The notes under the pieces are model-generated. The model made no database searches. It had not been told where the DNA came from and was given only the letters and a program-made list of their open reading frames with translations. A stretch of DNA of 64,000 nucleotides from Verrucomicrobiota bacterium (GTDB lineage: Bacteria; Verrucomicrobiota; Verrucomicrobiia; Limisphaerales; JAFGQR01), in NCBI GenBank assembly GCA_016935555.1, contig JAFGQR010000011.1, forward strand, positions 21,011-85,010, in the 5' to 3' direction. Shown here piece after piece: positions 1 through 64,000 of the stretch. How positions within the stretch are numbered: the first letter of the stretch is position 1; every line of letters starts with the position of its first letter. The position numbers were made by a program, and so were the translations under genes.

Positions 1-523
1 CGTCGCGGAGGGGGAGGTGAGTGGTGACGAGGGCGACGCGCAGCCAGCGTCCGCGGTCGTCGGTGCCGAGCAGCATCATGACGGGGTTGGGGGAGCCGGC
101 GAGGCCGGAGAGGAATTCGGTTTGGCCGACGAAGGGCTGGCCGCTGCGGATGATGGCGTGTTTGTTGACGGGGGCGGTGACGAGAGCGGCGGCTTGGCCC
201 TCGAGGCAGCGGCGGGTGCCTTCGCGCAGGGCGGCCACGGCGGACTGTGCGGCCTGGGGGGCGCCCGGGGGCAGGGAGGCGGGGTCGGGCAGGGGTGGGC
301 CGGGCGAGGCGATCGTCAGGCGGGCGTCGGGGGGGGCGTTCGATTCGGGATGGAGCGGCAGGTGAAGGCCGAGGCGGCGATTGAGGTTGAGGAGGGTGGG
401 AGCGTCGCCGAGCAGCACGTAACGGCTGGAGTCGGCCGGCCATTCGCGGGCCAGCGCTTTCAAGGCGACTTCGGGGCCGATGCCGGTGGGGTCGCCGATG
501 GTGATGGCGAAGGGTTTGGGCAC
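1..523 (-). CDS. pdxA: 4-hydroxythreonine-4-phosphate dehydrogenase PdxA (5' part; continues past left edge)
   Basis: This gene is not in the ORF track because it runs off the window. My reverse-complement translation from GTG at 523 reads VPKPFAITIGDPTGIGPEVALKAL...AALVTAPVNKHAI...FVGQTEFLSGL. That matches PdxA hallmarks (ITxGDPxGIGPE, TAPxNK, GxTEFL). It lies directly downstream of a SurA-like gene, as in the classical surA-pdxA arrangement. Confidence 0.8.
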   Translation of the reverse strand, partial: MPKPFAITIGDPTGIGPEVALKALAREWPADSSRYVLLGDAPTLLNLNRRLGLHLPLHPESNAPPDARLTIASPGPPLPDPASLPPGAPQAAQSAVAALREGTRRCLEGQAAALVTAPVNKHAIIRSGQPFVGQTEFLSGLAGSPNPVMMLLGTDDRGRWLRVALVTTHLPLRD

Positions 524-531
524 GGTCGGGG

Positions 532-1653
532 TTAGAAGTAGCGCACGAAAGCCTTGCCCCGGAGGCGCTCGATCCACTTGTCGCGGAGCCGCTGGGTCTC
601 GCGGCGCAACAACTCCTTCTCGATGTCGTCCTGGACCTCGGCCAGCGGCCGGGTGCGCGCGGGCCGTTTGTCCTCGACATAAATCAAGTAATAGTCGTCC
701 GGTTCGGCCAGGGCGAGTGCCTCTTGCGGGCTGACCGCGGTTTCCCGGATCATCTCTTCCTTGCCGGTGTCGGGGTTCCGGCGGTAATGGCGGACGGTGT
801 GCGGCTTGCCGGAGTCCGAGTAGAGGTGGACGGCGTAGGCATCGTCGCCGTCGCGCAGGATCCCGATCAGCGGGCCGTGGTGCTTGGGTTCAAGCCGGAC
901 GGCGACGTCCGCGATCCCTTTCGCCCAGAACGTCAGGGCCTGCCAGCCCCAGTCGCCACCGCCCTGGCCGGACGCGCCCTCGGAATAAATGGCGGTCATC
1001 TCGGCGAACGGCGCGCCCTGGGCGAGTTTGCGGGCGAGTTCGAGCATCAGGCGGCGGGTTTCGCCGGAGTCGTCGAGCCCGGCGGCGCTGCGCATAAGGG
1101 TGCGCATGTTGAGTTGATCGCCGACGGCGTAATTGGTGATGTGATCGCGGTAATAGCGCTCGATTTTGGCCGGGGAAACAAGGACGGCGGTGCCCTCATT
1201 GCGCTGGAGCATGGCCATGGTGATGAAATCCTCCCGGAGCCGCTGCCGGTAATCCTCATACGTCATGCCCTGGCCCTGCAGATCCTTCGTCAGATTCGCC
1301 CGGTCCCCGTAGCGCTCGCGAATCCGGCGCTTGATTTCGTCCTCGATCAGCGCTTCAGGGAACTGGAGGCCGGAGGTTTTGTAGTCGTTGAGGATGAGGT
1401 GCTGGGCGACGAGGTTGGTGAGGCTTTCCTGCATGACCGCCACGGCTTCGCGTTCGAGCTTGTCGGGGCGGTTCTTGTAAAGGCGGTCGATGCTTTCCAG
1501 CGCGCGGCGCGCGTTGAGCAGGACCTCGCCCTGGGTGATGACCGCGTCGTTCACCACCGCCAAGATCATGTTGGCCAGCGAGGGCTCGGCCCCCACAGGG
1601 CCCGTTCCCAGCCATCCAATCATCGCCGTCACAACCATCCATCTCATAGCCAT
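532..1653 (-). CDS. SurA-like periplasmic chaperone / parvulin-type peptidyl-prolyl isomerase
   Basis: The 373-aa ORF has an N-terminal signal peptide and a SurA_N-like helical region (VVNDAVITQGEV...). It also has a parvulin-like segment (FAEMTAIYSEGASGQGGGDWGW). Synteny with pdxA supports the call. Confidence 0.75.
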   Translation of the reverse strand: MAMRWMVVTAMIGWLGTGPVGAEPSLANMILAVVNDAVITQGEVLLNARRALESIDRLYKNRPDKLEREAVAVMQESLTNLVAQHLILNDYKTSGLQFPEALIEDEIKRRIRERYGDRANLTKDLQGQGMTYEDYRQRLREDFITMAMLQRNEGTAVLVSPAKIERYYRDHITNYAVGDQLNMRTLMRSAAGLDDSGETRRLMLELARKLAQGAPFAEMTAIYSEGASGQGGGDWGWQALTFWAKGIADVAVRLEPKHHGPLIGILRDGDDAYAVHLYSDSGKPHTVRHYRRNPDTGKEEMIRETAVSPQEALALAEPDDYYLIYVEDKRPARTRPLAEVQDDIEKELLRRETQRLRDKWIERLRGKAFVRYF

Positions 1654-1725
1654 GCCACCTCATACTAGGCGGGCGGGCTGCGACGGGTCAAGGGGGCAAG
1701 GGGCAAGGGCGCGGCGCGGCGGTGC

Positions 1726-1753
1726 TTGACACTCGGGAAGCGACGGCTAACCT
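1726..1753 (+). promoter_or_regulatory. Possible sigma70-type promoter for rpmH operon (-35 TTGACA 1726-1731, 16-nt spacer, -10-like TAACCT 1748-1753)
   Basis: The hexamers were read directly from the 190-bp surA-like/rpmH divergent intergenic region. There is no experimental support. Confidence 0.3.
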
Positions 1754-1842
1754 CTCGGCTTCCTGTTGTCGGGAGAGGCGACCGCTTTCCCGCGGGAGCG
1801 CGCGCGGGTTCAGCCCGGCGCGATGGACATCGAAAGCATGAC

Positions 1843-1980
1843 ATGAAACGAACATATCAACCGTCGAGAATCAGCCGGAAACGCCAGCACGGATTCCGCG
1901 GCCGCAATGCGAGCAAGTCGGGTCGCGGCATCCTGTCGAACCGGCGCCGCGTGGGCCGCAAGCGTTTGACGCCGGTGTGA
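1843..1980 (+). CDS. rpmH: 50S ribosomal protein L34
   Basis: The sequence [45 protein letters not shown] is near-canonical L34. The start was chosen at an internal ATG of track ORF 1726..1980. Confidence 0.95.
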
Positions 1981-1992
1981 GGCGCCCGCCCC

Positions 1993-2370
1993 ATGGCCTC
2001 AGCCCCGTCAGCCCCCCGCACGCTTCGACGCCGCCAACGGCTCAAGAGCGGCCGCGATTTTCTCCGGGTCAAGGCGCAGGGCCGGCGGATGGCGCACGGT
2101 TGCCTGATTGCCAACTGGCTTGTGCTGCCGCCGGGCAGCGCGTCGCGTTTGGGCGTGGTGACCGGCCGGGCCCTGGGCGGCGCGGTCGTGCGCAACCGGG
2201 CGCGGCGGCTGTTGCGGGAGACTTACCGGCGGCACCGGCATGAACTGCGTCAGCCCGTGGACCTCGTCCTGGTGGCGCGCTCCTCGATCGTCGGCCGCAA
2301 ACTGGCGGAGGTCGAAAAGGACTACCTGGAGGTGCTGCAGCGTGCCCGGCTGGGGGCGGAGGCGGCATAG
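1993..2370 (+). CDS. rnpA: Ribonuclease P protein component
   Basis: This 125-aa basic protein sits immediately after rpmH. It carries an RNase P protein-like motif (LKSGRDFLRV..., VVRNRARRLLRE). Confidence 0.9.
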   Translation: MASAPSAPRTLRRRQRLKSGRDFLRVKAQGRRMAHGCLIANWLVLPPGSASRLGVVTGRALGGAVVRNRARRLLRETYRRHRHELRQPVDLVLVARSSIVGRKLAEVEKDYLEVLQRARLGAEAA

Positions 2371-2412
2371 GCGGCCGGCGCTCGCCAGACTTCCCAATCC
2401 GCGAAACGTCCC

Positions 2413-2787
2413 ATGAACCCCTCGAGCGTCACCGAAGGCCGGACTGCGTCCTTGTCGCGTCGTTTGAATCCGGCCCAGGCTGTTTTGGTGCTGCTGTTGC
2501 GAGGCTACCGGCTGGCGGTGTCGCCGCTGCTGGCCACCCTGGCGGCGTCGCCGGGGATGGGCTGCCGGTTCACGCCCACCTGCTCTCAATACGCGATTGA
2601 GGCGATCCAACGCCAGGGCGCCGCGCGGGGCGCGTGGCTCGCCCTGCGCCGCCTTCTGCGCTGCCATCCGTGGGGCGGCTTCGGGCCGGACCCGGTCCCG
2701 GGGGTGAGGGGTGCGCCGCCGCCGCCTGCGGACGGCGGAGCGGCGGCTGCGATATCGGCGAGCAAAGACTGCGAGCATGGATCGTAA
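2413..2787 (+). CDS. yidD: Membrane protein insertion efficiency factor YidD
   Basis: The core sequence YRLAVSPLL...[38 protein letters not shown] is the YidD signature. It overlaps the yidC start by 11 nt. Confidence 0.85.
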
Positions 2788-4960
2788 GGGCGTTCTCATC
2801 CTGGTTATCTCCTTCGTGGCGCTGTTGATGTGGCCGGCGCTCATGCGGCAGCTTTATCCTCCCAAGCCCGTGCCGCTCGCGCAGCGCGCCCGCACCAACG
2901 ATCTTGCCGCCGCCACGAATGTGCCTGCGCCTGCCGCCCATGTCCCCCAGCCCAGCCCGCCCTCCGTGCCGGCGGCGGAGGCCGCCCCGGCCGCGTCGAA
3001 GGCTGCCGACGTTCCGGCGGAGCAGGTGCTGGTGCTGACCAACCAGGAGACGCGCTATCTGTTCACCACCCACGGAGGCGGCCTGAAGCGCATCGAGCTG
3101 ATGGATTACCCGGCACAGGTCTCCAAACGATCCAGGCGCTTCCCCGCGGCGGCCGCCTGGGCCAGCCTCAACACGTCCGCCCTCGCCCCGGTCATGGGAG
3201 GCGGAAGCGCCGCGCTGCAGGGCGACGGGGTGTTTGCGCTGAGCCGGCACGGCGCAGGGGTTCGGGCGGAGAAGACGCTGACGAACGGGCTGGCGGTGAT
3301 CAAGGATTTCGAGCTGCTGAGCAACCGGTTGTTCCAGGTGACCCTCCGGCTTGAAAACCGGTCGTCCCAGCCGCTCGCCCTGCCCGTCCAGGAGTGGATC
3401 GCCGGCACGGCAACGCCCGCCGGCGCGGCCGACGACGCGAACATGCTCGGAGTCTTCTGGTATGATGGCCGGGGGGCGGACCATGTGCAAGCCGGCTGGT
3501 TTGCCAATCGGACCCTGGGCTGCTTCCCGGGCACGCCGCGCGAAGTCTTCACGGGCGGCGAGAACAACGTCGGCTGGGTGGCGGTGCACAACCAGTTTTT
3601 TGCCCTCGCGGTGATCGCGCCCACCCAGGACCCAGCCAGCCAGGTGATCGCGCGGGAAATCCCCCTGCCGCCCCTGGTGGAACCCGCCGATGCCGCCGGT
3701 CCCGGCGGATTGGAGGCGCAAGGCCAGGGCTGGTTGTTTGGGCCGGACGACTTTCGCGACCTGGGCGGGCTGGCGCTGAAGCTGGGCAGTTCGGCGGATG
3801 CGTTGTCGCTGCATCTGAGCCGGCAGCTCTCGGAACCCACGCGCGCGCAACTGCCGTCCGCAGGCCAAAGCCGGGTGGTGAGCGAGGCCTTCCGCGAGGT
3901 GTTCATCGCCGATCTGAATCGCATCCTCCAGGGGCCCTCCCTCTACGAGGCAAACCGCGATCATTTCTCCCGGACGCCCCTTCCGGAGAAGGTGCGGCGC
4001 TGGGTGGAGCAGGTGAGGTGGCCGGAGGAGGTGGTGCGGGGGAACCGGCTGGCGCTGCAGCACGCTTACAGCCGGGAGCTGGTGCCGCACGAGGTGGGTT
4101 TTGAGGCCAGCCTGGTCTATCCCGCATCCCAGCTGGCGCCGGGTGCGGCCAGCGAGCGCACGTTCATGGTTTATGCCGGGCCGAAGGAATACAGAACCCT
4201 GTCGCGCCTGGGCGGCCGGTGGAAGAACGACCTGGATGCCATCATGGATTTCGGTGTGTTCGGCTGGTTTGCGCAGCTGCTCCTGCTGTCCATGAACGGT
4301 CTCAACTCGCTGGGCTTTTCCTACGGCTGGGCCATCATCGTCATCACGATTGTCATCAAGATCCTTTTCTGGCCGCTGACGAACGTCAGCACCCGCTCCA
4401 TGAAGCGGATGGCGGCGCTGCAGCCGCAGATGAAGGCGCTGCAGGACAAATACAAGGAGGATCCCCAGAAGCTGCAGCACAAGATGTGGGAGTTTTACAA
4501 GGAGCACAAGATCAACCCCGCCGCCGGCTGCCTGCCCGTCCTGGTCCAAATGCCGATCTTCTTCGGGTTTTTCACCATGATCCGCACGGCGATCGAACTG
4601 CGCGGCGCGCGTTTTCTGTGGATCACCGACCTCTCCCAGCCCGACACGCTCTTCATGGTGCCCGGCCTGAATGTGCCGTTCAACCTGCTCCCCTTGATCA
4701 TGGGGGCCACGATGCTCTGGCAAGCCCGACTCACCCCCGCCTCCCCCGGCATGGATCCCATGCAGCAGAAGCTGATGAAATACATGCCGCTGATCTTTCT
4801 GGCGATGCTTTACAACTTCTCCGCGGGCTTGACGCTCTACTGGACTGTGCAAAACTTGCTGAGCATTGTGCAGACCAAACTGACACGAACCGCGGAAGCC
4901 CGCCCCGGTCCGCCTCCAACCCCGGTGTCTGTGCCCCTTCAAAAACGCAAACGCAAATGA
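2777..4960 (+). CDS. yidC: Membrane protein insertase YidC
   Basis: The start is set at the internal ATG ([22 protein letters not shown]) of track ORF 2711..4960. The C-terminal 60-kDa inner-membrane-protein core is present ([18 protein letters not shown]...[33 protein letters not shown]...[15 protein letters not shown]). Confidence 0.95.
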
Positions 4961-5460
4961 ATCCGCAGCCGGGGTCCGATCCCGCACGGAACAACCGTCC
5001 GCCACACCTTATGCCAGCCAACCCTAAAGAAACCCTCGAAGAAATCCTCAAGCTCATGGGCTTCGACGCCACGGTCCAGGAACAGCACCTGCCGGACGGC
5101 ATCCTGCTGGATGTCCAGATGCCGGACGCGGGCCGCCTGATCGGCCGCCAGGGCCAGACCCTGTCGGACCTTCAATACCTGGTCAATCGCATCTCGTTCG
5201 AAGGCGACCCCAGTGTGCCGAAAGTCAGCGTCGACATCGGGAGCTATCGTTCGCAGGCCCGTGAAGCCATCATCAAGAAGGCCAAAGACGCCGCCGACAA
5301 AGTGCGCCGCTGGGGCGACGTGGTCGAGCTGGAACCCATGAACGCCTTCGACCGGCGCATCGTTCACAACGCCCTCAAAGACGACCCCGGCGTCGAAACC
5401 AAAAGCGTCGAGGTCGAAGGCACCGACAAAAAGGCCATTCTCCTCCGGCCCAAGCATTGA
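4957..5460 (+). CDS. jag: Jag/KhpB-type RNA-binding protein (KH + R3H domains)
   Basis: The start shares an ATGA overlap with the yidC stop. It has a KH-like segment (GRLIGRQGQTLSDLQYLV) and an R3H motif (MNAFDRRIVHNALKDDPGVETKSVE). Its position after yidC is conserved. Confidence 0.85.
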   Translation: MNPQPGSDPARNNRPPHLMPANPKETLEEILKLMGFDATVQEQHLPDGILLDVQMPDAGRLIGRQGQTLSDLQYLVNRISFEGDPSVPKVSVDIGSYRSQAREAIIKKAKDAADKVRRWGDVVELEPMNAFDRRIVHNALKDDPGVETKSVEVEGTDKKAILLRPKH

Positions 5461-5473
5461 ACCCCCGGCCGGC

Positions 5474-5902
5474 TCAATACACCGGCGCCGGCAGGGTCCG
5501 CCACTCCGCGACCTTGTTGTCCTGAAAGATCACCTCGGCACTGACATATTCCATCGGATAATACGACGTCGCCAGATACGGATGGCTCCAGACGTAGCCG
5601 CCGCCCACGTAGCTCTGATGCGTCCAATACCGATACGACTTCAGCCGGTTCCCCTGATACAGCCACGTCACCCACCTGCCTTGCGACGTCTCGTTGGTCA
5701 ATGCCTGCGCGGGCTTCCCCCACGCCATATACACCGCCTCCGGACTCATCCCGAGCTGCACCTCGCCCCGGTCCACCGCCGCCCGCAATTCGGGCGTCAG
5801 CCCGGCATAAACCGCCGCGTGCTCCCGCCGGCGTTTCTCGAGGGTGGAGGCACACCCGGCGGCGAATACCGCCAATGCCATGACCCATGCCACACGTTTC
5901 AT
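5474..5902 (-). CDS. Lipoprotein, function unknown (BamE/SmpA-like motif possible)
   Basis: An internal ATG gives MKRVAWVMALAVFAAGC, which is a signal peptide with a lipobox. The segment GMSPEAVYMAWGKP resembles SmpA/OmlA-type lipoproteins. The upstream part of track ORF 5474..6016 looks non-coding. Confidence 0.6.
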   Translation of the reverse strand: MKRVAWVMALAVFAAGCASTLEKRRREHAAVYAGLTPELRAAVDRGEVQLGMSPEAVYMAWGKPAQALTNETSQGRWVTWLYQGNRLKSYRYWTHQSYVGGGYVWSHPYLATSYYPMEYVSAEVIFQDNKVAEWRTLPAPVY

Positions 5903-6077
5903 GGCCCCATCCTCGCATGCCCCGGGCGCCGTGGAAAACCCAAAATCGCGCCCCGCCCTCCCTGGCCCCCCGGCGGCCCTGCCGCCGGCCCGGCACCGCG
6001 CACGGCCCGGGGGCACAAACCATTTGAACCGGGCAGCGGGCGGATTTAGACTGGCGCCCGCGATTGAACTTTCGAGT

Positions 6078-9549
<3,472 letters not shown>

Positions 9550-9666
9550 GGAGCAACTTGTTTGAACGCCAGGTCGTGCCCCATGGGCCCAGTCGGCGGG
9601 CGCCCTCGCCCCCAACCGGTCGAATATACCAGCGGGCCCAGAGGGGGGGGGCGCGGGGGGCAAAAT

Positions 9667-9799
9667 TTAGTTCAGAGCGTGAACGCGAGCAGGATAGTCA
9701 TAGCCCACGGCCGTATGCGGCCGTTGGTTGTTGTAGAGCCACACCGCCTGGTCGACAACCTGGCGGAGCTGGCGCTTGATCGCAAACTCCTGGATGTTG
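9667..9799 (-). pseudogene. Remnant of a transposase (C-terminal end of an rve/integrase-core domain)
   Basis: Only the last ~43 codons of track ORF 9667..10089 look genuine: NIQEFAIKRQLRQVVDQAVWLYNNQRPHTAVGYDYPARVHALN. This is the typical '...YNxxRPHxAxGY' transposase tail. There is no upstream catalytic region and no inverted repeats were seen. Confidence 0.5.
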
Positions 9800-9842
9800 G
9801 GCGTTGGCTGTTGGCCGTTGGCCGTTGACGGTTCGATGCCGC

Positions 9843-11024
9843 CTAACGCTGGTAGAGAGGCACGTAGTGATAGGGCATGGCCAGGATCATCGTGTAGACC
9901 GCAGTGCAGTAGACTTGCCCGACCCCGCCGCGGCCCTGGTCCAGACTGGGTTCCCAGTGGCAGGCCTGGCCTTTCCTGGACACGGCGCCGAGCAGGATCT
10001 CCTTGATCTTGCCATACCACCGGCTCCACGTCTCGCCGCCGATCATGTATTGGGCGGGAGCGGCGTAGAAATTGCCATACGTGAACCATTCCTGGCGCGC
10101 CTTTTGGTTTTTGAGCAAATACTCGGAGCCGGCTTTCACCATGCGATCTTCATACAGGCCGCACACCTGCAGCGAATAAATCGCCGCCGCGGTCCGGGCA
10201 AAGCCGGGTTCGCGTCCGGGCTGGTAGGCGAAGCCGCCGCTGGAGGCGTGGTGGCAGGCCTTGACGTATTTGACGGCGTTATCGATGGTTTTTTGGGGCA
10301 CGTTGAGCCCCGCGTTCTTGGCCGCACGCAACGCCACCACCTGCAGCACCGTCACCGAAATGTCGGCGTCGCTCGCCACGGGCCGGTAGCGCCAGCCGCC
10401 TTCGCGGTTTTGCGACGTGAGGATCACGCGGATGATTTTTTCCAGCTTGGAGCGCATGGTTGGCAACCGCATTTGCCCATACAGCTCGGCCAGGGCGATC
10501 GCCGCCACGCCGTGCCCATACATGTACTGGCCGCTGTTGCGATCGCTGAACAGCCCGTCCGGACCCGTCGAGTCCAGGAGGAACTTCACGCCGGCGCTGA
10601 CATGCTTGCCGTACTCGCCTTCGCCGGGCAACTGGCCCGCCGCCTGGAAGGCCATCAGCGTGTAACCCGTCATGGCAATCGGATGCCGTTTCTCCTCGCC
10701 CGAGCTGCCCCACGCCCCGTTGGGTTGCTGCTCCGCCGCCAGCCACTTCAACGCCCCCTTGATCACCCCCTCGGTCTTCTCGTCGACCACCACCGGATCG
10801 CCCGAAGGCGGCGCCGGCTGCGCCGCGGGCACGGGCGACCCCAGCAGCAGGACCAGCAGCGCCCAGCCGAACCAGCAACCGGCCGGGAACCCCCAACCTC
10901 GAACGCCAAGCGCCGACTGCCGAAGAACCCGCGCACGCGTCGTTCGGGGTTGGATGGCGGACGTTGAACGCTCGGTGGCGGCGGTGTCCCGGTTTCTGGA
11001 TTGGCCCCGTTCGCATTGGCGCAT
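9843..11024 (-). CDS. Secreted prenyltransferase/squalene-oxidase-repeat (terpenoid-cyclase-fold) protein
   Basis: It has repeated 'GGW/GAWG' alpha-alpha-toroid-type motifs (QQPNGAWGSS; SQNREGGWRYRP; ASSGGFAYQPG). A hydrophobic signal region (GCWFGWALLVLLLGSPVPAAQ) is present. The start is uncertain; I used the internal ATG MRQCERG. Confidence 0.65.
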   Translation of the reverse strand: MRQCERGQSRNRDTAATERSTSAIQPRTTRARVLRQSALGVRGWGFPAGCWFGWALLVLLLGSPVPAAQPAPPSGDPVVVDEKTEGVIKGALKWLAAEQQPNGAWGSSGEEKRHPIAMTGYTLMAFQAAGQLPGEGEYGKHVSAGVKFLLDSTGPDGLFSDRNSGQYMYGHGVAAIALAELYGQMRLPTMRSKLEKIIRVILTSQNREGGWRYRPVASDADISVTVLQVVALRAAKNAGLNVPQKTIDNAVKYVKACHHASSGGFAYQPGREPGFARTAAAIYSLQVCGLYEDRMVKAGSEYLLKNQKARQEWFTYGNFYAAPAQYMIGGETWSRWYGKIKEILLGAVSRKGQACHWEPSLDQGRGGVGQVYCTAVYTMILAMPYHYVPLYQR

Positions 11025-11183
11025 GGATCGGGCCCGTGAACGATCGCGGGCTGAAGCGCGCTGAAGCCCGCGCCCCGGGAGCGGGGTGCGGCATTGGGCC
11101 CGCTCCGCGTCTCGTCGAAGCGCGCGGGCTGGAAGGTTCTTGCGGTTCATGAATCTGCGGAGGCCCGGGGCGGCAGTCGGATC

Positions 11184-14100
11184 CTATCGTTGCTGCGTCG
11201 CTTGGTCGGACAGGTTCTTGAGATACTGTTCGACCATCGGCCCGTATTCGCGGGGGTATTTCTCGCCCTGGGATTGCCGGATGGCCGCCCGGTCGCGCGC
11301 TGGCAGGCCCGTGTATGCGCCGAGACCCGTGCCGGCCTGGTGGGGACCGTTGGCGCCGCCTGACCCCGCCCAGTTGCCTTGGCGGCCTGTGCCTTGGGGA
11401 GAGGGTTGTCCCTGGCCCTGGCCCTGGCCTTGACCTTGGCCTTGACCTTGGCCTTGACCTTGGCCTTGACCTTTCCCCTGGCCTTGCCCTTGCCCTTGCC
11501 CTTGGCCTTCTCCCTGACCCTGGCCCTGGCCTTCGCCTCGCAGGGCCATATCCGCCCCGAGTCCCGCCTGCGCCAGCGCCAGCGCCGCTTGCGCCTGGGA
11601 AAGCGCCTGCGCCGCCGCCGCGGCGCTGGTTTGGGCCGGTTCTTTCTGGCGTGCCGACGATTGGGCTGCCCCGTCAATCAGGGAGCCTTCGGCCGATTGC
11701 AGCGCCCCTTGAGCGGCTGCCGGCATGGCACCCATGGCGCCGGCGGTCAGCGGGCTGATGTTGCCTGCGGCGTTCTCCAGCAATTCGGAGGCGGCCTGCA
11801 TGGATTGGGCGGGCGCGGCGCGTTGTGACGCAAGCAGCGCCTCGGCCATCGACCGCACCTCATGTTGTCGCTGCGCGAGGTCGGACATGGCGGGAGCCCC
11901 GGGACGGCCGGCGGGGGTGGGGGGACGGGGCGGATGGGGGGAGCCCTGTTGAGCGGGCGGGGGTTCGGATGTCATGGCCTGCTGCAGGGCGTTTTCGGTG
12001 TTCTTCATGGAGCCGATCGCGGCAGTCAGGTTGGCTTGATCCAACTGCCGCGCGGCCTGACCGGCCGCCTCGTGGGCGCGCTGCACCGGCGCTGCGGCCG
12101 GCGCGTTGCGACTGTGCGGCGCGAGGACATCGGCAATTTCCTGTTGTTGTTGGGCGAGCGACTCGAGCAGGCCGGGATCGGCTTGGAGCAATTCGGCTTC
12201 GGCCTGGTGGACATTCTGCAAGGCATGGTCGATGAGAGCCGACGCTTCGGCGAGGGATTGGAGGTCGCCGGCTGGCGGCAGTCCCAAAAGCGCGCGCAGT
12301 TCGTCCATCTTCGCGTCCATCGCGTGTTTGGCCTGGTAGAGTTCGGAGAGGGCCTGGGTTTGGCTGGGCTTGGCGGCCTCGGGGGCGTGGCGGGTGAGCT
12401 GGGACTTCGCGGCGTCCATGCCGGAGGTTGCCTTGCCGAGATGGCCGGCGGCTTGGGGGACCGGGGCGGAGGCGTCCTGTTGCAACGCGCGCGTTTCCCC
12501 CGCAATCTCGTTCTGGCGAGCGGCCAGGGCATGGTCGTTGGGGTCGTTGGGCCGGGGTTGCACGGCCGCCTTGGCGGTGTCCATTTGAACGTGGTGCTCC
12601 TCCTCAATGATGCCGACCAGGCGCTCGCGCATCTTCTCCAGGCTTGCCAAATCCCGCTCAGCCTGCTCGAGGCGGGCGATGTCCTGCGCCAGTTGCACGT
12701 CGGCGCGCCGCAACGCGTCGACCGCGGCCTGTTGAGCGGTTTCGTTGTTCTTGCCCTCGGCGAGTGAGGTTTGGGAATTCTGCATTTGGGTGGCGGCTTC
12801 GCCGAGCGATTCGGCGGCGGCGGGGGAGGGGGAGGCGGCCCGGGCCTGAATGGCCTGGGCGCGGTCTTTGAGTTCGCCCTGGGCGGCGGCCCGGGTGGGC
12901 AGGTCCTTGCGGTTTTTGAGGGCGAGTTCGCGCGTGTGGTTTTGGAGTTTCTCCTCCTGGGCGGCCAGGTTGCGGACCTGCTCCTGCAGATCCTTCAGGG
13001 TCTGGAGGCGGTTTTCGGGCTGGAGGGCAAGCTGTTCGGCCTTGGCCAGCTGCTCCTGGAGGGCCTGTCGGGCCTGCTGCATGTGCGTGAGGGCAGCGCT
13101 TTGAAGCGGCGGCGCCTTGTCCCGTTTCTGGCGGGGATCCTCGTGGCTGTTGAGCACGCTGCGGGCTTCCTGCAACTTGTCCGTGGCGGTTTTCAAGGAC
13201 TCGGCGGCAACCGGCGCGATGCTGTCAACGTCGCGCCGGATCAGGTCGGTGGCGTCGACAACGGCGGCCTGCTGGGTTTCGGTCTCTTCGGCGGTGTCTT
13301 TGTCGACTTGGGCGGTGGCGGCGATGACGTTGCGCTGGTCGTCCATGGCACGTTCCAGTTCCAGGATGGCTTGCTTCAGCACGTCCATGGCGTCGGGCGT
13401 CATGAGAAGCGTGCGCGCAAGGTCGCGCAGCTGGTCGCGGATCTTCTTTTCGCTGCCGGTGGCGCTCAGGAGTTTGCCCGCCGCCAGTTCCTCGACGGCG
13501 GCGGCGAGAGCGGGTCGAAGGCCGCCGTGCTCGGCCTGGTCCAGCGCCGCCTTGGGCCGTTCGGCTGTGGGGGCGTCTCCCATCTCCGCCACGAGCTTCT
13601 CGAGCCGCGAGAGGATGAACCGGGATTCGTCCCGGATGGTTTCCTGCTCGGTCTGCTGGAATTTCCAGTTGATTTTCTGGCCGTCGTCATAGGCGTTCGG
13701 CGTGCGGTTCTTGGTTTTTCTGGCGAGCCACACGCCGAGCCACATGTTGTCGGTCTGCTTGCGGGCCAGTTCCTTGAGGCGCAGGGAGATTTCGTAGATG
13801 GCCTGCTGGCGCCGGTATTCGAGCACGAGTTGTTTGAGCTGGGTGACGATGATCTTCTGGCTGGAATAGGCGTCCGAGGCGCTCCGGGTGGAGGTCTGCA
13901 TGTCTTCGGACTGTCGCGCCATCTCCAACAGTTCGATGACCCGCCCCATGTCCTTGTCCGTCAGACGCGCTAGCACGCTCCGAATCGCCTCGAGCATCCG
14001 CGCCGATTCGCCGCCGATATCGTTGATCTCCAGCTCCTGAACGATCGCGTCCAGATGCTCGCCCACGCGGCGCGTCGTGTGGCGGATCTGCTCCTGCTTG

Positions 14101-14252
14101 AGTTCCTGCTGCAGCAGGCGGTCCGGCTCCGGTGCCGCGGCCGCCGTCGCCAGCCCGGACCCGGAGCCCGTCGGCGCCAGCCCCAGCCCCAGCCCCAATA
14201 CCAGTCCCGGACAAAAGCGAATCCACATCTTCATAAACACATCAAAAACCAC
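11184..14252 (-). CDS. Large secreted coiled-coil protein with C-terminal (GQ)n tract and conserved tail, function unknown
   Basis: The 1022-aa ORF has an N-terminal signal-like segment (MKMWIRFCPGLVLGLGLGLA). About 850 aa are A/Q/E/L-rich with heptad-like character. A roughly 45-aa G-Q/G-E/G-K dipeptide run follows, then the tail LPARDRAAIRQSQGEKYPREYGPMVEQYLKNLSD. Confidence 0.75.
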   Translation of the reverse strand: MVFDVFMKMWIRFCPGLVLGLGLGLAPTGSGSGLATAAAAPEPDRLLQQELKQEQIRHTTRRVGEHLDAIVQELEINDIGGESARMLEAIRSVLARLTDKDMGRVIELLEMARQSEDMQTSTRSASDAYSSQKIIVTQLKQLVLEYRRQQAIYEISLRLKELARKQTDNMWLGVWLARKTKNRTPNAYDDGQKINWKFQQTEQETIRDESRFILSRLEKLVAEMGDAPTAERPKAALDQAEHGGLRPALAAAVEELAAGKLLSATGSEKKIRDQLRDLARTLLMTPDAMDVLKQAILELERAMDDQRNVIAATAQVDKDTAEETETQQAAVVDATDLIRRDVDSIAPVAAESLKTATDKLQEARSVLNSHEDPRQKRDKAPPLQSAALTHMQQARQALQEQLAKAEQLALQPENRLQTLKDLQEQVRNLAAQEEKLQNHTRELALKNRKDLPTRAAAQGELKDRAQAIQARAASPSPAAAESLGEAATQMQNSQTSLAEGKNNETAQQAAVDALRRADVQLAQDIARLEQAERDLASLEKMRERLVGIIEEEHHVQMDTAKAAVQPRPNDPNDHALAARQNEIAGETRALQQDASAPVPQAAGHLGKATSGMDAAKSQLTRHAPEAAKPSQTQALSELYQAKHAMDAKMDELRALLGLPPAGDLQSLAEASALIDHALQNVHQAEAELLQADPGLLESLAQQQQEIADVLAPHSRNAPAAAPVQRAHEAAGQAARQLDQANLTAAIGSMKNTENALQQAMTSEPPPAQQGSPHPPRPPTPAGRPGAPAMSDLAQRQHEVRSMAEALLASQRAAPAQSMQAASELLENAAGNISPLTAGAMGAMPAAAQGALQSAEGSLIDGAAQSSARQKEPAQTSAAAAAQALSQAQAALALAQAGLGADMALRGEGQGQGQGEGQGQGQGQGQGKGQGQGQGQGQGQGQGQGQGQGQPSPQGTGRQGNWAGSGGANGPHQAGTGLGAYTGLPARDRAAIRQSQGEKYPREYGPMVEQYLKNLSDQATQQR
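11406..11536 (-). repeat. In-frame hexanucleotide tandem repeat (ccttgg/ccctgg units) encoding (GQ)n
   Basis: The direct reading is cctggccctggccctggccttgaccttggccttgaccttggccttgacc... It lies inside the CDS 11184..14252. Confidence 0.9.
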
Positions 14253-14520
14253 ACGTTTCGACGCCGGCCGACTCCAAATGTTTCATGCCATTCAGAATCG
14301 GGAAAGCCATTTCGGACTTGCAACCCAACCTCCGCCACCGCATCGCCCCTGGCCAGCAACTGAGCAATCCGGCTCGCTTCCTTCCGTGCGGCTTGGTCAT
14401 CGGCAAAGCTGCGCACTTTGCACTCGCCGCGTGGGGGGGCTGCATTCCAAGTTTGACCTGCGGGCCTGCCGGCATAAGCATGCCGCCGTTGAGCCTCACG
14501 TGAAACAAAACGATCATGCC

Positions 14521-15855
14521 ATGAACAAGAACTTGTCCTCTCGCCGGAGTTTCCTGAAAGCCGCTTCCGCCGCCGCCACGGCGTTCACCATTGTCCCGCG
14601 TCACGTGCTGGGGCAGGGTCAAACCCCGCCCTCGCAAAAGCTCCATGTCGCCGCGATCGGGGTTGGCGGCATGGGCCGGGGCGACGTGGCCTCCTGCGCC
14701 CAGGCGGGCGAAAACATCGTCGCCCTTTGCGATCCCGACCGCAGCCATCTCGACGCCCTCGCCAAGAAATACCCCGGCGCCAGGCTCTACGCCGACTTCC
14801 GGAAAATGCTGGAGACGCAGAAGGACATCGACGCGGTGGTCATCGCCACTCCGGACCACGCCCATGCGGTGGCCACGGCCATGGCCATGAGCCTGGGCAA
14901 GCATGTCCACTGTCAGAAGCCGCTCACCCACAGCGTCCACGAGGCCCGCATGATCGGCCAGCTCGCCCGCGAGACCAAGGTGGCCACCCAGATGGGCAAT
15001 TTCGGCCAGGCCGGCGAAGAACCCCGGCGGGTCGCCGAAATGATCTGGGCAGGCGCGATCGGCACCCTCAAGGAGGTGCATGCGTGGTCCAATCGCAATC
15101 CGGATATCTCCCCGCGCGGCATCGCGCGTCCCAAGGACACGCCGCCCTGCCCGGCGCACCTCGATTGGGATCTCTGGGTCGGCCCCGCGCCCATGCGACC
15201 GTATCATCCCTGCTATCACCCGTTTGCCTGGCGGGGCTGGTGGGATTTCGGCACCGGGGTGCTCGGCGACATCGGCTGCCATGAGTTCTCGGCCGTTTTC
15301 AAGACCATGAAGATCGGCCACCCTGTCAGCGTCGAGGCCTGCTCCACCAACTGGCAACGGCCCAGGGAAATCAGCACCGAAACCGCCCCCCTGGCCTCGA
15401 TCACCCATTACAAGTTCGCCGCCAGCGACACCCACGGGCCCCTGAGCATCTTCTGGTACGACGGCGGCATGCGCCCGCCCCGGCCCGAAGCGCTCGATCC
15501 CGATGCCGACTTTGCGGTCAATGACGGCACCATGTACGTCGGCGACAAGGGAATCATGCTGCGCTCCCGCCTGATCCCGGAGAGCAAACGAAGAGAATTC
15601 GGCCGCCCGCCCGAAAAGCTGGCGCGGTCTCCCGGGCATTGGAAGGAGTTCTTCGACGCCTGCCGGGGCGGCAAACCCGCAGGGTCCAACTTCGCCGACC
15701 ACGCCGCCCACCTGACCGAAGTCGTCCTGCTGGGCAACATCGCCATCCGCATGAACCAGAAGCTGGAATGGGATCCGGTCAACATGAAGTTCCCGAACTG
15801 TCCCGAAGCCGACCGATGGGTGAAGGAGCCGTATCGGCCCGGCTACGCGCTGTGA
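14521..15855 (+). CDS. TAT-signal Gfo/Idh/MocA family oxidoreductase
   Basis: The start is set at MNKNLSSRRSFLKAASAAATA (twin-arginine motif). A Rossmann segment is present (HVAAIGVGGMGRGD...DAVVIATPDHAHA...HVHCQKPL). Confidence 0.85.
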   Translation: MNKNLSSRRSFLKAASAAATAFTIVPRHVLGQGQTPPSQKLHVAAIGVGGMGRGDVASCAQAGENIVALCDPDRSHLDALAKKYPGARLYADFRKMLETQKDIDAVVIATPDHAHAVATAMAMSLGKHVHCQKPLTHSVHEARMIGQLARETKVATQMGNFGQAGEEPRRVAEMIWAGAIGTLKEVHAWSNRNPDISPRGIARPKDTPPCPAHLDWDLWVGPAPMRPYHPCYHPFAWRGWWDFGTGVLGDIGCHEFSAVFKTMKIGHPVSVEACSTNWQRPREISTETAPLASITHYKFAASDTHGPLSIFWYDGGMRPPRPEALDPDADFAVNDGTMYVGDKGIMLRSRLIPESKRREFGRPPEKLARSPGHWKEFFDACRGGKPAGSNFADHAAHLTEVVLLGNIAIRMNQKLEWDPVNMKFPNCPEADRWVKEPYRPGYAL

Positions 15856-16158
15856 CACGCCGGACAACGCGAGGGGTTTCGTCTCCCGATACGCTTGCGC
15901 TTCCATGTGCCGTGATGCCCAAAGCCGCTCGGTTTGGGGTTGAGATCCCGCGCCGGACGGCAGTAGGGTGGCGGCGTGACGCAAGACAACACATGGCGAG
16001 GAATGGCACACGACCTCGGCTGCGGGGGGGGCCGACAAGCGCTGGTCAAAGGACGCCATGGTGTCGGAGGCCGGGTGGGCATGTACGCCGAGGGGCCATG
16101 ATGCCCAACCCGTCGTCGCAACTCAGACTCGTTCTCGCGGTGTTATGAAAGGTGCACT

Positions 16159-16413
16159 ATGGGAATTCTATCATGGATCGTCATGGGCCTGATCGTGGGC
16201 GCCCTTGCCAAACTCATCATGCCCGGCAAAGACCCCGGCGGCCTCATCGTCACCACGCTGATCGGCATCGCCGGCGCCTTCGTCGGAGGATTCCTCGGAT
16301 CCTGGGCCGGACTGGGCACGATCACCGGATTCAATCTGGCGAGCATGTTGCTGGCCGTTGGGGGCGCGGTGCTGCTGCTCATCGCCTACCGCCTCATCAG
16401 GAAAAAATCCTGA
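16159..16413 (+). CDS. GlsB/YeaQ/YmgE family (transglycosylase-associated) stress membrane protein
   Basis: The 84-aa sequence MGILSWIVMGLIVGALAKLIMPGKDPGGLIVTTLIGIAGAFVGGFLG is typical of the family. Confidence 0.9.
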   Translation: MGILSWIVMGLIVGALAKLIMPGKDPGGLIVTTLIGIAGAFVGGFLGSWAGLGTITGFNLASMLLAVGGAVLLLIAYRLIRKKS

Positions 16414-16500
16414 ACGGGCCGCGGCCTCAGGCCGCCGGTCAGGCTGCGACGCCTCGAGGCGGCGGCGCTTGGAGACGGGGGGCGGGATTCGCGACGCGCC

Positions 16501-17664
16501 TCACGGCGCGCGGAGGCGGTAATACCGCGCGGCGCAGTTGGTCCACTCGGGATCGCCGAAGTAAAGCGGGTCGGCGCCGAGGATGTTTGTTTGGAGGGGC
16601 GACCACGCGGGATGGGTCAGATTGGTGCAGGCTTCCACCACGACGATCCTGCCGCTGGCCCACGTGATCGCAAAACCGAATTGGTTCGCGCGCACCCCGA
16701 AACGCGCATCGCGCACCAGCACCTCCGGCATCCATGGCGCAGTCGGACGATCCCCAAACGTCGTCCCCCAGCCCGTCGTTTCCGGCAGGTAATAAACGGT
16801 GGCGTGTTCATCGCCCGCAAACGCACCCCACCCGACACTGCAGGCGTTGCCCATGAAATACACCCCCGTCAGCCCGGTGCAGCTCCGGAACCCCTCCTGC
16901 CCGATGTTCAGGAGGGTGGCGGGCAGGGTGACGCGGGTCAGGCCGGAGCAATAGACAAACGCGTAGCTGTCGATGTTGGTGACGCTGTTGCCCAGGGTCA
17001 CATTGGTCAGGCCGGAGCAATAAGCGAACCCCTGCCACCCAATGCTACGAACACTGTCGGGGATGGTGACCCAAGTCAGCCCGGCACAGGACGCGAACGC
17101 GGAATTGTCGATGGTGGTGACGGCGCCGGGGATCGCGTAACCACCGGATCTGCCTCCCGGGAATTGGATGAGGGTGGTTTGGCCATGGTTGAAAAGGACG
17201 CCGTCCACGCTGCGGTAAAACGGATTCAGAGCATCCACCTCAATCCCCGCCAGCTGCGTGCAGTAGGCGAACGCCCAACCCGAGATATTGGTCACGCTGG
17301 CGGGGAGGGTGACGCGGGTCAGGCGGGTGCTGTGGGCGAATGCCTGCCACCCGATGCTGGCGATGCCGTCGGCGATCGTGACGTCAGTCAGGTTGGTGTT
17401 GTCGGCAAACGCCGAGCTTCCGATCCCGGTGACCGGCAGGCCGTCGATCGTCCCGGGAATCTCCACCACGCCGCCGGCTCCGGTGTATCCGGTGATGGTG
17501 AGGGTGCCGTTATTGGTGGTGCAATTGAACTGGGCGTGCCCCATGCCTGCCAGCATCACCAGCAGCGCCACACCCATCCCAAACGGTCCGGTGCCGGCCC
17601 TTCGCAAAGGACAGGCTCTCGTCGGCCCGCCCGTGGCCGTCCCGGCAATCATGGTCTGCTTCAT
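16501..17664 (-). CDS. Secreted BspA-type leucine-rich-repeat protein
   Basis: The start is set at MKQTMIAG. LRR_5-like units recur about every 23 aa (IGSSAFADNTNLTDVTI, IGWQAFAHSTRLTRVTL, ISGWAFAYCTQLAGIEV, IDNSAFASCAGLTWVTI...). The C-terminal beta-domain ends in ARYYRLRAP. Confidence 0.8.
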   Translation of the reverse strand: MKQTMIAGTATGGPTRACPLRRAGTGPFGMGVALLVMLAGMGHAQFNCTTNNGTLTITGYTGAGGVVEIPGTIDGLPVTGIGSSAFADNTNLTDVTIADGIASIGWQAFAHSTRLTRVTLPASVTNISGWAFAYCTQLAGIEVDALNPFYRSVDGVLFNHGQTTLIQFPGGRSGGYAIPGAVTTIDNSAFASCAGLTWVTIPDSVRSIGWQGFAYCSGLTNVTLGNSVTNIDSYAFVYCSGLTRVTLPATLLNIGQEGFRSCTGLTGVYFMGNACSVGWGAFAGDEHATVYYLPETTGWGTTFGDRPTAPWMPEVLVRDARFGVRANQFGFAITWASGRIVVVEACTNLTHPAWSPLQTNILGADPLYFGDPEWTNCAARYYRLRAP

Positions 17665-17761
17665 GAGGGATTCACTCTTCGCGTCGATCAGGATTTCTGC
17701 CTGACATGTAGCAGGCAATGCCCTTCCGTGCAAACGCAATTCTTCCCCCGCCCCAAGCACT

Positions 17762-19342
17762 TTGCGCAGCGCGGTGCTTGCGGCATTGCCGGAAGCGTGC
17801 AAGAGTCCGGCCATGGCAATTCAGTCCGGCAACCAATCCGCACCCCGCCGCCTCGCTTGGCTCCGTTCTGGCTTCCGACACTGGCCCGCGTTCGCGGCCG
17901 CGACGGCTCTCTTGTGCAGCGCATTCCCCGGTGTCCGCGCGGCGGAGGGCCGGCCGCCGAACATCGTCTTCATCTTGTGCGATGATCTGGGCATCAACGA
18001 TCTCGCCTGCTACGGCCGGCGCGACCACCGCACACCGCATCTGGACCGGCTCGCGGCGCAGGGCGCGCGCTTCACGTCGGCGTACTGCGCCCAGCCGATT
18101 TGCTCACCCTCGCGCGCCGCCATTCTCACCGGCAAGACGCCCGCGCGCCTGCATCTGACAACTTACCTGCCGGGGCGGCCGGACCGCCTTTCCCAGAAGG
18201 TGCTCCATCCGGAGATCCGGATGCAGGTCGGGCTTGAGGAAAAGATGTTGCCGCGCTACTTCAAGCCGGCGGGCTACGTGACTGCCGCCATCGGCAAGTG
18301 GCACGTGGGCGGGGCCGGGTTCGGGCCGAGGGAGCACGGGTTCGACGTCGTCCACGCCGGCCGTGCGAGGACGACGCCTTCGGCCGAGGAGGGCAGCAAG
18401 GGAGAATATGACCTGACGGCGGCGGCGATCCGGTTCATGGAGGCCAACAAAGACCGTCCGTTCCTCGTTTACCTTGCCCACAACACGCCGCACATTCCCT
18501 ACGCAGCCCTGCCGGAGCAGGTCGCGAAGAACGCCGGGGCGTTCGAGCCGGTCTACGCGTCGGTGATCGAGACGCTTGACGACACGGTCGGCCGGCTGCT
18601 GGCCCGGCTCGACGCGCTGAAGCTTGCCGACCACACGATCGTCGTCTTCACCTCGGACAACGGCGGGCTGCACGTGCCCGAAGGACCGCATCCGCGGGTC
18701 ACGCACAACACGCCGTTCCGCGCCGGCAAGGGGTTCGGCTACGAGGGCGGCCTGCGCATTCCCCTGATCGTGCGATGGCCGGGCCACGTGCCGGCGGGCA
18801 CGACCCTCGGGGCGCCGGTCGTCAACACGGACTGGATCCCGACGCTGCTTGAACTGGCCGGGCTGCCTGCCCCCGCCGGTCTCGACGGGGTCAGCTTCGC
18901 GGCCGTGCTGACGGGCCGCGGCCCGGCGCCGCAGCGCCGATTGCTCTGGCACTTCCCGCACTACACGAATCAAGGCAGCCGCCCCCACGGAGCGGTGCGG
19001 GACGGCGATTGGGCGCTGGTCGAGTATTACGACGCGGACGCGTGCGAGCTTTACGATCTGGCCTCGGACGTCGGGGAGGCGCGCAACTTGGCGGCAGCCC
19101 ATCCGGATCGTGTCGCGACGCTGCGCGCCGCCCTCGCCGCGTGGCGGACCGCCGTCGCCGCCCAGACCAACGCGCCGAATCCGGCGGTGGACTTGGCGCT
19201 TTACAGGCAGTTGTACGTGGACATCGACGCGGGCCGGTTTGATCCGCTGCGCGCCGACGACGCCGTGTGGGGGCGCATGCAGGCATGGCGCAAGGGCATG
19301 AATGCGGCGCCTGCGGTCAAACGCAAGGCCGGGCGGCGGTGA
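17762..19342 (+). CDS. Arylsulfatase A-family sulfatase (Cys-type)
   Basis: It carries PNIVFILCDDLG and the formylglycine motif CSPSRAAILTGK. The start could instead be the ATG at 17813. Confidence 0.9.
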   Translation: MRSAVLAALPEACKSPAMAIQSGNQSAPRRLAWLRSGFRHWPAFAAATALLCSAFPGVRAAEGRPPNIVFILCDDLGINDLACYGRRDHRTPHLDRLAAQGARFTSAYCAQPICSPSRAAILTGKTPARLHLTTYLPGRPDRLSQKVLHPEIRMQVGLEEKMLPRYFKPAGYVTAAIGKWHVGGAGFGPREHGFDVVHAGRARTTPSAEEGSKGEYDLTAAAIRFMEANKDRPFLVYLAHNTPHIPYAALPEQVAKNAGAFEPVYASVIETLDDTVGRLLARLDALKLADHTIVVFTSDNGGLHVPEGPHPRVTHNTPFRAGKGFGYEGGLRIPLIVRWPGHVPAGTTLGAPVVNTDWIPTLLELAGLPAPAGLDGVSFAAVLTGRGPAPQRRLLWHFPHYTNQGSRPHGAVRDGDWALVEYYDADACELYDLASDVGEARNLAAAHPDRVATLRAALAAWRTAVAAQTNAPNPAVDLALYRQLYVDIDAGRFDPLRADDAVWGRMQAWRKGMNAAPAVKRKAGRR

Positions 19343-19359
19343 TTCCTTGCAGGTAAAGA

Positions 19360-20574
19360 CTACGCTCCTCGCCGCCACAAGCCGGCGAAGTATTTGCCGC
19401 TTTCGCTCAGGGTGCCATCGGGTTTGACCAGCCAAAACCCGCGCAGGTGGCTCGGATCCTTGACGGGGGGTTTGGGGGGCGGCTGGATTTTGGGGTTCAA
19501 CTCGTTGCAATAGAGTTCCCAATGCACGATGTACTTGACGCCGGCAGCCAGCATCACGCCCATGAACTCATCCCAACGCTCCGTGATCCGGCGCGGCGCG
19601 TCGTTCTCCGGGATGCCCATTTCCCCCACGCACAGCGCCTGGTTGCCGAAGAGCGGCCCGGTGCGGGCACGGCTGCGGATTTCCTGGAGGCAGCGCCACA
19701 AGGTGAGCGGGTTTTTCATGCCGTCGTAGGAGCTGTACGACACGAGGTCCAGTTCCACGTGCGGCAGGACATGCTCGGTCATCGTGGGGATCCTGCTCCA
19801 CAGATCCGCCACGCGGTTGACTTCGGCGGCGTGGGCCACCACGCACCGGGCGCCGGCGGCGTGAGCCGCGCGCGCCCGGCTCACCCCTTTCTGCCGCGCC
19901 TCGAGCCAGCGGATCATCGCGTCACAACGCTTCTTCCAGTCGTCCGGTGGCGGATTCCACAGCGCCCCGCCCCGTCCGCGCAGGAGCCAGTCGCCTTCCC
20001 AATGCTGGAGGACAAACGTCACGTCGCGGTGGCGGTAGGTTTGATAGAGATGCGCCGTGAGCTGCTCGAACTCCACGGTGATCCGGTCGTAGAATGCGGC
20101 CGACCGGATGCCGTCACGCCAGCCGTCTTCCGTCGGCGTGTGCGCCTCCAGGAGGATGGTGCGGAACGGCATCGCGAAGACGGCCTGGAAATACTCGGCT
20201 CGGGCCAGGTCCGCCAGGTTCGAGTAATGGCCCCAGCGGCTGTTGAAAGGATAATCGTTGCCCGGATGGCGGGGCATGAACCAGAACTTGCCGAGCCGCG
20301 TGCCCATCGCCAGCAGCCGTTCTGCGCCCTCCAGCAGGAAGGGTTTTTGGGTGAGATGATACTTGCCGGCGACGTGGGTTGCGCCGACGCGTGCGTTGAA
20401 GTCCGCCGGCAGTGTGGCCAAGCGGCTGGGCTGCTGAGCGCGGATGCGCTCCAGCACTTCCTCATCTGCGGCAGCCTGAGCTGCCGGCGCATGGCGCGAG
20501 CCCATGAGTGTCCAGGCGCCGGCCGCCGCGGCGGCCGAGGTGCTCAAGAAGGTGCGGCGAGTAAGCATTGTCAT
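19360..20574 (-). CDS. TAT-signal protein, TIM-barrel glycoside-hydrolase-like (tentative)
   Basis: The start is set at MTMLTRRTFLSTSAAAAAGA (twin-arginine). The rest has a hydrolase-like alternation (VLQHWEGDW..., CVGEMGIPEN...). No firm family assignment is possible by eye. Confidence 0.55.
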   Translation of the reverse strand: MTMLTRRTFLSTSAAAAAGAWTLMGSRHAPAAQAAADEEVLERIRAQQPSRLATLPADFNARVGATHVAGKYHLTQKPFLLEGAERLLAMGTRLGKFWFMPRHPGNDYPFNSRWGHYSNLADLARAEYFQAVFAMPFRTILLEAHTPTEDGWRDGIRSAAFYDRITVEFEQLTAHLYQTYRHRDVTFVLQHWEGDWLLRGRGGALWNPPPDDWKKRCDAMIRWLEARQKGVSRARAAHAAGARCVVAHAAEVNRVADLWSRIPTMTEHVLPHVELDLVSYSSYDGMKNPLTLWRCLQEIRSRARTGPLFGNQALCVGEMGIPENDAPRRITERWDEFMGVMLAAGVKYIVHWELYCNELNPKIQPPPKPPVKDPSHLRGFWLVKPDGTLSESGKYFAGLWRRGA

Positions 20575-20706
20575 GAAGCCAGCATGGCGGATGGCGGGCG
20601 AACATTCAATCGGCGCATTTTTTTCGCTCCTGCGTCGCGAAAAAATCTGGAACCCTCGACTTTTCAGAGGCTCTCCAGAAACTCGAGGGTTCAATGGCTG
20701 AGGATT

Positions 20707-22173
20707 CTAGTTGTGGTCTGATCCCTGCCAGCCTCCGCCCAGCGCCTTGATGAGCGCGACGGCGGCCGCGTATTGCTGGCCGCGCAATCGCGCCGCGGCC
20801 CGCTCGCGGTCCATCACCGCCGTTTGAGCCGCCGCCACCTGCAGGTAGGTCACCAGGCCGGAACGATAGCGGTGGGTGGCGATGTCCAGTTGGCGGCGCG
20901 CCGCTTGCAGGGCGGAGGTCTCTTGCGCGTATCCCTCCGCCAGCAGGCGCTGGGCCGCGAGTTGATTCTCGACCTCAGTGAACGCGGTCAGCACGAGATC
21001 GCGGTAACGGGCGACTGTTTCCTCGTAGCTTGCCTGCGCCTGGCGGACCGCGGCGCGGCGCTTGCCGCCTTCGAACACCGGCAAGGAAAGGGACGGTCCG
21101 ACCGCCCACAGGCGGCTCGGCCAATCGAACAACGTGCCGGTGTCCAGACTCTGAAAGCCGGCCAGGCCGTTGATCCGAATCACCGGGTAATACGCGGCCC
21201 GGGCCACGCCAAGGCTTGCGTTGGCCGCCGCCATGCGGCGTTCGGCGGCGGCGATGTCCGGGCGGCGCTCCAGCAGTTCGGAGGGCAGTTCGGGGGGGAT
21301 GATCACCGGGTCGCGCTGGAGCGGCTGCTCGGGCAGGCGGAAGCCCGAGGCGGGTTGGCCGGTCAACGCAGCGAGGGCGTGCTCGAATTTAGTCCGGGCC
21401 AGGACGAGGGTGGCGGATTGGGCTTGGGAGGTCTTGAGCACGGTCTGGGCTTGGGCGACGTCCAGGTCGGAAACCAGGCCTCCGGCCCGGCGGTTGCGCG
21501 TCAACTCCAGCGATCTGCGGTTGGCTTCGATGGTCGAACCCAGGGCGGCGATTTCCGCGTCGAGGGCGCGCAGGGCGAAGTAATCGGCGGCGACTTCGGC
21601 GGCGATGGCGAGCCGCACGCCTTCGAGGTCGGCGGCGTTCGCCTGGGCTTTGGCCCGCGTGGATTCGACCTCGCGGCGCACGCGTCCCCAGAGGTCCGCT
21701 TCGTAGCTCAGATCGAACGGCAAGACGAACGTATTGTAGGTCGGTCCGATGCCGACTGCCTCTCCGGTTTGGTTGTTGGGGCGGTTGGCCGAGGCGCGCT
21801 GGCGGGTTGCGGTGAATCCCACGCCCATGTGGGGGAACAACCCGGAGCGGGCGACATCCACCGCCGCCCGCGCCTGTGCGAAACGGGCCGCCGCGGCCTT
21901 GAGTTCCTGGTTGGCCTCGGCGGCCTGGGATTCCAGCCGGTTCAATGCGGGGTCCTCGAAGACTTCCCACCATGCGCCCTTTGGAAGGTGCGCCTGGGGC
22001 GTGGCGATTTTCCAGTCTTGGGTGGCGCCCCTGAACGTGTCGGGCATGGCGGTGACGGCCACGGGCCTTGTGTAGTCCGGCCCCACGGCGCATCCCGTCA
22101 GCAACGCCAGCGCGGGCGGGACGAGCCACTCCCGGAAGGCGGTCCATCGGGTGTGATGCCCCACGGCGCTCAT
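20707..22173 (-). CDS. RND efflux outer-membrane factor lipoprotein (NodT family)
   Basis: The start MSAVGHH shares an ATGA overlap with the MFP stop. It has a lipobox (LALLTGC), the GPDY motif and two OEP repeats. It is only the C-terminal 488 codons of track ORF 20707..23874. Confidence 0.9.
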   Translation of the reverse strand: MSAVGHHTRWTAFREWLVPPALALLTGCAVGPDYTRPVAVTAMPDTFRGATQDWKIATPQAHLPKGAWWEVFEDPALNRLESQAAEANQELKAAAARFAQARAAVDVARSGLFPHMGVGFTATRQRASANRPNNQTGEAVGIGPTYNTFVLPFDLSYEADLWGRVRREVESTRAKAQANAADLEGVRLAIAAEVAADYFALRALDAEIAALGSTIEANRRSLELTRNRRAGGLVSDLDVAQAQTVLKTSQAQSATLVLARTKFEHALAALTGQPASGFRLPEQPLQRDPVIIPPELPSELLERRPDIAAAERRMAAANASLGVARAAYYPVIRINGLAGFQSLDTGTLFDWPSRLWAVGPSLSLPVFEGGKRRAAVRQAQASYEETVARYRDLVLTAFTEVENQLAAQRLLAEGYAQETSALQAARRQLDIATHRYRSGLVTYLQVAAAQTAVMDRERAAARLRGQQYAAAVALIKALGGGWQGSDHN

Positions 22174-23453
22174 GGTGTGCCCTTGGACTTGCCGGGTTGC
22201 GCTTTGGCCCCGCCCAACTTGCCTTGGCCCGGCGTGTCCTTCGCCGGCGCGCCTTGACCCGGCATGGGGGGGGGCATCGTGACCACTTCGGCCACGCGCA
22301 CGGTCATCCCGCTTTCCAGAAAGTTTGGCGGGTTGAGGATGATCTGGTGGGTCGGGTTGACGCCGCCGAGGATTTCCACAGCCTGCCCAAAGTCCCGGCC
22401 CAACTTGACGGTCCGCAATTCGACCTTGCCGCCGGGCTGCACCAGGGCCACTTGCGGGCCCGCGGCGCCGAACACCAGCGCATTGGCCGGGACCGCCAGG
22501 CGCTCCTCCTGCCTGCCGCCGACGAATCGCGCCTGGGCAAAACTGCCCACCAGGATTCGGCCGTCCGCGTTGGGCACCTCCACCTCGGTCAACAGAGTGC
22601 GTGAATCCGGGGAAATCTCGCCGGAGGTTCGCGCCACGCGGCCCGTGTAGACGCGGTTCGGTTGCTCGGGAATCGTCAGCTCCACGGCGAGCCCCGGCGC
22701 GATCCGCGCCGCTTCCGTCTGGGGCACGCGCACCTGCACCCGGAGCTTGTCGGTCTGCGCCAGGCGGAACAGTTCGCGCCCGCCGCTCGCGGACACCAAC
22801 ATGCCCACGTCCGCCTCGCGGGCAGTGATCGTGCCGGCGAAAGGCGCCGCGACGCGCCCGAACGACTGCAACTGCTCCAGGCGGGCCACGTTGGCCCGTC
22901 CCGCCGCCACACTGGCCGTCTTGACTTTCACGTCCGCCTGCTTTTCGGCGTTCTCCTGTTCGCTGACGCTGGCGGTGGCCACCAGCTGCGCGTAGCGGTC
23001 CGCGGTGATTCTCGAGAGTGCCAGGGCGGCTTCCGCCTGCGCCAGTTCGTGCCGCGCGCGTTGCAGTTCCTGGTCGAGTTCGGGAGTTTCGATTTCCGCC
23101 AGCAATTGTCCGGCTTGGACATGGGTTCCGAGGTCCGCCAGCCAGCGTTTGAGGTAGCCGCTGGCGCGGGCATAAATGGGGGCTTCGGTCCAGGGTTTGA
23201 TTTCCGCCGGCAGCAGCAATCCTTCTCCGCTGCGGTGCGGAGCGGGCGACACGACCGCCACGCTCGTCACGGTCAGCTCGCTGTGCTCGGCGGCAAGCGC
23301 CGCGCGCTGTCGCCAACGGGGCAGGAGGCCGGCCAGGATTCCGAGGAGGATGACAAGCAGGGCGACGATGCCCGCGCGCAGGAGCCTGGCGGGGGGCGGG
23401 CCGGTGTGGGCAGCCGCATTTTTCGGGGTGGGTTTCGGGGTGTTCATAACCAC
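22170..23453 (-). CDS. RND efflux membrane-fusion (periplasmic adaptor) protein
   Basis: The 427-aa protein has an N-terminal TM segment, a lipoyl/hairpin region (VQAGQLLAEIETPELDQELQRARHELAQAEAAL) and beta-barrel motifs (APFAGTIT). Confidence 0.9.
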   Translation of the reverse strand: MVMNTPKPTPKNAAAHTGPPPARLLRAGIVALLVILLGILAGLLPRWRQRAALAAEHSELTVTSVAVVSPAPHRSGEGLLLPAEIKPWTEAPIYARASGYLKRWLADLGTHVQAGQLLAEIETPELDQELQRARHELAQAEAALALSRITADRYAQLVATASVSEQENAEKQADVKVKTASVAAGRANVARLEQLQSFGRVAAPFAGTITAREADVGMLVSASGGRELFRLAQTDKLRVQVRVPQTEAARIAPGLAVELTIPEQPNRVYTGRVARTSGEISPDSRTLLTEVEVPNADGRILVGSFAQARFVGGRQEERLAVPANALVFGAAGPQVALVQPGGKVELRTVKLGRDFGQAVEILGGVNPTHQIILNPPNFLESGMTVRVAEVVTMPPPMPGQGAPAKDTPGQGKLGGAKAQPGKSKGTP

Positions 23454-23459
23454 AAATCG

Positions 23460-26400
23460 TCAGGGCGTCGTCCGGGGGGGAACGACCGCGTCGTCGTCCG
23501 TCACACCTTTGAGGCCTGCGCGCGCGTGCATCAGCCGGAACACGACCGGCACGAAGAACAGGGTTGCGAACGTGGCGAGCGTCAGACCGCCGATGACGGC
23601 CCGGCCCAGCGGGGCGTTTTGCTCTCCGCCCTCGCCCAGGCCCAGGGCCAGGGGCAACATGCCGATGATCATCGCCAGCGCCGTCATCAGGACGGGCCGG
23701 AGCCGGCCCGTGCCGGCGTCCCAGGCGGCCTTCAGGGGGTCGGCGCCCTGGCGCAGGTGGTTGCGGGCGAAGGTGACGACGAGCACGGAATTGGCGGTGG
23801 CGACGCCCAGGCTCATGATGGCGCCCATCAAGGCGGGCACGCTCAAGGTGGTGAACGTCATATAAAGCCCCCACACCACGCCCGCCAGCGCGCCGGGCAG
23901 GGCCATGATGATGATGAAGGGATCGAGCCAGCTCTGGTAGTTGACGACCAGCAGCAGATAAACCAGGGCCATCGCCATCACCAGGCCGATGCCCAGGCCC
24001 AGAAAGCTCGAGTCCATCGTCTGCGCCTGGCCGCGCAACATGATGAAACTGCCGCGCGGCAGCGCCTTTTCCGCCTCCGCGACCAGCGGCCGGATGGCGC
24101 GCAGCACGGCGCCGAGGTCGCGTCCGCTGACGCTTCCGTAGACGTCAATGACGGGCTGCACGTTGTAATGCGAGCAGATGGGCGCGCTGTTGGTGCGCTG
24201 CAGGGAGGCCACATTGGCGAGCACCTGGCTGTCGTGCTCGCCCGGCCGGCTGGCGCTCACGGGGATCGAGTTCAGCGCCCCCAACGACGCCATCGCGTGC
24301 TCCGGCACCCGCACGTTGACGCGATACTGCACGCCCGCGCGCGGGTTGATCCAGAAGTTCGGCTGCACCTGGGCGCTGCCGCTGAGGCTGACCATGACCG
24401 CGGTGGCCACGTCGCGTTCCGAGAGCCCCACCTGGGAGGCCTTGGTGCGGTCGACGGTGTAGTGCAATTCGGGCTGGTCGGCGGGCTGCTGGATGCGCAC
24501 ATCGACCGCGCCCGGGATGCGGCGGATTTTCTCGGCGAGGCTCACGGCCACGGCGCGGTTGCGCGGGCGGTCGCGGCCGACGATCTGGATGTCAAAGGGG
24601 GAGGGCACGCCAAAGTTGATTGTTTGGTTGACGATGTCGGCGGGCAGGAAATAGAACGCCGTCCCGGGGAACTCGCGGTTGAGGCGGAGGCGCAGGCGGC
24701 GCACATAAGCGGCGGTCGGCCGGTGGCCGTGTTGCAGCGCCACCAGGATGTCCGCGTCGCCCGTGCCGGTCGTGCCGTTGTCCAGGTAGGTGAGGGGGAT
24801 GCCGCCACTGGGGATGCCGATGTTATCGAGGATGCCTGCGAGTTCCGCGGCGGGGATTTCCTCGCAAATCGCGGCTTCCACCCGGTCCACCAGCCGCACG
24901 GTTTCCTCGATGCGCAGGCCTCCGGGGGCGCGCAGGTGCAGCCGGAACTGGCCGGCATCGACGGCGGGAAAGAAATCCCGGCCCAGTTGGGGGACGAGCA
25001 AGACCGTGCCCGCGCAGAACAGCACGACCACGGCGGCAAAGGCCCTGGGACGATGCAAGACCGCCCCGAGCCAGCGGCGGTAGCCGTCGCGAGCACGGGC
25101 GAAGCCGCGCTCGAACGCGTCCTGAAGCGCCACGAAGGGGCGCAGCCAGGCCGGGGCCGGGCCGGCCCCGGCCAGGTGCCCGCGGTACTCGACGTGCCGG
25201 TAAAACCACATGACCAGCGTAGGCACCAGGGTGCGCGACAGGGCGTAGCTGGCCAGGATCGCGAACACGACCGCCTCGGCCAGCGGCAGAAACAAATAGC
25301 GCGCCACGCCGGTGAGAAAGAACATGGGCACGAACACAATGCAGATGCACAGGGTCGAAACAAACGCCGGCAGGGCGATTTCCTGCGCGCCGTCCAAGAT
25401 CGCCTGCACGGTGGGCTTGCCCATCGCCATGTGCCGATGGACGTTTTCGATTTCGACGGTGGCGTCATCCACGAGGATGCCCACGGACAGCGCCAGCCCG
25501 CCCAAGGTCATCAGGTTGATCGTCTCTCCCAGCGCGCTCAGCGCGGCCATGGAGGCCAGCACGGAGAGGGGGATGGACATGGCGATGACAAACGTGCCCC
25601 GCCACGTCCCGAGGAACAGCAGGATCATCAAGGCCGTCAGCGAGGCCGCAATCACGCCTTCCTTCACCACGCCGTCCACCGCCGCCCGGACGAACAGCGA
25701 TTGGTCCGCAAACTCCTTGATGTCCAGTTCGGGCGGCAGACCCGCCGCGATGCCTTTCATGGCCTGCTTCACCGCAGTCACCACGCGCAGCGTCGAGGCC
25801 GACCCGCTGCGCAGAATCGTCAACAGCACGCCGGGCGTGCCATCCAGCCGCACCATGTTCTGCTGCGGCTCGTAACCGTCGTGCACATGGGCCACGTCCC
25901 GGATTCGGATGACCGCGCCTTGGACCGTTTTGATGGGCAGGTCGTTCAGCGCTGCCAGCAGTACCGGGCTGCTGTCCAGCGACACGTTGTATTCCGTCTG
26001 GCCAATCTTGGCCGTGCCGCTGGGCAACACGAAGTTCTGCGCCGTGAACGCGTTCACCACGTCCTGCGGCACCAGGTTCTTCGCCTGCAGGGCCGCCAGA
26101 TCCAGATCCACCGCCACCAACCGCTGCCTCCCGCCCGCCGGCAGCGGCACCGACGCGCCGCGCACCGTCGAAAGACCCACGCGCACCTGGTTATGGGCGG
26201 TGTCCTGCAGTTCCTGTTCGGACAGCTTGCGGCTGGCGAGGCTGTATTGAAGGATGGGGACGGAGGACGCGTTGTATTGGATGACGATGGGCGGGGTGGC
26301 CCCGGGCGGAAGCAGGCGAAGAATGGCCTGGCCGCTTGCGGTGATTTGCGCCACTCCCTGGGCCACCGAGGTCCCGGGCTGGAGATAGACTTTGATCACG

Positions 26401-26669
26401 CCGGCGCCGTGGTACGCGGTCGACTCGATATGCTCGATGTCGTTGACGGTCGTGCTGATCATCCGTTCGTGGTTGTAAATCAGCCGCTGCTCCACCTCCT
26501 GCGCGCTCAGGCCCTTGTAGAGCCACACCACGCTCACAACCGGGATGTTGATCGAGGGAAAAATGTCCGTCGGCGTCCGCAGCAGCACCCAGGGCGTCAG
26601 CAGCAGCAGAAGCAACGCCGCCACCACGAAGGTGTAGGGGCGACGCAACGCGAGACGGACAATCCACAT
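23460..26669 (-). CDS. RND family efflux permease (AcrB/HAE1-like)
   Basis: The 1069-aa protein begins MWIVRLALRRPYTFVVAALLLLLL...DIFPSINIPVV. It has the 12-TM architecture with two large loops. Confidence 0.95.
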   Translation of the reverse strand: MWIVRLALRRPYTFVVAALLLLLLTPWVLLRTPTDIFPSINIPVVSVVWLYKGLSAQEVEQRLIYNHERMISTTVNDIEHIESTAYHGAGVIKVYLQPGTSVAQGVAQITASGQAILRLLPPGATPPIVIQYNASSVPILQYSLASRKLSEQELQDTAHNQVRVGLSTVRGASVPLPAGGRQRLVAVDLDLAALQAKNLVPQDVVNAFTAQNFVLPSGTAKIGQTEYNVSLDSSPVLLAALNDLPIKTVQGAVIRIRDVAHVHDGYEPQQNMVRLDGTPGVLLTILRSGSASTLRVVTAVKQAMKGIAAGLPPELDIKEFADQSLFVRAAVDGVVKEGVIAASLTALMILLFLGTWRGTFVIAMSIPLSVLASMAALSALGETINLMTLGGLALSVGILVDDATVEIENVHRHMAMGKPTVQAILDGAQEIALPAFVSTLCICIVFVPMFFLTGVARYLFLPLAEAVVFAILASYALSRTLVPTLVMWFYRHVEYRGHLAGAGPAPAWLRPFVALQDAFERGFARARDGYRRWLGAVLHRPRAFAAVVVLFCAGTVLLVPQLGRDFFPAVDAGQFRLHLRAPGGLRIEETVRLVDRVEAAICEEIPAAELAGILDNIGIPSGGIPLTYLDNGTTGTGDADILVALQHGHRPTAAYVRRLRLRLNREFPGTAFYFLPADIVNQTINFGVPSPFDIQIVGRDRPRNRAVAVSLAEKIRRIPGAVDVRIQQPADQPELHYTVDRTKASQVGLSERDVATAVMVSLSGSAQVQPNFWINPRAGVQYRVNVRVPEHAMASLGALNSIPVSASRPGEHDSQVLANVASLQRTNSAPICSHYNVQPVIDVYGSVSGRDLGAVLRAIRPLVAEAEKALPRGSFIMLRGQAQTMDSSFLGLGIGLVMAMALVYLLLVVNYQSWLDPFIIIMALPGALAGVVWGLYMTFTTLSVPALMGAIMSLGVATANSVLVVTFARNHLRQGADPLKAAWDAGTGRLRPVLMTALAMIIGMLPLALGLGEGGEQNAPLGRAVIGGLTLATFATLFFVPVVFRLMHARAGLKGVTDDDAVVPPRTTP

Positions 26670-26914
26670 GGTTCAGTGCGGGATCACTTCGGCTTCCATC
26701 CACCCCCGGCGGCCCGCCCTTGCAGGACGGTGGCTCCCGGGCCGTGCAGTTCGACCCCCACGGTTGCAGACATCGAAAAGAGTGGCACAGCCGTTCCGGC
26801 GCGGACTCCCCCGGGAGCGGGGTGATGCTTGGCGTGAAGTCATAGAAAGCCGCCCCCATCGAGTCAAGGTTTCTGTGCGGTTCTTGTCGCACGCGCACTG
26901 CGGCGAAGTGATGT

Positions 26915-26949
26915 CCCTCTCCCCCGTTGGAAAGCAACGGGGGAGAGGG
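26915..26949. repeat. Perfect 15-bp-stem inverted repeat (CCCTCTCCCCCGTTG-gaaag-CAACGGGGGAGAGGG)
   Basis: It was read directly and lies in the divergent intergenic region between the RND operon and the metal-uptake cluster. Its function is unknown. Confidence 0.6.
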
Positions 26950-27072
26950 TGCCCGAGAGGGCGGGTGAGGGGGATCGAGTCCCCGTCCGCACAATGGTGT
27001 CGCACGCCTGCGGCTGCTTTATTGCTGCCTTATTGCTTGACGGGTGCGGAGGGGCATGGCGAAATAGGACTT

Positions 27073-27393
27073 GTGTTGAAGCTTTTGCTCCATCGCCGGG
27101 GCCGTGCCGCGGCCCGGGTTGCCGGAGTGACGGTTGCCCTTGGAGTGCTTCTGGGACTGGGCATCGCCAGCTGTTCGCCCCAAGTGCATGCCTTGATCTG
27201 CACGGAGGCCGGACACCCCGACGACTACTGCCCCGTCAAGCAGTTCCAAAGCGGGTTGATCGAAGCGCCCATGGTGTTGGCAGTCGTCCAATCCTGCCGT
27301 TTGGTGGAGCAGGTCACCCCCTGCCGGCGCCAGGAACTGCGCCTCGTTCCCCTGTTGTTCCGCCTTTCGCTGTCACGCGCCCCGCCGCTCTGA
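27073..27393 (+). CDS. Small Cys-rich putative lipoprotein (hypothetical)
   Basis: A GTG start inside track ORF 26668..27393 gives VLKLLLHRRGRAAARVAGVTVALGVLLGLGIASC. This has a positively charged n-region, a hydrophobic h-region and an IASC lipobox. The mature part is ~73 aa with 5 Cys and 2 His. No recognisable family. Confidence 0.35.
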   Translation: MLKLLLHRRGRAAARVAGVTVALGVLLGLGIASCSPQVHALICTEAGHPDDYCPVKQFQSGLIEAPMVLAVVQSCRLVEQVTPCRRQELRLVPLLFRLSLSRAPPL

Positions 27394-27527
27394 ACCGGCG
27401 TTCCTTCGATTCCCCTTCGCTGCCCCGGATACATCGCCGGGAATTCGTCGCCGGGATGGTGGGTGGTCCTCCAACGCCACGCCGGCTGCGGCGGAAGATG
27501 GCCGTGAACGGTTAAACTTTGTCGGGC

Positions 27528-29048
27528 ATGAAACACAGGTTGATGTTCAGCGTGTTGCCAGTCTTGTGGCTGGCCGCGGCTCTGCTGAGAGCCGCAGAGT
27601 CTCAGGGCACAACACCCTTGCAGCGCGAGCTGAGTGCTTTGCAGGAACAATTGAAGCAGGCCCAGGAACAGAACCGGCAGATGATGCTCCGCCTGCAGGC
27701 CTTGCAGAAACGGGTCGACGAACTGGAGCAGTCCCGGACCGGCCCCCCGCCGGCGTCCCCTCCGGCTCCTGCCCAACCGCCGGGCCGCGAGCTGTCGATG
27801 GACGACATCTTCAAGGAGGTGGGCGTCAAGCCACCCGCGCCTGCAGCCCCGGCGCCATCCACCGTGCCATCCATCGCGCCCGAGGCGGCTCAGCCCCAGA
27901 CCTCCGACCAGATCACCCAAAGCGTGGGCCAGTATGAGGGCGCCAAACTCCCGTGGTTCCGCGCCCTGAGCAATCCCTCGATTGGCGTGGTGGCCGATGT
28001 GTTGGCCGGTTTTTCCGACGAGGCCGAGGCGTATGACCGGCGGGATCGGATTGATTTGCGCGAGTTGGAGTTGGTGGCCTACGGCTCCATCGATCCCTTT
28101 GCCCAGTTGTCGGGCCTCATCTCAGGCGCCCACGACGTCAGCGTCGAAGAAGGCGCCCTGACGTTGACCGCGCTGCCCGCCGACCTGCAGCTTCGGGGCG
28201 GGAAGTTCTTTGCCAACGTCAGCCGCCTGAACAAGACGCACACCCACGACCTGCCGTTTGTCGAGCAACCGCTCACCATGCAGAACTTCCTGGGCAGCGT
28301 GGAACCCATGGACGGACATGCGTGGTGGTCGGCCGAGCCCCAGTTCAACACCATGGGGGCGGAATTGAGCTGGATGGTGCCCACGCCGTTTTACTGGCAA
28401 TGGCAACTGTCGGCCTACAACGAGTTCTCGGACCGCTCGCCGGGCAGTTTCTGGGAACAATACGTGGGCGGACCGGGCGTGGAGCGCTCCCATCGCGGGT
28501 TGCGCGATTTCACGTTCCACCTCGGCACCAAGACGTTTCTGGAATTGTCCCCCGACCACAGCCTTCGCCTTTTCGCCAACGCGCTGATCGACGCGCCCAC
28601 CAGCGATATGCGGCGCCTGACCGAGAGCGGCGGGATCACGTATCTGTGGCTCCCGTTGGACCGCGGATTGTACAAGCGTTTCGAATGGACGACGGAAGCG
28701 TTTGCCAACCAGGAGCGCTTTCTCCACCGCATCGAGGACCAGCACAGCTGGGGCCTCTACAGCTACATCAAACAACAGTGGGGACGGAAATTCGAGGGGG
28801 GCCTTCTGGGCGAGTGGTCCGCGTTTCGATTCGACGATGCGGCGGGGGCCTGGCATGCCGGCGCCTGGCTGACCTACCACTTGAGCGAACGCCACCTGTT
28901 CCGCTTCCAAATCGATCGTTTCGGCATCCAGGACTGGCTCGATTCGATCGCTCTCAGAACAGGGTTCCCGGCTGGAGACGGCGACCATTGGCTGTTCAGC
29001 ATCCAGTGGAGCGCCGTGCTGGGGAGCCACGAACACACCTATGAATAG
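27528..29048 (+). CDS. Putative outer-membrane beta-barrel (porin-like) protein with N-terminal coiled coil and Pro-rich linker
   Basis: It has a signal peptide (MKHRLMFSVLPVLWLAAALLRAAES) and a coiled coil (LQRELSALQEQLKQAQEQNRQMMLRLQALQKRVDELEQ). A PAPA-rich linker follows, then aromatic-rich alternating strands. The protein sequence ends ...WSAVLGSHEHTYE. Confidence 0.55.
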   Translation: MKHRLMFSVLPVLWLAAALLRAAESQGTTPLQRELSALQEQLKQAQEQNRQMMLRLQALQKRVDELEQSRTGPPPASPPAPAQPPGRELSMDDIFKEVGVKPPAPAAPAPSTVPSIAPEAAQPQTSDQITQSVGQYEGAKLPWFRALSNPSIGVVADVLAGFSDEAEAYDRRDRIDLRELELVAYGSIDPFAQLSGLISGAHDVSVEEGALTLTALPADLQLRGGKFFANVSRLNKTHTHDLPFVEQPLTMQNFLGSVEPMDGHAWWSAEPQFNTMGAELSWMVPTPFYWQWQLSAYNEFSDRSPGSFWEQYVGGPGVERSHRGLRDFTFHLGTKTFLELSPDHSLRLFANALIDAPTSDMRRLTESGGITYLWLPLDRGLYKRFEWTTEAFANQERFLHRIEDQHSWGLYSYIKQQWGRKFEGGLLGEWSAFRFDDAAGAWHAGAWLTYHLSERHLFRFQIDRFGIQDWLDSIALRTGFPAGDGDHWLFSIQWSAVLGSHEHTYE

Positions 29049-29094
29049 TCCCCATGCCCGATCGCCCCGATCCCCCCCGTCGAAGCGTCACACA

Positions 29095-30084
29095 ATGAAA
29101 AAGCCCACCCTATTCAGAATCGGCGCGGCCACCGCCGCCTTGTCCCTGTCCGGCTTGCTTGCCGGCGCCGCCCCCATCAAAGTGGTGACCAGCACCCCGG
29201 ACCTCAAAGACATGGTCGAGAACATCTGTGGGGACGACGTGCGGGTGGAAAGCCTGATGACAGGCACGGAAAACCATCATGCCGTGCCATTGAAACCCAC
29301 GTTCCTGGTCGCGCTGGCCCGATGCGACGTGCTGGTGGTCAACGGCCTGGAATACGAACATGCCTTCCTGCCCGGCGCGCTCATGAGCGTCAATCAACAG
29401 GCCATCCAGCGCGGCGCCTCCCATTACATCGATGCCAGCCAATACATCAAACCCTGCGAGATTCCCAGCAAGATCGACCTCAGCCTGGGGGATCTCCATC
29501 CCCTGGGCGCATCCCACATCCACATCGAACCCGGCAATGGCATCCTGATGTGCAAGGCCATCTATGAGAAGATGTCCGCGTTGTATGCGGACCACGCCGC
29601 CGTGTGGAAGCCCCGCTACGAGGCGTATGTGCGAACCCTCTACGCCACCTTGCAGGAGCTGCGCGCTTATTGCCAAGGCACCGAAGGCCTCAAGGTGGTG
29701 TTTTATCACCCCGGGTGGTGTTACCTCACAGACCGCCTGGGCTGGGACCTGGTCGGTTATGTGGAAGTCCGCGCCGGCATCGAGCCCACCCCCACCCACC
29801 TCCGGCAACTCATCGAGACCATCAAGGGCCGGGGCGCCAAACTGCTCGCGATTGAGGCGTGTTATTCCACCAGGATTCCCCAGTATGTCGCCCGCGAAAC
29901 GGGCGCCAAAGTCATCAAAATCCCCCACCACGTCAACGCGCTGCCAGGCTGCAGCACCTACGTCGACTTCTGCAAGACGCTCACTCAAAGCATCGCGGAC
30001 GCCGGACGCGAGGTTTATGGGTTTCCTCCGCCGCCAGCCGCGCCTTCGGCGGAAGCGGCGTCCCAGGCAGCTCCTTCGGAGTAA
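29095..30084 (+). CDS. Metal (Zn/Mn-type) ABC transporter substrate-binding protein, ZnuA/TroA family
   Basis: The start is set at MKKPTLFRIG. Family-like motifs are present (IKVVTSTPDLKDMVENI; NHHAVPLKP; DLHPLGASHIHIEP; ATLQELR...VVFYHPGWCYL). Confidence 0.8.
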   Translation: MKKPTLFRIGAATAALSLSGLLAGAAPIKVVTSTPDLKDMVENICGDDVRVESLMTGTENHHAVPLKPTFLVALARCDVLVVNGLEYEHAFLPGALMSVNQQAIQRGASHYIDASQYIKPCEIPSKIDLSLGDLHPLGASHIHIEPGNGILMCKAIYEKMSALYADHAAVWKPRYEAYVRTLYATLQELRAYCQGTEGLKVVFYHPGWCYLTDRLGWDLVGYVEVRAGIEPTPTHLRQLIETIKGRGAKLLAIEACYSTRIPQYVARETGAKVIKIPHHVNALPGCSTYVDFCKTLTQSIADAGREVYGFPPPPAAPSAEAASQAAPSE

Positions 30085-30096
30085 CTCGCAAGGCCC

Positions 30097-30858
30097 ATGG
30101 ACACTTCCCAGGCAGCCGCGTCTCTCACCTCCGCCCCAAACGGGGAGGCACACTCTTCGGTTCTCACGATTGAGGGATTGGAACTGGGCTACGGCTCGAG
30201 CCCGGTGCTGAGCAATGTCAACCTCGTGGTGGAACGGGGCGTTTGCCTGGGGCTGCTGGGACCCAACGGCGCGGGCAAAACCACTCTGTTGCGCGGCCTG
30301 CTGGGCATCCTCAAGCCGCGCCACGGCAGGATTGCGTGGGGCAGCCCGAACGGCGCGCCCGTGCGGATCGGCTATGTGCCCCAAAAAGAGCGGCTCGATC
30401 CGTCTTATCCGCTGACGGTCAAGGAGGTGGTGCGCATGGGCGTCTACGGGGATCGCCCGTGGTCCCCGTGGCTGGCCCCGGGCCAGCGCCAACGCATCGC
30501 CGACGCCCTCGCGCGCGTCGGCGTGACCCCCCTGGCGGAACGCCTCTTCTCGGAGTGCTCCGGGGGCCAGCGCCAGCGCGTGCTGATCGCGCGGGCCCTG
30601 GCCGCTGAGCCCAACGTGTTCATCTTCGACGAACCGACGACGGGCATCGATCCGGCGTCGCAGCAGGAAGTGGTCGGGCTGCTTCAACATCTGCGCGAAA
30701 CCCAGCACATCACCATGCTGCTGGTCACCCAGCACTTCGGCCACCTGGAACAGCTTTTCGACCAGGTGGCATGGGTGCAAAACCGCCAAGTCTTGTCGGG
30801 ACCCGCCAGGGAGTTTCTGACCAGTGAGTTCATCTCGAAAGCCTTTGGCAAAGCTTGA
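30097..30858 (+). CDS. Metal ABC transporter ATP-binding protein (ZnuC-like)
   Basis: It has Walker A (GPNGAGKTTL), the signature motif (CSGGQRQRVLIARAL) and Walker B (IFIFDEP). Confidence 0.85.
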   Translation: MDTSQAAASLTSAPNGEAHSSVLTIEGLELGYGSSPVLSNVNLVVERGVCLGLLGPNGAGKTTLLRGLLGILKPRHGRIAWGSPNGAPVRIGYVPQKERLDPSYPLTVKEVVRMGVYGDRPWSPWLAPGQRQRIADALARVGVTPLAERLFSECSGGQRQRVLIARALAAEPNVFIFDEPTTGIDPASQQEVVGLLQHLRETQHITMLLVTQHFGHLEQLFDQVAWVQNRQVLSGPAREFLTSEFISKAFGKA

Positions 30859-32066
30859 ACGCCCCCCCGCCCGCCATCGTCGCCGATTGTCACCCCATGA
30901 ACCCCCTCCGCCTCGTGTCCTGCCGCCTCCTGCCCATCGTCGCCGGCTTGTGCCTCGTCGCCTCCGCCGTGGAAAGCGCGGCCGCCCCCGGTTCCGGACG
31001 CGGCCTGCACCGCCACCGGCGGGGGGAGGAGACGCTTGACGAGATACTGCGGGATGTCGAGCGCGCTCCCAGCCGTGCTCCCGAGACGGTCCCATCCCCC
31101 AAAGGCAGGCGACTGCGTTCTGCCAGGGGTGCCGGCGACAGCGCGGTTCCTCATGTGTTCCGCCTTCTGGGGCAGTTCCGGTGGGCGGTCTTGGGCAGTG
31201 TGGCGGCGGGTTTTCTGTGTTCGTTCATGGGAACGATCGTGCTGGCACGCCGGATGATGCTGCTGGGGATTGCGCTTCCCCAGGCGGCGTCGGCCGGGAT
31301 TGCGCTGGTATTGCTTCTGGCGCAATGGGCCAAACACTGGTCCCTGAAGCCCGGCGAATCTCCCTTCCTGGAGGAAACCACCGCTGTCATGCTGGCGCCT
31401 TTTGGCTCGTTGGGAACGGTGCTGGTGGTGCTGACCCTGCTGGCGTGGGCGGAGAGAAGGACGCTGTTCCATGAAGCCCAATGGGCCACCGTCTACATCA
31501 CGGGCTTGGCGCTGGTCGTCATTCTGCTCGTGCTCAATCCCTACGGCGAAGCGCACATGGCGACCATGTTGGAGGGGAACATCATCACCGTGAGCCGGGT
31601 CCAGTTCGTCATCCTGGCGGCGGTGGCCGTCGCGGTCGGCGCGTTCATGGTGCTCTTGCGCAAGGAATTCCTGCTGGTGTCGTTCGACCCGGAAATGGCG
31701 TGGAGCCTGCGCTTCAATCTTCCCGCATGGAACGCCTTTCTCTATGTGCTGCTGGGGGTGACCGTCAGCACCACGGTGATGATCACCGGGCCGATGTTTG
31801 CGTTTGGGTATTTGTTGCTGCCGCCCTTCGCCGCCCGTCCTTGGGCCAAAGGGATGAGAGCCTTCTATATCCTCGCCACCGTGCTCGGCGTGGTCTCGTC
31901 CCTGGTCGGCTGCCTGGTCAGCTTCGAACTCAATTGGCCCCTGGGCCCCTCCCAGGTGCTGACGGCAGCGGCGGTCTTGTTGCTTTCCCGGCTGTTGCTG
32001 CTGTGCCGCCACCGGGCTGCGCACACTCAGGCACTCCAGGAGCAGGCCCCGGCCGAGGCCGCCTGA
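30855..32066 (+). CDS. Metal ABC transporter permease (ABC-3/ZnuB-like) with ~110-aa N-terminal extension
   Basis: The TTG start overlaps the znuC-like stop; an alternative ATG lies at 30897. The permease core runs from FRWAVLGSVAAGFLCSFMGTIVLARRMMLLG onward. Confidence 0.8.
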   Translation: MNAPPPAIVADCHPMNPLRLVSCRLLPIVAGLCLVASAVESAAAPGSGRGLHRHRRGEETLDEILRDVERAPSRAPETVPSPKGRRLRSARGAGDSAVPHVFRLLGQFRWAVLGSVAAGFLCSFMGTIVLARRMMLLGIALPQAASAGIALVLLLAQWAKHWSLKPGESPFLEETTAVMLAPFGSLGTVLVVLTLLAWAERRTLFHEAQWATVYITGLALVVILLVLNPYGEAHMATMLEGNIITVSRVQFVILAAVAVAVGAFMVLLRKEFLLVSFDPEMAWSLRFNLPAWNAFLYVLLGVTVSTTVMITGPMFAFGYLLLPPFAARPWAKGMRAFYILATVLGVVSSLVGCLVSFELNWPLGPSQVLTAAAVLLLSRLLLLCRHRAAHTQALQEQAPAEAA

Positions 32067-32068
32067 CC

Positions 32069-32563
32069 ATGCCAGCACATCGGTTGCCCCCCCCCACGCC
32101 TTCTCGACGGCTCGCCGCCGTCACCGCCGCCGCCGCCTTGCTGTCGGTTCTCCTCGCCGGCTGTCACACGGCGCGCCACCATGCTCGAAGGCTCTTCCAC
32201 TTCAGCCCCCAGACCCAATACCTCGCCTCGTGGGCCATCACCCCGGACCAGCTCTTCCCGCAGTTGATCGCCGCCGCGCACGCCGCCTTTCCCGATGCCC
32301 GAATCCACGCGGTGCCCGGCCAATACCGACTCCGCGTGTGGCTGCGGGGGGCGCGCCATGAGGTCGCCTGCGCCACCCTCGTGTTGAGAGCATGCAAAGG
32401 CCCCGGAGGCCAATCCGCGGCCGAACTCCTGGCCTTGCCGCTCCACTCAGCCGCCGGCGCAGTCGACCTGCCCCCGCGCTTTCCCCCGCGCCAGAGGCTT
32501 CTCGCGGAACTGGAGAAACGATGCGGCCCTGCCATCCCGGCGGGCTCGTTGGTCTTGTTTTGA
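32069..32563 (+). CDS. Hypothetical lipoprotein
   Basis: The sequence MPAHRLPPPTPSRRLAAVTAAAALLSVLLAGC carries a lipobox. The gene starts 3 nt after the permease stop. No recognisable family. Confidence 0.5.
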   Translation: MPAHRLPPPTPSRRLAAVTAAAALLSVLLAGCHTARHHARRLFHFSPQTQYLASWAITPDQLFPQLIAAAHAAFPDARIHAVPGQYRLRVWLRGARHEVACATLVLRACKGPGGQSAAELLALPLHSAAGAVDLPPRFPPRQRLLAELEKRCGPAIPAGSLVLF

Positions 32564-32596
32564 CAAGCGCCCCGTGAGCCTTTAAGGAAGAAGGGC

Positions 32597-33325
32597 ATGC
32601 GAAACTCGCACTCGATCTGGCCGGCGGCCCGGCTTCTTGTCGTCCTGCCGTTGCTGGCGCTGACGCAGCCGACGCACGCGTCGGCGCAGCCTGCAACGCC
32701 CCGGTTCCCAACCGCCGAGGAAATCTCACGCAAGTTCCTCTCTGTCCACCCCAAGCCGAGGAATGACGCGGAGCGGAAGATCATCCTCGTCATGGAAGAC
32801 ATGTTCGCCACGCAAGCTCGCGGGATGGGCAACATTCTGCCCGAGGATGGCCGGATGCTGCGCATGCTTGCGGAGTCGCTTGGAGCCAGGCGCATCGTCG
32901 AGGTCGGCACGGCCAACGGCTACTCTGCCATGTGGTTCTGCCTGGCGCTGCGGTCCACGGGCGGCAAGCTCATCACCCACGAGATCGATCCGAAGCGCAT
33001 CGCCCTGGCGCGAGACAACTTCAAACGGGCGGACGTCGAAGACCTCGTCACCTTGGTCGAGGGCGACGCCCACAGAACCGTTCAGCGCCTTGAGGACTCC
33101 GTGGACCTCGTGCTGCTCGACGCCGAAAAGCAAGGCTTCACCGACTACCTGGAGAAGCTGCTGCCGCGGGTCCGCATTGGCGGGCTGATCATTGCCCACG
33201 ACTCCTCGGGGCAGGCGGCACAAATGCACGGTTATTTTCGGGCCCTCGTTGCCAACTCCGACTTGGAAACCGTGTTCGTGGACGCCTCGCGTTGGGGCAT
33301 GTGCATCACCCGCAAAATGCGTTGA
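32597..33325 (+). CDS. Class I SAM-dependent O-methyltransferase (catechol-OMT-like) with N-terminal signal peptide
   Basis: It has an SAM-binding motif (IVEVGTANGYSAMWF), the segment VLLDAEKQGFTDY and a predicted signal peptide (AARLLVVLPLLALTQPTHASA). Confidence 0.8.
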   Translation: MRNSHSIWPAARLLVVLPLLALTQPTHASAQPATPRFPTAEEISRKFLSVHPKPRNDAERKIILVMEDMFATQARGMGNILPEDGRMLRMLAESLGARRIVEVGTANGYSAMWFCLALRSTGGKLITHEIDPKRIALARDNFKRADVEDLVTLVEGDAHRTVQRLEDSVDLVLLDAEKQGFTDYLEKLLPRVRIGGLIIAHDSSGQAAQMHGYFRALVANSDLETVFVDASRWGMCITRKMR

Positions 33326-33499
33326 AGCGTCGGCCTTCACGTCGCGCGCGCACGACGGGCGCCCCGTGGCCGCGGCGTCGGTGAGCGCAGGCCGCACCAA
33401 TGCCGCCAGCACCGCCAGGATAGCCACCACCACCAGGAGTTCGAGCCGCGTGAACGCTTGGCCGTTCCGGCCAAAGAATCGTGATGAATGAGCCAACAA
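33326..33499 (-). pseudogene. Fragment encoding only a prepilin-type N-terminal cleavage/methylation helix
   Basis: GQAFTRLELLVVVAILAVLAAL is the classical G/FT(L/R)xELLVV motif. The remainder of track ORF 32726..33499 is antisense to the well-supported methyltransferase and has no pilin-like features. Confidence 0.35.
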
Positions 33500-35058
33500 C
33501 TTCAGCCCTGGCGCTCGCCAGGAAGGATTTCGACACGGTGGTGTTTGACCTCGACGGCGTCGTCACCCGCACCGCCACGGTCCACGCGGCCGCCTGGAAA
33601 CAACTGTTCGACGCCTACCGTGAGGACCGCCTGCGGCGCAACCTGCCGGCGTATGAGCCGTTCGACATCGGCCACGACTATCGGCTCTACGTGGACGGCA
33701 AACCGCGCTACGACGGCATCCGGAGCTTCCTGGAGGCGCGCGGCATCGACCTCCCTTACGGCCATCGACAGGACCCGCCGGAGGCGGAAACCGTCTGCGG
33801 CCTTGGCAACCGCAAGAACATTCTGTTTCAGCAGCAGCTGGAACGGACAGGCGTCCAGGTTTACGACTCCACCCTCCGGCTGATCCGGGCATTGCGCGCC
33901 CGCGGCTTCAAGGTGGCCATCATCTCCGCAAGCGAGAACTGCTCGGCAATCCTCGAGGCGGTGCAGGCCCGGGACCTGTTTCATGCGCAGGTCGACGGCA
34001 AGGTGGCTGCCGCACTCGGCTTGAATGGCAAGCCGGCCCCGGACGTGTTCCTCGAGGCAGCCCGGCGGCTCGGAAGCGACCCCGCCCGCACCGTGGTGGT
34101 CGAGGACGCCCTGGCAGGGGTGGAAGCGGGGCGGCGGGGCGGATTTGGGCTGGTGATTGGCGTCGATCGCACCGGGAAACCGGAACGCCTCAAGGAACAT
34201 GGCGCGCATGTCGTGGTGTCCGATCTCGCCGCCGTCACCGTCGACGCCACCCACCCCGCCACCACCGTCACCACTGCCAACCTGCCCTCGGCCCTCCAGC
34301 ACGTGGAAGAACTGACCGGATCCACACCCCGAAAACTGGCCGTCTTTTTGGATTACGACGGAACCTTGACGCCCATCGTCGCCCATCCCGAAGACGCCCT
34401 CCTGAGCAGCCCCATGCGCGACACCGTGCGGCGGCTCGCCCACGCGCACCCCGTCGCCGTCGTCAGCGGGCGGGACCTGGCCGACGTGCGCGGGCGGGTG
34501 GGCCTGGACGAAATCATCTACGCCGGCAGCCACGGGTTCGACATCGCCGGGCCGGGCGGGTTGCGCAGGGAACACCCTGAGGCCCAGGCGAGCCTCGCGG
34601 CGCTCGACGAGGCCGAAACCGTGCTGCGGGAAAGGACGGCTGCGATTCCCGGCGCGCAGATCGAGCGCAAAAAGTACTCCGTTGCCATTCACTTCCGCAA
34701 CGTGGAGCCGACCCGGGTGCCCGAGGTGGAACCGGTTGTCGACGCCGTGGCGGCCCGGCACTCGATTCTTCGCAAGGGGCACGGGAAAAAAGTGTTCGAG
34801 CTTCAGCCCAACCTGGACTGGCACAAGGGCCGCGCCGTGGCCTGGCTGCTGCAGACGCTGGACCTGGACTCGCCGGGGGTGCTCCCGATTTACCTGGGCG
34901 ACGATCTCACCGACGAAGACGCCTTCGAGGCCTTGCGCCGTCGCGGCGTCGGCATCGTCGTGCGCGATGAGCCGCGTCCCACGGCCGCGCGCTACGCCCT
35001 TGAGAATGTCGCTGAAGTGCAGGCGTTCCTCAACCGGCTCCTCACCCACTCCCGATAA
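33484..35058 (+). CDS. Fusion protein: beta-phosphoglucomutase-like HAD domain + trehalose-6-phosphate phosphatase (OtsB-like) domain
   Basis: The N-terminal half has VVFDLDGVVT...GKPAPDVFLEAARRLG...VVEDALAGVEAG (HAD-IA, beta-PGM-like). The C-terminal half has LAVFLDYDGTLTPIV...VVSGR...IYLGDDLTDEDAF (T6PP motifs). Confidence 0.85.
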   Translation: MNEPTTSALALARKDFDTVVFDLDGVVTRTATVHAAAWKQLFDAYREDRLRRNLPAYEPFDIGHDYRLYVDGKPRYDGIRSFLEARGIDLPYGHRQDPPEAETVCGLGNRKNILFQQQLERTGVQVYDSTLRLIRALRARGFKVAIISASENCSAILEAVQARDLFHAQVDGKVAAALGLNGKPAPDVFLEAARRLGSDPARTVVVEDALAGVEAGRRGGFGLVIGVDRTGKPERLKEHGAHVVVSDLAAVTVDATHPATTVTTANLPSALQHVEELTGSTPRKLAVFLDYDGTLTPIVAHPEDALLSSPMRDTVRRLAHAHPVAVVSGRDLADVRGRVGLDEIIYAGSHGFDIAGPGGLRREHPEAQASLAALDEAETVLRERTAAIPGAQIERKKYSVAIHFRNVEPTRVPEVEPVVDAVAARHSILRKGHGKKVFELQPNLDWHKGRAVAWLLQTLDLDSPGVLPIYLGDDLTDEDAFEALRRRGVGIVVRDEPRPTAARYALENVAEVQAFLNRLLTHSR

Positions 35059-35065
35059 CCCGCCC

Positions 35066-37480
35066 ATGACCCACTGGAATCTGGTTTACGAAGGATTTGA
35101 CCCCGCCCGTGAAGGCCTCCGCGAGGCGCTCTGCACCCTGGGCAATGGCTACTTCGCCACCCGCGGCGCCGCGCCGGAGTCGGCGGCCGACGGCGTGCAT
35201 TACCCCGGCACCTACCTGGCGGGCGGCTACAACCGGCTCAGCACCGAGATCGCCGGCCGCGTGGTCGAGAATGAGGACCTGGTCAACCTGCCGAATTGGC
35301 TGTCCCTCGGCTTCCGCATAGGCGAGGACGAATGGTTCGATCTTCGCAAAGTCGAAACCCTCGCCTGCCGCCAGGAACTGGACCTGAAGGCCGGCCTGCT
35401 CTCCCGAACCGTCCGCTTCCGCGACGCCCGGGGCCGGCGCACCACCCTCGTCCAACGGCGCCTCGTGTCCATGGCCCACCCGCACCTGGCCGCCCTGGAA
35501 ACCACCTGGCTGGCCGAGAATTGGTCGGGCCCGATGGATATCCGGTCCGCCTTGGACGGCCGCGTCGTCAATGGCGGCGTGCCCCGCTACCGCAACCTCA
35601 ACGGCACCCACCTCGTCCCCGTCGCCACCGGCCGCGTGGGCCAAAACGGCATCTGCCTCAAGGTGCAAACGTCGCAGTCCGAACTGCGCATCGCCGAAGC
35701 CGCGCGGCTGCGGCTGTTTGTGGCCGAGCAAGGCGTCGAACCGCCGCTGCGCGTCGTCGAGGAACCGGGCTTCATCGCCCACCATGCCCGCGTGGAAGTC
35801 GCCCAAGGCCAGCCGCTGCGCGCCGAGAAGGTGATCGCCCTGTTCACGTCGCGCGACCGCGCCATCGCCGACTGCGCCCTGGCCGCCTGCGATGCCATCG
35901 GAACCGCGGGCGACGTGGATGTCTTGCGGCACGGCCAGGCGCTGGCGTGGCAGCGGTTGTGGGACCGGTTCGACGTGGAACTGGAACTGGCCAGTCCGGC
36001 CACCACCCCCAATCACACCAGCCTGATCCTCCACCTGCATGTCTTCCACCTGCTCCAAACCACGTCGCCCCATACCATCGACCTCGACGTCGGCGTGCCG
36101 TCGCGAGGCTGGCACGGCGAAGCCTACCGCGGTCACATCTTCTGGGACGAATTGTTCATCTTCCCCCTCCTCAACCTCCGCATCCCCGACATCACCCGGT
36201 CCCTGCTCAAATACCGGCAACGCCGCCTGGACGCCGCCCGGCGCGCCGCGCGGGCGGCGGGTTGCCAGGGCGCCATGTTCCCCTGGCAAAGCGGCAGCGA
36301 CGGGCGCGAGGAGACGCAGGTGGTCCACCTCAATCCGCAATCCGGCCGGTGGCTTCCCGATCATTCGCACCTCCAGCGCCACGTGAACGCGGCCATCGTC
36401 TACAACCTCTGGCAGTTCTACCAGGTCAGCGGCGACTTGGAGTTCCTCTGCTACCATGGCTCGGAAATCATCCTCGAAATCGCCCGCTTCTGGGCCAGCC
36501 TCGCCACCTTCAACAAACCCCTCGGCCGCTACGAAATCCGCGGCGTCATGGGACCCGATGAATACCACGACGCCTACCCCGGCGCGGACGAGCCCGGGCT
36601 GAACAACAACGCCTACACCAACCTCATGGTTGTCTGGGGACTCTGGCGGGCCCTGGACCTGCTCCAGATCCTGCCGGCCGAACACGGCGCGCGCCTCCGC
36701 CAAAAGCTGGCCCTCGAGGACGACGAAATCCGGCGCTGGGAAGACATCAGCCGCAAGATGCGGCTCGTGTTCCACGACGACGGCATCCTCAGCCAGTTCG
36801 AGGGCTACGCGGACTTGAAGGAATTCGACTGGGACACCTACCGCGCCCGGCATGGCTTGGCGATGCGACTCGACCGCATCCTCGAAGCCGAAGGCGACAC
36901 CCCCAACCGCTACAGGGCGTCCAAACAGGCCGACGTCCTCATGCTCTTCTACCTCTTCACCGCGGAGGAACTGCGCCAGCTCTTCGAACGCCTCGGCTAT
37001 CCGTTCGACCCGGCAATGATCCCCCGAAACGTCGAATACTACCTCCGCCGCACCTCCAACGGCTCCACCCTCAGCCAGGTGGTCAACGCCTGGGTGCTCG
37101 CCCGGTCGGACCGCGCCCGCTCCTGGGACTTGTTCACCCAGGCCCTGCAGAGCGACGTCGCCGACCTGCAAGGCGGCACCACGCCCGAAGGCATCCACCT
37201 CGGCGCCATGGCGGGCACCGTCGACCTCATCCAGCGCTGCTACCTGGGCCTCGAGCTGCGCCACGAAATCCTCTGGGTCAACCCCCAACTCCCCCACGAA
37301 CTCAAACGCCTCCGCCTCCGCCTGCGCTATCGCCAAGCCTCCATCTGCCTCGACGCCACCCACGACTCCCTCAGAATCCGCGCCGTCCATTGCCCCGCAG
37401 GACCGGTCCGGATCGGCTTCGGCGAACGCATCAGCGAGCTTCACGAGACTGACGAGATCGAACTGCAATCGCACGCTTAA
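35066..37480 (+). CDS. Glycoside hydrolase family 65 phosphorylase (trehalose/maltose/kojibiose-phosphorylase type)
   Basis: The start is set at MTHWNLVYEGFDP. GH65 signatures are present (EALCTLGNGYFATRG; GWHGEAYRGHIFWDELFIFP; MFPWQSGSDGREETQ; the segment IHLGAMAGT). Confidence 0.9.
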   Translation: MTHWNLVYEGFDPAREGLREALCTLGNGYFATRGAAPESAADGVHYPGTYLAGGYNRLSTEIAGRVVENEDLVNLPNWLSLGFRIGEDEWFDLRKVETLACRQELDLKAGLLSRTVRFRDARGRRTTLVQRRLVSMAHPHLAALETTWLAENWSGPMDIRSALDGRVVNGGVPRYRNLNGTHLVPVATGRVGQNGICLKVQTSQSELRIAEAARLRLFVAEQGVEPPLRVVEEPGFIAHHARVEVAQGQPLRAEKVIALFTSRDRAIADCALAACDAIGTAGDVDVLRHGQALAWQRLWDRFDVELELASPATTPNHTSLILHLHVFHLLQTTSPHTIDLDVGVPSRGWHGEAYRGHIFWDELFIFPLLNLRIPDITRSLLKYRQRRLDAARRAARAAGCQGAMFPWQSGSDGREETQVVHLNPQSGRWLPDHSHLQRHVNAAIVYNLWQFYQVSGDLEFLCYHGSEIILEIARFWASLATFNKPLGRYEIRGVMGPDEYHDAYPGADEPGLNNNAYTNLMVVWGLWRALDLLQILPAEHGARLRQKLALEDDEIRRWEDISRKMRLVFHDDGILSQFEGYADLKEFDWDTYRARHGLAMRLDRILEAEGDTPNRYRASKQADVLMLFYLFTAEELRQLFERLGYPFDPAMIPRNVEYYLRRTSNGSTLSQVVNAWVLARSDRARSWDLFTQALQSDVADLQGGTTPEGIHLGAMAGTVDLIQRCYLGLELRHEILWVNPQLPHELKRLRLRLRYRQASICLDATHDSLRIRAVHCPAGPVRIGFGERISELHETDEIELQSHA

Positions 37481-37880
37481 CGGTCGCCCATGGCAAGCCG
37501 CAGACTCCGACGTCTCGGGGCGCGGGGGCTTGCCCCCCGCGCTCCAGCGCCGCAAAAAGCTTTCCTCGGGCTCGTTGCGTGCTTAGGCTGCCTCCCATGG
37601 GAACGCGATGGCCTTCCGAGACCGCGGAACGGTGCGGCGGCCGCAACGGGTCACGCAGAATGGACCGGATGGCCGGTTGGGGAGTGCTGACACAGGCAAG
37701 GAAAGGCCCCGGCCCCGCGCGCAGGTTGGTCCCAGGCCTGATAAGGGTCGAACGGCCTCGTCGGCGGCGTGGACGTCTGGATGGTCCGCAGCATGGGACA
37801 GACTGCGGAGCCGGCCAGCCCGGCCATCGTTGCTCGACGCATCTGTCTGATCCTCACGGCCGCCATCCAAGCGTATCGTC

Positions 37881-40800
37881 ATGAGCCGACTGCTCTCAGG
37901 CCATAGCATCGCCCGCAGGCTGCCCATAGGTGTCGGACTCGCCGCGGGACTGGTGCTCGGATTGACCGTGTGGTTCAACGACCGTGTCAGCCGCGACGAA
38001 CTGGAACGGCAGACGAACGCCAAGGCGGTCGCCGAGATCGCCGCCGCCGCGCGACAGCTCGATGAATTCCTCATGCGCATCGGCACGTTGCCCCGTGCCA
38101 TTGCCGTTCGACAACGGGCGTTCGGACACGATCCTGATCCGGGGATGGTTCCCTTTCTGCGCGGCCTCCTGCATCACATGCCGGAGGAGGAGGTCTATGG
38201 GTTGTATATCGCCTACGACGAGAAGGACTGGCGGGATCCGACGGCGTGCCTGGCGATCCACCGCAGGTTTTGGCCGGAGCTGACCCCGGTGGATTACGAT
38301 TTCCACGATCCGCGGCAGGAGTGGTATCACGGCCCGAAGCGGACCCGCAGGTTCTATGTCACCGAGCCGTACTTCGACGAAGGGGCGGGCAATGTCAGCA
38401 TGGTCAGCCTGACCACCCCGGTTTTCGATCAAGCCACGAACTTCCTCGGCGTGGCGGGAGCGGACCTGGCGCTGGACCGAATTCGGGCAATGGTGCGAAC
38501 GATCCGCTTGTCCGAAGGCCGGCGTGGCCGCACCAGTGAATTCGCCTGCCTGGTCAGCCGCTCGGGAAAAATCATCGCGCATCCGCGGGCGGAACTCATG
38601 CTCCGCAAAGGTTTTGCCGGCGCCGATCTGGCGAGTCGCCCGGGTGGAGAAGTCGCGGCGGCAAAGCCCGAGGGATTTGCGGCGACGCTGGACAATAACG
38701 AACGCCGAAGGATCTACTGGGCAACGTCCCCGTTGACCGGCTGGAAAATTCTCCTCAACATTCCCGAAGACGCGATTCTCGATCCGGTGCGCCAACTGAC
38801 CCTGCGCTCCGCGGTGGCCGGTCTGCTGGGGTTGCTCGTGCTGGTATTCGTGGTTGCCACCGTCGCACGACGCTTCACCCGGCCCCTCGCAAGCCTGACC
38901 CGCGCGGCGGCCGCGATCGAACAGGGCGCGTTTCGCGAGGAAATGTTGGGCGATCTCCCGGCCCATCGCGACGAAATTGGCGAACTGGCGCACAGCCTCC
39001 GGAAAATGGCCCGCGAAATCCAGGCTCGCGAGCAAAGTCTGGCCGACCTGAATCAGAATCTGGAACGGACGGTCACCCAGCGCACCGCGGAACTGACCGC
39101 GCGCGCCGGCGAATTGGAACGACTGACACGCCAGTCGGAGGAGCGGGCCGTTTTGGAATCAAGCCTGTCGGCGCTTAACACGAGTCTGCGTGGAAATCTG
39201 ACGTCCGCTCAAGTCGCGGAAAAGGGTCTGGCCGGCGCGGTCGAATTCCTCGGCGCGCCTGCCGGCGCGTTGTTTGTGGCGGGCGCAGACGGGGCCTTGC
39301 ATCGTGTGGCGGCGCACGCCTATCCGGCCAGTGCCGGCCTTCCGGAGTCCTTTGCCCCCGGCAGCGGCGTCGTGGGGCAAGCCGCGCAGTCCCGTCATCC
39401 TCTTGGCACCGCCCCGGGGGACGAGCGGCTCCGCGTGCATTTCGGCTTCGGGGCCGTGGCGCCCGCACACGTTGTGGCTTATCCGCTGCTTGCCGACGAC
39501 GCTGCGGTCGGAGTGCTGGAGCTTTGTTTGTTCAAGCCGCTCACCGAAAGCCAAACCCGCTGGTTGGAGAAGGCAGCCGGAACGGTGGCCAACGCCCTGC
39601 GCTTCGCGCTCGAAAGCGACGAACGCAAGGAAGCCGAGGAACGCGTCAACGCTTACTTCACCAGTTCGAGCGATGGACTGCTTATCCTGTCTGCCGAGCA
39701 CCAGTTCATCCATGCAAACGAGGCGGCTCTGGCACTGTTCGGTTTTCAGCGGATGGCGGACTTGGCCCATTGCGGCCCGGGAATGCTTTCCCCGGAACGC
39801 CAGCCCAATGGCGAGCTCTCGCGGGAGGCGGCCCTCGATCGCATCAAGACCGCCATGCGCATGGACAAGCCTTATCGTTTCGATTGGGTTCACAAGCGCC
39901 GGGACGGCACGGAATTTCCCTGCGAGATCACCCTGATCCGGATTATGCTGCGCGGCAACCCGGCCCAGCTCACCATCATCCGCGATATCACGGAGCGCAA
40001 ACGCAACGAGCAAGCCCTCGCCGAGAGCGAACGCAGGGTGCGCCGAATCCTCGAAACCTCCACCGAAGGGTTTTGCCGCGTGGATAACGAGGGCCGCTTG
40101 ATCGAAGTCAACGACAGCATGTGCCAGATCCTCGGCCGCGTCCGCGACCAGGTCCTTGGCCGCCATATCTACGACTTCGCGGACGCCGAAAACGCGGGCA
40201 TTTTCCGGGAGAACATTGCGCGCCGGGCGAAAGGCGAGTTTGGCTCCTATGAAGTGTCGTTTCTTCGGCCTGACGCCACGCTGGTGCCCTGCCGGGTCAA
40301 CGCCAGTCCGCTCGTGGATGAGCACGGCGTGAAACAGGGGTCGTTCGGAATGTTCACGGACATCACGCAGCAGAAGCGTGCTGCGGACGAATTGCACGAG
40401 GCGAAAGCCAGGGCCGAAGAAGCCACCCGGCTCAAATCCATGTTCCTGGCAAACATGAGCCACGAAATTCGCACGCCGATGAACGCGATCATCGGCCTGT
40501 CGCACCTCGCCCTCAAAACACAACTGTCCCCCAAGCAGCGCGATTACGTCTCCAAGGTCCACAACGCGGGCACATCCCTCCTGGCTGTCATTAACGACAT
40601 CCTCGACTTCTCCAAAATCGAGGCCGGCAAGCTCGACCTCGAAACCACCAGCTTCAAGCTGGATGACGTCCTCAGTTCGGTCATCACCCTCACCGCGCAG
40701 AAGGCGCACGAGAAAGGGATCGAGTTTCTCGCGCACGTCGCGCAGGGCATCCCCGACGTGCTCCTCGGGGACCCGCTCCGCCTCGGCCAGATCCTCACGA

Positions 40801-42716
40801 ACTTCGTCAACAACGCCGTCAAGTTCACCGAGCACGGTGAAATCCGACTCGAAATCCAAAAGCTCGAACGCACCGGCGACAAGGTGCAACTTAAGTTCTC
40901 CGTCCGGGATACCGGCATCGGCGTGACGCGGGAGCAGGCGGCGAAACTGTTCCAGCCGTTCACGCAAGCCGACATGTCCACCACCCGCAAACACGGCGGC
41001 ACCGGCCTCGGTCTCACCATTTGCCGGCGGCTGGTCGAGTTGATGGGGGGGCGCATCTGGCTGGAAAGCGAGCCCGGCACCGGCAGCACGTTCTTCTTCA
41101 CGGTCTGGCTCGGCGTCGGCAGGTCCCAGGGCGCGGGCAAGGCCATTCCTGAGCGGCTCGCGAAGCTCCGCGTGCTCGTGGTGGATGACAACCCCGCCGC
41201 ACGCGAAATCCTGCAGGAAGCGTTGAGCACCGTCACAAGTCGCGTCGATGCGGTGGCATCGGGACGCGAGGCCATCGCCGCCATTGAGCAACAGGACGCC
41301 GGCGACCCCTACGACATCGTGTTCATGGACTGGCGGATGCCGGGCTTGGACGGCGTGCAAACCAGCCGCCACCTCAAGCGCGCCGAGACCTTGAAGCATC
41401 CGCCTCACATCGTGCTCGTCACAGCCTTCGACTGCGAGGAGGCCCGCGAAGAAGCCGAGCGCCTCCAGCTCGAGGCTTATCTCGTCAAGCCCGTCACCCC
41501 GTCCATGCTCGTGGACACACTCGTCAACCTGTTCGCCAATGCCGGGGAAACCGCCGTCGCCCCCCAACCCAGCGGGCACACGATGCGTTTGGACCGGGTC
41601 CGTGTCCTTCTGGTGGAAGACAACGACCTCAATCAGCAAATCGCCGTCGAGCTTCTGGAAGGCGCCGGCGCAAGCGTGCGTGTCGCCAACCACGGACGCG
41701 ACGCGGTCGGGATTCTGGAGTCCGGCCCGCAGCCGCCACCGTTCGACGTGGTGTTGATGGACCTGCAAATGCCCGAAATGGACGGCTACCAGGCGACGGC
41801 CAGGCTCCGGACCGACCCGCGTTTCCGCACCCTGCCGATCGTGGCGATGACGGCCCACGCCACGCTTGAGGAACGCCAGCGCTGTCTCGCCAGCGGGATG
41901 AACGATCATGTCGCCAAACCCATTGACCCGGAACACCTTGTGGAAACGGTGAAGCGCTGCTCCAAACCCCCGCCCGCCGGCGCCCCCGCCAATCCACTTC
42001 CAAACTCAAATCCGTTTGAAGGCCAGATGAACAAGGAACGCGAAAACCGCCCAAAGGCCCCGGGCACGGCCCAAGCAAGCCGCCCCGAAACTCGCGCTCC
42101 GGAACACGACCAGCTTCCCACCATCGCCGGCCTCGACACGAACGACGGTCTGAGCCGCGTCGCCGGCAACCGACCCCTGTACGTGCGCTTGCTTCGCCAG
42201 TTCATGGAACAACAGGCGAACGCGCCGGCGCAAATTCGCGAACAACTTCAAGCCGGCGATGGGGCCGCTGCCGAGCGAACGGCACACACGGTCCAAGGCG
42301 TCGCCGGCAATCTCGGCGCGAACACGGTCCACGCGGCGGCTGCGGCACTGGAAAAGGCGCTCCGCGACCGCCTTTCCTCCGATGAGGTCGAAACCCTCCG
42401 GCAACGCTTCGCGACGGCGCTCGGCGCCCTGCTTGAGCCGCTGCGCGCCATGCTGGGTGAGCCGCCCCCGGCCCCCGCCACGGTTCCTGCCGCAACGGTT
42501 GACCCGGAGCGGGCGGCACCGGTCGTCACGCTCATGCTCAAACAACTCTCGGATTTCGATGCGGCCGCAGCCGAGACGTTGGACGCTCACCGCGCGTTGT
42601 TTGCCGCGCTCCTCCCCGCCGGGCAGTTCGGGCAGTTCGAGCAGCACCTTCAGGGTTATGCCTTCGCCGAGGCCCACGCGCTGCTGGAGGCCGCCGCGCA
42701 GGCGTGGAGGCGGTGA
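37881..42716 (+). CDS. Hybrid sensor histidine kinase: TM-Cache-TM-HAMP-GAF-PAS-PAS-HisKA-HATPase-REC-REC-HPt
   Basis: The 1611-aa protein has a Cache-like periplasmic region between two TM segments and a HAMP domain (RPLASLTRAAAAIEQG). It has a GAF domain, two PAS domains (IIRDITERKRNEQAL; FTDITQQKRAADEL) and an H-box (MSHEIRTPMNAIIG). The G-boxes are DTGIG and GGTGLGL. Two receiver domains (VLVVDDNP...FMDWRMPGLDG; VLLVEDND...LMDLQMPEMDG) are followed by a C-terminal HPt (AHTVQGVAGNLGA). Confidence 0.95.
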   Translation: MSRLLSGHSIARRLPIGVGLAAGLVLGLTVWFNDRVSRDELERQTNAKAVAEIAAAARQLDEFLMRIGTLPRAIAVRQRAFGHDPDPGMVPFLRGLLHHMPEEEVYGLYIAYDEKDWRDPTACLAIHRRFWPELTPVDYDFHDPRQEWYHGPKRTRRFYVTEPYFDEGAGNVSMVSLTTPVFDQATNFLGVAGADLALDRIRAMVRTIRLSEGRRGRTSEFACLVSRSGKIIAHPRAELMLRKGFAGADLASRPGGEVAAAKPEGFAATLDNNERRRIYWATSPLTGWKILLNIPEDAILDPVRQLTLRSAVAGLLGLLVLVFVVATVARRFTRPLASLTRAAAAIEQGAFREEMLGDLPAHRDEIGELAHSLRKMAREIQAREQSLADLNQNLERTVTQRTAELTARAGELERLTRQSEERAVLESSLSALNTSLRGNLTSAQVAEKGLAGAVEFLGAPAGALFVAGADGALHRVAAHAYPASAGLPESFAPGSGVVGQAAQSRHPLGTAPGDERLRVHFGFGAVAPAHVVAYPLLADDAAVGVLELCLFKPLTESQTRWLEKAAGTVANALRFALESDERKEAEERVNAYFTSSSDGLLILSAEHQFIHANEAALALFGFQRMADLAHCGPGMLSPERQPNGELSREAALDRIKTAMRMDKPYRFDWVHKRRDGTEFPCEITLIRIMLRGNPAQLTIIRDITERKRNEQALAESERRVRRILETSTEGFCRVDNEGRLIEVNDSMCQILGRVRDQVLGRHIYDFADAENAGIFRENIARRAKGEFGSYEVSFLRPDATLVPCRVNASPLVDEHGVKQGSFGMFTDITQQKRAADELHEAKARAEEATRLKSMFLANMSHEIRTPMNAIIGLSHLALKTQLSPKQRDYVSKVHNAGTSLLAVINDILDFSKIEAGKLDLETTSFKLDDVLSSVITLTAQKAHEKGIEFLAHVAQGIPDVLLGDPLRLGQILTNFVNNAVKFTEHGEIRLEIQKLERTGDKVQLKFSVRDTGIGVTREQAAKLFQPFTQADMSTTRKHGGTGLGLTICRRLVELMGGRIWLESEPGTGSTFFFTVWLGVGRSQGAGKAIPERLAKLRVLVVDDNPAAREILQEALSTVTSRVDAVASGREAIAAIEQQDAGDPYDIVFMDWRMPGLDGVQTSRHLKRAETLKHPPHIVLVTAFDCEEAREEAERLQLEAYLVKPVTPSMLVDTLVNLFANAGETAVAPQPSGHTMRLDRVRVLLVEDNDLNQQIAVELLEGAGASVRVANHGRDAVGILESGPQPPPFDVVLMDLQMPEMDGYQATARLRTDPRFRTLPIVAMTAHATLEERQRCLASGMNDHVAKPIDPEHLVETVKRCSKPPPAGAPANPLPNSNPFEGQMNKERENRPKAPGTAQASRPETRAPEHDQLPTIAGLDTNDGLSRVAGNRPLYVRLLRQFMEQQANAPAQIREQLQAGDGAAAERTAHTVQGVAGNLGANTVHAAAAALEKALRDRLSSDEVETLRQRFATALGALLEPLRAMLGEPPPAPATVPAATVDPERAAPVVTLMLKQLSDFDAAAAETLDAHRALFAALLPAGQFGQFEQHLQGYAFAEAHALLEAAAQAWRR

Positions 42717-42740
42717 CGTGTTTGTTGTCGTGCCCCACCC

Positions 42741-43919
42741 ATGAAAAAGCTCTCCGACTGCCGTGTCCTGCTGGTGGACGACACCAAGGTGAACCTGGAC
42801 ATTCTCGTCGAGGGCCTGAAAAGCGATCACAAGCTGAGCCTGGCGCTGAATGGCGAAACCGCCTTGCAGATCGCCGCGCGAACCCCCCCCGATCTGGTGT
42901 TGCTGGATATCGTCATGCCGGGTCTGGACGGCTACGAAGTCTGCCGCCGCCTGCGCCAGATGCCGGAGACCGCCGACGTGCCGATCATGTTTCTGTCGTC
43001 GCTCGAAGAGGTGCAGAATAAGACGCGCGGGTTCGAGGTGGGAGCAAACGATTATCTCACCAAGCCGTTCGAAATGCTCGAGGTGAAGGCGCGCGTGCGT
43101 TCCCTGCTCAAGGCCAAGGCTTACAACGACGCGGTCAAGGAACACATGGCCGGCGAATTGCGTGTCGCCAGGGAAATCCAGATGGGAATGGTGCCCCGCG
43201 ATTTCGCGGCGGTGGAGGCGGCTTATCGGGTCGGCTTCGGTGCCGTGCTCGAGCCGGCTCGGGAAGTGGGCGGCGACCTTTATGGCATTTGCACGGCCGA
43301 CCCCGAGCGCCTGGTCATCTTCCTGGGCGATGTTTCCGGCAAGGGCATCCCGGCTTCGATGTTCATGGTGCGCGCCATCACCCTCGCCCGCCTGCTGGCG
43401 CGACAGACTGTGGAGCCGGAACGCATCCTGGCGCGGCTGAACGACGAACTCGCGGCCGACAACCCCTCATGCATGTTCGTGACGTTCCTCTGCGCCGTGT
43501 TTGAACCCCGGTCGCGCCGGTTCATCCTGGCCAACGCCGGCCATTGCTGGCCGGCGCTCCTTCCCGCACACGGCGCGCCGCGCTGGGTCGGCAAGAATCT
43601 CGGCACCGCCCTGGGTCTGGAACCCGGCCTCACGTTTCAGCGCGCCGAGCTGGCGCTGGGTGAAGGCGACGCTGTGATCTTCTACACCGACGGCGTGACC
43701 GAGGCCTTCAATCCCCAGGAGGCATTGTACGGCAGCGAACGCTTGCTGGCAGACGTCACGGCATTTGCCGGCCAACCCGCGCCGGCCATCACGGCTGGAA
43801 TCCTGCGGCAGGTTCGTGGGTTCGCCGCGGGCGCACCGCAATCCGATGACATCGCCATTCTCACCTTGAAAGTCGGCGGCGGGCGCGCAGACCCTTCCGG
43901 ACAGGAACCCCGCGCATGA
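42741..43919 (+). CDS. Response regulator with PP2C/SpoIIE-type Ser phosphatase output (RsbU-like)
   Basis: The REC domain reads VLLVDDTKVNLDIL...LLDIVMPGLDGYEV...DYLTKPF. The PP2C domain reads REIQMGMVPRDF...GGDLYG...FLGDVSGKGIPASMFM...FYTDGVTEA...DDIAILTLK. Confidence 0.9.
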   Translation: MKKLSDCRVLLVDDTKVNLDILVEGLKSDHKLSLALNGETALQIAARTPPDLVLLDIVMPGLDGYEVCRRLRQMPETADVPIMFLSSLEEVQNKTRGFEVGANDYLTKPFEMLEVKARVRSLLKAKAYNDAVKEHMAGELRVAREIQMGMVPRDFAAVEAAYRVGFGAVLEPAREVGGDLYGICTADPERLVIFLGDVSGKGIPASMFMVRAITLARLLARQTVEPERILARLNDELAADNPSCMFVTFLCAVFEPRSRRFILANAGHCWPALLPAHGAPRWVGKNLGTALGLEPGLTFQRAELALGEGDAVIFYTDGVTEAFNPQEALYGSERLLADVTAFAGQPAPAITAGILRQVRGFAAGAPQSDDIAILTLKVGGGRADPSGQEPRA

Positions 43920-44335
43920 AGCTGGAGTTGCGTGCCACGTTGGAGGAGGTCATGCGCGCCGTCGAAGCCCTGCGGGAATTCGCCAGCGCCCAGGGCGTTC
44001 CGGAAAAGACCACCCTCGGCCTGGCCCTGGCGCTCGAAGAGTGCGCCGCCAATATCGTCAATCACGCTTATCAACGCAGCGCCCAACAGCGCTTTCAAGT
44101 CCTCCTCGAACGGCATGACGACTCCCTGCTCATCGAACTGCGCGACCGCGGGCCGGAATTTGATCCCACCGCCGTGCCGCCACGCGACCAGCGAGCGATC
44201 GACCAAGACGGGCCGGGCGGCTGGGGCATCGACCTGGCGCGGCGTCACGTGGACGAGATTCGCTACCGGCGCGAAGCCGGGGAGAACATTCTGCGCCTGC
44301 ACAAGCGGCTTGTCGCGCCCGCCGGCCGGGCGTAA
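43916..44335 (+). CDS. RsbW/SpoIIAB-like anti-sigma-type serine protein kinase (HATPase_c_2)
   Basis: The start shares an ATGA overlap with the PP2C gene. It has an N-box (LEECAANIVNHAY), DRGPEFDP and a G-box (GGWGIDLARRHVDEI). Confidence 0.85.
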   Translation: MKLELRATLEEVMRAVEALREFASAQGVPEKTTLGLALALEECAANIVNHAYQRSAQQRFQVLLERHDDSLLIELRDRGPEFDPTAVPPRDQRAIDQDGPGGWGIDLARRHVDEIRYRREAGENILRLHKRLVAPAGRA

Positions 44336-44391
44336 CCTCCAACTCCAGTGTCAACCAAGTCCGACTGCCAAACCAAAGAGTCCAAACCCCC

Positions 44392-44778
44392 ATGCCACTC
44401 GACATTCAAATCCAAAAGAATCCCACCGGCGAGAACGCTGCCGCTCTGACCGTCACACTGATCGGCAGCCTCGACACCGTCACTGCGCCCGACCTGGAGC
44501 GCCAGCTTGCCCCCTGGCTGGGCGGTCCCGTCGCGGACATCGTCTTTGACCTGGCCCAGCTGAAATTCATCAGCAGCGCAGGCCTGCGCGTGTTCTCCGT
44601 CACGCGCAAGACGCTCAAGGAACGCGGGGGGCAGGCGTCGTTCCTGAACTTGCAGCCGCAGATCAGGGAAGTGTTTGACATCATCAAGGCCTTGCCCGGC
44701 GTGGCCATTTTCAAGGATGTCGCCGAACTGGACCGTTACCTGGCAGCGCGTCAACGCTCGCATCGGGAGGCGACCTAG
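44392..44778 (+). CDS. STAS-domain anti-sigma-factor antagonist (RsbV/SpoIIAA-like)
   Basis: The 128-aa protein carries DLAQLKFISSAGLRVF, with the conserved phosphorylatable Ser position. Confidence 0.9.
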   Translation: MPLDIQIQKNPTGENAAALTVTLIGSLDTVTAPDLERQLAPWLGGPVADIVFDLAQLKFISSAGLRVFSVTRKTLKERGGQASFLNLQPQIREVFDIIKALPGVAIFKDVAELDRYLAARQRSHREAT

Positions 44779-44787
44779 CCTGCATGG

Positions 44788-44807
44788 CTCACCAGGTTCC
44801 TGGTGAG
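44788..44807 (+). terminator. Possible stem-loop after STAS gene (CTCACCAGG-tt-CCTGGTGAG)
   Basis: A perfect 9-bp inverted repeat lies 10 nt after the stop codon. There is no U-tract, so its terminator function is uncertain. Confidence 0.25.
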
Positions 44808-44951
44808 AGGACATTTGCTCGCGCGCTTCGAGGACCTGCGGCGACGGGAGATGCTGGACGAGAGCCCCGCTGCGTTGGTGGCGAAGACCTGCATCTGATC
44901 GTCATCGCTGCCGCAACTGGCGGTTGCCCGCAGCTCTCCGGTGCCGGCTCC

Positions 44952-46619
44952 TCAGGATCCGGGCATGCCGCCGGTGAACCGGGCGTCCTGCTGTGCCGCC
45001 CAGAGGTATTGCTGGGACGCCACAAAGAGCGTCCCGTTGGCCGCCACCGGGGTTCCATACGCCGGCGCGCCCAGGCTGATCCGCGCCAGTTCCCTGGGCT
45101 CCGGCCCCGCGGCCAGCACCATGAGCCGGCTCTTGGTGCCCACGTAGATCTTGCCGTCGGCCACCAGCGGCGTCGCCCACGTCTCGGCCTTCAAGTCATG
45201 CGTCCACAAGGGTCGCCCGGTCGCCACGTCCAGACAATGCACGCGCCCGGACAGGTCCGCCGCATAAAGGCGTCCGTCGGCAATGGCCACGCTGGCCATG
45301 GTGCGCTCGATCCCGTCATAGCTCCACACCCGGCCGGTGCGGGTGATGTCGCCGGTCTTGGACGGATCGATGCAATGCAGCAGGCCCCGGCCCCGGCCAT
45401 GCATGGGATCCTGGCCAATCGCCACGTAGAGGCGGCCGTCGTGAAATACCGGGGTGGCAATGATCTGGCTGGGGCCAAGATACAAGCCGTCGTTTTTGTT
45501 GGCCGAATTGGCTTTGCGCTTGTCCCCCGCGTAATAAGGAATGGGTTTGCCGTCCCGCAGCCGGTACTCCGGCGGGTTGCAGTCGTAATGCCACACCTTC
45601 TTCAACAACACCGGCTCGCGCGGCACATCCGTCAGCGCCTCGAAAGCATAACACACGCCGTCTCCTCCGCCGAAAAACACGAGTCTCCGGCCGTTGACAG
45701 TGCCCAGCGACGGCGGCGCCCACAGACAATGCCACAACCGCCGGCCCATCCCCTCCGCGTCCGTCGCCAGCACGCGGCCGGTCTCGGCGTCCAGCGCGAC
45801 GAAGCTGGGGGCGTCGGGCCGCGGACACTTCGCGTGGGGGCCGTCGACGCCGTTGGAGGTGACGGTGTAGACGAACCGCCCATCGACCAGCACCGAGCAG
45901 CTCGCCACATCGTGCGGGCAGACGCCCAAGGCGTCCACCAGGTCGCACACCCACACGATGTCCGCGTCGCCGGGTTGCACGGGCACCGGCCTCTTCCCGG
46001 GCCCCACCAGGTATCGGCCTTCGTCGCGGAAGGGACCGTCGTTGCCGTTCGCCAACCCGTCCACATCCAAACACACCACCTCGCACGCGCTCGACAGCAC
46101 ATACGCGCGGCGGCCCGCTACCGCCGGCGACGAGCAGGTCCCGCAATGCTGCTGGCCGTAATGCGCCCCGGGCGGCAGCCGGTCCTCACCCCGGTTTGGC
46201 GTGCGCAGGCGCCACCGCACTTCACCCGTGGCTTCGTCCAGACATTGCACCATCCCGCCCTTGGTCGGCCGCAGACGGGTGTCGCCGCGGAGAATCGAGT
46301 CGTCGGTCCCCACAAACACCCGGCCGGCCGACACGGTGGGATTGCCGTAGAGGTAACTGCCCAGACGCACCGCCCAACGCACATGCTCCGTGCTTCCAGA
46401 AACAATGCCGCTGCCCTGCGCCGATTTCACCCCGGGTCGAAAGAAAACCGGCAATCCCGTTTCGCCCGACACCATGTTGCGGCCCGGATCGGGCCCGCCC
46501 CATTGCGGCCAGTCGCCAGCCCTGCTGCCCACCCCCGCTGCGATCACCATGAAAACGACGGCCCAACCCGCGTGCGGCCGCAGCGAAAACCTCCCGACCT
46601 CTTTGAATGGAAACTGCAT
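44952..46619 (-). CDS. Secreted PQQ-like (BamB-type) beta-propeller repeat protein
   Basis: The start is set at MQFPFKE. It has a signal/TM segment (AVVFMVIAAGVGS) and recurring propeller blades (WPQWGG...; GRVFVGTDD; GRRAYVLSS; GRFVYTVTS; DGRLYVAIG; DGRLYAADLSGRVHCLDVATGRPLWTH; DGKIYVGT; NGTLFVAS). Confidence 0.8.
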   Translation of the reverse strand: MQFPFKEVGRFSLRPHAGWAVVFMVIAAGVGSRAGDWPQWGGPDPGRNMVSGETGLPVFFRPGVKSAQGSGIVSGSTEHVRWAVRLGSYLYGNPTVSAGRVFVGTDDSILRGDTRLRPTKGGMVQCLDEATGEVRWRLRTPNRGEDRLPPGAHYGQQHCGTCSSPAVAGRRAYVLSSACEVVCLDVDGLANGNDGPFRDEGRYLVGPGKRPVPVQPGDADIVWVCDLVDALGVCPHDVASCSVLVDGRFVYTVTSNGVDGPHAKCPRPDAPSFVALDAETGRVLATDAEGMGRRLWHCLWAPPSLGTVNGRRLVFFGGGDGVCYAFEALTDVPREPVLLKKVWHYDCNPPEYRLRDGKPIPYYAGDKRKANSANKNDGLYLGPSQIIATPVFHDGRLYVAIGQDPMHGRGRGLLHCIDPSKTGDITRTGRVWSYDGIERTMASVAIADGRLYAADLSGRVHCLDVATGRPLWTHDLKAETWATPLVADGKIYVGTKSRLMVLAAGPEPRELARISLGAPAYGTPVAANGTLFVASQQYLWAAQQDARFTGGMPGS

Positions 46620-47061
46620 CGCCTTGAAATACCCGACTTGGTTATCCCCTCCCAGGCACGCAGCCAGGGCCGGAACGAGTCGAAGCGCTTGGAGTGGCAT
46701 CGATGGATGGACGCCCAACGCACGCGCTTATTCAGCCCCGCCGAAACACCCAATCCATTCGCGCCGGCTGAGCATCTGCGCGGCGCGCTCGGCAAAGGGC
46801 CTGTTGCCGGGCGCGTCCGGTCCGGGCGCGCCCAGGCGGGCCGCGCGTTGTCCGTCCCGGTGGGAGAGGGTGTCTTGTTTGGACAGGCGGCCCGCTGGCG
46901 CCCGAGGAACAGGGGCATGTGCAACTCGCAATCGATGTTGGTGGCGGCCCGGATCATTTGAAAGTCCAGATCCGCCGACGTGGTCAACCGCCGTGGGTCG
47001 AAGGCCCTGCAGGAAATAACCTTGATCCAAGCCGCCCCTCGTTCTATAACGTCCCCTGATC

Positions 47062-48033
47062 ATGGCCCTATGCGACCCGAACCGCAACAGCGAGGCTCCC
47101 AGTCAGAGGCCCGCAACTCAAAGGGCCAAGACGCGGGCACGACTCGCCGCACCGCTGGCGCTCCTGGCGTGGCTCGCCACGGCATGCGCCCCCGGACTCA
47201 GATCGATGAATCCCCAAGCGACATTCCCCGATGAAGCCAACGGCTGGCGTGCCGCAGACCGCATACGCGCGTTCGACCGGAGCACCATCTTCGAATACAT
47301 GGACGGCGCCGGTGAACTCTATCTGGCCTACGACTTCCGGCGCGTCCTCGTCCGGGAATACACCAGGCCCGGCGCCCGGCGGATCATCGCCGAGGTCTAC
47401 GACATGTCCAGCAGTCAGGATGCCTACGGCGTGTTCACGCACGATCCCGAGGGCGAAGACGTGGGCGTGGGCCAGGATAACGCCTACGCCGCCGGGCTTC
47501 TGTGCTTTTGGAAAGGACCGCGCTTCGTTCGCATCCTGGCCGAACAGGAAACCCCGCAGGCCAGGCAGGCCGTCATCACCCTGGGCCGGTCGCTCGCGGA
47601 AGGGGTTGCCGAGGGGCCGCGGCCCGCGCTCCTCAACCGCCTGCCCCCGGACCACCTGGCCGCCGGCAGCGCCCGCTATTTCCACACTCAAGTGTCGCTC
47701 AATTATTTCTATTACCTGGCCGATGCCAATGTGTTGCGCCTTTCGCCGCAGACCGAAGTGGTGATGGCCGTCTACCGGCCCAAGGGCGAGAAGATCACGC
47801 TGCTGATCGTTTCCTACGAAAGCCGGCGGCAGGCGCAGCAGGCCTATCGCCAGTTCGGCCGGCTTTACCTGGAGGACACGGCGGAAGCGGACCGGTCGCC
47901 CCGAATCGAGGCGCTTGAAGGCGGGCGCCACGTGGGCGCGCTTCTCAAGGGCCAGTGTGTCGCGCTGGTCTTTGACGCCGTCTCACGGGCCGCCTGCGAG
48001 CGGTTGCTGGCCGGCGCGGCGGCGGCTTTATAA
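47062..48033 (+). CDS. Hypothetical lipoprotein (unknown family)
   Basis: The 323-aa protein has a lipobox-like LAWLATAC. Codon usage and composition are coherent. It is followed 17 nt later by the DUF362-like gene. Confidence 0.6.
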   Translation: MALCDPNRNSEAPSQRPATQRAKTRARLAAPLALLAWLATACAPGLRSMNPQATFPDEANGWRAADRIRAFDRSTIFEYMDGAGELYLAYDFRRVLVREYTRPGARRIIAEVYDMSSSQDAYGVFTHDPEGEDVGVGQDNAYAAGLLCFWKGPRFVRILAEQETPQARQAVITLGRSLAEGVAEGPRPALLNRLPPDHLAAGSARYFHTQVSLNYFYYLADANVLRLSPQTEVVMAVYRPKGEKITLLIVSYESRRQAQQAYRQFGRLYLEDTAEADRSPRIEALEGGRHVGALLKGQCVALVFDAVSRAACERLLAGAAAAL

Positions 48034-48050
48034 GAAAGGCAACTATAACC

Positions 48051-48932
48051 ATGAAACACTACACCCGACGGGATTTTTTGAGAGGAACCGCAGCAGGCGC
48101 CCTCGGCGCCTCGATGGGGCTTTGCCCGCGTGACGTGGCGTTTGCCGCGGAGCCGGGCGAGGCAAAAAGCAGGGTGATTCTGATCCGGGACGAACGCGCG
48201 ATGCGGGCGGACAACACGCCCGACGCCCGGGTGGTCGAGACGATGCTGAACAAGGCGGTATGCCGCCTGGCGGGAAAGGATGATCCCGCGGCCGCGTGGA
48301 AGACCTACCTGCACCCCGACGACACGGTCGGCATCAAGGTCACCCTCTACATGATCTCAACCCACAAGGAAGTCATCGACGCGGTTCGCGCGGGGGCCCA
48401 AAAGGCCGGCGTCCCGGACGGGAAGATCCTGGTCGGCGACCGCGGGAATTCGCCCGGGAAAGACACCCCCGTCACCGCCCTGGTCAACGTGCCAAGTCTC
48501 AAGGCCCATCACATGTCCGGCATCGGCTGCGTCATCAAGAACTACATCGTCTACCATCCCCAACCCGCGTCGCTGCACCCCGATTCCTGCGCCGAGTTGG
48601 GCGCCGCGTGGGAGGTTCCGGCCATCAAGGGCAAGACGCGCCTGGTGGTCGTCGACGGGTTGTTCCCCCTCTTCGACAAAGGCCCCCAGGTCACCCCGAA
48701 ATACCGCTGGCCCTACGGCGGCATCCTCGTCGGCACCGACCCCGTGGCCGTCGATGCCGTCTGCCTCCGCATCCTGCAGGCCAAGCGCGATGCCTTCCGG
48801 GGCGAACCGTGGCCCCTGAACCCGCCGCCCAAGAGCCTTGCCGTCGCCGACACGAAATATCACCTGGGCACGAGCGCTCCCGAGAAAATCCACCTCCTCA
48901 AGCTCGGCTGGGACCGCGACGCCTTCGTGTGA
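48051..48932 (+). CDS. TAT-signal DUF362-like protein
   Basis: It begins MKHYTRRDFLRGTAAGALGA (twin-arginine). It has DUF362-like stretches (VGIKV...; NVPSLKAHHMSGIGCVIKN; GTDPVAVDAVCLRIL). The family was recalled from memory. Confidence 0.7.
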   Translation: MKHYTRRDFLRGTAAGALGASMGLCPRDVAFAAEPGEAKSRVILIRDERAMRADNTPDARVVETMLNKAVCRLAGKDDPAAAWKTYLHPDDTVGIKVTLYMISTHKEVIDAVRAGAQKAGVPDGKILVGDRGNSPGKDTPVTALVNVPSLKAHHMSGIGCVIKNYIVYHPQPASLHPDSCAELGAAWEVPAIKGKTRLVVVDGLFPLFDKGPQVTPKYRWPYGGILVGTDPVAVDAVCLRILQAKRDAFRGEPWPLNPPPKSLAVADTKYHLGTSAPEKIHLLKLGWDRDAFV

Positions 48933-49129
48933 CGCGGCCGGTGCCGTGCCCGCGGCAAATGCGTGTCCGCGGCGCACTTGGGCGGCGGCGTGGGCTGTCC
49001 TGCCGCGCCGCCCGAACGCAGGGCGGCGCCGACGGGGGGCCCATCTCGACGTGGCACATGTGGGCCCCGACTGAGGCGCCGGCGCGCATCAGGCTTGCAT
49101 GGCCCGGCGTCATGCGGTAACCGCATCGC

Positions 49130-50902
49130 ATGCAACCTGCCCATTGGGTGTTCATCATTCTGGGGCTGACGCTGGCAGCGTTCATTTGGGGCCGGATTCG
49201 GTACGACTTGGTCGCTCTGCTGGCGCTGTTCTCGGCTGTGGTGGCGGGGGTGGTGCCGGCGGCGGACGCCTTTGCCGGGTTCGGCCATCCGGCCGTGATC
49301 ACCGTGGCGGCGGTGCTGGTGTTGAGCAAGGCGTTCCAGCAGTCGGGCTTGGTGGACCTGATCGCCGGCCAGACGCTCAAGGCGGGCGGAGCCGTCATGG
49401 CGCAGTTGGCGGTGTTGACGGGCGCGGTGGCGGTCCTCTCGGCGTTCATGAACAACGTGGGTGCGCTGGCGCTTCTCTTGCCGGTGGCGCTGCGCATGGG
49501 CCGCGAACACGGGCATCCCCCCTCGCTGCTGCTCATGCCGCTGGCGTTCGGTTCCCTGCTCGGAGGCCTGATGACGCTCATCGGCACGCCGTCCAACATC
49601 ATCCTCTCCGCCTATCGCGCAGAACATGCCGGCGCGGGCTTTGGCATGTTTGCCTTCCTGCCGGTGGGCGGGGGCGTGATGCTGGCCGGGTTGCTGTTCC
49701 TGGTGCTGCTTGGCTGGCGGCTCACGCCAAGGCGCAAGGGCCAAAGCTCGCCCGACGAGCTGTTCGAAACCGCCAATTACCTGAGCGAACTCGAGGTCGC
49801 CCAGGGTTCCAAAGGCGCCGGCTGGACGCTGCGGGAATTGCAACAAGCGTGCGGCGAACCCATCCCCGTCGTGGCGGTGTTGCGCGGGGAGAAGCGCCAT
49901 CCAGCCTATGCGTTTCGCAGCGCGCTGCGCCCGGCCGACGTGCTGGTGGTGGAGGCCGAGCCGGAGGAGTTGCAACTCATCGAGGACAAGAGCGGGTTCA
50001 AGCTGGCCGGCGGCGCGAAGTTCGCCGACAAGCTCGGCGAAGCCCGGGATCTGCAGTTGGTGGAAGCAGTGGTGCGGACCGATTCCCCGATGATCAAGCG
50101 GACCGTGGCGCAGTTGCGTCTCCTGGACCATCACGGGCTGCACCTGCTGGCAGTGGCGCGGGCGGGCGGACGCTTGAAACAGCGGCTGAACGCGGTGCGT
50201 TTTGAGCCGGGTGACGTGTTGTTGGTGCAGGGCGACGAGAGGGACATGGCCGAGAGCCTGGCCGAGCTGGGCTGCCTGCCCTTGGCCAGCCGCAATCTCG
50301 CGCTGGGCAAGCCGCGGCGCCTGGTCACCTCGGTGACACTGTTTGGGGCGGCCGTGGGCTTGATGCTTGCGGGATGGTTGCCGGCCTCGGTGGCGTTGAG
50401 CATGGCGGCGGCGGGTTCGGTGCTCGCCCGCGTGCTGCCGCTGCGCGAGGCCTACAAGGGCATCGATTGGCCAATCATCGTGTTGCTGGCGGCCATGATT
50501 CCCGTGGGAGAAGCCCTGGAAACCAGCGGCGGCGCTCAAAAAGTGGCCGACGGCCTGTTCACCCTGGGACGCACCTGGCCGCCGGCGGCCACCCTGACGC
50601 TGTTGTTTGTCATCACGATGCTGTTGTCCAATGTCATCAACAATGCCGCCGCTGCGCTGCTCATGGCCCCGATCGCCTCCAAGCTGGCGGCCGGGCTGGG
50701 CACGGCCGCGGATCCGTTTCTGATGGCGGTGGCCGTCAGCGCGTCGTGTGCGTTTCTCACGCCGATCGGCCATCAATCCAACACATTGGTCATGGGGCCG
50801 GGCGGCTACCAATTCCAGGATTACTGGAAGGTTGGCCTGCCGCTTACACTGGTGGTGGTGGCGACCGCCGTGCCGCTGATCTTGCTGGTCTGGCCCCTGT
50901 GA
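49130..50902 (+). CDS. SLC13/DASS-family permease with two central TrkA-C (RCK_C) domains
   Basis: The 590-aa protein has an N-terminal half with FGHPAVITVAAVLVLS and two RCK_C-like segments (LRPADVLVVEAEPEEL; FEPGDVLLVQGDERDM). The C-terminal transporter half contains SNVINNAAAALLMAPI. Confidence 0.9.
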   Translation: MQPAHWVFIILGLTLAAFIWGRIRYDLVALLALFSAVVAGVVPAADAFAGFGHPAVITVAAVLVLSKAFQQSGLVDLIAGQTLKAGGAVMAQLAVLTGAVAVLSAFMNNVGALALLLPVALRMGREHGHPPSLLLMPLAFGSLLGGLMTLIGTPSNIILSAYRAEHAGAGFGMFAFLPVGGGVMLAGLLFLVLLGWRLTPRRKGQSSPDELFETANYLSELEVAQGSKGAGWTLRELQQACGEPIPVVAVLRGEKRHPAYAFRSALRPADVLVVEAEPEELQLIEDKSGFKLAGGAKFADKLGEARDLQLVEAVVRTDSPMIKRTVAQLRLLDHHGLHLLAVARAGGRLKQRLNAVRFEPGDVLLVQGDERDMAESLAELGCLPLASRNLALGKPRRLVTSVTLFGAAVGLMLAGWLPASVALSMAAAGSVLARVLPLREAYKGIDWPIIVLLAAMIPVGEALETSGGAQKVADGLFTLGRTWPPAATLTLLFVITMLLSNVINNAAAALLMAPIASKLAAGLGTAADPFLMAVAVSASCAFLTPIGHQSNTLVMGPGGYQFQDYWKVGLPLTLVVVATAVPLILLVWPL

Positions 50903-51121
50903 ACGTCCCGGCGGAGAAGGCGATTCGCACCAGCTCGGGCACCAAGCCAATCGCGCGATCAATTCGCGGCACACTACCCTGATGACCCGCTACGTTGCCC
51001 GGATCTCCAGCCGTGGGTCGTTGCCAGTGTCTTGTATGCGCGCGCTCCGCTGGGCGGCGCTCGCGCCATGGGACCAGCGTGGCTCCTGGCTCGCCGCTTG
51101 CGCTCCGCGTAACGCTTCAAG

Positions 51122-51583
51122 TCACAGTTTCCTGAGCACGGCAAAGAACTGCAGGGCCTCCTGATCTTGAGGATCAGCCAGAAGCCTTTGCTTCATGCGC
51201 AAGGACTCGATCTCGGTCACATCCTCCTGCTCGGCGATGTAGTAGATTGGTTTCGGGCGCTCACCGTAAATGGCATAGCAATACCAGTTCATCAGAAAGG
51301 GCTCGCCATTCTTGCGGTAGTTCCAGGTTTGGCCGTGAAAAACCTCGCGTCGGAGGAGCTTTTTCTTCAGCAGGGTCAACACAGCCCGGTCGGTGTGCTT
51401 GCCCTGCAGCATGCGAGGCGTCTTGCCGGCCAGCTCCTCCCGGCCGTAACCGGTCATCCTCAGCCAGGCCTGGTTTACATAAATGATGCGCGGGCCGGAC
51501 GGAGCTTCAAGGTTCGTGTCCGTGACCATGATGCCTCGTCGCAAGTTCTCCAATACGATCAGCCAGTCAAATTTCAGTTGCAT
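51122..51583 (-). CDS. Short LOV-like PAS protein lacking the adduct-forming cysteine
   Basis: The sequence RIIYVNQAWLRMTGYGREELAGKTPRMLQGKHTD aligns with the LOV core (as recalled for YtvA: [33 protein letters not shown]). The downstream flavin-contact-type N/N/Q positions appear conserved (NYRKNGEPF, MNW, AEQEDVT). Confidence 0.8.
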   Translation of the reverse strand: MQLKFDWLIVLENLRRGIMVTDTNLEAPSGPRIIYVNQAWLRMTGYGREELAGKTPRMLQGKHTDRAVLTLLKKKLLRREVFHGQTWNYRKNGEPFLMNWYCYAIYGERPKPIYYIAEQEDVTEIESLRMKQRLLADPQDQEALQFFAVLRKL

Positions 51584-51709
51584 GGTGTCTGTGCGTTGTC
51601 AGCCATCGCCTTCATGGGCTCAGGCATTTCTGTGGAATTTGACACGACGCTTCGCAAATGGCAACGCGATCCGCTTGTGCCACGGGCGTTAGGTTCTTGC
51701 AGGGGCTTT

Positions 51710-52114
51710 TCATCTTGCAGGTCGGCCAAGGATGCATTGGTGACCCGAATGTCTCGCCAGCCTCCCGATCAGGGCTGCGTGACCCGGAGCCGCAGAAACC
51801 TCTGCAAGACCGCGCTCAACGGCAGGTTCGCGCGCACCGTGCTGGTCTTTCGACTGGGATAAGCCGTGGCCGAGCAGAATCACCGGACACCGACCGGCGC
51901 CCGGGCTGACCACGGCGTTGGTGCCGGGGAAGCAAACGTCCGTGGTCAGTGTGGCTCCCTGCGTGCCGGGGACGCTGATCGTCTGCCGCGTGGCGGGAAA
52001 TGGCCCGTTCGCCGCGGGATCGGTTGCGCCAAGGAGCCGAAGCGCAGCCAAGCTCAAGTAAAGCCCCAGAAGCGCGTTCGGAGAAAAGCGCAGATCACCA
52101 CCCTCGGGTGACAA
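51710..52114 (-). pseudogene. Probable truncated alpha/beta-hydrolase (dienelactone-hydrolase/PAF-AH-like) fragment
   Basis: A signal-like segment (LLGLYLSLAALRLLGA) is followed by GPFPATRQTISVPGTQGATLTTDVCFP...CPVILLGHGLSQSKDQ. After ~95 aa the similarity ends, and neither alternative frame restores it. Confidence 0.3.
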
Positions 52115-52151
52115 GAGGCAACGACGCGGCTCTCTGATTGTTTGCCGCTGT

Positions 52152-53645
52152 TCAGCTTTTCCCGGTCAGGTCCGTGGCCTTCATCCCGGCGAGTTGAGCA
52201 TAGTTTCGGAATTCGCGCTCCACGTCCCCCAGAATGAAGAGCTGGTGAAATCCGAGCACATCGCGCGTGTCTTTCACTCCGTCAAGGGCAACTTCGACGG
52301 AGGTGCGGCAGCCTCCGGCTTCCTCGTACGGGTCATGGCCCTGGGGATCGGGCTCGATGTTGCTCACGATCTTTCCCGCCCCGACGCGAATCGTGTCGTA
52401 GTGGCCGCTGGGTATCTCCATCACCGTCATGCGTTCACCCACCGGCCAGAGCACCTGGGTCGCAACGCCGCGGTCCGGTTCCTGGTGGCTTCGCAGGATA
52501 AATGGCATCGGCGGTTTGTCGAATCCCGCCAGTCTCGTGGCGCACGCGCAGTGGGCGCCCCCGAGGGTATTGTTGACCGTCAGAGGAAAGGGATCCTGTT
52601 GAAAACCGGGCCGTTGCACCAGCAAGTGGGTGAGCCGCGAACTGAGTGCCGCGTGTTCATCCGCTTCACACGCCGCCACGATCCCTTCGTCGCGCAACCG
52701 TGAAAAGGCAAGGCAGGGCTCCCACAGATGACCTTTGGAACCGATCGGCCGTGAGACCAACGGCAGGCAGTTTATCGAAATCCCATCGCACTTCTCCTCC
52801 TCCATCAGTGCACGCAGCACCACGTAGATGTTGGCCGCGTTCAGCACGTCTTCCCCGGTCGGTTCGATGATCGCCTTGGCGTTCTTCTGATAGTAATCGG
52901 CTATGGCCCGGACCTTCTCCGTGACGACGCTTTTATGCGCCATGTCGCACAGGGCCTGTTCCGGGTAGTCAAGCAGTTTCGTGCCCAGATGCTCCACGGT
53001 CTTCTCAGCCTTCTTATTGCCCTTTACGATCAGCAAACGCGTCTGCTTCATCCGCCACACGCTGTTCAGCATCCGCAAGCCGTGGGCCAGCCAGTTTTCG
53101 TGTTGGAAGGCACTCACAAAGACGCCGGCAATGCCGCGCGTTGCTTGGAGGTGGCCCGTGAACGAAGTGCCGACAGGACTGAAGAGAATGGTGGGTATGT
53201 TGCCACGTTCCTTTGCGATGCGGTTGAGGTGGGGCCACGCTTGATTGAGGCTCATTGCGGTGACAATGAGGCCGTCGGGATTCTCCTCTTGGACGGTCTT
53301 CAGGAACGCGGTAACGGCGTTTTCATCCTTCAGCGGCTCCTGCGTAAGACGCAGATCCACCCCCAGGTCTTTCGCCGCGCCCCGCAATATCCGGGTGTAG
53401 TGCTCTTGATGGACCGCGTTGTCCCAATCGGCTCCCGGCCACCCCATGAAGTAGCGGTTCTGATCCGGCCGGGCAAATCCGGCCCGCACCACGGGTTTGC
53501 CGCCCGGCGGAGACGCGGCAAACATCGACGAAGCAACCTCAAACAAGTCCAAGTGCGCCGCGGTGGCCGCCGCACCGGCCGTGGTCAGGAACTTCCGCCG
53601 GCTCATCGGACATCCCAAACATTTCATTCCGTTTCGCGTTTTCAT
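52152..53645 (-). CDS. TAT-signal protein with sugar-isomerase (FucI/AraA)-like features (tentative)
   Basis: It carries a twin-arginine motif (MSRRKFLTTAGAAATAAHL). The C-terminal half has isomerase-like segments (CDGISINCLP...GIVAACEADEHAAL). Start options are 53684, 53645, 53627 and 53606. Confidence 0.55.
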   Translation of the reverse strand: MKTRNGMKCLGCPMSRRKFLTTAGAAATAAHLDLFEVASSMFAASPPGGKPVVRAGFARPDQNRYFMGWPGADWDNAVHQEHYTRILRGAAKDLGVDLRLTQEPLKDENAVTAFLKTVQEENPDGLIVTAMSLNQAWPHLNRIAKERGNIPTILFSPVGTSFTGHLQATRGIAGVFVSAFQHENWLAHGLRMLNSVWRMKQTRLLIVKGNKKAEKTVEHLGTKLLDYPEQALCDMAHKSVVTEKVRAIADYYQKNAKAIIEPTGEDVLNAANIYVVLRALMEEEKCDGISINCLPLVSRPIGSKGHLWEPCLAFSRLRDEGIVAACEADEHAALSSRLTHLLVQRPGFQQDPFPLTVNNTLGGAHCACATRLAGFDKPPMPFILRSHQEPDRGVATQVLWPVGERMTVMEIPSGHYDTIRVGAGKIVSNIEPDPQGHDPYEEAGGCRTSVEVALDGVKDTRDVLGFHQLFILGDVEREFRNYAQLAGMKATDLTGKS

Positions 53646-54002
53646 GATGATCCCTTTCGCTGATGGAAAGTCTGATTCCCGCACACGAAACCGAGCCTAA
53701 CATTGGCCGAATGGTAAATCAAGAGGCTAACGACCCACCCCTGTTCAAGGGGCGCATCGCAGTGTTTGGCGTAGTGCGCCCCGGTTGTGAAGGGCATCGC
53801 ATGCCACTGCGAACCAAGCAGGTTGCGCGAGAATGGGTGGTTCCTCACGCCGTATGGCCCCGTTCTCAGGCCCGAAAGGCGAACCACGGTCAAGCCACAG
53901 GGGAATTGGTTCGCTTCGGCCAGGCTTATGCTAATCTGCAGTTGCATCTTGCAGTTGCCGTCTTTGGACCATGGTCGCCATCTGCAGCCGGCGGGGGGGG
54001 GA

Positions 54003-54815
54003 TTAGACGTAGGTCTTCTCCAACAACGCAGCTGCACTTTCGTCGAGCATTTCCCGCCGGCGCATTTCCTCAAAGCGCGCAAGCAAATCCGGCACACGAA
54101 GGCGCTGTTTGTCGGCTCCTTCGAACCGACAGGCCACGGCGCCGCGATGCACCATTACGATGCGGTCGCCAAGGTTGACGGCTTGCTGCATGGAGTGGGT
54201 GACCATGAGCGTGGTGAGCTTGTGCCGGCTGACGATGTCTGCAGTGGCACGAATAAGCAGATCGGCGCTCTTGGGATCCAGCGCGGCAGTGTGTTCGTCC
54301 AAGAGCAGCAATGCTGGCTTGAGCCATGTGGCCATCAGTAGCGTGAGCGCCTGGCGCTGACCGCCGGAGAGACTGCCGATGGCGTTGCCGAGCCGGTCTT
54401 CCAAACCCATTCGCAATTCTCGGACGCGGTCGCGGAGTTCGTCCATGAGTCTTCTGGAGAGCGCCCAGCCCAGGCCGCGTCCCTGGCCGCGACGGGCGGC
54501 GAGGGCGAAGTTCTCGGCGATGGACATGTTCGGTGCGGTGCCGGTGAAAGGGTTCTGGAACACGCGACCGATCAGCCGCGCCCGCCGATGTTCCGGCCAG
54601 CGCGTGATGTTCTCTCCGGCCAGTTCGATCTTGCCTTGGTCGAGTTGAAACGTGCCGGCGACGGCGTTCAACAAAGTGGATTTGCCAGAACCGTTGCCAC
54701 CGAGGATGATCAGGAACGCGCCTTCCGGAATGGTGAGGCTGACTCCGCGCAGCGCGCGGACCTCGTTCACAGTACCCGCGTTGAAAGTTTTGCAGATGTT
54801 GGAGACAGTAAGCAT
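54003..54815 (-). CDS. ABC transporter ATP-binding protein (COG1101-type, partner of COG4120/COG2984 systems)
   Basis: It has Walker A (GGNGSGKSTLL), the signature motif (LSGGQRQALTLLMA), Walker B (LLLLDEHTAALD) and an H-loop (MVTHS). Confidence 0.9.
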   Translation of the reverse strand: MLTVSNICKTFNAGTVNEVRALRGVSLTIPEGAFLIILGGNGSGKSTLLNAVAGTFQLDQGKIELAGENITRWPEHRRARLIGRVFQNPFTGTAPNMSIAENFALAARRGQGRGLGWALSRRLMDELRDRVRELRMGLEDRLGNAIGSLSGGQRQALTLLMATWLKPALLLLDEHTAALDPKSADLLIRATADIVSRHKLTTLMVTHSMQQAVNLGDRIVMVHRGAVACRFEGADKQRLRVPDLLARFEEMRRREMLDESAAALLEKTYV

Positions 54816-54824
54816 GGCGTCCCT

Positions 54825-55769
54825 TTACGACTGACTCTGTGGTTTGGCGAGCGTCGCGGCCCTTTTCCGGCGTTGCAGCAACTGCGGCAACACCAGCGCG
54901 GCAAACACAAACAAGGCCGTGACCAGTTTGAGATCGTTGGGGTTCAATCCCCAGCGCAATGCGATGGCCACGAGCAGACGGAACAGAACCGAGCCGGCGA
55001 CTGCTCCGTAAATCGCCAGCCCCAGACTGCGCGAGCCGGTGAGCGACTCGCCGATGATGACGCTGGCCAGTCCCCAGACGACCATGCCGATTCCCATCTG
55101 TGCGTCGGCGAAGCCTTGGTACTGGGCCAACAAGCCGCCGGCCAGTGCGACGAGGCCGTTGGACAGCGCCAAACCCATGATGCAATAACGTTGAACGTTG
55201 ACGCCAAGCGCGCGGATCATCTGCGGATTGTCACCCGACGCACGCATCGCAGTGCCGAGTTCTGTTCGGAAGAACCAATACAACACCAGGCAGGCTGCGA
55301 CGATCAGGCTGATTACGATCAGCAGCATGGCCAGATCGCGCGCACCGACCAGCCAACCCATCACGTTCACCTCTGGCGCGCGGAACCATGAGTGGCCCAG
55401 CCGCTCCGCCCATTTGGTGGAACTGTCCGCCCCCAGCAACGGCACGTTGCTCTTGCCCATGACGTGCAGGTTCACCGAGTAAAGGCCGGTCATGACCAAA
55501 ATGCCCGCCAGCAGGGAATTGATGTTGAACTTCGTATGCAACACACCAGTCACCGCGCCCGCCACGAGTCCGCCGCCAAATCCGGCGAGTGTGGCGAACA
55601 ACGGATTGACATGCTTGATCAACAACACCGCGCAGATGGCAGCGCCCAACGTGATCGAGCCGTCCACGGTGATGTCAGCGATGCCAAAGACGCGGTAACT
55701 GATGTAGATCCCCAGCGCCAGGAGCGACAGGATCAATCCGATGGTTAATGCTCCGAGCAACAAAGTCAT
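54825..55769 (-). CDS. ABC transporter permease (COG4120-type)
   Basis: The 314-aa polytopic protein begins MTLLLGALTIGLILSLLALGIYISYRVFGIADITVDGSITLGAA, which is typical of this permease family. Confidence 0.9.
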   Translation of the reverse strand: MTLLLGALTIGLILSLLALGIYISYRVFGIADITVDGSITLGAAICAVLLIKHVNPLFATLAGFGGGLVAGAVTGVLHTKFNINSLLAGILVMTGLYSVNLHVMGKSNVPLLGADSSTKWAERLGHSWFRAPEVNVMGWLVGARDLAMLLIVISLIVAACLVLYWFFRTELGTAMRASGDNPQMIRALGVNVQRYCIMGLALSNGLVALAGGLLAQYQGFADAQMGIGMVVWGLASVIIGESLTGSRSLGLAIYGAVAGSVLFRLLVAIALRWGLNPNDLKLVTALFVFAALVLPQLLQRRKRAATLAKPQSQS

Positions 55770-55781
55770 AAGCGGATTGGG

Positions 55782-57032
55782 TCACGTCACCAGCGGCGCG
55801 CACCAGCAGGCGCCGCGAAAGAAACAACTCTCGCCAGCGCCGTTGGGGTCGCGCCAATCGTTCAGCAGATGCAGCACGCCCAGCACGTGCTCGCTTTCAA
55901 ACAGCGGCTCGAGTGATTCCGCCAAGCTCACCTTGCCTTTGCGGAGCGGACGATACGGGAAGGCCGCCGCGTGGAAGTGGCCGCAGATGTCGCCCGTGAG
56001 GACCAGCGGTTTAAGCAATCGCGGATGCAACGCACGTGAGCCGGTGGCTGCGAGGCCGACGATGAGGCTGACGGAATTGGCGAACGCCGCTTCAGCGGTG
56101 AAGCTCAACCAGTCACGCACCTCCGGGAAGGCAAAAAGGTTTCGCGCACCGGTGACTACTGGCGGGCTGGCAGGCGTCTTTTGCAGCGACGCGCCCACCA
56201 GTGAAGCCGTCTCCGCCAACATGACGATGCCTGCCGCGTCGGTGTTTGCAGCGTCGAGACAGGCTTTGATCACGGCGCTCAAGGTCAGACTGGATTGCTC
56301 CGGGCCTTTGTCGAATCGCAGCAGCCGCGCAAAACCACCACGGCAAACAACGCCGTAGGCGACCTTCACCGTCGGCGTCAGCGCGCCTTGAAGCAGCATG
56401 TAATCCGGCTTGTTGGCACCGTCAGCTGGCTGGCAAACGACGGCACCGCCTGCGCCGAGAAATTCACCGAATGCCGCGCCTTCCAGGTCGCTGGTCGAAG
56501 CGAAAGCGCCAAGGCCGAGACCGATTGTATCCGCAGCAAACGCGACGTTTTCACAGTCGGCGTCCTTCGCGGTGCCTTCAAGCCACGCTGCTGAATCTCC
56601 GGGCCATTGAACGCGGAGCGTCGCGCCGGGGTTCAACTCGAACAGTTGCGCTGTTGCGCCCGCTGGCGGCAGCGCGACGTGCTGGGTGGGTCGTTCGGGC
56701 GCTGCCGTTGCCATTACTCTTGCCGTGTCTTCGCCAACGTGAAGCCGCGTCTCCAGGCCCACCAGCTTCAAGACACTGCGCACAGCGCTCGACGCCCTGG
56801 CGATGATGAGCCGCCCTTGAATGGCGTTGAGCTGACGCGAGTGCAGCACGAGAATCCGGATGCCGGCGGAGCTGAGGTAGTCCACGTCCATCATGTCAAG
56901 CGCGATGACGTGGTAGCCGGCGCGCACCGATTCGGTCAGGGCATTGGCGACGTGGTCGCTCCAGACGGCGTCCATGCGGCCTTTGAGCTTCAGGTCGAGT
57001 TGATCGTCGCGTGCTGTGCGAGTGATTTCCAT
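55782..57032 (-). CDS. STAS-domain protein fused to a ~300-aa C-terminal domain of unknown function, encoded inside the ABC operon
   Basis: The N-terminal ~105 aa are STAS (LDLKLKGRMDAVWSDHV...ALDMMDVDYLSSAGIRILVLHSRQL...SAVRSVLKLVGL). I cannot assign the remainder (...GAFASTSDLEGAAFGEFLGAGGAVVCQPADG...GHFHAAAFPYRPL...) to any family. Confidence 0.8.
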   Translation of the reverse strand: MEITRTARDDQLDLKLKGRMDAVWSDHVANALTESVRAGYHVIALDMMDVDYLSSAGIRILVLHSRQLNAIQGRLIIARASSAVRSVLKLVGLETRLHVGEDTARVMATAAPERPTQHVALPPAGATAQLFELNPGATLRVQWPGDSAAWLEGTAKDADCENVAFAADTIGLGLGAFASTSDLEGAAFGEFLGAGGAVVCQPADGANKPDYMLLQGALTPTVKVAYGVVCRGGFARLLRFDKGPEQSSLTLSAVIKACLDAANTDAAGIVMLAETASLVGASLQKTPASPPVVTGARNLFAFPEVRDWLSFTAEAAFANSVSLIVGLAATGSRALHPRLLKPLVLTGDICGHFHAAAFPYRPLRKGKVSLAESLEPLFESEHVLGVLHLLNDWRDPNGAGESCFFRGACWCAPLVT

Positions 57033-57043
57033 GAGCAGCGTGG

Positions 57044-60001
57044 TTAGGGTTTGGTCGGGTCGGAGATTTCTTGCGCCTGCCGCAACAGCTCATCCGGGAT
57101 GGTGATGCGAACCGCTTGGGCGTTCCTCGCGTTCACCAGCGTCTGCACCTTACGCGGTGGAGAGAACGGAATTCGCGCCGGACTCTCTCCGCGTATCAGG
57201 GCAGCGACTTTAAACGCAGTCTCTCGTCCGGCGTCGTAATAGTCGCGGGCCAGTGCCACGGCGGCGCCCTGTTTGACGCCGGCCCCGTGGCAACTGAACA
57301 GCGGCAACCGCGCTTGTTCCGTGGCGCGCGCGATGATGGGGAAGCCAGCGACCGAAAGGTTGTCAATGATCTGAACCACGGCATCCAGCCGGCGGCCGCA
57401 CAGTGACAGCGCCGCGTCGGCCAACTCCCCCGCGCAGTTGGCCGCGACGGTTTCCACCGTTAATCCGCAACGAACGGCTTCGCGGACGAACATTTCCTTG
57501 TTCGCCACGGAGTTTGCCTCCGCCGGACAAAACAGCGTTCCGACGTGCTTGAACTGAGGGAAATATGTTCGCAACAACTCCGCCATTTCCCGGTACGGCC
57601 CGAGTGTGTAAACGCCCGTGATGTTCGGCAGATGGTCCTGATCCGATTGGCCCGCGCCCGCGACGAACGGGTCGGCCACGACCGTGAACACGATGGGCGT
57701 GTCACGAACCTTCTGTATACCGGCTTGGAGTGCCGGCGTGCCATAGACGACATAGAGGTCCACACCTGCCGTCTTGGCGGAATCATAAAGCGAGCTGATT
57801 GCCGCCATGTCACCTTGGGCTGACAACGTTTTCATCGTGAAGTTCACCCCGTCCTTCAAACCCGCCTCCTTCAAACCGTCCGTCAGCCCGCGCATGGCGT
57901 CCTCGACCATGACGGATTCGATGTAGGAAAGCTGCTGGATCCGCCACTTTCTTGCCGGTGGTTGCGCGACGGGTGGGGCCGGCGGCTTTTCGAGCGTTTG
58001 CATGGCCAGCACCGCAGGCGGGAAGGTGACGCCCAGTTTGCGTGCGACGTCCATGTTCAGGATCACCTTCTCGTCGCTCACGTTTCGCATCGGAATTCTC
58101 GCGGGCTCCTCGCCTTGAAGCACGCGAGCGAGCGGTTCGGCAGCGGCGAAACCAGCCGCGTAGTAGCCAACACCCACCACGGCCAGCGCGCCGCGATTGC
58201 AAAAGTCCGGCGAGTCAATGACCACCGGAATGCGCGTGGTGGCGAGTTGGCCGGCGAGGCCGTCGAACGCCTGGTAAGCCGTGTTGTCGCCGGGGATATA
58301 CACCGCTTCCACACGCCGGGCAGCGAGCGATTGCGCAGCTTGCACCACCTCGCTCGTATTGTTCGCAATGGCCTCGACCAGTTCGACGCCGTGCTTCGGG
58401 CACAACTCCCGCAGCACCGTGACCACCTTCACCGAGTTGGCCTCGGCGTTGTTGTAGAGCGTCCCGAGCCGTCGGAATGTCGGGAACGTGAGCTTTAACA
58501 TCGTGACCGCTTTCTCAATGGGCGGGAACGAGCCGATCCCGGTGACGAACGGCAGGTGATCCTCGAAGCTCTTGCCCGCGCCGGCGGCAATCGGATCCGT
58601 GCAGTAAGTGAAAACGACGGGTTTGTGGCGCACGCCAGCGCAAGCGGCCGTCAGCACGGGCGTCGAAAACGTGGAGATCACGTCCGCGTCGCTTGCGTCG
58701 AGTGACTGCAGCATCGCCGGGATGCTGCCAATCTCGCCGTTGGCATGCATCTTCTGAACCTCAAGATTTTGTCCTTCGACAACACCGAGCTTTCGCAGTC
58801 CATCCATCAGTCCAGCAATGGTGCTGTCCGTGCCTTCGTCAGGACCAAAGTAAGCGATGCCGATTTTGAACGGGCGGCCGGATTTGGAAACAACCGGACG
58901 CGGCTTGCTCTGGGTGGCGACGGACGCGGTTTGGTGGACATCTTTTTCCACGTTGCCGTCTTCTCCGAGGATGAGTGCAGCGCGGGCACGCAGATCGTCG
59001 GTAAACCGCCACGGGTCGCGAAGGTTCTTGAGAACTTGTTTGTTCAACATCAGGTGCTCGGGCATGAAGTTGGTGATGACCAGCGTGGCGGAGTCGACGC
59101 CGCCAAGGATCCCGGCGGCAATGTCGCCCACCACTTCGCCAACTTCAAAGTAGTTTGCGCCGAGATCGAAAAGTGAGCCGTCGCGTACGTTGCCCGAAGT
59201 GTTGGAAAAGACGGGAATCCTGGCCCGGCTCGCCGAGCCGGTGAGCGCAGTGATCGCGTTGAGCACCGTCACATCCGCGCCCGCCCAGAAGGCCTGCGCG
59301 CCGCGCGCCACCAGCGAATCCGCGGCTTCGCGCACGTCCTTGCTCTGGTCCACGTTGGCTTCGAGCAACTGGATGCCCAGTTCCTTGCAGACCTTCCGGG
59401 CTTTGGCGGTGCAGACCTCGGAATTGGCTTCAGCGGGGTTCCAAACGACTCCGACGACTTTCAGGTCGGGCCACTGCCGCCTGGCTTCGCGCAAAATCGA
59501 TTCCACCGGTTGGAACGTGCCGACGCCGGCCAGCCACGGCGGTTTGTTGGTGGAATTCATTTGCCGGATGCCGACGCCCGCGGCGGCGGGATCCGTCACG
59601 CCGCCGAAAACATGAATGGCGCGGCCATCCTTGTTGGCGTTGGCCACGCATTGGAGCGAAAGAGTGCTGATGGAGATCACCATCTTGAAACTGCCGTCGG
59701 TAACGCGCTTGGCTATGGTGTTGGCCGTCGGCAGATCGCCCTCGGCGCTGAACCGTTGCAGGGCGATGCGTCCACCGTCCTCGTAACCGGCGGCGGCGAG
59801 CCGAGCCAGAATGCCGCGCTCCACTTCATCCAGCAACGCGATTGAAGCGTGCTTGAGAATGGCGACGGGAATCTTCGCCTGCGCCGACAACGCGCCATTG
59901 CGCGCCCTTTCACGCGAATGGAGGTCCGACAATAGCAGCGTCAACGCCGCCGCCACGAGCAGGACCAGCGACAGGAAAACACGGCTAAAAACTTGTTTCA
60001 T
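57044..60001 (-). CDS. Membrane-anchored ABC substrate-binding protein with three tandem COG2984/PF04392-type domains
   Basis: The start is set at MKQVFSRVFLSLVLLVAAALTLLL (TM anchor). Three homologous modules each contain a TDP-AAG-G box and a PAEANS box. Module 1: VFGGVTDPAAAGVG...VWNPAEANSEV. Module 2: VVFTYCTDPIAAGAG...LYNNAEANSVK. Module 3: IVFTVVADPFVAGAG...LFCPAEANSVA. Confidence 0.85.
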   Translation of the reverse strand: MKQVFSRVFLSLVLLVAAALTLLLSDLHSRERARNGALSAQAKIPVAILKHASIALLDEVERGILARLAAAGYEDGGRIALQRFSAEGDLPTANTIAKRVTDGSFKMVISISTLSLQCVANANKDGRAIHVFGGVTDPAAAGVGIRQMNSTNKPPWLAGVGTFQPVESILREARRQWPDLKVVGVVWNPAEANSEVCTAKARKVCKELGIQLLEANVDQSKDVREAADSLVARGAQAFWAGADVTVLNAITALTGSASRARIPVFSNTSGNVRDGSLFDLGANYFEVGEVVGDIAAGILGGVDSATLVITNFMPEHLMLNKQVLKNLRDPWRFTDDLRARAALILGEDGNVEKDVHQTASVATQSKPRPVVSKSGRPFKIGIAYFGPDEGTDSTIAGLMDGLRKLGVVEGQNLEVQKMHANGEIGSIPAMLQSLDASDADVISTFSTPVLTAACAGVRHKPVVFTYCTDPIAAGAGKSFEDHLPFVTGIGSFPPIEKAVTMLKLTFPTFRRLGTLYNNAEANSVKVVTVLRELCPKHGVELVEAIANNTSEVVQAAQSLAARRVEAVYIPGDNTAYQAFDGLAGQLATTRIPVVIDSPDFCNRGALAVVGVGYYAAGFAAAEPLARVLQGEEPARIPMRNVSDEKVILNMDVARKLGVTFPPAVLAMQTLEKPPAPPVAQPPARKWRIQQLSYIESVMVEDAMRGLTDGLKEAGLKDGVNFTMKTLSAQGDMAAISSLYDSAKTAGVDLYVVYGTPALQAGIQKVRDTPIVFTVVADPFVAGAGQSDQDHLPNITGVYTLGPYREMAELLRTYFPQFKHVGTLFCPAEANSVANKEMFVREAVRCGLTVETVAANCAGELADAALSLCGRRLDAVVQIIDNLSVAGFPIIARATEQARLPLFSCHGAGVKQGAAVALARDYYDAGRETAFKVAALIRGESPARIPFSPPRKVQTLVNARNAQAVRITIPDELLRQAQEISDPTKP

Positions 60002-60030
60002 GATGGGAAAGGCCGCGCGCTTCTGAGCTT

Positions 60031-60072
60031 TTGACCAGTTGCAGGTTCCATTGGGTTGTCGCGTTGACCAGT
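60031..60072. promoter_or_regulatory. Direct repeat TTGACCAGT (60031-60039 and 60064-60072) in the divergent ABC-operon/STAS intergenic region
   Basis: The repeat was read directly, with 33 nt start-to-start spacing. It may be an operator or a pair of -35-like elements. This is speculative. Confidence 0.2.
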
Positions 60073-60198
60073 GCCGTATTTTGAATCTCGTCGCCCGGAC
60101 CGGCAAGCCTGAATTGTCATTTGGCGCCGGTAAACTTCCCTTGTCGTTTTCTGCTGCGAAGTGCAGACTGGCCCGTGTGCGGCAATGGCAGGTGAACC

Positions 60199-60531
60199 AT
60201 GGAAACTCAGAACTTGGCTAACGCAACTGTCGTAAAACTGATCGAACGAATTGATTCGGTCTCGTCCCGGGAGGTTGAAGCCACTCTCCAAAACATCATT
60301 GTCGGCGGAGCACGCAATGTCATCTGCGACTTCGCGGCGGCCAAATACATCTCCAGCGCGGGACTGCGCGTGTTGTTGGTCGTGGCCAAGACGCTCAAAA
60401 AGGGCGGGGGGCAGTTGCTCATCGTGTGCGCCAGGACCGGATATGTTTATGAGGTCTTGGAAACGGCCGGTTTCACCAGCATGATCCCGGTGTTCGCATC
60501 CGTCGCCGAAGCCACTCAGGCGGCCAAGTGA
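60199..60531 (+). CDS. Single-domain STAS anti-sigma-factor-antagonist-like protein
   Basis: The 110-aa protein carries DFAAAKYISSAGLRVLLVVAKTLKKGGGQ. This closely parallels the STAS protein at 44392 (DLAQLKFISSAGLRVFSVTRKTLKERGGQ). Confidence 0.85.
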   Translation: METQNLANATVVKLIERIDSVSSREVEATLQNIIVGGARNVICDFAAAKYISSAGLRVLLVVAKTLKKGGGQLLIVCARTGYVYEVLETAGFTSMIPVFASVAEATQAAK

Positions 60532-60550
60532 CGCACAATCCTCGCTTCGC

Positions 60551-61015
60551 ATGAAAACCACCGTCGCTGATGTCATTTTGAAGTTCCTGGAAGCCGAGGG
60601 TGTGGAGTACTTGTTCGGGATTCCGGGCACAACCATAGTGCCGTTGCTGGACGCCACGAACCGCAATAAAGCCGTCCGGCCCATCCTGACCAAGCATGAG
60701 GAAGGCGCGGCTTTCATGGCGGACGGCTACGCGCGGGTCAAATGTGGGATCGGGGCTTGTTTCGCGACCTCCGGTCCCGGCGCCACCAATCTGGTGAGCG
60801 GCGTGGCCAATGCTTACATGGACAATGTGCCGATTCTCGTCATGACCGGCCAAGTCGAGACATCCCTCTATGGCAAGGGCGCGTTCCAGGATTCGTCCAA
60901 AGCCGGCGTTGATGCGGTCAAAATGTTTGATCGTCAGACTATTGATCGAATACTCAAAGGAGACTTGACCAGACATCGGACTTCAATCCATATGCGCATC
61001 CACAAGACACCGTGA
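60551..61015 (+). pseudogene. Truncated thiamine-diphosphate enzyme (acetolactate-synthase-like), N-terminal TPP_enzyme_N domain only
   Basis: The sequence VADVILKFLEAEGVEYLFGIPGTTIVPLLDA...HEEGAAFMADGYARV...ATSGPGATNLVSGVANAYMDNVPILVMTGQV is the N-terminal Pyr domain. Similarity stops near 60930, where GC drops, and a stop codon follows at 61013-61015. Confidence 0.6.
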
Positions 61016-61130
61016 AATGGGAAGCTAGGCCACCATCATGGCGTGTGGAAGAATGGCACAACCAGTCGTGGGAGCTAACTGCGTTTCGCTCCGCTCCACA
61101 GAGTCGCTCCACTGGAGGTTCGATGACAAA

Positions 61131-61448
61131 ATGGTGAAAAGAATCCTGACGCAATATTTCAGTACTTGGTGGTTACCTGCATTTGTGTACACCTGCTTTT
61201 TTAGCGGCTACACGATCACAGCGATTCTGCGATGGAAGCCGCTAGGCTTTGTTGCCAATGTGCTGTTCTGCATGGCAGTGGCAGGGTTTTTGGGACTGAT
61301 TGCCGCATGCACATGGAACCTGACGAAGAAAGGATCGGGTAAAGGTATCATCAATCTCTTTCTCATCCTGGGCTGTGGTGCGGCCACGTTCTTCACCTTT
61401 GGCCTTCTGATGTTTGCCTGCACGGGTTCCGGTTCGCGCCCTTTTTGA
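61131..61448 (+). CDS. Hypothetical small membrane protein
   Basis: Starting at MVKRILTQYFSTWW, it has 3 predicted hydrophobic helices. It sits in low-GC context with no recognisable family. Confidence 0.35.
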   Translation: MVKRILTQYFSTWWLPAFVYTCFFSGYTITAILRWKPLGFVANVLFCMAVAGFLGLIAACTWNLTKKGSGKGIINLFLILGCGAATFFTFGLLMFACTGSGSRPF

Positions 61449-61572
61449 CAATCTCGAAGATGGCGCGACTGTGGGCGAGTTTCTGGAGTGGTTCCCAGGC
61501 GTCACTCGGGCTCAGGTGGAGGCCGTGCTCGAACACGCCTCGGCGAGCCTTGCCACCGAAGCGCTTGGATGA
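61414..61572 (+). pseudogene. 5'-truncated DUF433-like antitoxin fragment
   Basis: My translation gives ...ARVPVRALFDNLEDGATVGEFLEWFPGVTRAQVEAVLEHASASL. It resembles the C-terminal two-thirds of DUF433 proteins. The frame opens only at 61411 and overlaps the preceding membrane ORF. Confidence 0.4.
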
Positions 61573-61886
61573 AGATCTTTTTTGACCAAGGCACGCCCCT
61601 CCCGTTGCGGCGGCATCTCCATCCCCATGAGGTGGATAGTGCTGCAGAGCGTGGCTGGTCAACACTGCAAAATGGGGAGCTGCTGGACCAGGCCGAGGGT
61701 GCCGGATATGAGGCGTTTATCACGCCCGACCAGCATCTCCGACACCAACAGCATCTGGTGGGACGGCGGATTCGAGTGATGGTGTTGATGACGACTTCAT
61801 GGCCTCGAATGCAGCGGAGGGTGGGAGAGATGCGCACCATGCTCGAGAGGCTCGCGGAGGGAGGTTATGTGGAAGGCACCTTTTAG
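61569..61886 (+). CDS. PIN-like (DUF5615-type) putative toxin
   Basis: MKIFFDQGTPLPLRRHL...LQNGELLDQAEGAGYEAFITPDQHL resembles DUF5615/Mut7-C-like partners of DUF433. It shares an ATGA overlap with the upstream fragment. The family was recalled from memory. Confidence 0.45.
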   Translation: MKIFFDQGTPLPLRRHLHPHEVDSAAERGWSTLQNGELLDQAEGAGYEAFITPDQHLRHQQHLVGRRIRVMVLMTTSWPRMQRRVGEMRTMLERLAEGGYVEGTF

Positions 61887-62611
61887 AGGCTGATCTGCTT
61901 CGCTGGGCCCAATGTTGAAGAGTTCGATCGTGCTTCGGGTGTATACGGGACGTTGTTCGCGCGATTCTCGCGATTGGTCAGCTTGCCACCGAACTGCGCT
62001 CACCAGCGGGGCGGATTATCAGGACTCCTCCGAGCTGTCGCGGGTGACGGGGTGAAAGTTGCGCGCACAAATTGGGGTCACGTCTGGACAATAGATTCTG
62101 ATGAAATGCCTTAGGTTTTTCATCAGAATCAACATTCAACATTCTGGTCGTATGCTGCGCTGGCGTCGGCTCTGCTGCTGGTGGGCGGTCTGGGATTGGG
62201 CGGGGTGCTGTGGCAGCGGCGGCAGTCCGTGCGCAAGGAGCAGCGGGCATTGGCCATGGTCCAGCAGATGCGGATGCAGCAAGCCGAGGCGCGATACCAG
62301 ATTGAGCCTTCGGATCCGCTGGACCCGGAGACGTTCTACGAACAGCGCCGTGCGCTAACGCTTCTGCACAGCGTGTTGGACCGGCTGCAGGCGGAATTCG
62401 CCGCCGCGGGTCGCCGCTAATGCGCCGCGACAGCGGACAGTGCTCGACGGCACGCGCCTGCCTCTTCCATCCTCCGAGCCTCCACAGGTGCCACCGGAGT
62501 TGCTGTTCAGTGACGACTCGGGGGCGCGCCTCGTGTCGGCCCGCCTGTGCAAAAACTCTGTACCAACAGTTCTTTGGCGAATTGGGTATTTATATAAGTT
62601 CTTGTGGGAGC

Positions 62612-62688
62612 TGGTCGGGGCGGTGCGATTCGAACGCACGACCTTCTGAACCCCATTCAGACGCGCTACCAGGCTACGCTACGCCCCG
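62612..62688 (-). tRNA. tRNA-Pro (anticodon GGG), CCA encoded
   Basis: The manual cloverleaf has an acceptor stem CGGGGCG/CGCCCCG, a D-arm GCGT/GCGC with AGCCTGGTA and an anticodon stem TCTGA/TCAGA. The anticodon loop is A-U-GGG-G-U. The T-arm is GTGCG-TTCGAAT-CGCAC, followed by discriminator A and CCA. Total length is 77 nt. Confidence 0.9.
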
Positions 62689-62749
62689 ACCGAAAACGCC
62701 CGGTGAAACGCCGGGCACGACCCCACCGTATCGCGCCGGCGGGGGAAGT

Positions 62750-64000
62750 TCAACCCTTTTCGTTGAGGACCTTGACGAAAACCGCGGTGAGGTCGTCCTC
62801 CTGGGGGCAATCCCCGGCAAACTCGCGCACGGCCTGATAGAGCAGCTTGACGAGGGTTTGGGCGGGCTCGTGGCGTTTGGCGCGGACGAGGTCGAGCATG
62901 CGTTCGGTGCCGAACAACTCGTCGCGGGCATTGACGCTTTCCTCGATGCCGTCGGTGGACAGCAGGAGGATATCGCCCGGTTTGAGGGGCAGTTCGGGGG
63001 AGGAGCGGTAGGTGGTGTCGGGGTGGAGTCCGAGCGGCATGCCGCTGGGGGCCAGCCGGTGCTTGACGTGACCGTCGCTGCCGATGAGGTGGGCTGGCGG
63101 GTGGCCGGCGCTGGCGTAAATCAGGGTGCGGTTTTTGGGGTCGAGAGCGGCCCAGAAGAGGGTGATGTAGCGTTCGCGGCCGACGTCTTCGGCGAGGACG
63201 GCGTTGGCCACGCTGAGGATTTCGCCGGGATCATCGCGGCGTTTGCTCACCAGCCGCAGGTAAGCCCGCGTCTCCGCCATCAGCATCGCCGGTCCCACCC
63301 CGTGGCCGGTCACGTCGCCGACGACGATGCCGAGGCGTCCGCGGAGCATGGGCAGGTAATCGAAGTAATCGCCCCCGGTGGCTTCGGTGGGGTAGGAGGT
63401 GCCGCTGATGTCGAAGCCTTTGAGTGCGGGAGCGCTTTTGGGAAAGAGATGCTGCTGGATTTCGCGGGCGACACGGAACTGTTCCTGGTGGTCGCGCAGT
63501 TCCCGTTCGGCGCGTTTGCGTTCGGTGATGTCGCGGACGAACCCGACGAAGCGGCGTTCGCCATCGAGGATCATGTCGCTGTAGCTGACCTCGATGGGGA
63601 TTTGGGCGCCGTCCTTGCGCAAGCCGACGGTTTCGGTGGCGCGCCAGTTCATGCGTTTGATGCCGGTTTGGAGGTAGCGGGTGATGCCGGTGCGGTGGCT
63701 GCCGCGCAGCCGTTCGGGCTGGAGCATGGTCAGGTCGCTGCCAATGAGTTCCTCCGGCGCGTAGCCGAACACGTCGCGCACCGCCGGGTTCACGAACAGG
63801 ATCCGGCCCTCCGGGTTCATGAGGATGACGGCGTCCGGGCAGGTTTCCCACAGCAGGCGGTAGCGCTGTTCGCTTTCGCGCAGGGCTTTCTTGGCGTCGC
63901 GCTGGCTGGCGCGGATGGAGGCTTCGCGCAGTTCGCGTTCCACGGCGGGGACCAGCCGGTTCAAGTTGCCTTTCATCAGGTAATCGTGGGCGCCGGCCTT
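62750..64000 (-). CDS. REC-PAS-PP2C (SpoIIE-type) phosphatase response regulator (N-terminus beyond right edge)
   Basis: It has a PAS domain (YRLLWETCPDAVILMNPEGRILFVNPAV...VRDITERKRAE) and a PP2C domain (REIQQHLFP...GGDYFDY...VGDVTGHGVGPAMLM...STDGIEES...DDLTAVFVKV). The reverse complement of 63961-64000 reads KAGAHDYLMKGNLN, which is the end of a receiver domain. Confidence 0.85.
   Translation of the reverse strand, partial: KAGAHDYLMKGNLNRLVPAVERELREASIRASQRDAKKALRESEQRYRLLWETCPDAVILMNPEGRILFVNPAVRDVFGYAPEELIGSDLTMLQPERLRGSHRTGITRYLQTGIKRMNWRATETVGLRKDGAQIPIEVSYSDMILDGERRFVGFVRDITERKRAERELRDHQEQFRVAREIQQHLFPKSAPALKGFDISGTSYPTEATGGDYFDYLPMLRGRLGIVVGDVTGHGVGPAMLMAETRAYLRLVSKRRDDPGEILSVANAVLAEDVGRERYITLFWAALDPKNRTLIYASAGHPPAHLIGSDGHVKHRLAPSGMPLGLHPDTTYRSSPELPLKPGDILLLSTDGIEESVNARDELFGTERMLDLVRAKRHEPAQTLVKLLYQAVREFAGDCPQEDDLTAVFVKVLNEKG

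Follow-up and report, generated by a model that had tools for sequence, protein, structure and literature searches.

A partner-switching gene set and a STAS fusion protein form a conserved cassette around an ABC importer in Planctomycetes and Verrucomicrobia

The window, a stretch of 64,000 nucleotides from contig JAFGQR010000011.1 of a Verrucomicrobiota bacterium (assembly GCA_016935555.1), harbors the following genes of a partner-switching system and of an ABC importer:

37881..42716, plus strand: hybrid sensor histidine kinase, 1611 aa (Pfam)
42741..43919, plus strand: REC-PP2C (SpoIIE-family) phosphatase, 392 aa (Pfam Response_reg 2.8e-24, SpoIIE 5.7e-48)
43916..44335, plus strand: RsbW-type GHKL serine kinase, 139 aa (HATPase_c_2 1.1e-25)
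44392..44778, plus strand: small STAS protein, 128 aa, with Ser62 at the phospho-site (Pfam, alignments)
54003..54815, minus strand: ABC transporter ATPase, 270 aa (ABC_tran 3e-28)
54825..55769, minus strand: ABC permease (BPD_transp_2), 314 aa, multi-pass membrane protein (Pfam, hydropathy)
55782..57032, minus strand: STAS-X, 416 aa, predicted to be soluble (Pfam, structure model)
57044..60001, minus strand: substrate-binding protein of 985 aa, anchored in the membrane, with three PF04392 (TrpX-like) domains in tandem (ABC_sub_bind 2.8e-144 over 3 stretches, NCBIfam TrpX)
60199..60531, plus strand: second small STAS protein, 110 aa, with Ser53 at the phospho-site (Pfam, alignments)
60551..61015, plus strand: remnant of an acetolactate-synthase-like TPP enzyme gene (TPP_enzyme_N 1.7e-39; NCBIfam ALS models)
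62750..63976, minus strand: PAS-PP2C phosphatase, 408 aa, complete (Pfam PAS_9 1.6e-16, SpoIIE 2.4e-49)

Every open reading frame of at least 40 aa in the window was scanned with profile HMMs. The inventory comprises exactly three STAS proteins, two PP2C phosphatases and, as stated in a preliminary description of this DNA, a single RsbW-type kinase, all located between 42.7 and 64 kb. No sigma-factor domain was found in any reading frame scanned across the 64 kb, in agreement with that description. Its possible ECF-sigma-like fragment near position 62300 is not supported by any Pfam or NCBIfam model at E<=1 or E<=10, and the only match of this fragment is to an anti-sigma model (15.9 bits against a cut-off of 100 bits). 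The 725-aa reading frame at 44784..46961 on the plus strand, directly after the first STAS gene, was rejected as a wrong-frame artefact of high G+C; the real gene of this region encodes a PQQ_2 beta-propeller on the minus strand.

The hybrid kinase has two transmembrane segments and is composed of dCache, HAMP, GAF, two PAS, HisKA, HATPase, two REC and Hpt domains (Pfam). The REC-PP2C gene starts 24 bp downstream of it, and the kinase is likely to be the phosphorelay input to this phosphatase, in which the Asp and Lys of the REC domain as well as the PP2C metal motifs GDVSGKG, YTDG and SDD are present. The stop of the phosphatase gene overlaps the start of the RsbW-type gene by 4 bp. The N, G1 and G2 boxes of the encoded kinase align to those of B. 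subtilis RsbW (6m36), and its best model matches are the RsbW and RsbA models. The designation REC-PP2C, given earlier to both phosphatases, holds for the first one; the second is a PAS-PP2C encoded on the minus strand, and its gene, believed to run off the window (62750..>64000), ends within it.

All three STAS proteins match the Pfam STAS model and carry the boxes quoted for them before: KFISSAGLRVF at 44392, KYISSAGLRVL at 60199 and DYLSSAGIRIL in STAS-X at 55782. The KTLK(E/K)(R/G)GGQ motif reported for the two single-domain proteins is found in them as KTLKERGGQ and KTLKKGGGQ. The second Ser of each SS pair (Ser62, Ser53 and Ser55) occupies the column of SpoIIAA Ser58 and RsbV Ser56 in alignments to 1auz, 1th8 and 6m36 that contain no gaps, and this column is invariant in a five-sequence STAS alignment; the equivalence to SpoIIAA Ser58, on which the preliminary description had made its reading depend, is thus borne out. 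Its view of the three proteins as paralogues with a common phospho-Ser box has to be narrowed. The boxes are real, but the SSAG(L/I)R box is not specific to this trio, being present as well in the unrelated STAS structure 4hyl from Haliangium, and since the overall pairwise identity of the three domains is only 19–35%, they are not recent paralogues. The counterpart of the 128-aa protein in most relatives is the STAS protein whose gene comes after that of the ABC ATPase (70–77 bits against those of loci L002, L005, L008 and L019). The gene of the 110-aa protein is divergent from the substrate-binding-protein gene, with a spacer of 197 bp, and its orthologues (170–190 bits) adjoin RsbW in L001, L008 and L019.

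The importer operon has the order triple substrate-binding protein, STAS-X, permease, ATPase. The gaps between the STAS-X gene and its neighbors are 11–12 bp, and a gene placed in this way between those of the binding protein and the permease typically encodes a transporter subunit. The binding protein begins with an N-terminal transmembrane helix and an ATG at 60001 (the mechanically listed TTG start at 60106 is over-extended, homologues being 984–985 aa long), and each of its three PF04392 domains scores well under the TrpX equivalog cut-off.

STAS-X consists of a STAS domain (residues 1–100), which bears Ser55 at the phospho-site, and of a conserved domain of ~300 amino acids (residues ~115–416) that is covered by no Pfam model and is always fused behind the STAS domain. 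Among 128 representatives of 50%-identity clusters the SS pair is 98–99% conserved, and His352, His354, His388, Asp392, Glu190, Glu274, Asp210 and Arg394 are 96–100% conserved; conservation of STAS-X is very high (at least 40% across phyla). In Foldseek searches with the structure model (pLDDT 88, pTM 0.88) the N-terminus matched SpoIIAA/RsbV and the rest matched alpha-acetolactate decarboxylases (E 8.5e-6 to 1e-3, TM 0.53–0.66 normalised to target). The second domain is therefore confidently modelled with an alpha-acetolactate decarboxylase (ALDC) fold that carries an invariant HxH...H pattern and acidic residues, and no sequence or profile similarity to this enzyme was detected. That the His triad is equivalent to the zinc site of ALDC is our guess. 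The domain probably binds or converts a small 2-hydroxy or 2-oxo acid related to acetolactate, and such a ligand would couple transport to the metabolic state.

The match of the acetolactate-synthase-like (ALS) remnant is confined to the N-terminal ~120 aa, and its homology to L001, where a remnant is found as well, stops at 60930. Five related loci (L008, L013, L016, L017 and L019) have an intact copy in one operon with RsbW/STAS; in the planctomycete L016 an AlsS encoded in the STAS-RsbW operon scores above the equivalog cut-off (766 vs 510 bits). As the gene is absent from most loci and decayed in the window, it is not essential to the system. This remnant, the transporter and the nature of the fusion partner are absent from the preliminary description and are recognised here.

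The gene neighborhood was compared in 26 related loci flanked by at least 6 kb on either side. The importer operon, STAS-X included, is found in the same order in all 26. RsbW, small STAS and PP2C genes accompany it in 22 loci each, and all three together in 21, usually within 1.5 kb (median distances of 146, 454 and 736 bp, respectively), with almost no extra copies further out in the flanks. L015, L038 and L045 have the transporter and STAS-X with no partner-switching genes within 10 kb; the STAS-X serine is kept even in loci without a nearby kinase. A single reading frame directly after the ATPase gene encodes both RsbW and STAS in Verrucomicrobiaceae, among them the cultured Prosthecobacter fluviatilis, and in Opitutaceae TAV1 the same parts as in the window stand in one co-directional cluster, which encodes the binding protein, STAS-X, permease, ATPase, STAS132, RsbW, STAS111, REC, REC-PP2C and a Cache hybrid kinase. 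The sensor domain of PP2C varies among loci (cNMP-binding, dCache-HAMP, REC, GAF or PAS), as does the length of the binding-domain chain (1 to 5 copies). Outside the cassette, recurrence across clades is limited to the ALS/AlsS-type enzyme and an NMT1-like binding protein; among ~45 related loci there is no recurrent sigma factor or transcription factor.

L001, the nearest relative, has the kinase/phosphatase block directly beside the transporter block. The window differs from it by the inversion of one block and by ~9 kb of unrelated genes that separate the two. The concentration of parts within ~21 kb noted before is correct, and their spread over this distance is a local rearrangement. Together with their recurrence in Verrucomicrobiota, Planctomycetota and a few other phyla, this means that the parts belong to one conserved Planctomycetes-Verrucomicrobia cassette built around an ABC importer and not around a sigma factor. 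The earlier observations are thus largely correct after the corrections given above, and their interpretation as a branched partner-switching network with non-sigma outputs is supported in part: the set does come without a sigma factor, but it is a single importer cassette and not a loose network of paralogues.

We tentatively propose, giving it slightly less than an even chance, that a phosphorelay-driven partner switch controls the importer through STAS-X. The core of the cassette is an importer, in which TrpX-like binding domains form a chain anchored in the membrane and are joined by a permease and an ATPase; STAS-X would be its extra cytoplasmic subunit, combining a phosphorylatable STAS domain and an ALDC-like domain with a putative metal site. 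A dedicated set of an RsbW-type kinase, one or two small STAS proteins and a PP2C with a genome-dependent sensor would serve this importer. As to who phosphorylates whom and how STAS-X contacts the transporter, we infer the following: the dCache hybrid kinase may pass phosphate via Hpt to REC-PP2C, PAS-PP2C being a second input; the active phosphatase would remove phosphate from the small STAS protein or proteins, which in the dephosphorylated form would capture RsbW; free RsbW would bind STAS-X, phosphorylate its Ser55 or do both, and thus alter the engagement of the ATPase by STAS-X or the action of the second domain. Uptake would therefore be switched after translation and not through a sigma factor. 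Against this, the window kinase is separated from the transporter by 9.7 kb and belongs to a compact operon with a kinase-phosphatase-STAS set of its own, so that it may act only on the 128-aa STAS protein; L015, L038 and L045, as noted, keep the transporter and STAS-X with no partner-switching genes nearby, and a sigma factor or another target may be encoded at a distant site of the genome.

The same genes can be read with the transporter as a sensor, in which STAS-X would report substrate binding or flux and compete with the small STAS proteins for RsbW; the actual output, be it a sigma factor or some other protein that RsbW binds, would then be encoded elsewhere in the genome. Targets of partner switches are often unlinked, e.g. 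those of HsbA, which acts on FlgM, HsbD and RpoS (PMC5085249, PMC6482189); a chain of 1 to 5 binding domains might suit a sensor, and STAS-X retains its serine even in loci with no kinase nearby. We consider this reading unlikely, as the PP2C proteins already supply inputs through their own sensor domains, no candidate output recurs near the ~45 loci, and a complete permease and ATPase are always kept (26/26). We are similarly doubtful that STAS-X works chiefly as a metalloenzyme under phospho-regulation (an ALDC-like decarboxylase or isomerase) whose substrate would be the imported compound or acetolactate-type ALS products, with the transporter as substrate supply and the partner switch tuning the activity. 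The ALDC fold of the model, three His and several acidic residues invariant in the 128 representatives, the conservation of STAS-X across phyla (at least 40%) and the AlsS or ALS-like genes adjoining RsbW/STAS in five loci would agree with an enzyme, whereas the failure of the domain to match ALDC by sequence or profile, the loss of ALS from most loci and its decay in the window, and the tight 11–12 bp spacing of the STAS-X gene, typical of a transporter subunit, argue against it.

Two further explanations appear very improbable to us. The generic SSAGLR box would fit an ordinary branched set of paralogous partner-switching genes brought close together by chance in a genome with many genes of this kind, with no particular shared target. 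However, the same set stands next to the same transporter, partly as gene fusions, in Verrucomicrobiota, Planctomycetota and a few other phyla, a spread which argues against linkage as an artefact of a few close genomes, and no extra copies are scattered in the flanks. A miniature stressosome-like complex, in which STAS-X, the small STAS protein and the kinase would play the parts of RsbR, RsbS and RsbT, is hardly to be expected either: two kinds of STAS proteins, one of them multidomain, do occur here with one small GHKL kinase and PP2C, but the domain order of STAS-X is reversed (STAS is N-terminal), the kinase is best matched by the RsbW and RsbA models, and the constant partner is an ABC operon.

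Our preferred reading, control of the importer through STAS-X, has its closest counterparts upstream in HptB-HsbR-HsbA of Pseudomonas and CrsR-CrsA of Shewanella, which share with the arrangement proposed for the window an Hpt phosphorelay to REC-PP2C, an RsbW-like kinase and a phospho-Ser STAS protein, and whose outputs, like the one proposed here, extend beyond a co-encoded sigma factor (PMC5085249, PMC6482189). In contrast to HptB-HsbR-HsbA, the window kinase is a separate gene (with the 4-bp overlap) and not a third domain of the phosphatase, there are three STAS proteins and not one, and the genes conserved next to them encode an ABC importer that includes a STAS fusion, not flagellar or c-di-GMP functions. 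On the transporter side, the STAS protein MlaB binds to the ATPase MlaF; the phospho-site residue lies in the interface, and a phosphomimetic there weakens binding (PMC7367683). Like STAS-X, it is encoded in the operon of an ABC transporter (MlaFEDB), and phosphoregulation was proposed for Mla (PMC7367683). MlaB, however, is a single-domain STAS protein without a known kinase, whereas STAS-X carries a second domain of 300 aa and is accompanied by genes for a kinase and a phosphatase; Mla is an MCE-type lipid system and the window transporter is a binding-protein-dependent importer (PF04392/BPD_transp_2).

The RsbU-RsbV-RsbW and SpoIIE-SpoIIAA-SpoIIAB systems of Bacillus have the same three protein families, Ser position and kinase N/G1/G2 boxes, but neither the window nor the conserved neighborhood contains a sigma factor. 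The chlamydial Rsb system (RsbW, RsbV1, RsbV2 and RsbU) likewise belongs to the PVC superphylum and combines one kinase with more than one STAS substrate; to our knowledge, its operon is without a dedicated alternative sigma factor. The chlamydial STAS proteins are single-domain and have no known tie to an ABC importer. AlsD/BudA (PF03306) and the second domain of STAS-X share, as judged by the model, a two-lobed beta-rich fold (Foldseek E down to 8.5e-6) with HxH on a late strand and a further invariant His, and an AlsS gene lies near the STAS-X cassette in some genomes; in contrast to AlsD/BudA, the third His follows HxH after 34 residues (11 in ALDC), the domain is always placed behind STAS, and sequence or profile similarity is lacking. 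Finally, the importer corresponds to the TrpXYZ-type tryptophan importer in its binding-protein, permease and ATPase families (PMC9382623), but its binding protein is anchored in the membrane and consists of three linked domains that all fall well short of the TrpX equivalog cut-off, and the gene of an extra subunit, STAS-X, is inserted in its operon.

The window has a G+C content of about 66%, and the proteins most similar to those it encodes are from Verrucomicrobiota metagenomes. Genes were chosen by codon-position G+C together with Pfam matches. Four tightly packed plus-strand genes occupy 37.9-44.8 kb, and an ABC importer operon whose genes are 9-12 bp apart lies at 54.0-60.0 kb on the minus strand. 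The genes of these two blocks and of their surroundings are listed below; STAS-X denotes a fusion of a STAS domain with a second domain of ~300 aa.

First of the four genes at 37.9-44.8 kb, plus strand: hybrid histidine kinase, 1611 aa, dCache-HAMP-GAF-PAS-HisKA-HATPase-REC-REC-Hpt (Pfam)
42741..43919, plus strand: REC-PP2C phosphatase, 24-bp gap after the hybrid kinase gene
43916..44335, plus strand: RsbW-type kinase, 139 aa; its start overlaps the REC-PP2C stop by 4 bp
44392..44778, plus strand: small STAS protein, 128 aa, 56 bp after the RsbW-type gene
44952..46718, minus strand: PQQ_2/BamB-like beta-propeller, the real gene opposite a false plus-strand ORF
51122..51583, minus strand: stand-alone PAS protein, 153 aa
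52152..53684, minus strand: 510-aa protein, no Pfam match, weak (25-bit) similarity to sulfoquinovose isomerase
Within the 54.0-60.0 kb operon, minus strand: BPD_transp_2 permease, then ATPase (Pfam)
55782..57032, minus strand: STAS-X, 416 aa, between the binding-protein and permease genes
57044..60001, minus strand: membrane-anchored protein with three PF04392 binding domains, 985 aa
60199..60531, divergent from the importer operon with a 197-bp spacer: small STAS protein, 110 aa
Within 60500..62750, after the 110-aa STAS gene: truncated gene, acetolactate-synthase N-terminal remnant
61038..61448: small TM ORF
61414..61886: DUF433/DUF5615 toxin-antitoxin fragments
62750..63976, minus strand: PAS-PP2C, complete (Pfam)

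The start of the binding-protein gene is the ATG at 60001, which gives a protein with an N-terminal signal-anchor helix and a length matching the 984-985-aa homologues; a TTG start at 60106 is over-extended relative to them. The 725-aa plus-strand ORF at 44784..46961 was rejected as an output protein, being in the wrong frame according to codon-position G+C and Pfam. It is rich in Arg, Ala, Gly and Pro, as is typical of wrong-frame ORFs in high-G+C DNA. The kinase is separated from the transporter by 9.7 kb, and the region of 47-53.7 kb contains unrelated genes (DUF6599, DUF362, a CitMHS transporter, the small PAS protein and the 510-aa protein), the last two of which were found in none of the related loci. 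A search of 44-64 kb for promoters and terminators showed no enrichment over shuffled sequences.

The segment 60500..62750 is a patch of 56% G+C beside tRNA-Pro(GGG) (62612..62688), and homology to the nearest related locus stops at 60930, coinciding with this patch, which resembles the scar of a rearrangement or insertion. At its beginning the window carries rnpA and yidC (1981..4960), two genes that are usually found together close to a replication origin. The hybrid kinase gene is directly preceded by genes for a trehalose-phosphatase/HAD fusion and a GH65 glycoside phosphorylase (33454..37480); no sign of their membership in the signalling cassette was seen.

The STAS motifs quoted in the preliminary description are all present in the window sequence. 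Gapless HMMER alignments to the SpoIIAA and RsbV structures place the latter of the two serines in each "SS" at the position of SpoIIAA Ser58, and in a five-way alignment this column is invariant (Ser62 of the 128-aa protein, Ser53 of the 110-aa protein, Ser55 of STAS-X, SpoIIAA Ser58 and RsbV Ser56). The SSAGLR box is general in STAS proteins outside Bacillus (e.g. 4hyl); overall identity among the three STAS domains of the window is only 19-35%. The count of one kinase and three STAS domains was reproduced by family HMMs built from relatives and run on six frames of the 64 kb (exactly one RsbW and three STAS). The same inventory gave exactly two PP2C domains and no member of the three families before 42.7 kb. 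Both phosphatases had been described as REC-PP2C; this is correct for the first one, while the second is PAS-PP2C according to Pfam, complete and located on the minus strand. Sigma domains are absent from the window ORFs scanned, in agreement with the preliminary description, and its possible ECF-sigma-like fragment near 62300 found no counterpart: Pfam and NCBIfam searches of all local ORFs returned nothing meaningful. The RsbW-type kinase matches HATPase_c_2 (E 1e-25) and keeps the N, G1 and G2 boxes, its motifs E..N..H, DxGxxFD and GGxG aligning to RsbW 6m36. The two SpoIIE domain matches are full-length (E 6e-48 and 2e-49), and the catalytic motifs of both kinase and phosphatases are intact. 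The best PDB sequence match of the kinase is a recent entry, 9qih_A ("SenB", 304 aa), for which a literature search on "SenB" found no relevant paper.

The position of STAS-X in the operon suggested a STAS domain fused to a permease, which was ruled out by hydropathy and by the structure model: hydrophobic segments are absent, and the second domain is soluble and beta-rich in the model. STAS-X is a soluble two-domain protein whose gene is placed like that of a transporter subunit. A protein search with it gave ~2000 full-length relatives (clusters at 90% identity) of about 400-430 aa, which among the matches listed are unnamed or called "STAS domain-containing protein" or "anti-anti-sigma factor". 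When only the second domain was used as the query, an exhaustive HMMER search gave 747 representatives of 50%-identity clusters, and in all of them, bar shorter fragment-like entries, ~110 residues precede this domain. The second domain matches no sequence model of Pfam, NCBIfam or the PDB (Pfam on 64 members, E<=10).

A first model of STAS-X, based on 20 close homologues, was discarded with a pLDDT of the second domain <50. The second one, based on 64 diverse sequences including a divergent clade of ~40% identity, has pLDDT 88 and pTM 0.88. In a Foldseek search against the PDB, residues 1-110 match SpoIIAA, RsbV and MlaB, and the rest of the protein matches alpha-acetolactate decarboxylases (ALDC; 1xv2, 5yho, 6j92, 4bt2 and 5xne) with E values of 8.5e-6 to 1e-3, target-normalised TM of 0.53-0.66 and 10-14% identity. 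As modelled, the second domain has the ALDC fold. Its kinship with ALDC lies at the fold level only, because profile-profile comparison was negative: hhalign of the ALDC alignment against the second domain gave a probability of 0.7%, and the PDB profile search gave nothing. Likewise, none of 64 STAS-X members matches PF03306 (ALDC) at E<=10. Residues E190, D210, E274, H352, H354, H388, D392, R394 and W410 are 96-100% conserved in 128 cluster representatives. The HxH pair, the third His and the acidic residues recall the zinc site of ALDC, with a spacing that differs from it, and may form a metal site in the second domain.

Genome loci carrying STAS-X (47 in total) were gathered by a pattern scan and annotated by phmmer and by HMMs made from the window proteins. 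They belong to Verrucomicrobiota, Planctomycetota and a few Binatia and proteobacterial MAGs, and include the cultured Prosthecobacter fluviatilis. Linkage was counted in those 26 loci whose flanks extend for 6 kb or more on each side. The gene order binding protein, STAS-X, permease, ATPase is found in 26/26; RsbW, small STAS and PP2C genes occur in 22 loci each and all three together in 21; median distances between the operon and the nearest copies are 146, 454 and 736 bp, respectively. In Verrucomicrobiaceae, including Prosthecobacter, RsbW and STAS are fused in a protein of ~250 aa encoded directly after the ABC ATPase gene. In two loci (L008 and L019) the orthologue of the 110-aa STAS protein adjoins RsbW upstream and a STAS protein of the 128-aa type follows the ATPase; in Opitutaceae TAV1 (L051) STAS-X, STAS132, RsbW, STAS111, REC-PP2C and a Cache hybrid kinase form a single co-directional cluster. 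These layouts define a conserved parts list of three STAS domains, one kinase, REC-PP2C and a sensor kinase, which is thus not a peculiarity of the window. In the nearest relative (L001, STAS-X 83% identical) the two blocks are contiguous, whereas in the window they are separated by ~9 kb of other genes, with one block inverted. The sensor domains of PP2C vary by genome (cNMP-binding, dCache-HAMP, REC, GAF, PAS), as is common where variable inputs feed a constant core. The following features of related loci are referred to here by locus coordinates.

L022, L025-L034, L039-L043 and L048 (e.g. L034 12813..13724): RsbW-STAS fusion group
L009 3389..4423, with equivalents in L010, L012, L013, L018 and L020: NMT1/THI5-like gene
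L051 4430..5992: threonine dehydratase
L051 13537..14202: GPP34-family gene

The NMT1/THI5-like periplasmic binding protein is encoded just upstream of dCache-HAMP-PP2C in its six loci and may be a co-sensor for this phosphatase. In TAV1 the dehydratase is of IlvA type and precedes the cassette immediately, and the GPP34-family gene separates the STAS genes from REC-PP2C. The dehydratase may be coincidental or may tie the cassette to the metabolism of branched-chain amino acids or 2-oxo acids.

Gene content, linkage, the RsbW-STAS fusion in one clade, conserved serines and intact kinase and phosphatase motifs are observed directly. A tentative interpretation, possible rather than probable in our view, is that the cassette is a widespread unit in which a partner switch gates an ABC importer directly by phosphorylating the STAS domain of a subunit whose ALDC-like metal-binding domain is a metabolite sensor or an enzyme. 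In the mechanism that explains the observations best, signals would arrive at the PP2C phosphatases, in the window from the dCache kinase via Hpt to REC and by a second route via PAS. An active PP2C would remove phosphate from the small STAS protein(s), which in the dephosphorylated form would sequester RsbW. RsbW, when free, would bind STAS-X or phosphorylate its Ser55, and this event would change either how STAS-X acts on the ATPase or permease or how active its second domain is.

Several rival explanations have to be weighed against direct gating. Direct gating is weakened by three loci devoid of partner-switch genes and by the 9.7 kb between kinase and transporter in the window. A coincidental clustering of the partner-switch genes is unlikely; further copies of RsbW, STAS and PP2C genes are almost absent from the flanks. 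The transporter could instead be the sensor, with the output located elsewhere. Clustering of leftover ORFs from the related loci revealed no sigma or transcription factor recurring across clades; only an ALS-type (acetolactate synthase) enzyme and the NMT1-like binding protein recur in this way, and DUF1501, PSD1 and MFS genes represent clade-specific synteny only. Assembly of a stressosome-like complex is disfavoured by domain order: RsbR consists of an N-terminal sensor and a C-terminal STAS domain, whereas the STAS domain of STAS-X is N-terminal.

It is also conceivable that STAS-X is a phospho-regulated enzyme. An intact TPP enzyme gene is located directly downstream of the RsbW/STAS pair in five loci. 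The Planctomycete enzyme (L016) scores above two AlsS equivalog cut-offs (766 bits against 510 and 713 against 551), the Verrucomicrobia enzyme is ALS-like and below threshold, and the window and L001 retain only remnants of a TPP/ALS gene. AlsS and ALDC catalyse successive steps in acetoin formation. The ALS-type neighbour hints, as an independent pointer, at an acetolactate link of the second domain, and its recurrence suggests that uptake may be tied to 2-oxo-acid or branched-chain amino acid metabolism.

Textbooks present partner switching as control of sigma factors; non-sigma outputs are known only case by case, and all component families of the cassette are known as well. Full-text searches of the open-access literature and bioRxiv brought up neither a STAS/ABC_sub_bind/partner-switch cassette nor a STAS-ALDC-like fusion. 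Comparative genomics points here to a specific conserved non-transcriptional target of a partner switch, namely a nutrient importer. If direct gating holds, it would provide the first natural example of an ABC transporter under phospho-STAS control, which for MlaB was suggested and left open; the cassette makes that question testable, as the kinase and phosphatase genes adjoin the transporter. Cultured hosts of the cassette are Prosthecobacter fluviatilis, P. vanneervenii and Opitutaceae TAV1. The second domain is a large conserved domain without a family model, with a probable metal site, in roughly 2000 proteins (90%-identity clusters), and would, if the interpretation is true, be a new domain family linked to acetolactate metabolism. 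This possible metabolic link concerns poorly studied, environmentally abundant phyla.

As in the RsbU/RsbV/RsbW module, the cassette combines a Ser-bearing STAS protein, a GHKL kinase with N, G1 and G2 boxes and a SpoIIE-family PP2C. In contrast to that module, where a cognate sigma factor is usually co-encoded, none is present in the window ORFs scanned or recurs in the related loci. The Hpt-REC-PP2C route of the window resembles the input half of HptB-HsbR-HsbA (PMC5085249, PMC6482189): Hpt is at the C-terminus of the hybrid kinase, whose gene is 24 bp upstream of REC-PP2C. In HsbR, however, REC, PP2C and kinase form one polypeptide, whereas the 139-aa kinase has its own gene here. The importer shares with TrpXYZ a PF04392 binding protein, a BPD_transp_2 permease and an ABC ATPase. 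As to tryptophan specificity, the TrpX model NF041285 scores 447 bits summed over three domains against a one-domain cut-off of 390. In SulP/SLC26 transporters STAS is C-terminal to the membrane domain, unlike STAS-X with its lack of hydrophobic segments. MlaFEDB likewise has a STAS protein gene inside an ABC transporter operon (26/26 loci here); it differs in composition, with MlaE, MlaF, MlaD (MCE) and a single-domain STAS protein there and BPD_transp_2, PF04392 and STAS plus a 300-aa domain here. Thr52 of MlaB, equivalent to the phospho-site, lies in the interface with the ATPase MlaF, and a phosphomimetic weakens binding (PMC7367683); the phosphoregulation of MlaB was left there as an open question (PMC7367683). 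By analogy, MlaB-MlaF is the best precedent for a putative action of STAS-X on the ATPase.

Follow-up and report, generated by a model that had tools for sequence, protein, structure and literature searches.

The window, i.e. the whole stretch of 64,000 nucleotides that was analysed, contains between positions 54003 and 60531 four closely packed genes on the minus strand, with intergenic gaps of 9, 12 and 11 nt counted from the ATPase gene, which encode an ABC ATPase, a permease, a protein with a fused STAS domain and a triple substrate-binding protein (SBP) (Table 1). A single-domain STAS gene (type A) diverges from this operon across a spacer of 197 bp, a length that follows from placing the SBP start at ATG 60001, which is kept in relatives as TCATGAAACA in the alignment; the longer SBP ORF reaching back to TTG 60106 is ruled out as the gene by the same conservation. 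Packing, divergent gene and spacer length are thus as the initial annotation had described them, as is the presence of two STAS proteins without any kinase, phosphatase or sigma factor between 54003 and 60531. A candidate sigma-70-type operon promoter was taken from the alignment, a consensus scan not having listed it; the block is matched in the relative L069 (TTGTCG-17-TACAAT) and in L070/L071 (TTGTAG-17-CACAAT), despite the different upstream gene of the latter two. With a promoter at this place, both copies of the 9-nt direct repeat TTGACCAGT, to which attention had also been drawn, would lie within a leader of about 70 nt. The repeat does occur twice, but no more than expected by chance: an exact 9-nt direct repeat of some kind is found in 6.6% of spacer shuffles and in 89 of 324 real 197-bp windows of the same sequence, and in the alignment this one is absent from L069, a relative of 83% identity. 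It carries no evidential weight.

Table 1. Positions of the genes and features discussed, in coordinates of the window.
Feature	Position	Strand	Details
ABC ATPase	54003-54815	-	270 aa; Pfam ABC_tran E=3e-28
Permease	54825-55769	-	314 aa; Pfam BPD_transp_2 E=8e-31
STAS-fusion core accessory protein	55782-57032	-	416 aa; Pfam STAS E=2e-12
STAS domain of fusion protein	56718-57032		residues 1-105
Ser55 codon, predicted phospho-acceptor	56868-56870	-	alignment with known STAS proteins
C-terminal domain of fusion protein (FUSC)	55785-56690		residues ~115-416
Candidate metal/ligand site	55869-55979	-	H352 (55977-55979), H354 (55971-55973), H388 (55869-55871)
Triple PF04392 SBP	57044-60001	-	985 aa; Pfam ABC_sub_bind E=2e-144, three stretches
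SBP hydrophobic anchor or signal	about 59927-59980		residues 8-25, N-terminal
SBP PF04392 domain D1	about 58877-59866	-	tandem domain
SBP PF04392 domain D2	about 57989-58876	-	tandem domain
SBP PF04392 domain D3	about 57047-57988	-	tandem domain
9-nt direct repeat	60031-60039, 60064-60072		two copies in spacer
Candidate sigma-70-type operon promoter	60078-60106	-	-35 TTGCCG (60101-60106), 17 nt spacer, -10 CAAAAT (60078-60083)
Single-domain STAS, type A	60199-60531	+	110 aa; Pfam STAS E=1e-16; divergent from operon
Hybrid histidine kinase	37881-42716	+	1611 aa; dCache-HAMP-GAF-PAS-HisKA-HATPase-REC-REC-Hpt (Pfam)
REC-PP2C (SpoIIE) phosphatase	42741-43919	+	Pfam Response_reg + SpoIIE
RsbW/SpoIIAB-like serine kinase	43916-44335	+	139 aa; HATPase_c_2 E=1e-25
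Single-domain STAS, type B	44392-44778	+	128 aa; Pfam STAS E=2e-17; directly after kinase
ATPase 3'-end relic	44813-44900		88 nt; right after type-B STAS gene
PAS-PP2C (SpoIIE) phosphatase	62753-64000	-	Pfam SpoIIE E=3e-49 + PAS; truncated by window end

The operon is that of an ABC importer of the PF04392/TrpX type, in which a triple SBP anchored in the membrane is combined with a single permease and a single ATPase. The SBP reaches 447 bits, summed over three stretches, against the NCBIfam TrpX-type model, and its three domains share a mutual identity of only 25-32%. The substrate is unidentified; in solved structures of PF04392 SBPs the only ligands seen are Trp, Tyr and Phe (PMC10443332). 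The conserved C-terminal tail of the ATPase (residues 236-270), considered by analogy with MlaF as a docking element particular to this variant, was rejected in that role: it is also matched, to query residue 260-269, in homologues of about 50% identity, two of which are located in ordinary three-gene operons, so that the tail is family-wide and not specific to the STAS-fusion variant.

The protein encoded between SBP and permease is cytoplasmic. Its AF2 model has a pLDDT of 80 and a pTM of 0.81, only two of five AF2 models being confident, and Foldseek identifies the N-terminus of the model as SpoIIAA/RsbV-like, the closest solved structures being SpoIIAA and RsbV, each complexed with a kinase. 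Ser55 aligns with SpoIIAA Ser58, which is phosphorylated in that protein, with RsbV Ser56 and with MlaB Thr52, and Ser54 and Ser55 are kept in all 65 family members compared. Judged by sequence, this STAS domain resembles a functional switch, the phosphorylation itself being inferred.

The C-terminal ~300 aa, labelled FUSC here, make up two thirds of the protein and form a separate conserved domain that the initial annotation had overlooked. FUSC has no Pfam match even at E<=10, and no sequence relation to acetolactate decarboxylase (ALDC) was detected (hhalign E=0.25); by Foldseek the predicted structure matches C11orf54 (1xcr, E=5e-6) and ALDC (6j92, E=2e-5, TM 0.66; 5xne), and the fold thus models as ALDC/C11orf54-like. 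FUSC-bearing proteins fall into 747 representative clusters, almost all of ~400-430 aa and of the same architecture, and the domain is almost never found outside this STAS-fusion arrangement of ~415 aa. H352, H354 and H388, present in 62 of 62 complete family sequences, fall in the invariant block GHFHAAAFPY...LHLLNDWR, and near-invariance extends to E190, D210, R394, R406 and W410. ALDC and C11orf54 have an HxH+H zinc triad as their hallmark (PMC9090609, PMC12337341). The three histidines are a candidate metal or ligand site, put forward on conservation in the absence of spatial-clustering or metal data.

Whether the fused protein belongs to the transporter was judged on 64 loci, each encoding a relative of it, from at least seven phyla (Verrucomicrobiota, Planctomycetota, Acidobacteriota, Binatia, Deltaproteobacteria, Gemmatimonadota, Bacillota and a Cyanobacteria-labelled MAG). 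The fusion gene is followed by the permease gene in 62 of them and by the ATPase gene in 61, and a PF04392 SBP is encoded upstream in 55 of the 59 with enough upstream sequence; the order SBP, STAS fusion, permease, ATPase is therefore essentially universal, with one to four SBP domains per locus. Loss of STAS-ABC synteny in relatives had been named beforehand as an outcome that would refute the proposal, and the synteny was borne out. The fusion gene is missing from ordinary operons of this transporter family. As far as gene order can tell, the fusion protein is an obligatory fourth, cytoplasmic component belonging to the transporter. No further catabolic genes conserved near the operon were found in relatives.

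The RsbW-like kinase and the two PP2C genes previously placed elsewhere in the window were recovered with Pfam. The window also holds a third STAS gene (type B), not mentioned before. The kinase keeps the residues matching SpoIIAB E46, N50, D81, G107 and G109 and is a candidate for phosphorylating the STAS proteins, for which there are no phosphorylation data; the REC-PP2C is a candidate phosphatase of the phosphorylated STAS proteins, and the hybrid histidine kinase is its likely input, paralleling the dCache-HAMP-PP2C fusions and the Cache-MCP/Che clusters that adjoin the operon in relatives. In the closest relative, L069, about 2 kb separate the operon from the REC-PP2C/kinase/STAS module (42741-44778 in the window). 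Type-B STAS is of the kind located directly after the ATPase gene in at least 14 relatives; the proteins that it matches best, at 37-47% identity over the full length, are encoded there in L001, L004-L009 and L018-L020, and immediately ahead of the SBP gene in L022, L024 and L036. The closeness in L069, the type-B matches and the ATPase relic next to the type-B gene tie the distant kinase module to the operon. The type-A protein keeps the phospho-acceptor motif YISSAGLR and shares 81% and 76% identity with STAS proteins of L007 and L019, whose genes come after an RsbW-like gene transcribed divergently from the SBP gene; in L069 type A has the same position as here.

Among the relatives, genes of the partner-switching type accumulate next to the operon. 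Within 1 kb of it the densities per 100 kb are 18.2 for RsbW-like genes, 29.7 for single STAS genes and 11.5 for PP2C genes, as compared with 1.2, 1.2 and 0.6 at 5-7.5 kb, a 15- to 25-fold peak over the outer flanks of the same loci. Because the genomes are related and thus do not count as separate samples, these ratios exaggerate how many independent events took place. A kinase lies within 5 kb in 18 of the 36 loci with both flanks; 13 of the 36 have no partner-switch gene in that range, which implies that phospho-control is not obligatory or acts in trans. The arrangements vary by lineage (divergent upstream, co-directional downstream, or fused, as in the HATPase_c_2+STAS protein at the operon of L023 and the MFS+HATPase_c_2 protein of L070, whose gene overlaps the ATPase stop), and this argues for repeated selection for linkage. 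The kinases keep the SpoIIAB ATP-binding residues. The search for linked sigma factors gave only seven sigma-70-family ORFs in the related loci searched, without any constant placement, and the window has none. Sensors lie upstream: a dCache-HAMP-SpoIIE protein in L001, a Cache-MCP with a Che-like cluster in Occallatibacter riparius, a REC-SpoIIE with CheB/A/W/R in L075 and the dCache hybrid kinase of the window, which fits the transporter as output.

The initial annotation had suggested an output branch of a partner-switching network with a transporter as effector, and synteny and gene clustering support this, the mechanism remaining inferred. With confidence only somewhat better than even, we favour an importer with a STAS/FUSC fourth component that is gated by partner switching. 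Domain content, conserved residues, gene order and the fact that genes for kinases, phosphatases and STAS proteins are enriched at the operon are observed, while phosphorylation, docking on the ATPase, direction of the signal and ligand are inferred. The unphosphorylated STAS face would dock on the cytoplasmic side of the transporter, probably on the ATPase dimer, and so set transport activity, much as MlaB, a STAS protein of E. coli, binds the ABC ATPase MlaF via its Thr52-bearing face, where a phosphomimetic weakens binding (PMC7367683). Phosphorylation of Ser55 by the RsbW-like kinase would break the contact and PP2C phosphatases would restore it, their activity being set by extracytoplasmic Cache sensors directly in dCache-HAMP-PP2C fusions, via a hybrid histidine kinase and REC-PP2C as in the window, or by way of a Che-like pathway. 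Types A and B, the small STAS proteins, may be competitors for the kinase in the manner of classical partner switching, and FUSC would most likely bind a cytoplasmic metabolite for feedback. Neither the contact between fusion protein and ATPase nor phosphorylation of the fusion protein has an experiment or a complex prediction behind it, and it speaks against gating that no kinase adjoins the operon in the window, the sole one lying 10 kb off with its own STAS partner.

As FUSC has invariant His, Glu and Arg residues that resemble an active site, the fusion protein could be mainly an enzyme, which opens a possible though rather unlikely reading: FUSC would be an active zinc decarboxylase or hydrolase of the ALDC/C11orf54 kind acting on the imported compound, STAS phosphorylation would switch the enzyme and the transporter would be ungated. 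Catabolic enzymes are commonly co-operonic with importers. The structural matches to ALDC and C11orf54 favour this, as do H352, H354, H388, E190, R394 and R406, which recall the HxH+H, Glu, Arg site (PMC9090609, PMC12337341), and the precedent of Anabaena All4160, a STAS-glycosyltransferase under the control of a PP2C and kinases (bioRxiv 10.64898/2026.04.08.717354). However, no relation to ALDC is detectable in sequence, the third His follows the HxH by 34 residues instead of about 10, the fusion gene always sits between SBP and permease genes like that of a structural subunit, no other catabolic genes are conserved nearby, and solved structures of PF04392 SBPs have shown only aromatic amino acids as ligands, not beta-keto acids (PMC10443332).

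It is less probable still that transporter and fusion protein serve as an input device, sensing substrate availability or flux and sequestering or releasing the RsbW-like kinase, with the real output elsewhere. One to four divergent SBP domains per locus could broaden the sensing range, the STAS domain is joined, according to Foldseek, to a domain of metabolite-binding-like character, and Che-like clusters and MCPs adjoin the operon in several lineages; yet the linked PP2C and Che proteins have sensor domains of their own (Cache, PAS, REC) and so belong upstream, conservation near the operon extends to no other effector such as a sigma factor, diguanylate cyclase or transcription factor, and among the STAS proteins an effector-like domain is carried by the fusion protein alone. 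Least credible of all is a fusion protein that, like MlaB, only assembles or stabilises the ATPase on the permease without ever being phosphorylated, while the kinase, PP2C and STAS genes nearby serve unrelated, abundant circuits. Partner-switch-type genes are numerous in these phyla. Such a stabilising role would account for the 13 loci without such a gene nearby, and MlaB functions without a known kinase (PMC7367683), but it is hard to reconcile with the density peak within 1 kb, with a kinase co-operonic or fused in L070 and L023 and with the absolutely conserved phospho-acceptor Ser-Ser.

No prior description of such a STAS-fusion importer was found in the literature, in line with the earlier suggestion of an undescribed system, the nearest precedents being MlaB-MlaF and Anabaena All4160. 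The locus is one member of a widespread, apparently undescribed importer type carrying a putatively phosphorylatable STAS and metal-enzyme-like protein, and nutrient uptake may here be gated by signalling, not by transcription. SBP, permease and ATPase are of the same families as in TrpXYZ-type (PF04392, 'ABC.X4') amino-acid importers, with ATPases of ~50% identity in plain three-gene operons of Salinivibrio and Collinsella; canonical operons of this type have a single SBP domain and lack a STAS gene, whereas here one to four tandem SBP domains occur and the fusion gene is inserted between SBP and permease genes. STAS proteins apart, the structures that the AF2 model matches best are those of ALDC and human C11orf54/PTD012; these zinc beta-keto-acid decarboxylases share the HxH and a further invariant His in the C-terminal sheet, but differ in the spacing of the third His and lack detectable homology, and there are no activity or metal data for FUSC. 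With the classical SpoIIAA/SpoIIAB/SpoIIE and RsbV/RsbW/RsbU systems of Bacillus subtilis the locus and its relatives share a STAS antagonist with an aligned phospho-serine, a HATPase_c_2 kinase with catalytic residues and sensor-domain PP2Cs; unlike them, there is no linked sigma factor, and one of the STAS domains is part of a fusion with an effector-like domain inside a transporter operon. MlaFEDB likewise has a cytoplasmic STAS protein encoded within an ABC transporter operon, and phosphoregulation was speculated on by the MlaB authors, no kinase being known (PMC7367683). MlaB, however, is a STAS-only protein of 97 aa, as opposed to STAS plus a 300-aa domain, and binds the ATPase, which is only inferred for the fusion protein; Mla handles lipids with the MlaE permease and an MCE protein, without a classical SBP, in contrast to the SBP-dependent BPD_transp_2 importer, and has no linked kinase or phosphatase where RsbW-like and PP2C genes are linked here. 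In Anabaena All4160/HenR (bioRxiv 10.64898/2026.04.08.717354) and in SiaABCD of P. aeruginosa (as described in PMC9239204), both partner-switch-like modules with non-sigma outputs, STAS phosphorylation by a small kinase and its reversal by a PP2C control an enzyme directly, not transcription. All4160 has the same layout of N-terminal STAS and C-terminal effector; the effector here differs from both in being an ALDC/C11orf54-like domain instead of a glycosyltransferase or diguanylate cyclase, and its conserved genomic partner is an ABC importer.

The minus-strand operon is a conserved four-gene variant of an ABC importer, in which a cytoplasmic protein that joins an N-terminal STAS domain to a C-terminal domain of about 300 residues (FUSC) is obligatory. 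Its four co-directional and tightly packed genes, already reported in the initial annotation, are confirmed by the ORF list and by Pfam and NCBIfam scans, with gaps of 9, 12 and 11 nt. A scan with one genome per species gave 66 related loci in Verrucomicrobiota, Planctomycetota, Acidobacteriota, Binatia, Deltaproteobacteria, Gemmatimonadota, Bacillota and a Cyanobacteria-labelled MAG, and 64 of them carry the fusion gene. The permease gene lies directly downstream in 62/64 loci, the ATPase gene directly downstream in 61/64, and a gene for a PF04392 substrate-binding protein (SBP), with one to four tandem domains, directly upstream in 55 of the 59 loci that have enough upstream sequence; the synteny with the ABC genes, on which the earlier proposal depended, therefore holds in relatives. 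Canonical operons, examined in Salinivibrio and Collinsella with ATPases about 50% identical, contain only the SBP, permease and ATPase genes, so that the fusion gene is an insertion defining a distinct operon variant within the same transporter family.

Coordinates of the features discussed, in the window and in related loci (L numbers)
Feature	Sequence	Coordinates	Strand	Remarks
Hybrid histidine kinase	window	37881-42716	+	1611 aa; dCache, HAMP, GAF, PAS, HisKA, HATPase, two REC, Hpt
REC-SpoIIE (PP2C) phosphatase	window	42741-43919	+	
RsbW-like kinase	window	43916-44335	+	outside the locus
Type B STAS gene	window	44392-44778	+	absent from the initial annotation
725-aa ORF	window	44784-46961		no Pfam match
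88-nt ATPase relic	window	44813-44900	+	directly after type B STAS; matches 54001-54088 (-)
DUF6599 and TAT-signal DUF362 protein	window	47062-48932	+	between kinase module and ABC locus
510-aa protein	window	52152-53684	-	just downstream of ATPase
ABC ATPase	window	54003-54815	-	270 aa
Permease, BPD_transp_2	window	54825-55769	-	314 aa
STAS fusion protein	window	55782-57032	-	416 aa; STAS in first ~100 residues
SBP	window	57044-60001	-	985 aa; three tandem PF04392 domains, N-terminal hydrophobic anchor
Predicted -10 element, CAAAAT	window	60078-60083	-	
Predicted -35 element, TTGCCG	window	60101-60106	-	17 nt from -10
Type A STAS gene, single-domain	window	60199-60531	+	110 aa; divergent from operon
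TPP enzyme gene	window	60551-61015	+	154 aa; appears truncated
PAS-SpoIIE (PP2C) phosphatase	window	62753-64000	-	runs off right end
NMT1-type SBP gene	L001	5013-5978		
HATPase_c_2+STAS ORF	L023	8209-8913		directly after ATPase; Pfam-confirmed
ORF similar to that of L023	L034	12819-13757		
MFS+HATPase_c_2 fusion	L070	12360-14120		586 aa; overlaps ATPase stop codon
Locus of Occallatibacter riparius	L074 (CP093313.1)	5619791-5637020		

With a PF04392 SBP, a single BPD_transp_2 permease and a single ATPase in that order, the operon meets the criterion for a TrpXYZ-type transporter. The SBP exceeds the 390-bit cutoff of the tryptophan-specific NCBIfam equivalog NF041285, with 447 bits, only when its three domains are summed; pairwise identity among these domains is 25-32%, and the substrate is unknown. 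The C-terminal tail of the ATPase, considered by analogy with MlaF as a docking element for the STAS domain, was rejected because it is conserved but family-wide, being matched also in the ATPases of about 50% identity, of which the two examined, from Salinivibrio and Collinsella, belong to the ordinary three-gene operons.

The operon is linked recurrently to catalytically intact RsbW-like kinases, sensor-bearing PP2C phosphatases and extra STAS proteins, and this linkage survives rearrangement. All six-frame ORFs of the loci were searched with iterated profiles seeded from the proteins of the window, and neighbours were counted at the 36 loci with flanks of 3 kb or more on each side. An RsbW-like gene occurs no farther than 5 kb from the operon in 18 of them, a single-domain STAS gene in 21, a PP2C gene in nine, and at least one of the three in 23. 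With the more distant flanks of these loci as internal control, the density per 100 kb falls from 18.2 within 1 kb to 1.2 at 5-7.5 kb for RsbW-like genes, from 29.7 to 1.2 for single STAS genes and from 11.5 to 0.6 for PP2C genes (a peak of about 19-fold). The kinases so linked keep residues E46, N50, D81, G107 and G109 of SpoIIAB.

The arrangement of these neighbours varies with the lineage. In L001 the order is a divergent upstream kinase, an NMT1-like SBP, a dCache-HAMP-SpoIIE protein, the operon and a STAS gene. In seven loci (L001 and, from the genome scan, L008, L009, L011, L012, L018 and L020) the dCache-HAMP-PP2C gene just upstream of the operon is itself preceded by a gene for an NMT1-type (thiamine/pyrimidine-like) SBP, which may serve the phosphatase as a co-sensor. 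In L023 a single ORF encodes HATPase_c_2 and STAS, so that kinase and antagonist are one polypeptide; a similar ORF occurs in L034, Pfam confirmation being available for L023 only. In L070 an RsbW-like serine kinase domain is tethered to a second transporter, of the MFS type. Che-like clusters adjoin the operon in several Acidobacteriota and Verrucomicrobiota. All five components queried (CheA, CheB, CheR, CheW and MCP) are encoded within 10 kb in L005, L055, L056 and L058, and four of the five in L038, L065, L074 and L075. L019 and L028 have only MCPs there, and L026 a CheR/CheB ORF. In Occallatibacter riparius (L074) the kinase and STAS genes are co-directional with Cache-MCP, CheR, CheW and CheA-REC genes, and in L075 the ATPase is followed by a STAS gene and then by REC-SpoIIE, CheB, CheA, CheW and CheR. 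Such clusters suggest a chemosensory pathway with a non-motility output.

The predicted phospho-acceptor serine of the fusion protein is intact. All 65 of 65 family members keep Ser54 and Ser55, and Ser55 aligns with Ser58 of SpoIIAA, which is phosphorylated, with Ser56 of RsbV and with Thr52 of MlaB; in the two small STAS proteins of the window the serines of ISSAG likewise align with SpoIIAA S58 and RsbV S56. By sequence, the locus type meets what is expected of the STAS antagonist, the HATPase_c_2 kinase and the PP2C phosphatase of a partner switch, while phosphorylation, dephosphorylation and mutually exclusive binding have not been demonstrated. A linked sigma factor was sought and rejected: jackhmmer seeded with B. 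subtilis SigF and SigW found no sigma-70-family ORF in the whole 64-kb window, which bears out the absence of a sigma factor that had been claimed for the locus alone, and only seven such ORFs, at no fixed position, in all related loci searched.

In the window itself a complete signalling cassette lies on the plus strand about 10 kb from the operon. Of the RsbW-like kinase and two PP2C phosphatases that had been placed outside the locus, all confirmed, the kinase and the REC-SpoIIE protein belong to this cassette, and the PAS-SpoIIE protein is encoded at the right end of the window. The type A STAS protein is 81% and 76% identical to those of L007 and L019, where an RsbW-like gene stands between that STAS gene and the SBP gene; the window and its closest relative (L069, a short metagenomic Logan contig with 83% protein identity) have lost or moved this kinase. 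The best matches of the type B STAS protein are encoded immediately after the ATPase gene (L001, L004-L009, L018-L020) or immediately before the SBP gene (L022, L024, L036). In L069 the hybrid kinase, REC-PP2C, kinase and type B STAS genes lie about 2 kb from the type A STAS gene and the operon; by blastn its positions 2-3720 correspond to 41049-44764 of the window in the same orientation and 5319-11050 to 60930-55195, reversed. Relative to L069, the window thus carries a rearrangement that places the kinase module some 10 kb away from the ABC locus and reverses the orientation of one with respect to the other; as L069 is a short contig, its misassembly is not excluded. A relic of 88 nt, which shares 81% identity with the reverse-complemented 3' end of the ATPase gene, overlaps the start of the 725-aa ORF and still reads in frame ...LLARFEDLRRREMLDESPAALVAKTCI*, giving the last ~28 residues of the ATPase and its stop codon. 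It is probably a scar, left either by a rearrangement or by a second operon copy that has decayed. The blocks are clear, but a single inversion was rejected as the explanation of the difference from L069, since the relic does not fit it. The matches of the two small STAS proteins, the proximity seen in L069 and the relic together make it likely, as an inference from sequence comparison, that the kinase module belongs functionally with the transporter despite the distance of 10 kb.

FUSC is a large unannotated domain family that hereby gains a first functional context. With the 416-aa protein as query about 2000 matches were obtained, the best 120 of which are all about 415 aa long and carry no annotation more specific than "STAS domain-containing protein" or "anti-anti-sigma factor"; another large clade emerged when an acidobacterial member served as query. 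A filter-free search restricted to the C-terminal 306 residues matched 747 representative clusters at E<=1e-3 (541 at E<=1e-10), almost all of 400-430 aa and matched at residues ~115-410, from which it follows that FUSC exists essentially only as a STAS fusion. Sequence homology to known families was rejected: three diverse members gave no Pfam match at E<=10 and no membership of AAL_decarboxy or DUF1907, a PDB profile search returned STAS proteins only, and hhalign against B. subtilis AlsD (a sequence identical to PDB 5xne) was not significant (E=0.25). An AlphaFold2 model of the fusion protein from a 35-sequence alignment (mean pLDDT 80, pTM 0.81; two of five models confident) was compared with the PDB by Foldseek. 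Its N-terminus matched SpoIIAA and RsbV, among them structures in which these are bound to SpoIIAB and RsbW, and its C-terminus matched human PTD012/C11orf54 (1xcr, E=5e-6) and the acetolactate decarboxylases 6j92 (E=2e-5, TM 0.66 on target) and 5xne. Similarity to the acetolactate decarboxylase/C11orf54 fold is therefore met for the predicted structure, and on structure alone. The two families share a common fold and a zinc site made of His-x-His and a third His (PMC12337341, PMC9090609). In FUSC H352, H354, H388, E190, D210, R394, R406 and W410 are invariant or nearly so in 65 family members from all loci, and for this reason the putative site looks functional; there are no zinc-binding data, and the model coordinates were not inspected, so that the proximity of the histidines is unchecked. 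The third His lies 34 residues past the HxH, against about 10 expected, with a predicted helix between.

The mechanical ORF of the SBP reaches a TTG at 60106, and the ATG at 60001 (MKQVF...) is the start kept in relatives, which sets the spacer to the divergent STAS gene at 197 bp, as originally measured. The 9-nt direct repeat TTGACCAGT described in this spacer is indeed present, at 60031 and 60064, but is at chance level and carries no weight: when the spacer is shuffled, 6.6% of the shuffles contain an exact 9-nt repeat of some kind, as do 89/324 real 197-bp windows of this sequence. As the repeat is also not kept in L069, it was rejected as an operator. A conserved block that reads as a sigma-70-like promoter of the operon is the better-supported DNA feature, being kept across relatives with different upstream genes (TTGTCG-17-TACAAT in L069, TTGTAG-17-CACAAT in L070/L071), and remains a prediction.

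Other neighbours in the window can be listed briefly. The TPP enzyme gene that follows the divergent STAS gene encodes an acetolactate-synthase-like N-terminal domain only; L069 has TPP_N and TPP_M fragments at this position, and G+C is 0.56 in 60001-62000 against ~0.65 elsewhere. The fragment is seen only in the closest relatives, and that it lies near an acetolactate-decarboxylase-like fold is therefore probably due to chance. Pfam gave no match for the 510-aa protein, which has a twin-arginine-like N-terminus (RRKFLTTAGAAATAA), and NCBIfam only a faint one, to sulfoquinovose isomerase; L070 does not keep the protein at that position, so that it is probably not part of the system. DUF6599 and the TAT-signal DUF362 protein have no evident link to the operon.

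As for function, the synteny rules out chance adjacency, and that the fusion protein is functionally coupled to the transporter can be held with great confidence; that it is under kinase/PP2C control is a fairly probable reading. In the mechanism proposed, the unphosphorylated STAS domain would dock on the ATPase and phosphorylation of Ser55 would release it. This is inferred by analogy with MlaB, whose STAS face with Thr52 binds the ATPase, less strongly so after the substitution T52E (PMC7367683). The small STAS proteins would be competing kinase substrates, and the acetolactate-decarboxylase-like domain may bind a cytoplasmic metabolite and provide feedback. For the gating model as a whole, in which phosphorylation, docking, signal direction and ligand are all inferred, the balance tips only slightly in favour.

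The same fusion protein might instead be an enzyme that is regulated through its STAS domain and converts the compound brought in by the transporter. The conserved site of FUSC bears on this possibility, and Anabaena All4160 offers a precedent by analogy (bioRxiv 10.64898/2026.04.08.717354); we consider it unlikely, though not negligible. A transceptor that feeds the signalling network is decidedly improbable: the sensors (Cache, PAS, REC and MCP) are on the PP2C/Che side and the sole effector-bearing STAS is in the transporter operon, which makes information flow towards the transporter the most plausible inference. Least credible of all is a constitutive MlaB-like subunit with unrelated neighbours, an idea to which the STAS protein of the Mla operon lends some sense and against which the density peaks around the operon have to be set. 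Concerning the cue, an amino-acid-binding dCache motif was rejected for the hybrid kinase of the window and for the PP2C of L001, which lack the canonical R-x-W-Y and read RQEWY and QDWY, respectively.

It remains a tentative idea, which we would sooner doubt than assert, that signal gating by phosphorylation defines an unrecognised class of ABC importers, in which a dedicated subunit, combining STAS and metabolite sensing, turns the ATPase on or off within seconds. If true, cues from Cache-type sensors would reach the transporter via PP2C fusions, a phosphorelay or a whole Che-like pathway, all converging on the phosphorylation state of this subunit; nutrient uptake, and not transcription or motility, would then be what a partner switch controls, and in some lineages what a chemosensory pathway controls, and the locus would be the first natural case of a phospho-regulated STAS-ATPase contact, only hypothesised for MlaB. 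The locus type comprises hundreds of representative clusters over Verrucomicrobiota, Planctomycetota, Acidobacteriota and other phyla, and would be relevant to nutrient acquisition in abundant, poorly studied soil and freshwater phyla. The genes for the STAS subunit, a probable kinase, a phosphatase and a sensor acting upstream are often direct neighbours, so that phospho-regulation of STAS-ABC contacts is directly testable, also in the cultured Occallatibacter riparius and Cerasicoccus maritimus. Partner-switching (possibly chemosensory) outputs would extend to transport.

To our knowledge, post-translational control of bacterial ABC importers is limited to a handful of cases (MalK-EIIAGlc, and trans-inhibition in MetNI and ModBC), and we know of STAS control of an ABC ATPase only for MlaB, without any kinase found. 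In the full-text literature searched no earlier description of the operon type or of the C-terminal domain was met, only the analogies of MlaB, All4160 and SiaABCD; most papers in subscription journals are outside this coverage, so that absence is unproven. The transporter parts belong to the PF04392/TrpXYZ-type family, whose canonical operons are without the fusion gene. The canonical Rsb/SpoIIA module controls a sigma factor, and as there is none here the system is not such a module. Nor is the operon a member of the Mla system, which has an MlaE-type permease, an MCE protein (MlaD) and a STAS-only protein of ~100 aa, whereas here a BPD_transp_2 permease, PF04392 SBPs and a two-domain STAS protein of 416 aa are found, without MCE. 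With MlaB-MlaF it shares a STAS protein in a transporter operon and possibly the way of working, and with SiaABCD and All4160 it would have in common a partner switch whose output is not a sigma factor.

Follow-up and report, generated by a model that had tools for sequence, protein, structure and literature searches.

The gene at 55782..57032 encodes a two-domain protein, here called STAS-X, and belongs without exception, with very little space on either side, to an ABC importer operon in which the order is substrate-binding protein (SBP), STAS-X, permease and ATPase. The N-terminal STAS domain keeps the serine that is phosphorylated in SpoIIAA, and the C-terminal domain is, by its predicted structure, a Zn-decarboxylase fold of the acetolactate decarboxylase (ALDC)/C11orf54 kind. 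Tentatively, and with rather less than an even chance of being right, we read STAS-X as a cytoplasmic regulatory subunit of a TrpXYZ-type importer, by which uptake would be linked both to a small metabolite and to a phospho-relay of the partner-switching kind.

The STAS-X gene and its operon

In the window, the whole stretch of 64,000 nucleotides that was analysed, the operon is read from the minus strand:

57044..60001, minus strand: SBP, probably 985 aa from the ATG at 60001, with an N-terminal hydrophobic anchor and three tandem PF04392 domains
~59021-59827, 57992-58891 and 57083-57904, minus strand: the PF04392 domains of the SBP (Pfam, E 2.8e-144)
55782..57032, minus strand: STAS-X gene, ATG start, 416 aa, cytoplasmic (no signal peptide)
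54825..55769, minus strand: ABC permease (BPD_transp_2, Pfam)
54003..54815, minus strand: ABC ATPase (ABC_tran), 270 aa (Pfam, alignment A3)

The original prediction described a 416-aa ORF packed between the SBP and permease genes, and the ORF coordinates confirm this: 11 nt (57033-57043) lie between STAS-X and the end of the SBP ORF at 57044, and 12 nt (55770-55781) between STAS-X and the permease, which starts at 55769. The permease and ATPase genes are 9 nt apart, and Pfam identified the three ABC neighbours as claimed (three PF04392 domains, BPD_transp_2 and ABC_tran). That the ORF was mis-called, or lies here by chance, is refuted, and with no supporting point found we give the idea next to no credence. 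The codon-position GC of STAS-X is like that of neighbouring genes (GC3 0.73 against GC2 0.50) and there are more than 120 full-length homologues at 55–83% identity, both of which contradict a mis-called ORF; chance adjacency is contradicted by the synteny described below.

STAS-X is distributed in Verrucomicrobiota and Planctomycetota, at 53 non-redundant loci with 32–83% identity, and the order SBP, STAS-X, permease, ATPase is unvarying across them. Among the loci of this census the SBP gene lies upstream in 47/47, the permease gene downstream in 53/53 and the ATPase gene is present in 45/45, so that the expected conservation of STAS-X beside the ABC genes holds in relatives, including members only 32–33% identical. 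The census profile was alignment A1, as alignment A2 was too diverse for the purpose, and it is biased towards sequences that keep the FPY[RHQ]PLRKG and LLHLLNDWR motifs. A separate check of three more divergent members showed the full four-gene core in two; the third lies on a 3-kb contig whose flanking genes are unannotated. Gaps within the core operon are 3–15 nt in the loci inspected, with one exception, a STAS-X-permease gap of 125 nt (L007). Canonical homologous operons of proteobacteria have no gene between SBP and permease.

The C-domain alone comprises 747 clusters at 50% identity, and the architecture of the STAS-X family is fixed. Short family members (283–342 aa) mostly start inside the STAS domain or sit on tiny contigs, with no convincing case of a free-standing C-domain among them, and a search of 72,556 plasmid records gave no match to the C-domain. 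When the neighbourhood ORFs were clustered all against all, with noise from high-GC antisense ORFs, no additional component proved universal; those that recur are the SBP, STAS-X, permease, ATPase, STAS/kinase and PP2C alone. The arrangement had been thought undescribed, and likewise no description of it was found in the literature searched.

The host operon is of the TrpXYZ importer type in having a PF04392 SBP, a BPD_transp_2 permease and an ABC_tran ATPase (PF04392/COG4120/COG1101). The SBP scores 446.8 bits against NF041285 TrpX (cut-off 390), a total summed over three domains, and the substrate assignment is therefore unreliable. SBP domain number ranges from 1 to 5 among loci; the homologue in L001 is 984 aa long. 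The window permease is 42–48% identical to the permeases of canonical SBP-permease-ATPase operons. The ATPase is 270 aa long in every relative inspected, six residues longer than two canonical controls, and against these two controls (alignment A3) no conspicuous extra docking element was seen on it. There are group-specific residues in its helical subdomain and tail, from which no conclusion is drawn because the canonical controls number only two. Rfam gave no riboswitch or leader ahead of the SBP genes from which the substrate might be deduced, and a scan for promoters and terminators did not rise above background.

A STAS domain with an invariant phospho-site serine

The positions of the two domains and of the residues discussed below are as follows:

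56730..57032, minus strand: STAS domain of SpoIIAA/RsbV type, residues 1-101 (PF01740, TIGR00377, Foldseek)
56868..56870, minus strand: Ser55 codon, equivalent to the phosphorylated Ser58 of SpoIIAA in a phmmer alignment
55785..56684, minus strand: C-terminal domain, residues ~117-416, predicted ALDC/C11orf54 (DUF1907) fold (AF2 and Foldseek)
56463-56465, minus strand: E190, conserved in at least 90%
55971..55979, minus strand: H352-F-H354, candidate metal ligands on a beta strand (alignment A2)
55869-55871, minus strand: H388, candidate third ligand, at least 90% conserved

An N-terminal STAS fold of about 105 aa had been proposed, and two family models bear it out. PF01740 (STAS) covers residues 8-99 (E 1.9e-12, 47.3 bits against a cut-off of 22.6) and TIGR00377 (anti-sigma-factor antagonist) passes narrowly, at 54.9 against 53.45. 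When the STAS-X family profile was compared with PDB sequences, SpoIIAA matched at 9e-17, the MlaB-like chain 7ch8_K at 1e-4 and RsbS at E 0.12. Foldseek aligned the STAS domain to SpoIIAA/RsbV with a TM-score of 0.8 (normalised to target), and SpoIIAA and RsbV are its nearest solved relatives.

The phosphorylatable-serine motif is also retained, as suggested. When phmmer aligned STAS-X with SpoIIAA of B. subtilis, 'dvdylSSagiril' came to stand opposite 'dlsfmDSSglgvil', which pairs Ser55 with Ser58, a number we obtained by counting along the SpoIIAA sequence. This residue is serine in 248/248 STAS-X family members, including those with kinase-less neighbourhoods. T52 of MlaB falls at the same position (PMC5016091).

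The C-terminal domain

The remaining ~300 aa were originally said to match nothing recognisable, which stands at the sequence level and not at the level of fold. Pfam finds no family in them even at E 10, an NCBIfam search with STAS-X gave no alpha-acetolactate decarboxylase (TIGR01252) match, and in the profile search of PDB sequences STAS chains were the sole matches, so that by sequence the domain stands outside any housekeeping family. The AF2 model of the C-domain is confident (pLDDT 92.7, pTM 0.92), and its top Foldseek match is 1xcr (C11orf54; E 2e-6, TM 0.48, probability 1.00), with seven ALDC entries at E 4e-6 to 2.5e-4 (probability 1.00, TM-score 0.55–0.67 normalised to target). An hhalign comparison of the C-domain profile with a small ALDC alignment found nothing in a global run and a 21-column match in a local one (P 0.067, not significant). 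This weak local likeness, of GEFLGAGGAVVCQPADG in the C-domain to GELIGFDGEFYRLRSDG in ALDC, hints at homology and does not establish it.

H352, H354, D392 and R394 are invariant in the 61 sequences of alignment A2, which reach down to 29% identity, and H388, E190 and R306 are kept in at least 90%. ALDC and C11orf54, both Zn decarboxylases, hold the metal with an HxH motif and a third histidine; the C11orf54 site is of the H266/H268/H278 type (PMC12337341). The third Zn histidine of these proteins, 9-10 residues past HxH, is missing from the C-domain, where H388, after an insertion of ~25 residues, is a candidate substitute. The ALDC site has the form His-x-His-x(10)-His together with a catalytic Glu/Arg. 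H352, H354 and the candidate H388 may be structurally equivalent to the Zn ligands of ALDC and C11orf54, and E190 to the catalytic Glu.

Partner-switching and als genes nearby

Outside the operon, the window holds the following genes of interest:

60199..60531, plus strand: single-domain STAS, 110 aa, motif YISSAGLR, divergent from the SBP gene (Pfam/NCBIfam)
60551..61015, plus strand: truncated 5′ part (154 aa) of a gene for an acetolactate-synthase-like ThDP enzyme (TPP_enzyme_N only)
62750..63976, minus strand: PAS-PP2C (SpoIIE family) phosphatase
37881-42716: hybrid histidine kinase, before the PP2C-kinase-STAS cluster at 42741..44778
42741-43919, plus strand: response-regulator-PP2C
43916-44335, plus strand: RsbW-like Ser kinase (HATPase_c_2), the sole kinase of its type in the window
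44392-44778, plus strand: STAS, end of the cluster

Among the 33 well-flanked loci, those with at least 5 kb on both sides, 26 have an RsbW-like kinase, a small STAS protein and a PP2C within 10 kb. Directly 3′ of the ATPase gene there is a STAS gene in 11 loci, a kinase-STAS fusion in 14 and a kinase in 4, a total of 29/41. The fusion occurs in Verrucomicrobiaceae and was confirmed by Pfam in Prosthecobacter fluviatilis (L036); since such a kinase is joined to its own STAS, its alternative partner would be another STAS, for which STAS-X is the obvious candidate. The sensor domain of the PP2C varies (PAS, dCache, receiver, cNMP) while the core is constant, as would be expected of a phosphatase that serves as the input. 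The annotated neighbourhoods list no Pfam family of sigma factors. Che genes adjoin the module in L001.

A kinase is not adjacent in 5/33 well-flanked loci and in two distant members, and this is partly so in the window. The distant members have the four-gene core, and no gene for partner switching lies within 8 kb of it. It may be, then, that phospho-control is confined to some lineages or that its genes lie elsewhere. The window STAS at 60199..60531 has orthologues of 76–81% identity in two close relatives (L013 and L056), where they adjoin an RsbW-like kinase that has been lost from the window copy. The protein at 43916..44335, taken to be an RsbW-like kinase at the outset, is indeed a HATPase_c_2 protein, and the STAS at 44392-44778 beside it is the closest window relative (37–49% identity) of the post-ATPase STAS found elsewhere, whether free-standing or part of the L036 fusion. 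The original suggestion of partner-switching control thus finds strong genomic support in the two counts above, while the window itself lacks the adjacent kinase of its relatives.

Genuine alsS and alsD genes are interleaved with the STAS-X operon in three planctomycete loci, and an ALS-like gene adjoins it in two verrucomicrobial loci, with a truncated copy in the window. Full-length 573-aa orthologues of this truncated ThDP gene occur in L013 and L056; the remainder of the gene was not found within the window. In L019 a canonical AlsD (TIGR01252, 222.8 bits against a cut-off of 180.65) directly follows the ATPase gene, and a STAS-RsbW-AlsS operon adjoins the ABC operon, on either side, in L019, L022 and L023. 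In all, als genes are found beside only about 6 of 54 loci.

Discussion

MlaB and STAS-X are both cytoplasmic STAS proteins whose genes lie inside ABC transporter operons, and both keep a Ser/Thr at the position of the SpoIIAA phosphosite; the likeness is weak but real, in structure and in profile (6xbd_K, 7ch8). We know of no dedicated kinase or phosphatase for MlaB. There are clear differences: MlaB is a single domain of ~100 aa in the MCE-type, exporter-like MlaFEDB lipid transporter, which has no SBP, whereas STAS-X has 416 aa and two domains, one of them with the predicted ALDC fold, belongs to an SBP-dependent importer, and is nearer in sequence to SpoIIAA/RsbV. The T52A substitution in MlaB abolishes MlaFEB ATPase activity and leaves assembly unaffected; phosphorylation of MlaB is a hypothesis only (PMC5016091). 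SpoIIAA and RsbV are of the same STAS subfamily as STAS-X, with the phosphorylatable serine kept, and RsbW/RsbU systems co-encode a HATPase_c_2 kinase and a PP2C as most STAS-X loci do. STAS-X differs from them in its additional 300-aa domain and in the place of its gene within a transporter operon, and its modules have two STAS proteins and, in Verrucomicrobiaceae, a kinase fused to STAS. Partner switching with an output other than a sigma factor is found in Pseudomonas SiaABCD. Bordetella BtrUWV, which controls type III secretion, and Vibrio SypE/SypA, which controls biofilm formation, are further examples; none of the reviewed non-sigma systems targets an ABC importer and none has a decarboxylase-fold STAS fusion (PMC8256260).

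For the C-domain, the comparison is with AlsD/BudA (PF03306) and human C11orf54 (DUF1907), a beta-keto-L-gulonate decarboxylase. They have in common a two-lobed fold, an HxH on a strand and a conserved Glu in a 'GE' motif, and they differ in that the C-domain is fused to STAS, belongs to neither sequence family and has no third histidine at +9/+10. The regulatory domains of MalK, MetN, ModC and NrtC mediate trans-inhibition of importers by intracellular metabolite level, and STAS-X may by analogy be a cytoplasmic ligand-sensing module that throttles an importer. Those domains are C-terminal parts of the ATPase and not phospho-regulated STAS proteins, whereas STAS-X is a separate polypeptide.

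As a regulatory subunit, STAS-X would use the unphosphorylated STAS surface around Ser55 to dock on the ATPase, in the way that MlaB docks on MlaF, and so tune ATP hydrolysis and import. The RsbW-like kinase would phosphorylate or sequester it, the PP2C, responding to a signal received by its PAS, dCache, receiver or cNMP domain, would reverse that state, and the small STAS would compete with STAS-X for the kinase. The ALDC-like domain could bind a ligand of the alpha-hydroxy/beta-keto-acid type, such as alpha-acetolactate, so that metabolic state would feed back on uptake; the als genes near the operon hint at such a ligand. Several observations count against the importer-subunit reading: the STAS domain is closer to anti-sigma antagonists (9e-17) than to MlaB (1e-4), the ATPase has no conspicuous docking element, some loci have no adjacent kinase, the third Zn histidine is absent and als genes accompany few loci. 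A bolder proposal, possible though we regard it as doubtful, is that STAS-X represents an unrecognised class of importer regulator, STAS joined to an ALDC-derived sensor, in which a dedicated partner switch acts on the transporter rather than on a sigma factor and alpha-acetolactate or a related keto-acid is the intracellular feedback ligand.

The flow of information might instead run the other way, which we consider unlikely. The importer would then be the sensor, STAS-X would relay the state of the transporter, or the arrival of substrate detected by the ALDC-like domain, to the RsbW-like kinase by partner switching, and the output would lie elsewhere, for instance in a chemosensory pathway, a sigma factor or AlsS/acetoin metabolism. 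The parts list does look like that of sensor-STAS, small STAS, kinase and PP2C modules, a variable number of SBP domains would suit a broad sensing antenna, and the STAS-RsbW-AlsS operons and the L001 Che genes are in keeping with it. However, the distant members keep the core without a partner-switching gene, which makes the transporter and not the kinase the constant partner; inputs are already supplied by the variable PP2C sensor domains, and the neighbourhood clustering gave no conserved output gene. It is quite improbable, in our estimate, that the C-domain is an active Zn-dependent beta-keto-acid decarboxylase acting on the imported compound, with STAS only regulating or tethering it. 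The modelled fold is shared with two Zn decarboxylases (PMC12337341), seven residues (H352, H354, H388, E190, R306, D392 and R394) are conserved, and the weak match between GEFLGAGGAVVCQPADG and GELIGFDGEFYRLRSDG points the same way; yet the domain has no PF03306 or DUF1907 membership, the hhalign match is not significant and the third histidine is spaced differently. Furthermore, als-bearing loci already encode a canonical AlsD (L019), which favours a sensor paralogue over a second catalytic ALDC, and an invariant phospho-site serine with a co-encoded kinase and phosphatase would be unusual for a plain catabolic enzyme.

We find it hard to credit that STAS-X is an ordinary anti-anti-sigma factor, freeing a distant sigma factor from an RsbW-type anti-sigma and placed in the operon for co-expression only. 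The TIGR00377 score, the kinship with SpoIIAA and RsbV and the RsbW-like proteins nearby are what this would predict, but the annotated neighbourhoods list no sigma-factor family, the position between SBP and permease is invariant over deep divergence, there is an extra conserved 300-aa domain, and the same loci already have single-domain STAS proteins fit for this role. The stressosome proteins RsbR and YtvA join a sensor to a STAS domain, as STAS-X is proposed to do, and have a small STAS, a PP2C and a Ser kinase as partners. Their STAS domain is C-terminal and of RsbR/RsbS type, whereas that of STAS-X is N-terminal and RsbV-like, with RsbS reaching only E 0.12, and for this reason the stressosome reading was rejected; STAS-X neighbourhoods show no sign of stressosome genes.

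Control of ABC importers is known at the level of transcription, through C-terminal ATPase domains and through PTS/PII-type proteins. If the importer-subunit reading is true, importer control would gain a new layer, in the form of a dedicated Ser-phosphorylation partner switch that works by way of a separate STAS subunit, and the ALDC/C11orf54 fold would extend from catalysis to probable sensing. STAS-X would also give a testable case for the speculation that MlaB-like STAS proteins are phospho-regulated (PMC5016091). The family is abundant, and one species that has it, Prosthecobacter fluviatilis KACC 12649 (L036), is in culture, which makes experiments feasible. PVC bacteria encode many partner-switching proteins, for most of which, to our knowledge, the targets have not been identified, and the STAS-X module offers a defined candidate target. 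The gene arrangement suggests an undescribed wiring of nutrient uptake to partner-switching signalling in Verrucomicrobiota and Planctomycetota.

Operon layout and conservation

STAS-X comprises a STAS domain and a C-terminal domain of ~300 residues (the C-domain). Its gene and the gene for the PF04392 substrate-binding protein (SBP) lie as follows.

55782..57032, minus: STAS-X gene, an ORF of 416 aa
57044-60001, minus: SBP gene, probable ATG at 60001, 985 aa, three tandem PF04392 domains

The original prediction of an ORF packed between the SBP and permease genes was confirmed, with 11 nt between the SBP stop and STAS-X, 12 nt between STAS-X and the permease start, and a codon-position GC similar to that of the neighbouring genes. 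The importer components it had named were all found: the PF04392 SBP, which is a single ~985-aa polypeptide with a hydrophobic anchor at its N-terminus, a BPD_transp_2 permease (Pfam) and, after a further 9 nt, a 270-aa ABC ATPase whose gene is the last of the four. The N-terminal STAS domain likewise stands (residues 1-101; Pfam 47.3 bits against a cut-off of 22.6, TIGR00377 54.9 against 53.45), and STAS-X belongs to the STAS/anti-sigma-antagonist superfamily. Its predicted phosphorylatable serine is Ser55, which a phmmer alignment places opposite the phosphorylated Ser58 of B. subtilis SpoIIAA and which is kept in 248 of 248 family members.

A census covered 53 non-redundant loci (50 from GTDB species representatives, plus metagenome contigs; 38-83% identity). 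Neighbours were counted only at loci with enough flanking sequence, and the gene proved to be conserved beside the ABC genes.

Neighbours of the STAS-X gene in the census
PF04392 SBP gene immediately upstream: 47 of 47 testable loci
Permease immediately downstream: 53 of 53 testable loci
ATPase downstream: 45 of 45 testable loci

The four-gene core is also kept in two members of only 32-33% identity, whose SBP has a single domain. Across STAS-X loci the SBP carries one to five tandem PF04392 domains: 22 loci have two, 14 have three, 5 have one, and arrays of four and of five occur once each. The genes cited for domain number are these.

57044-60001, minus: window
L040:1239-6254: related locus
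L059:6988-7998: related locus

An SBP that combines several domains with a membrane anchor is unusual in its own right. STAS-X hosts belong to the Verrucomicrobiota and Planctomycetota (Verrucomicrobiia, Opitutae, Chthoniobacteraceae and the cultured Prosthecobacter fluviatilis), together with single MAGs carrying Binatia, Delta- or Alphaproteobacteria labels, perhaps through binning errors. In the controls, homologous importers of proteobacterial replicons, the order is SBP-permease-ATPase with no intervening gene, and the C-domain is encoded in none of 72,556 plasmid records. The STAS-X gene is thus an insertion, specific to certain lineages, into an importer that canonically has three genes. 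Gene order can give no stronger link between STAS-X and the transporter.

The C-domain

The claim that the C-terminal ~300 residues match nothing holds for sequence and fails for fold. No Pfam family, even at E 10, and no NCBIfam model matched them, so that no characterised housekeeping family was found by these models, and a 61-sequence family profile retrieved only STAS chains among PDB sequences. Searched alone with phmmer against 1.84 billion representatives, the C-domain matched 747 clusters, 335 of them below 1e-30. Nearly all the matched proteins are ~410 aa long, with alignments beginning near residue 110-130, so the combination of STAS and C-domain is a fixed architecture; most of the few shorter entries are truncated calls.

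A diverse alignment gave a confident AF2 model of the C-domain (pLDDT 92.7, pTM 0.92), which was compared with the PDB by Foldseek. The best match was human C11orf54/PTD012 (1xcr, E 2e-6), accompanied by seven alpha-acetolactate decarboxylase (ALDC) entries (E 4e-6 to 2.5e-4, probability 1.00, target-normalised TM-score up to 0.67); the next match came only at E 0.02. C11orf54 was recently demonstrated to be a Zn-dependent beta-keto-L-gulonate decarboxylase, whose H266/H268/H278 site can be superposed on the ALDC site (PMC12337341). Down to 29% identity, the STAS-X family keeps H352-x-H354, D392 and R394 invariant and H388, E190, E274, R306 and E314 at 90% or more. In a local profile comparison, GEFLGAGGAVVCQPADG of STAS-X aligned weakly with the ALDC motif GELIGFDGEFYRLRSDG (P 0.067). 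The third histidine is not at the ALDC spacing, and H388, past a ~25-residue insertion, is a candidate for it. STAS-X shares a fold with ALDC and DUF1907 but belongs to neither sequence family.

Partner-switching genes

An RsbW-like HATPase_c_2 kinase, a single-domain STAS protein and a SpoIIE-family phosphatase (PP2C) all occur within 10 kb in 26 of the 33 loci that have at least 5 kb on both sides, and none of them does in five. At 29 of 41 loci the gene directly after the ATPase, on the same strand, encodes a STAS protein (11), a kinase-STAS fusion (14) or a kinase (4); at L004 the STAS gene overlaps the ATPase stop by 4 nt. The fusion of P. fluviatilis, followed by a cNMP-HAMP-PP2C gene, is the following.

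L036:12837-13727: kinase-STAS fusion gene directly after the ATPase gene; HATPase_c_2 N-terminal, STAS C-terminal (Pfam)

Such a fusion lies directly past the ATPase in 13 further Verrucomicrobiaceae loci, before a convergent cNMP-binding-HAMP-PP2C gene. The PP2C sensor domain differs among loci (PAS, dCache-HAMP, receiver beside Che genes, cNMP) and the module is otherwise constant. In the usual logic of partner switching the PP2C carries the input, and this pattern is consistent with that role. In a relative of 63% identity (L001:13521-20454) the post-ATPase small STAS gene is followed by a convergent REC-PP2C gene and a full Che cluster (CheB, CheA, CheW, CheR, CheW), which suggests chemosensory input to the switch. 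Immediately upstream of the SBP gene at L004:3883-6883 and L007:5013-7920 is a dCache-HAMP-PP2C gene whose start is overlapped by a gene for an NMT1-family binding protein, which may provide binding-protein-assisted input to the phosphatase.

The window's locus

At the window's locus the module has been partly eroded.

37881-44778, plus: complete module (hybrid kinase, RR-PP2C, RsbW-like kinase, STAS), ~9 kb beyond the ATPase gene
60199-60531: divergent STAS gene, 76-81% orthologues in L013 and L056
60551-61015, plus: truncated ThDP gene, 154-aa ORF, TPP_enzyme_N only
62612-62688, minus: tRNA-Pro(GGG) gene
62750-63976: PAS-PP2C gene

The orthologues of the divergent STAS adjoin a kinase that is absent from the window. 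The ThDP fragment is the 5′ part of an acetolactate-synthase-like enzyme, intact at 573 aa in L013:4108-5829 and in L056, and no remainder was detectable within the window. Between this fragment and the tRNA gene, 61015-62750 has a GC of 0.56 against ~0.65 and two small ORFs with no Pfam match (61488-61886 and the membrane-like 61038-61448). The kinase/ThDP operon may have been eroded by an insertion or deletion at the tRNA, of which this stretch would be what is left. The module at 37881-44778, whose hybrid histidine kinase has 1611 aa (dCache-HAMP-GAF-PAS-HisKA-HATPase-2xREC-Hpt), looks like two-component input feeding a partner switch. A gene 318 nt downstream of the ATPase (52152-53684, minus) encodes 510 aa with a twin-arginine-like signal, RRKFLTTAGAAATAA; the protein has no Pfam family, its match with sulfoquinovose isomerase is faint (E 6e-6, far under the cut-off), and the other STAS-X loci have no counterpart. 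A TPP riboswitch at 7415-7549, plus (Rfam RF00059, 59 bits against 54.3), falls within the crude ORF 7108-9549, where the true gene start is probably downstream of it.

Proposed mechanism and rival explanations

In three planctomycete loci a STAS-RsbW-AlsS operon abuts the ABC operon, on either side. Its AlsS is a genuine catabolic acetolactate synthase (756-766 bits, cut-off 510), and each locus also has a canonical alsD, in three different arrangements.

L019:13040-16531: alsD (TIGR01252 222.8 bits, cut-off 180.65) begins 18 nt beyond the ATPase gene
L022:2-334 and 5698-8483: alsD and alsS flank the ABC operon, one on each side
L023:3-2717: convergent alsD/alsS adjoin the SBP gene

We found no earlier description of a partner-switching pair co-transcribed with a catabolic acetolactate synthase. 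The als association is limited to about 6 of 54 loci, but that these genes should accompany a C-domain with the ALDC fold is a non-trivial coincidence. It makes a second catalytic decarboxylase a less favoured role for the C-domain than an ALDC-derived sensor of alpha-acetolactate or a related acid.

The analysis establishes the domain make-up of STAS-X, its obligate place in the operon, a frequent association with kinase, STAS and PP2C genes and an occasional one with als genes. We tentatively propose, at somewhat less than even odds, that STAS-X serves the importer as a cytoplasmic accessory subunit. By analogy with MlaB, whose T52, the equivalent of Ser55, is required for MlaFEB ATPase activity (PMC5016091), the unphosphorylated STAS face around Ser55 would engage the ATPase. 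The RsbW-like kinase and PP2C would toggle this engagement, with the small STAS protein competing for the kinase, and the ALDC-like domain would contribute a metabolite input. Information might instead flow in reverse, the transporter and STAS-X acting as a sensor for the switch, which we consider unlikely. That the C-domain is an active decarboxylase working on the imported compound is a rather doubtful reading, which would suit the fold. A plain anti-anti-sigma factor is improbable; the annotated STAS-X neighbourhoods list no sigma-factor Pfam family. Chance adjacency to the ABC genes is refuted.

Among known systems MlaB is nearest to STAS-X in genomic logic, but its defining features, a single domain and an MCE-type transporter, are absent here. 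SiaABCD is one partner-switching module with a non-sigma output. BtrUWV and SypE/SypA are others, and none of the non-sigma switches reviewed with them acts on an ABC importer (PMC8256260). The suggestion that the arrangement is undescribed held up, as a full-text search of open-access papers and preprints returned no account of this operon or of a STAS-ALDC fusion. The STAS-X family is of interest because it is abundant, has an invariant organisation and can be tested in a cultured species.
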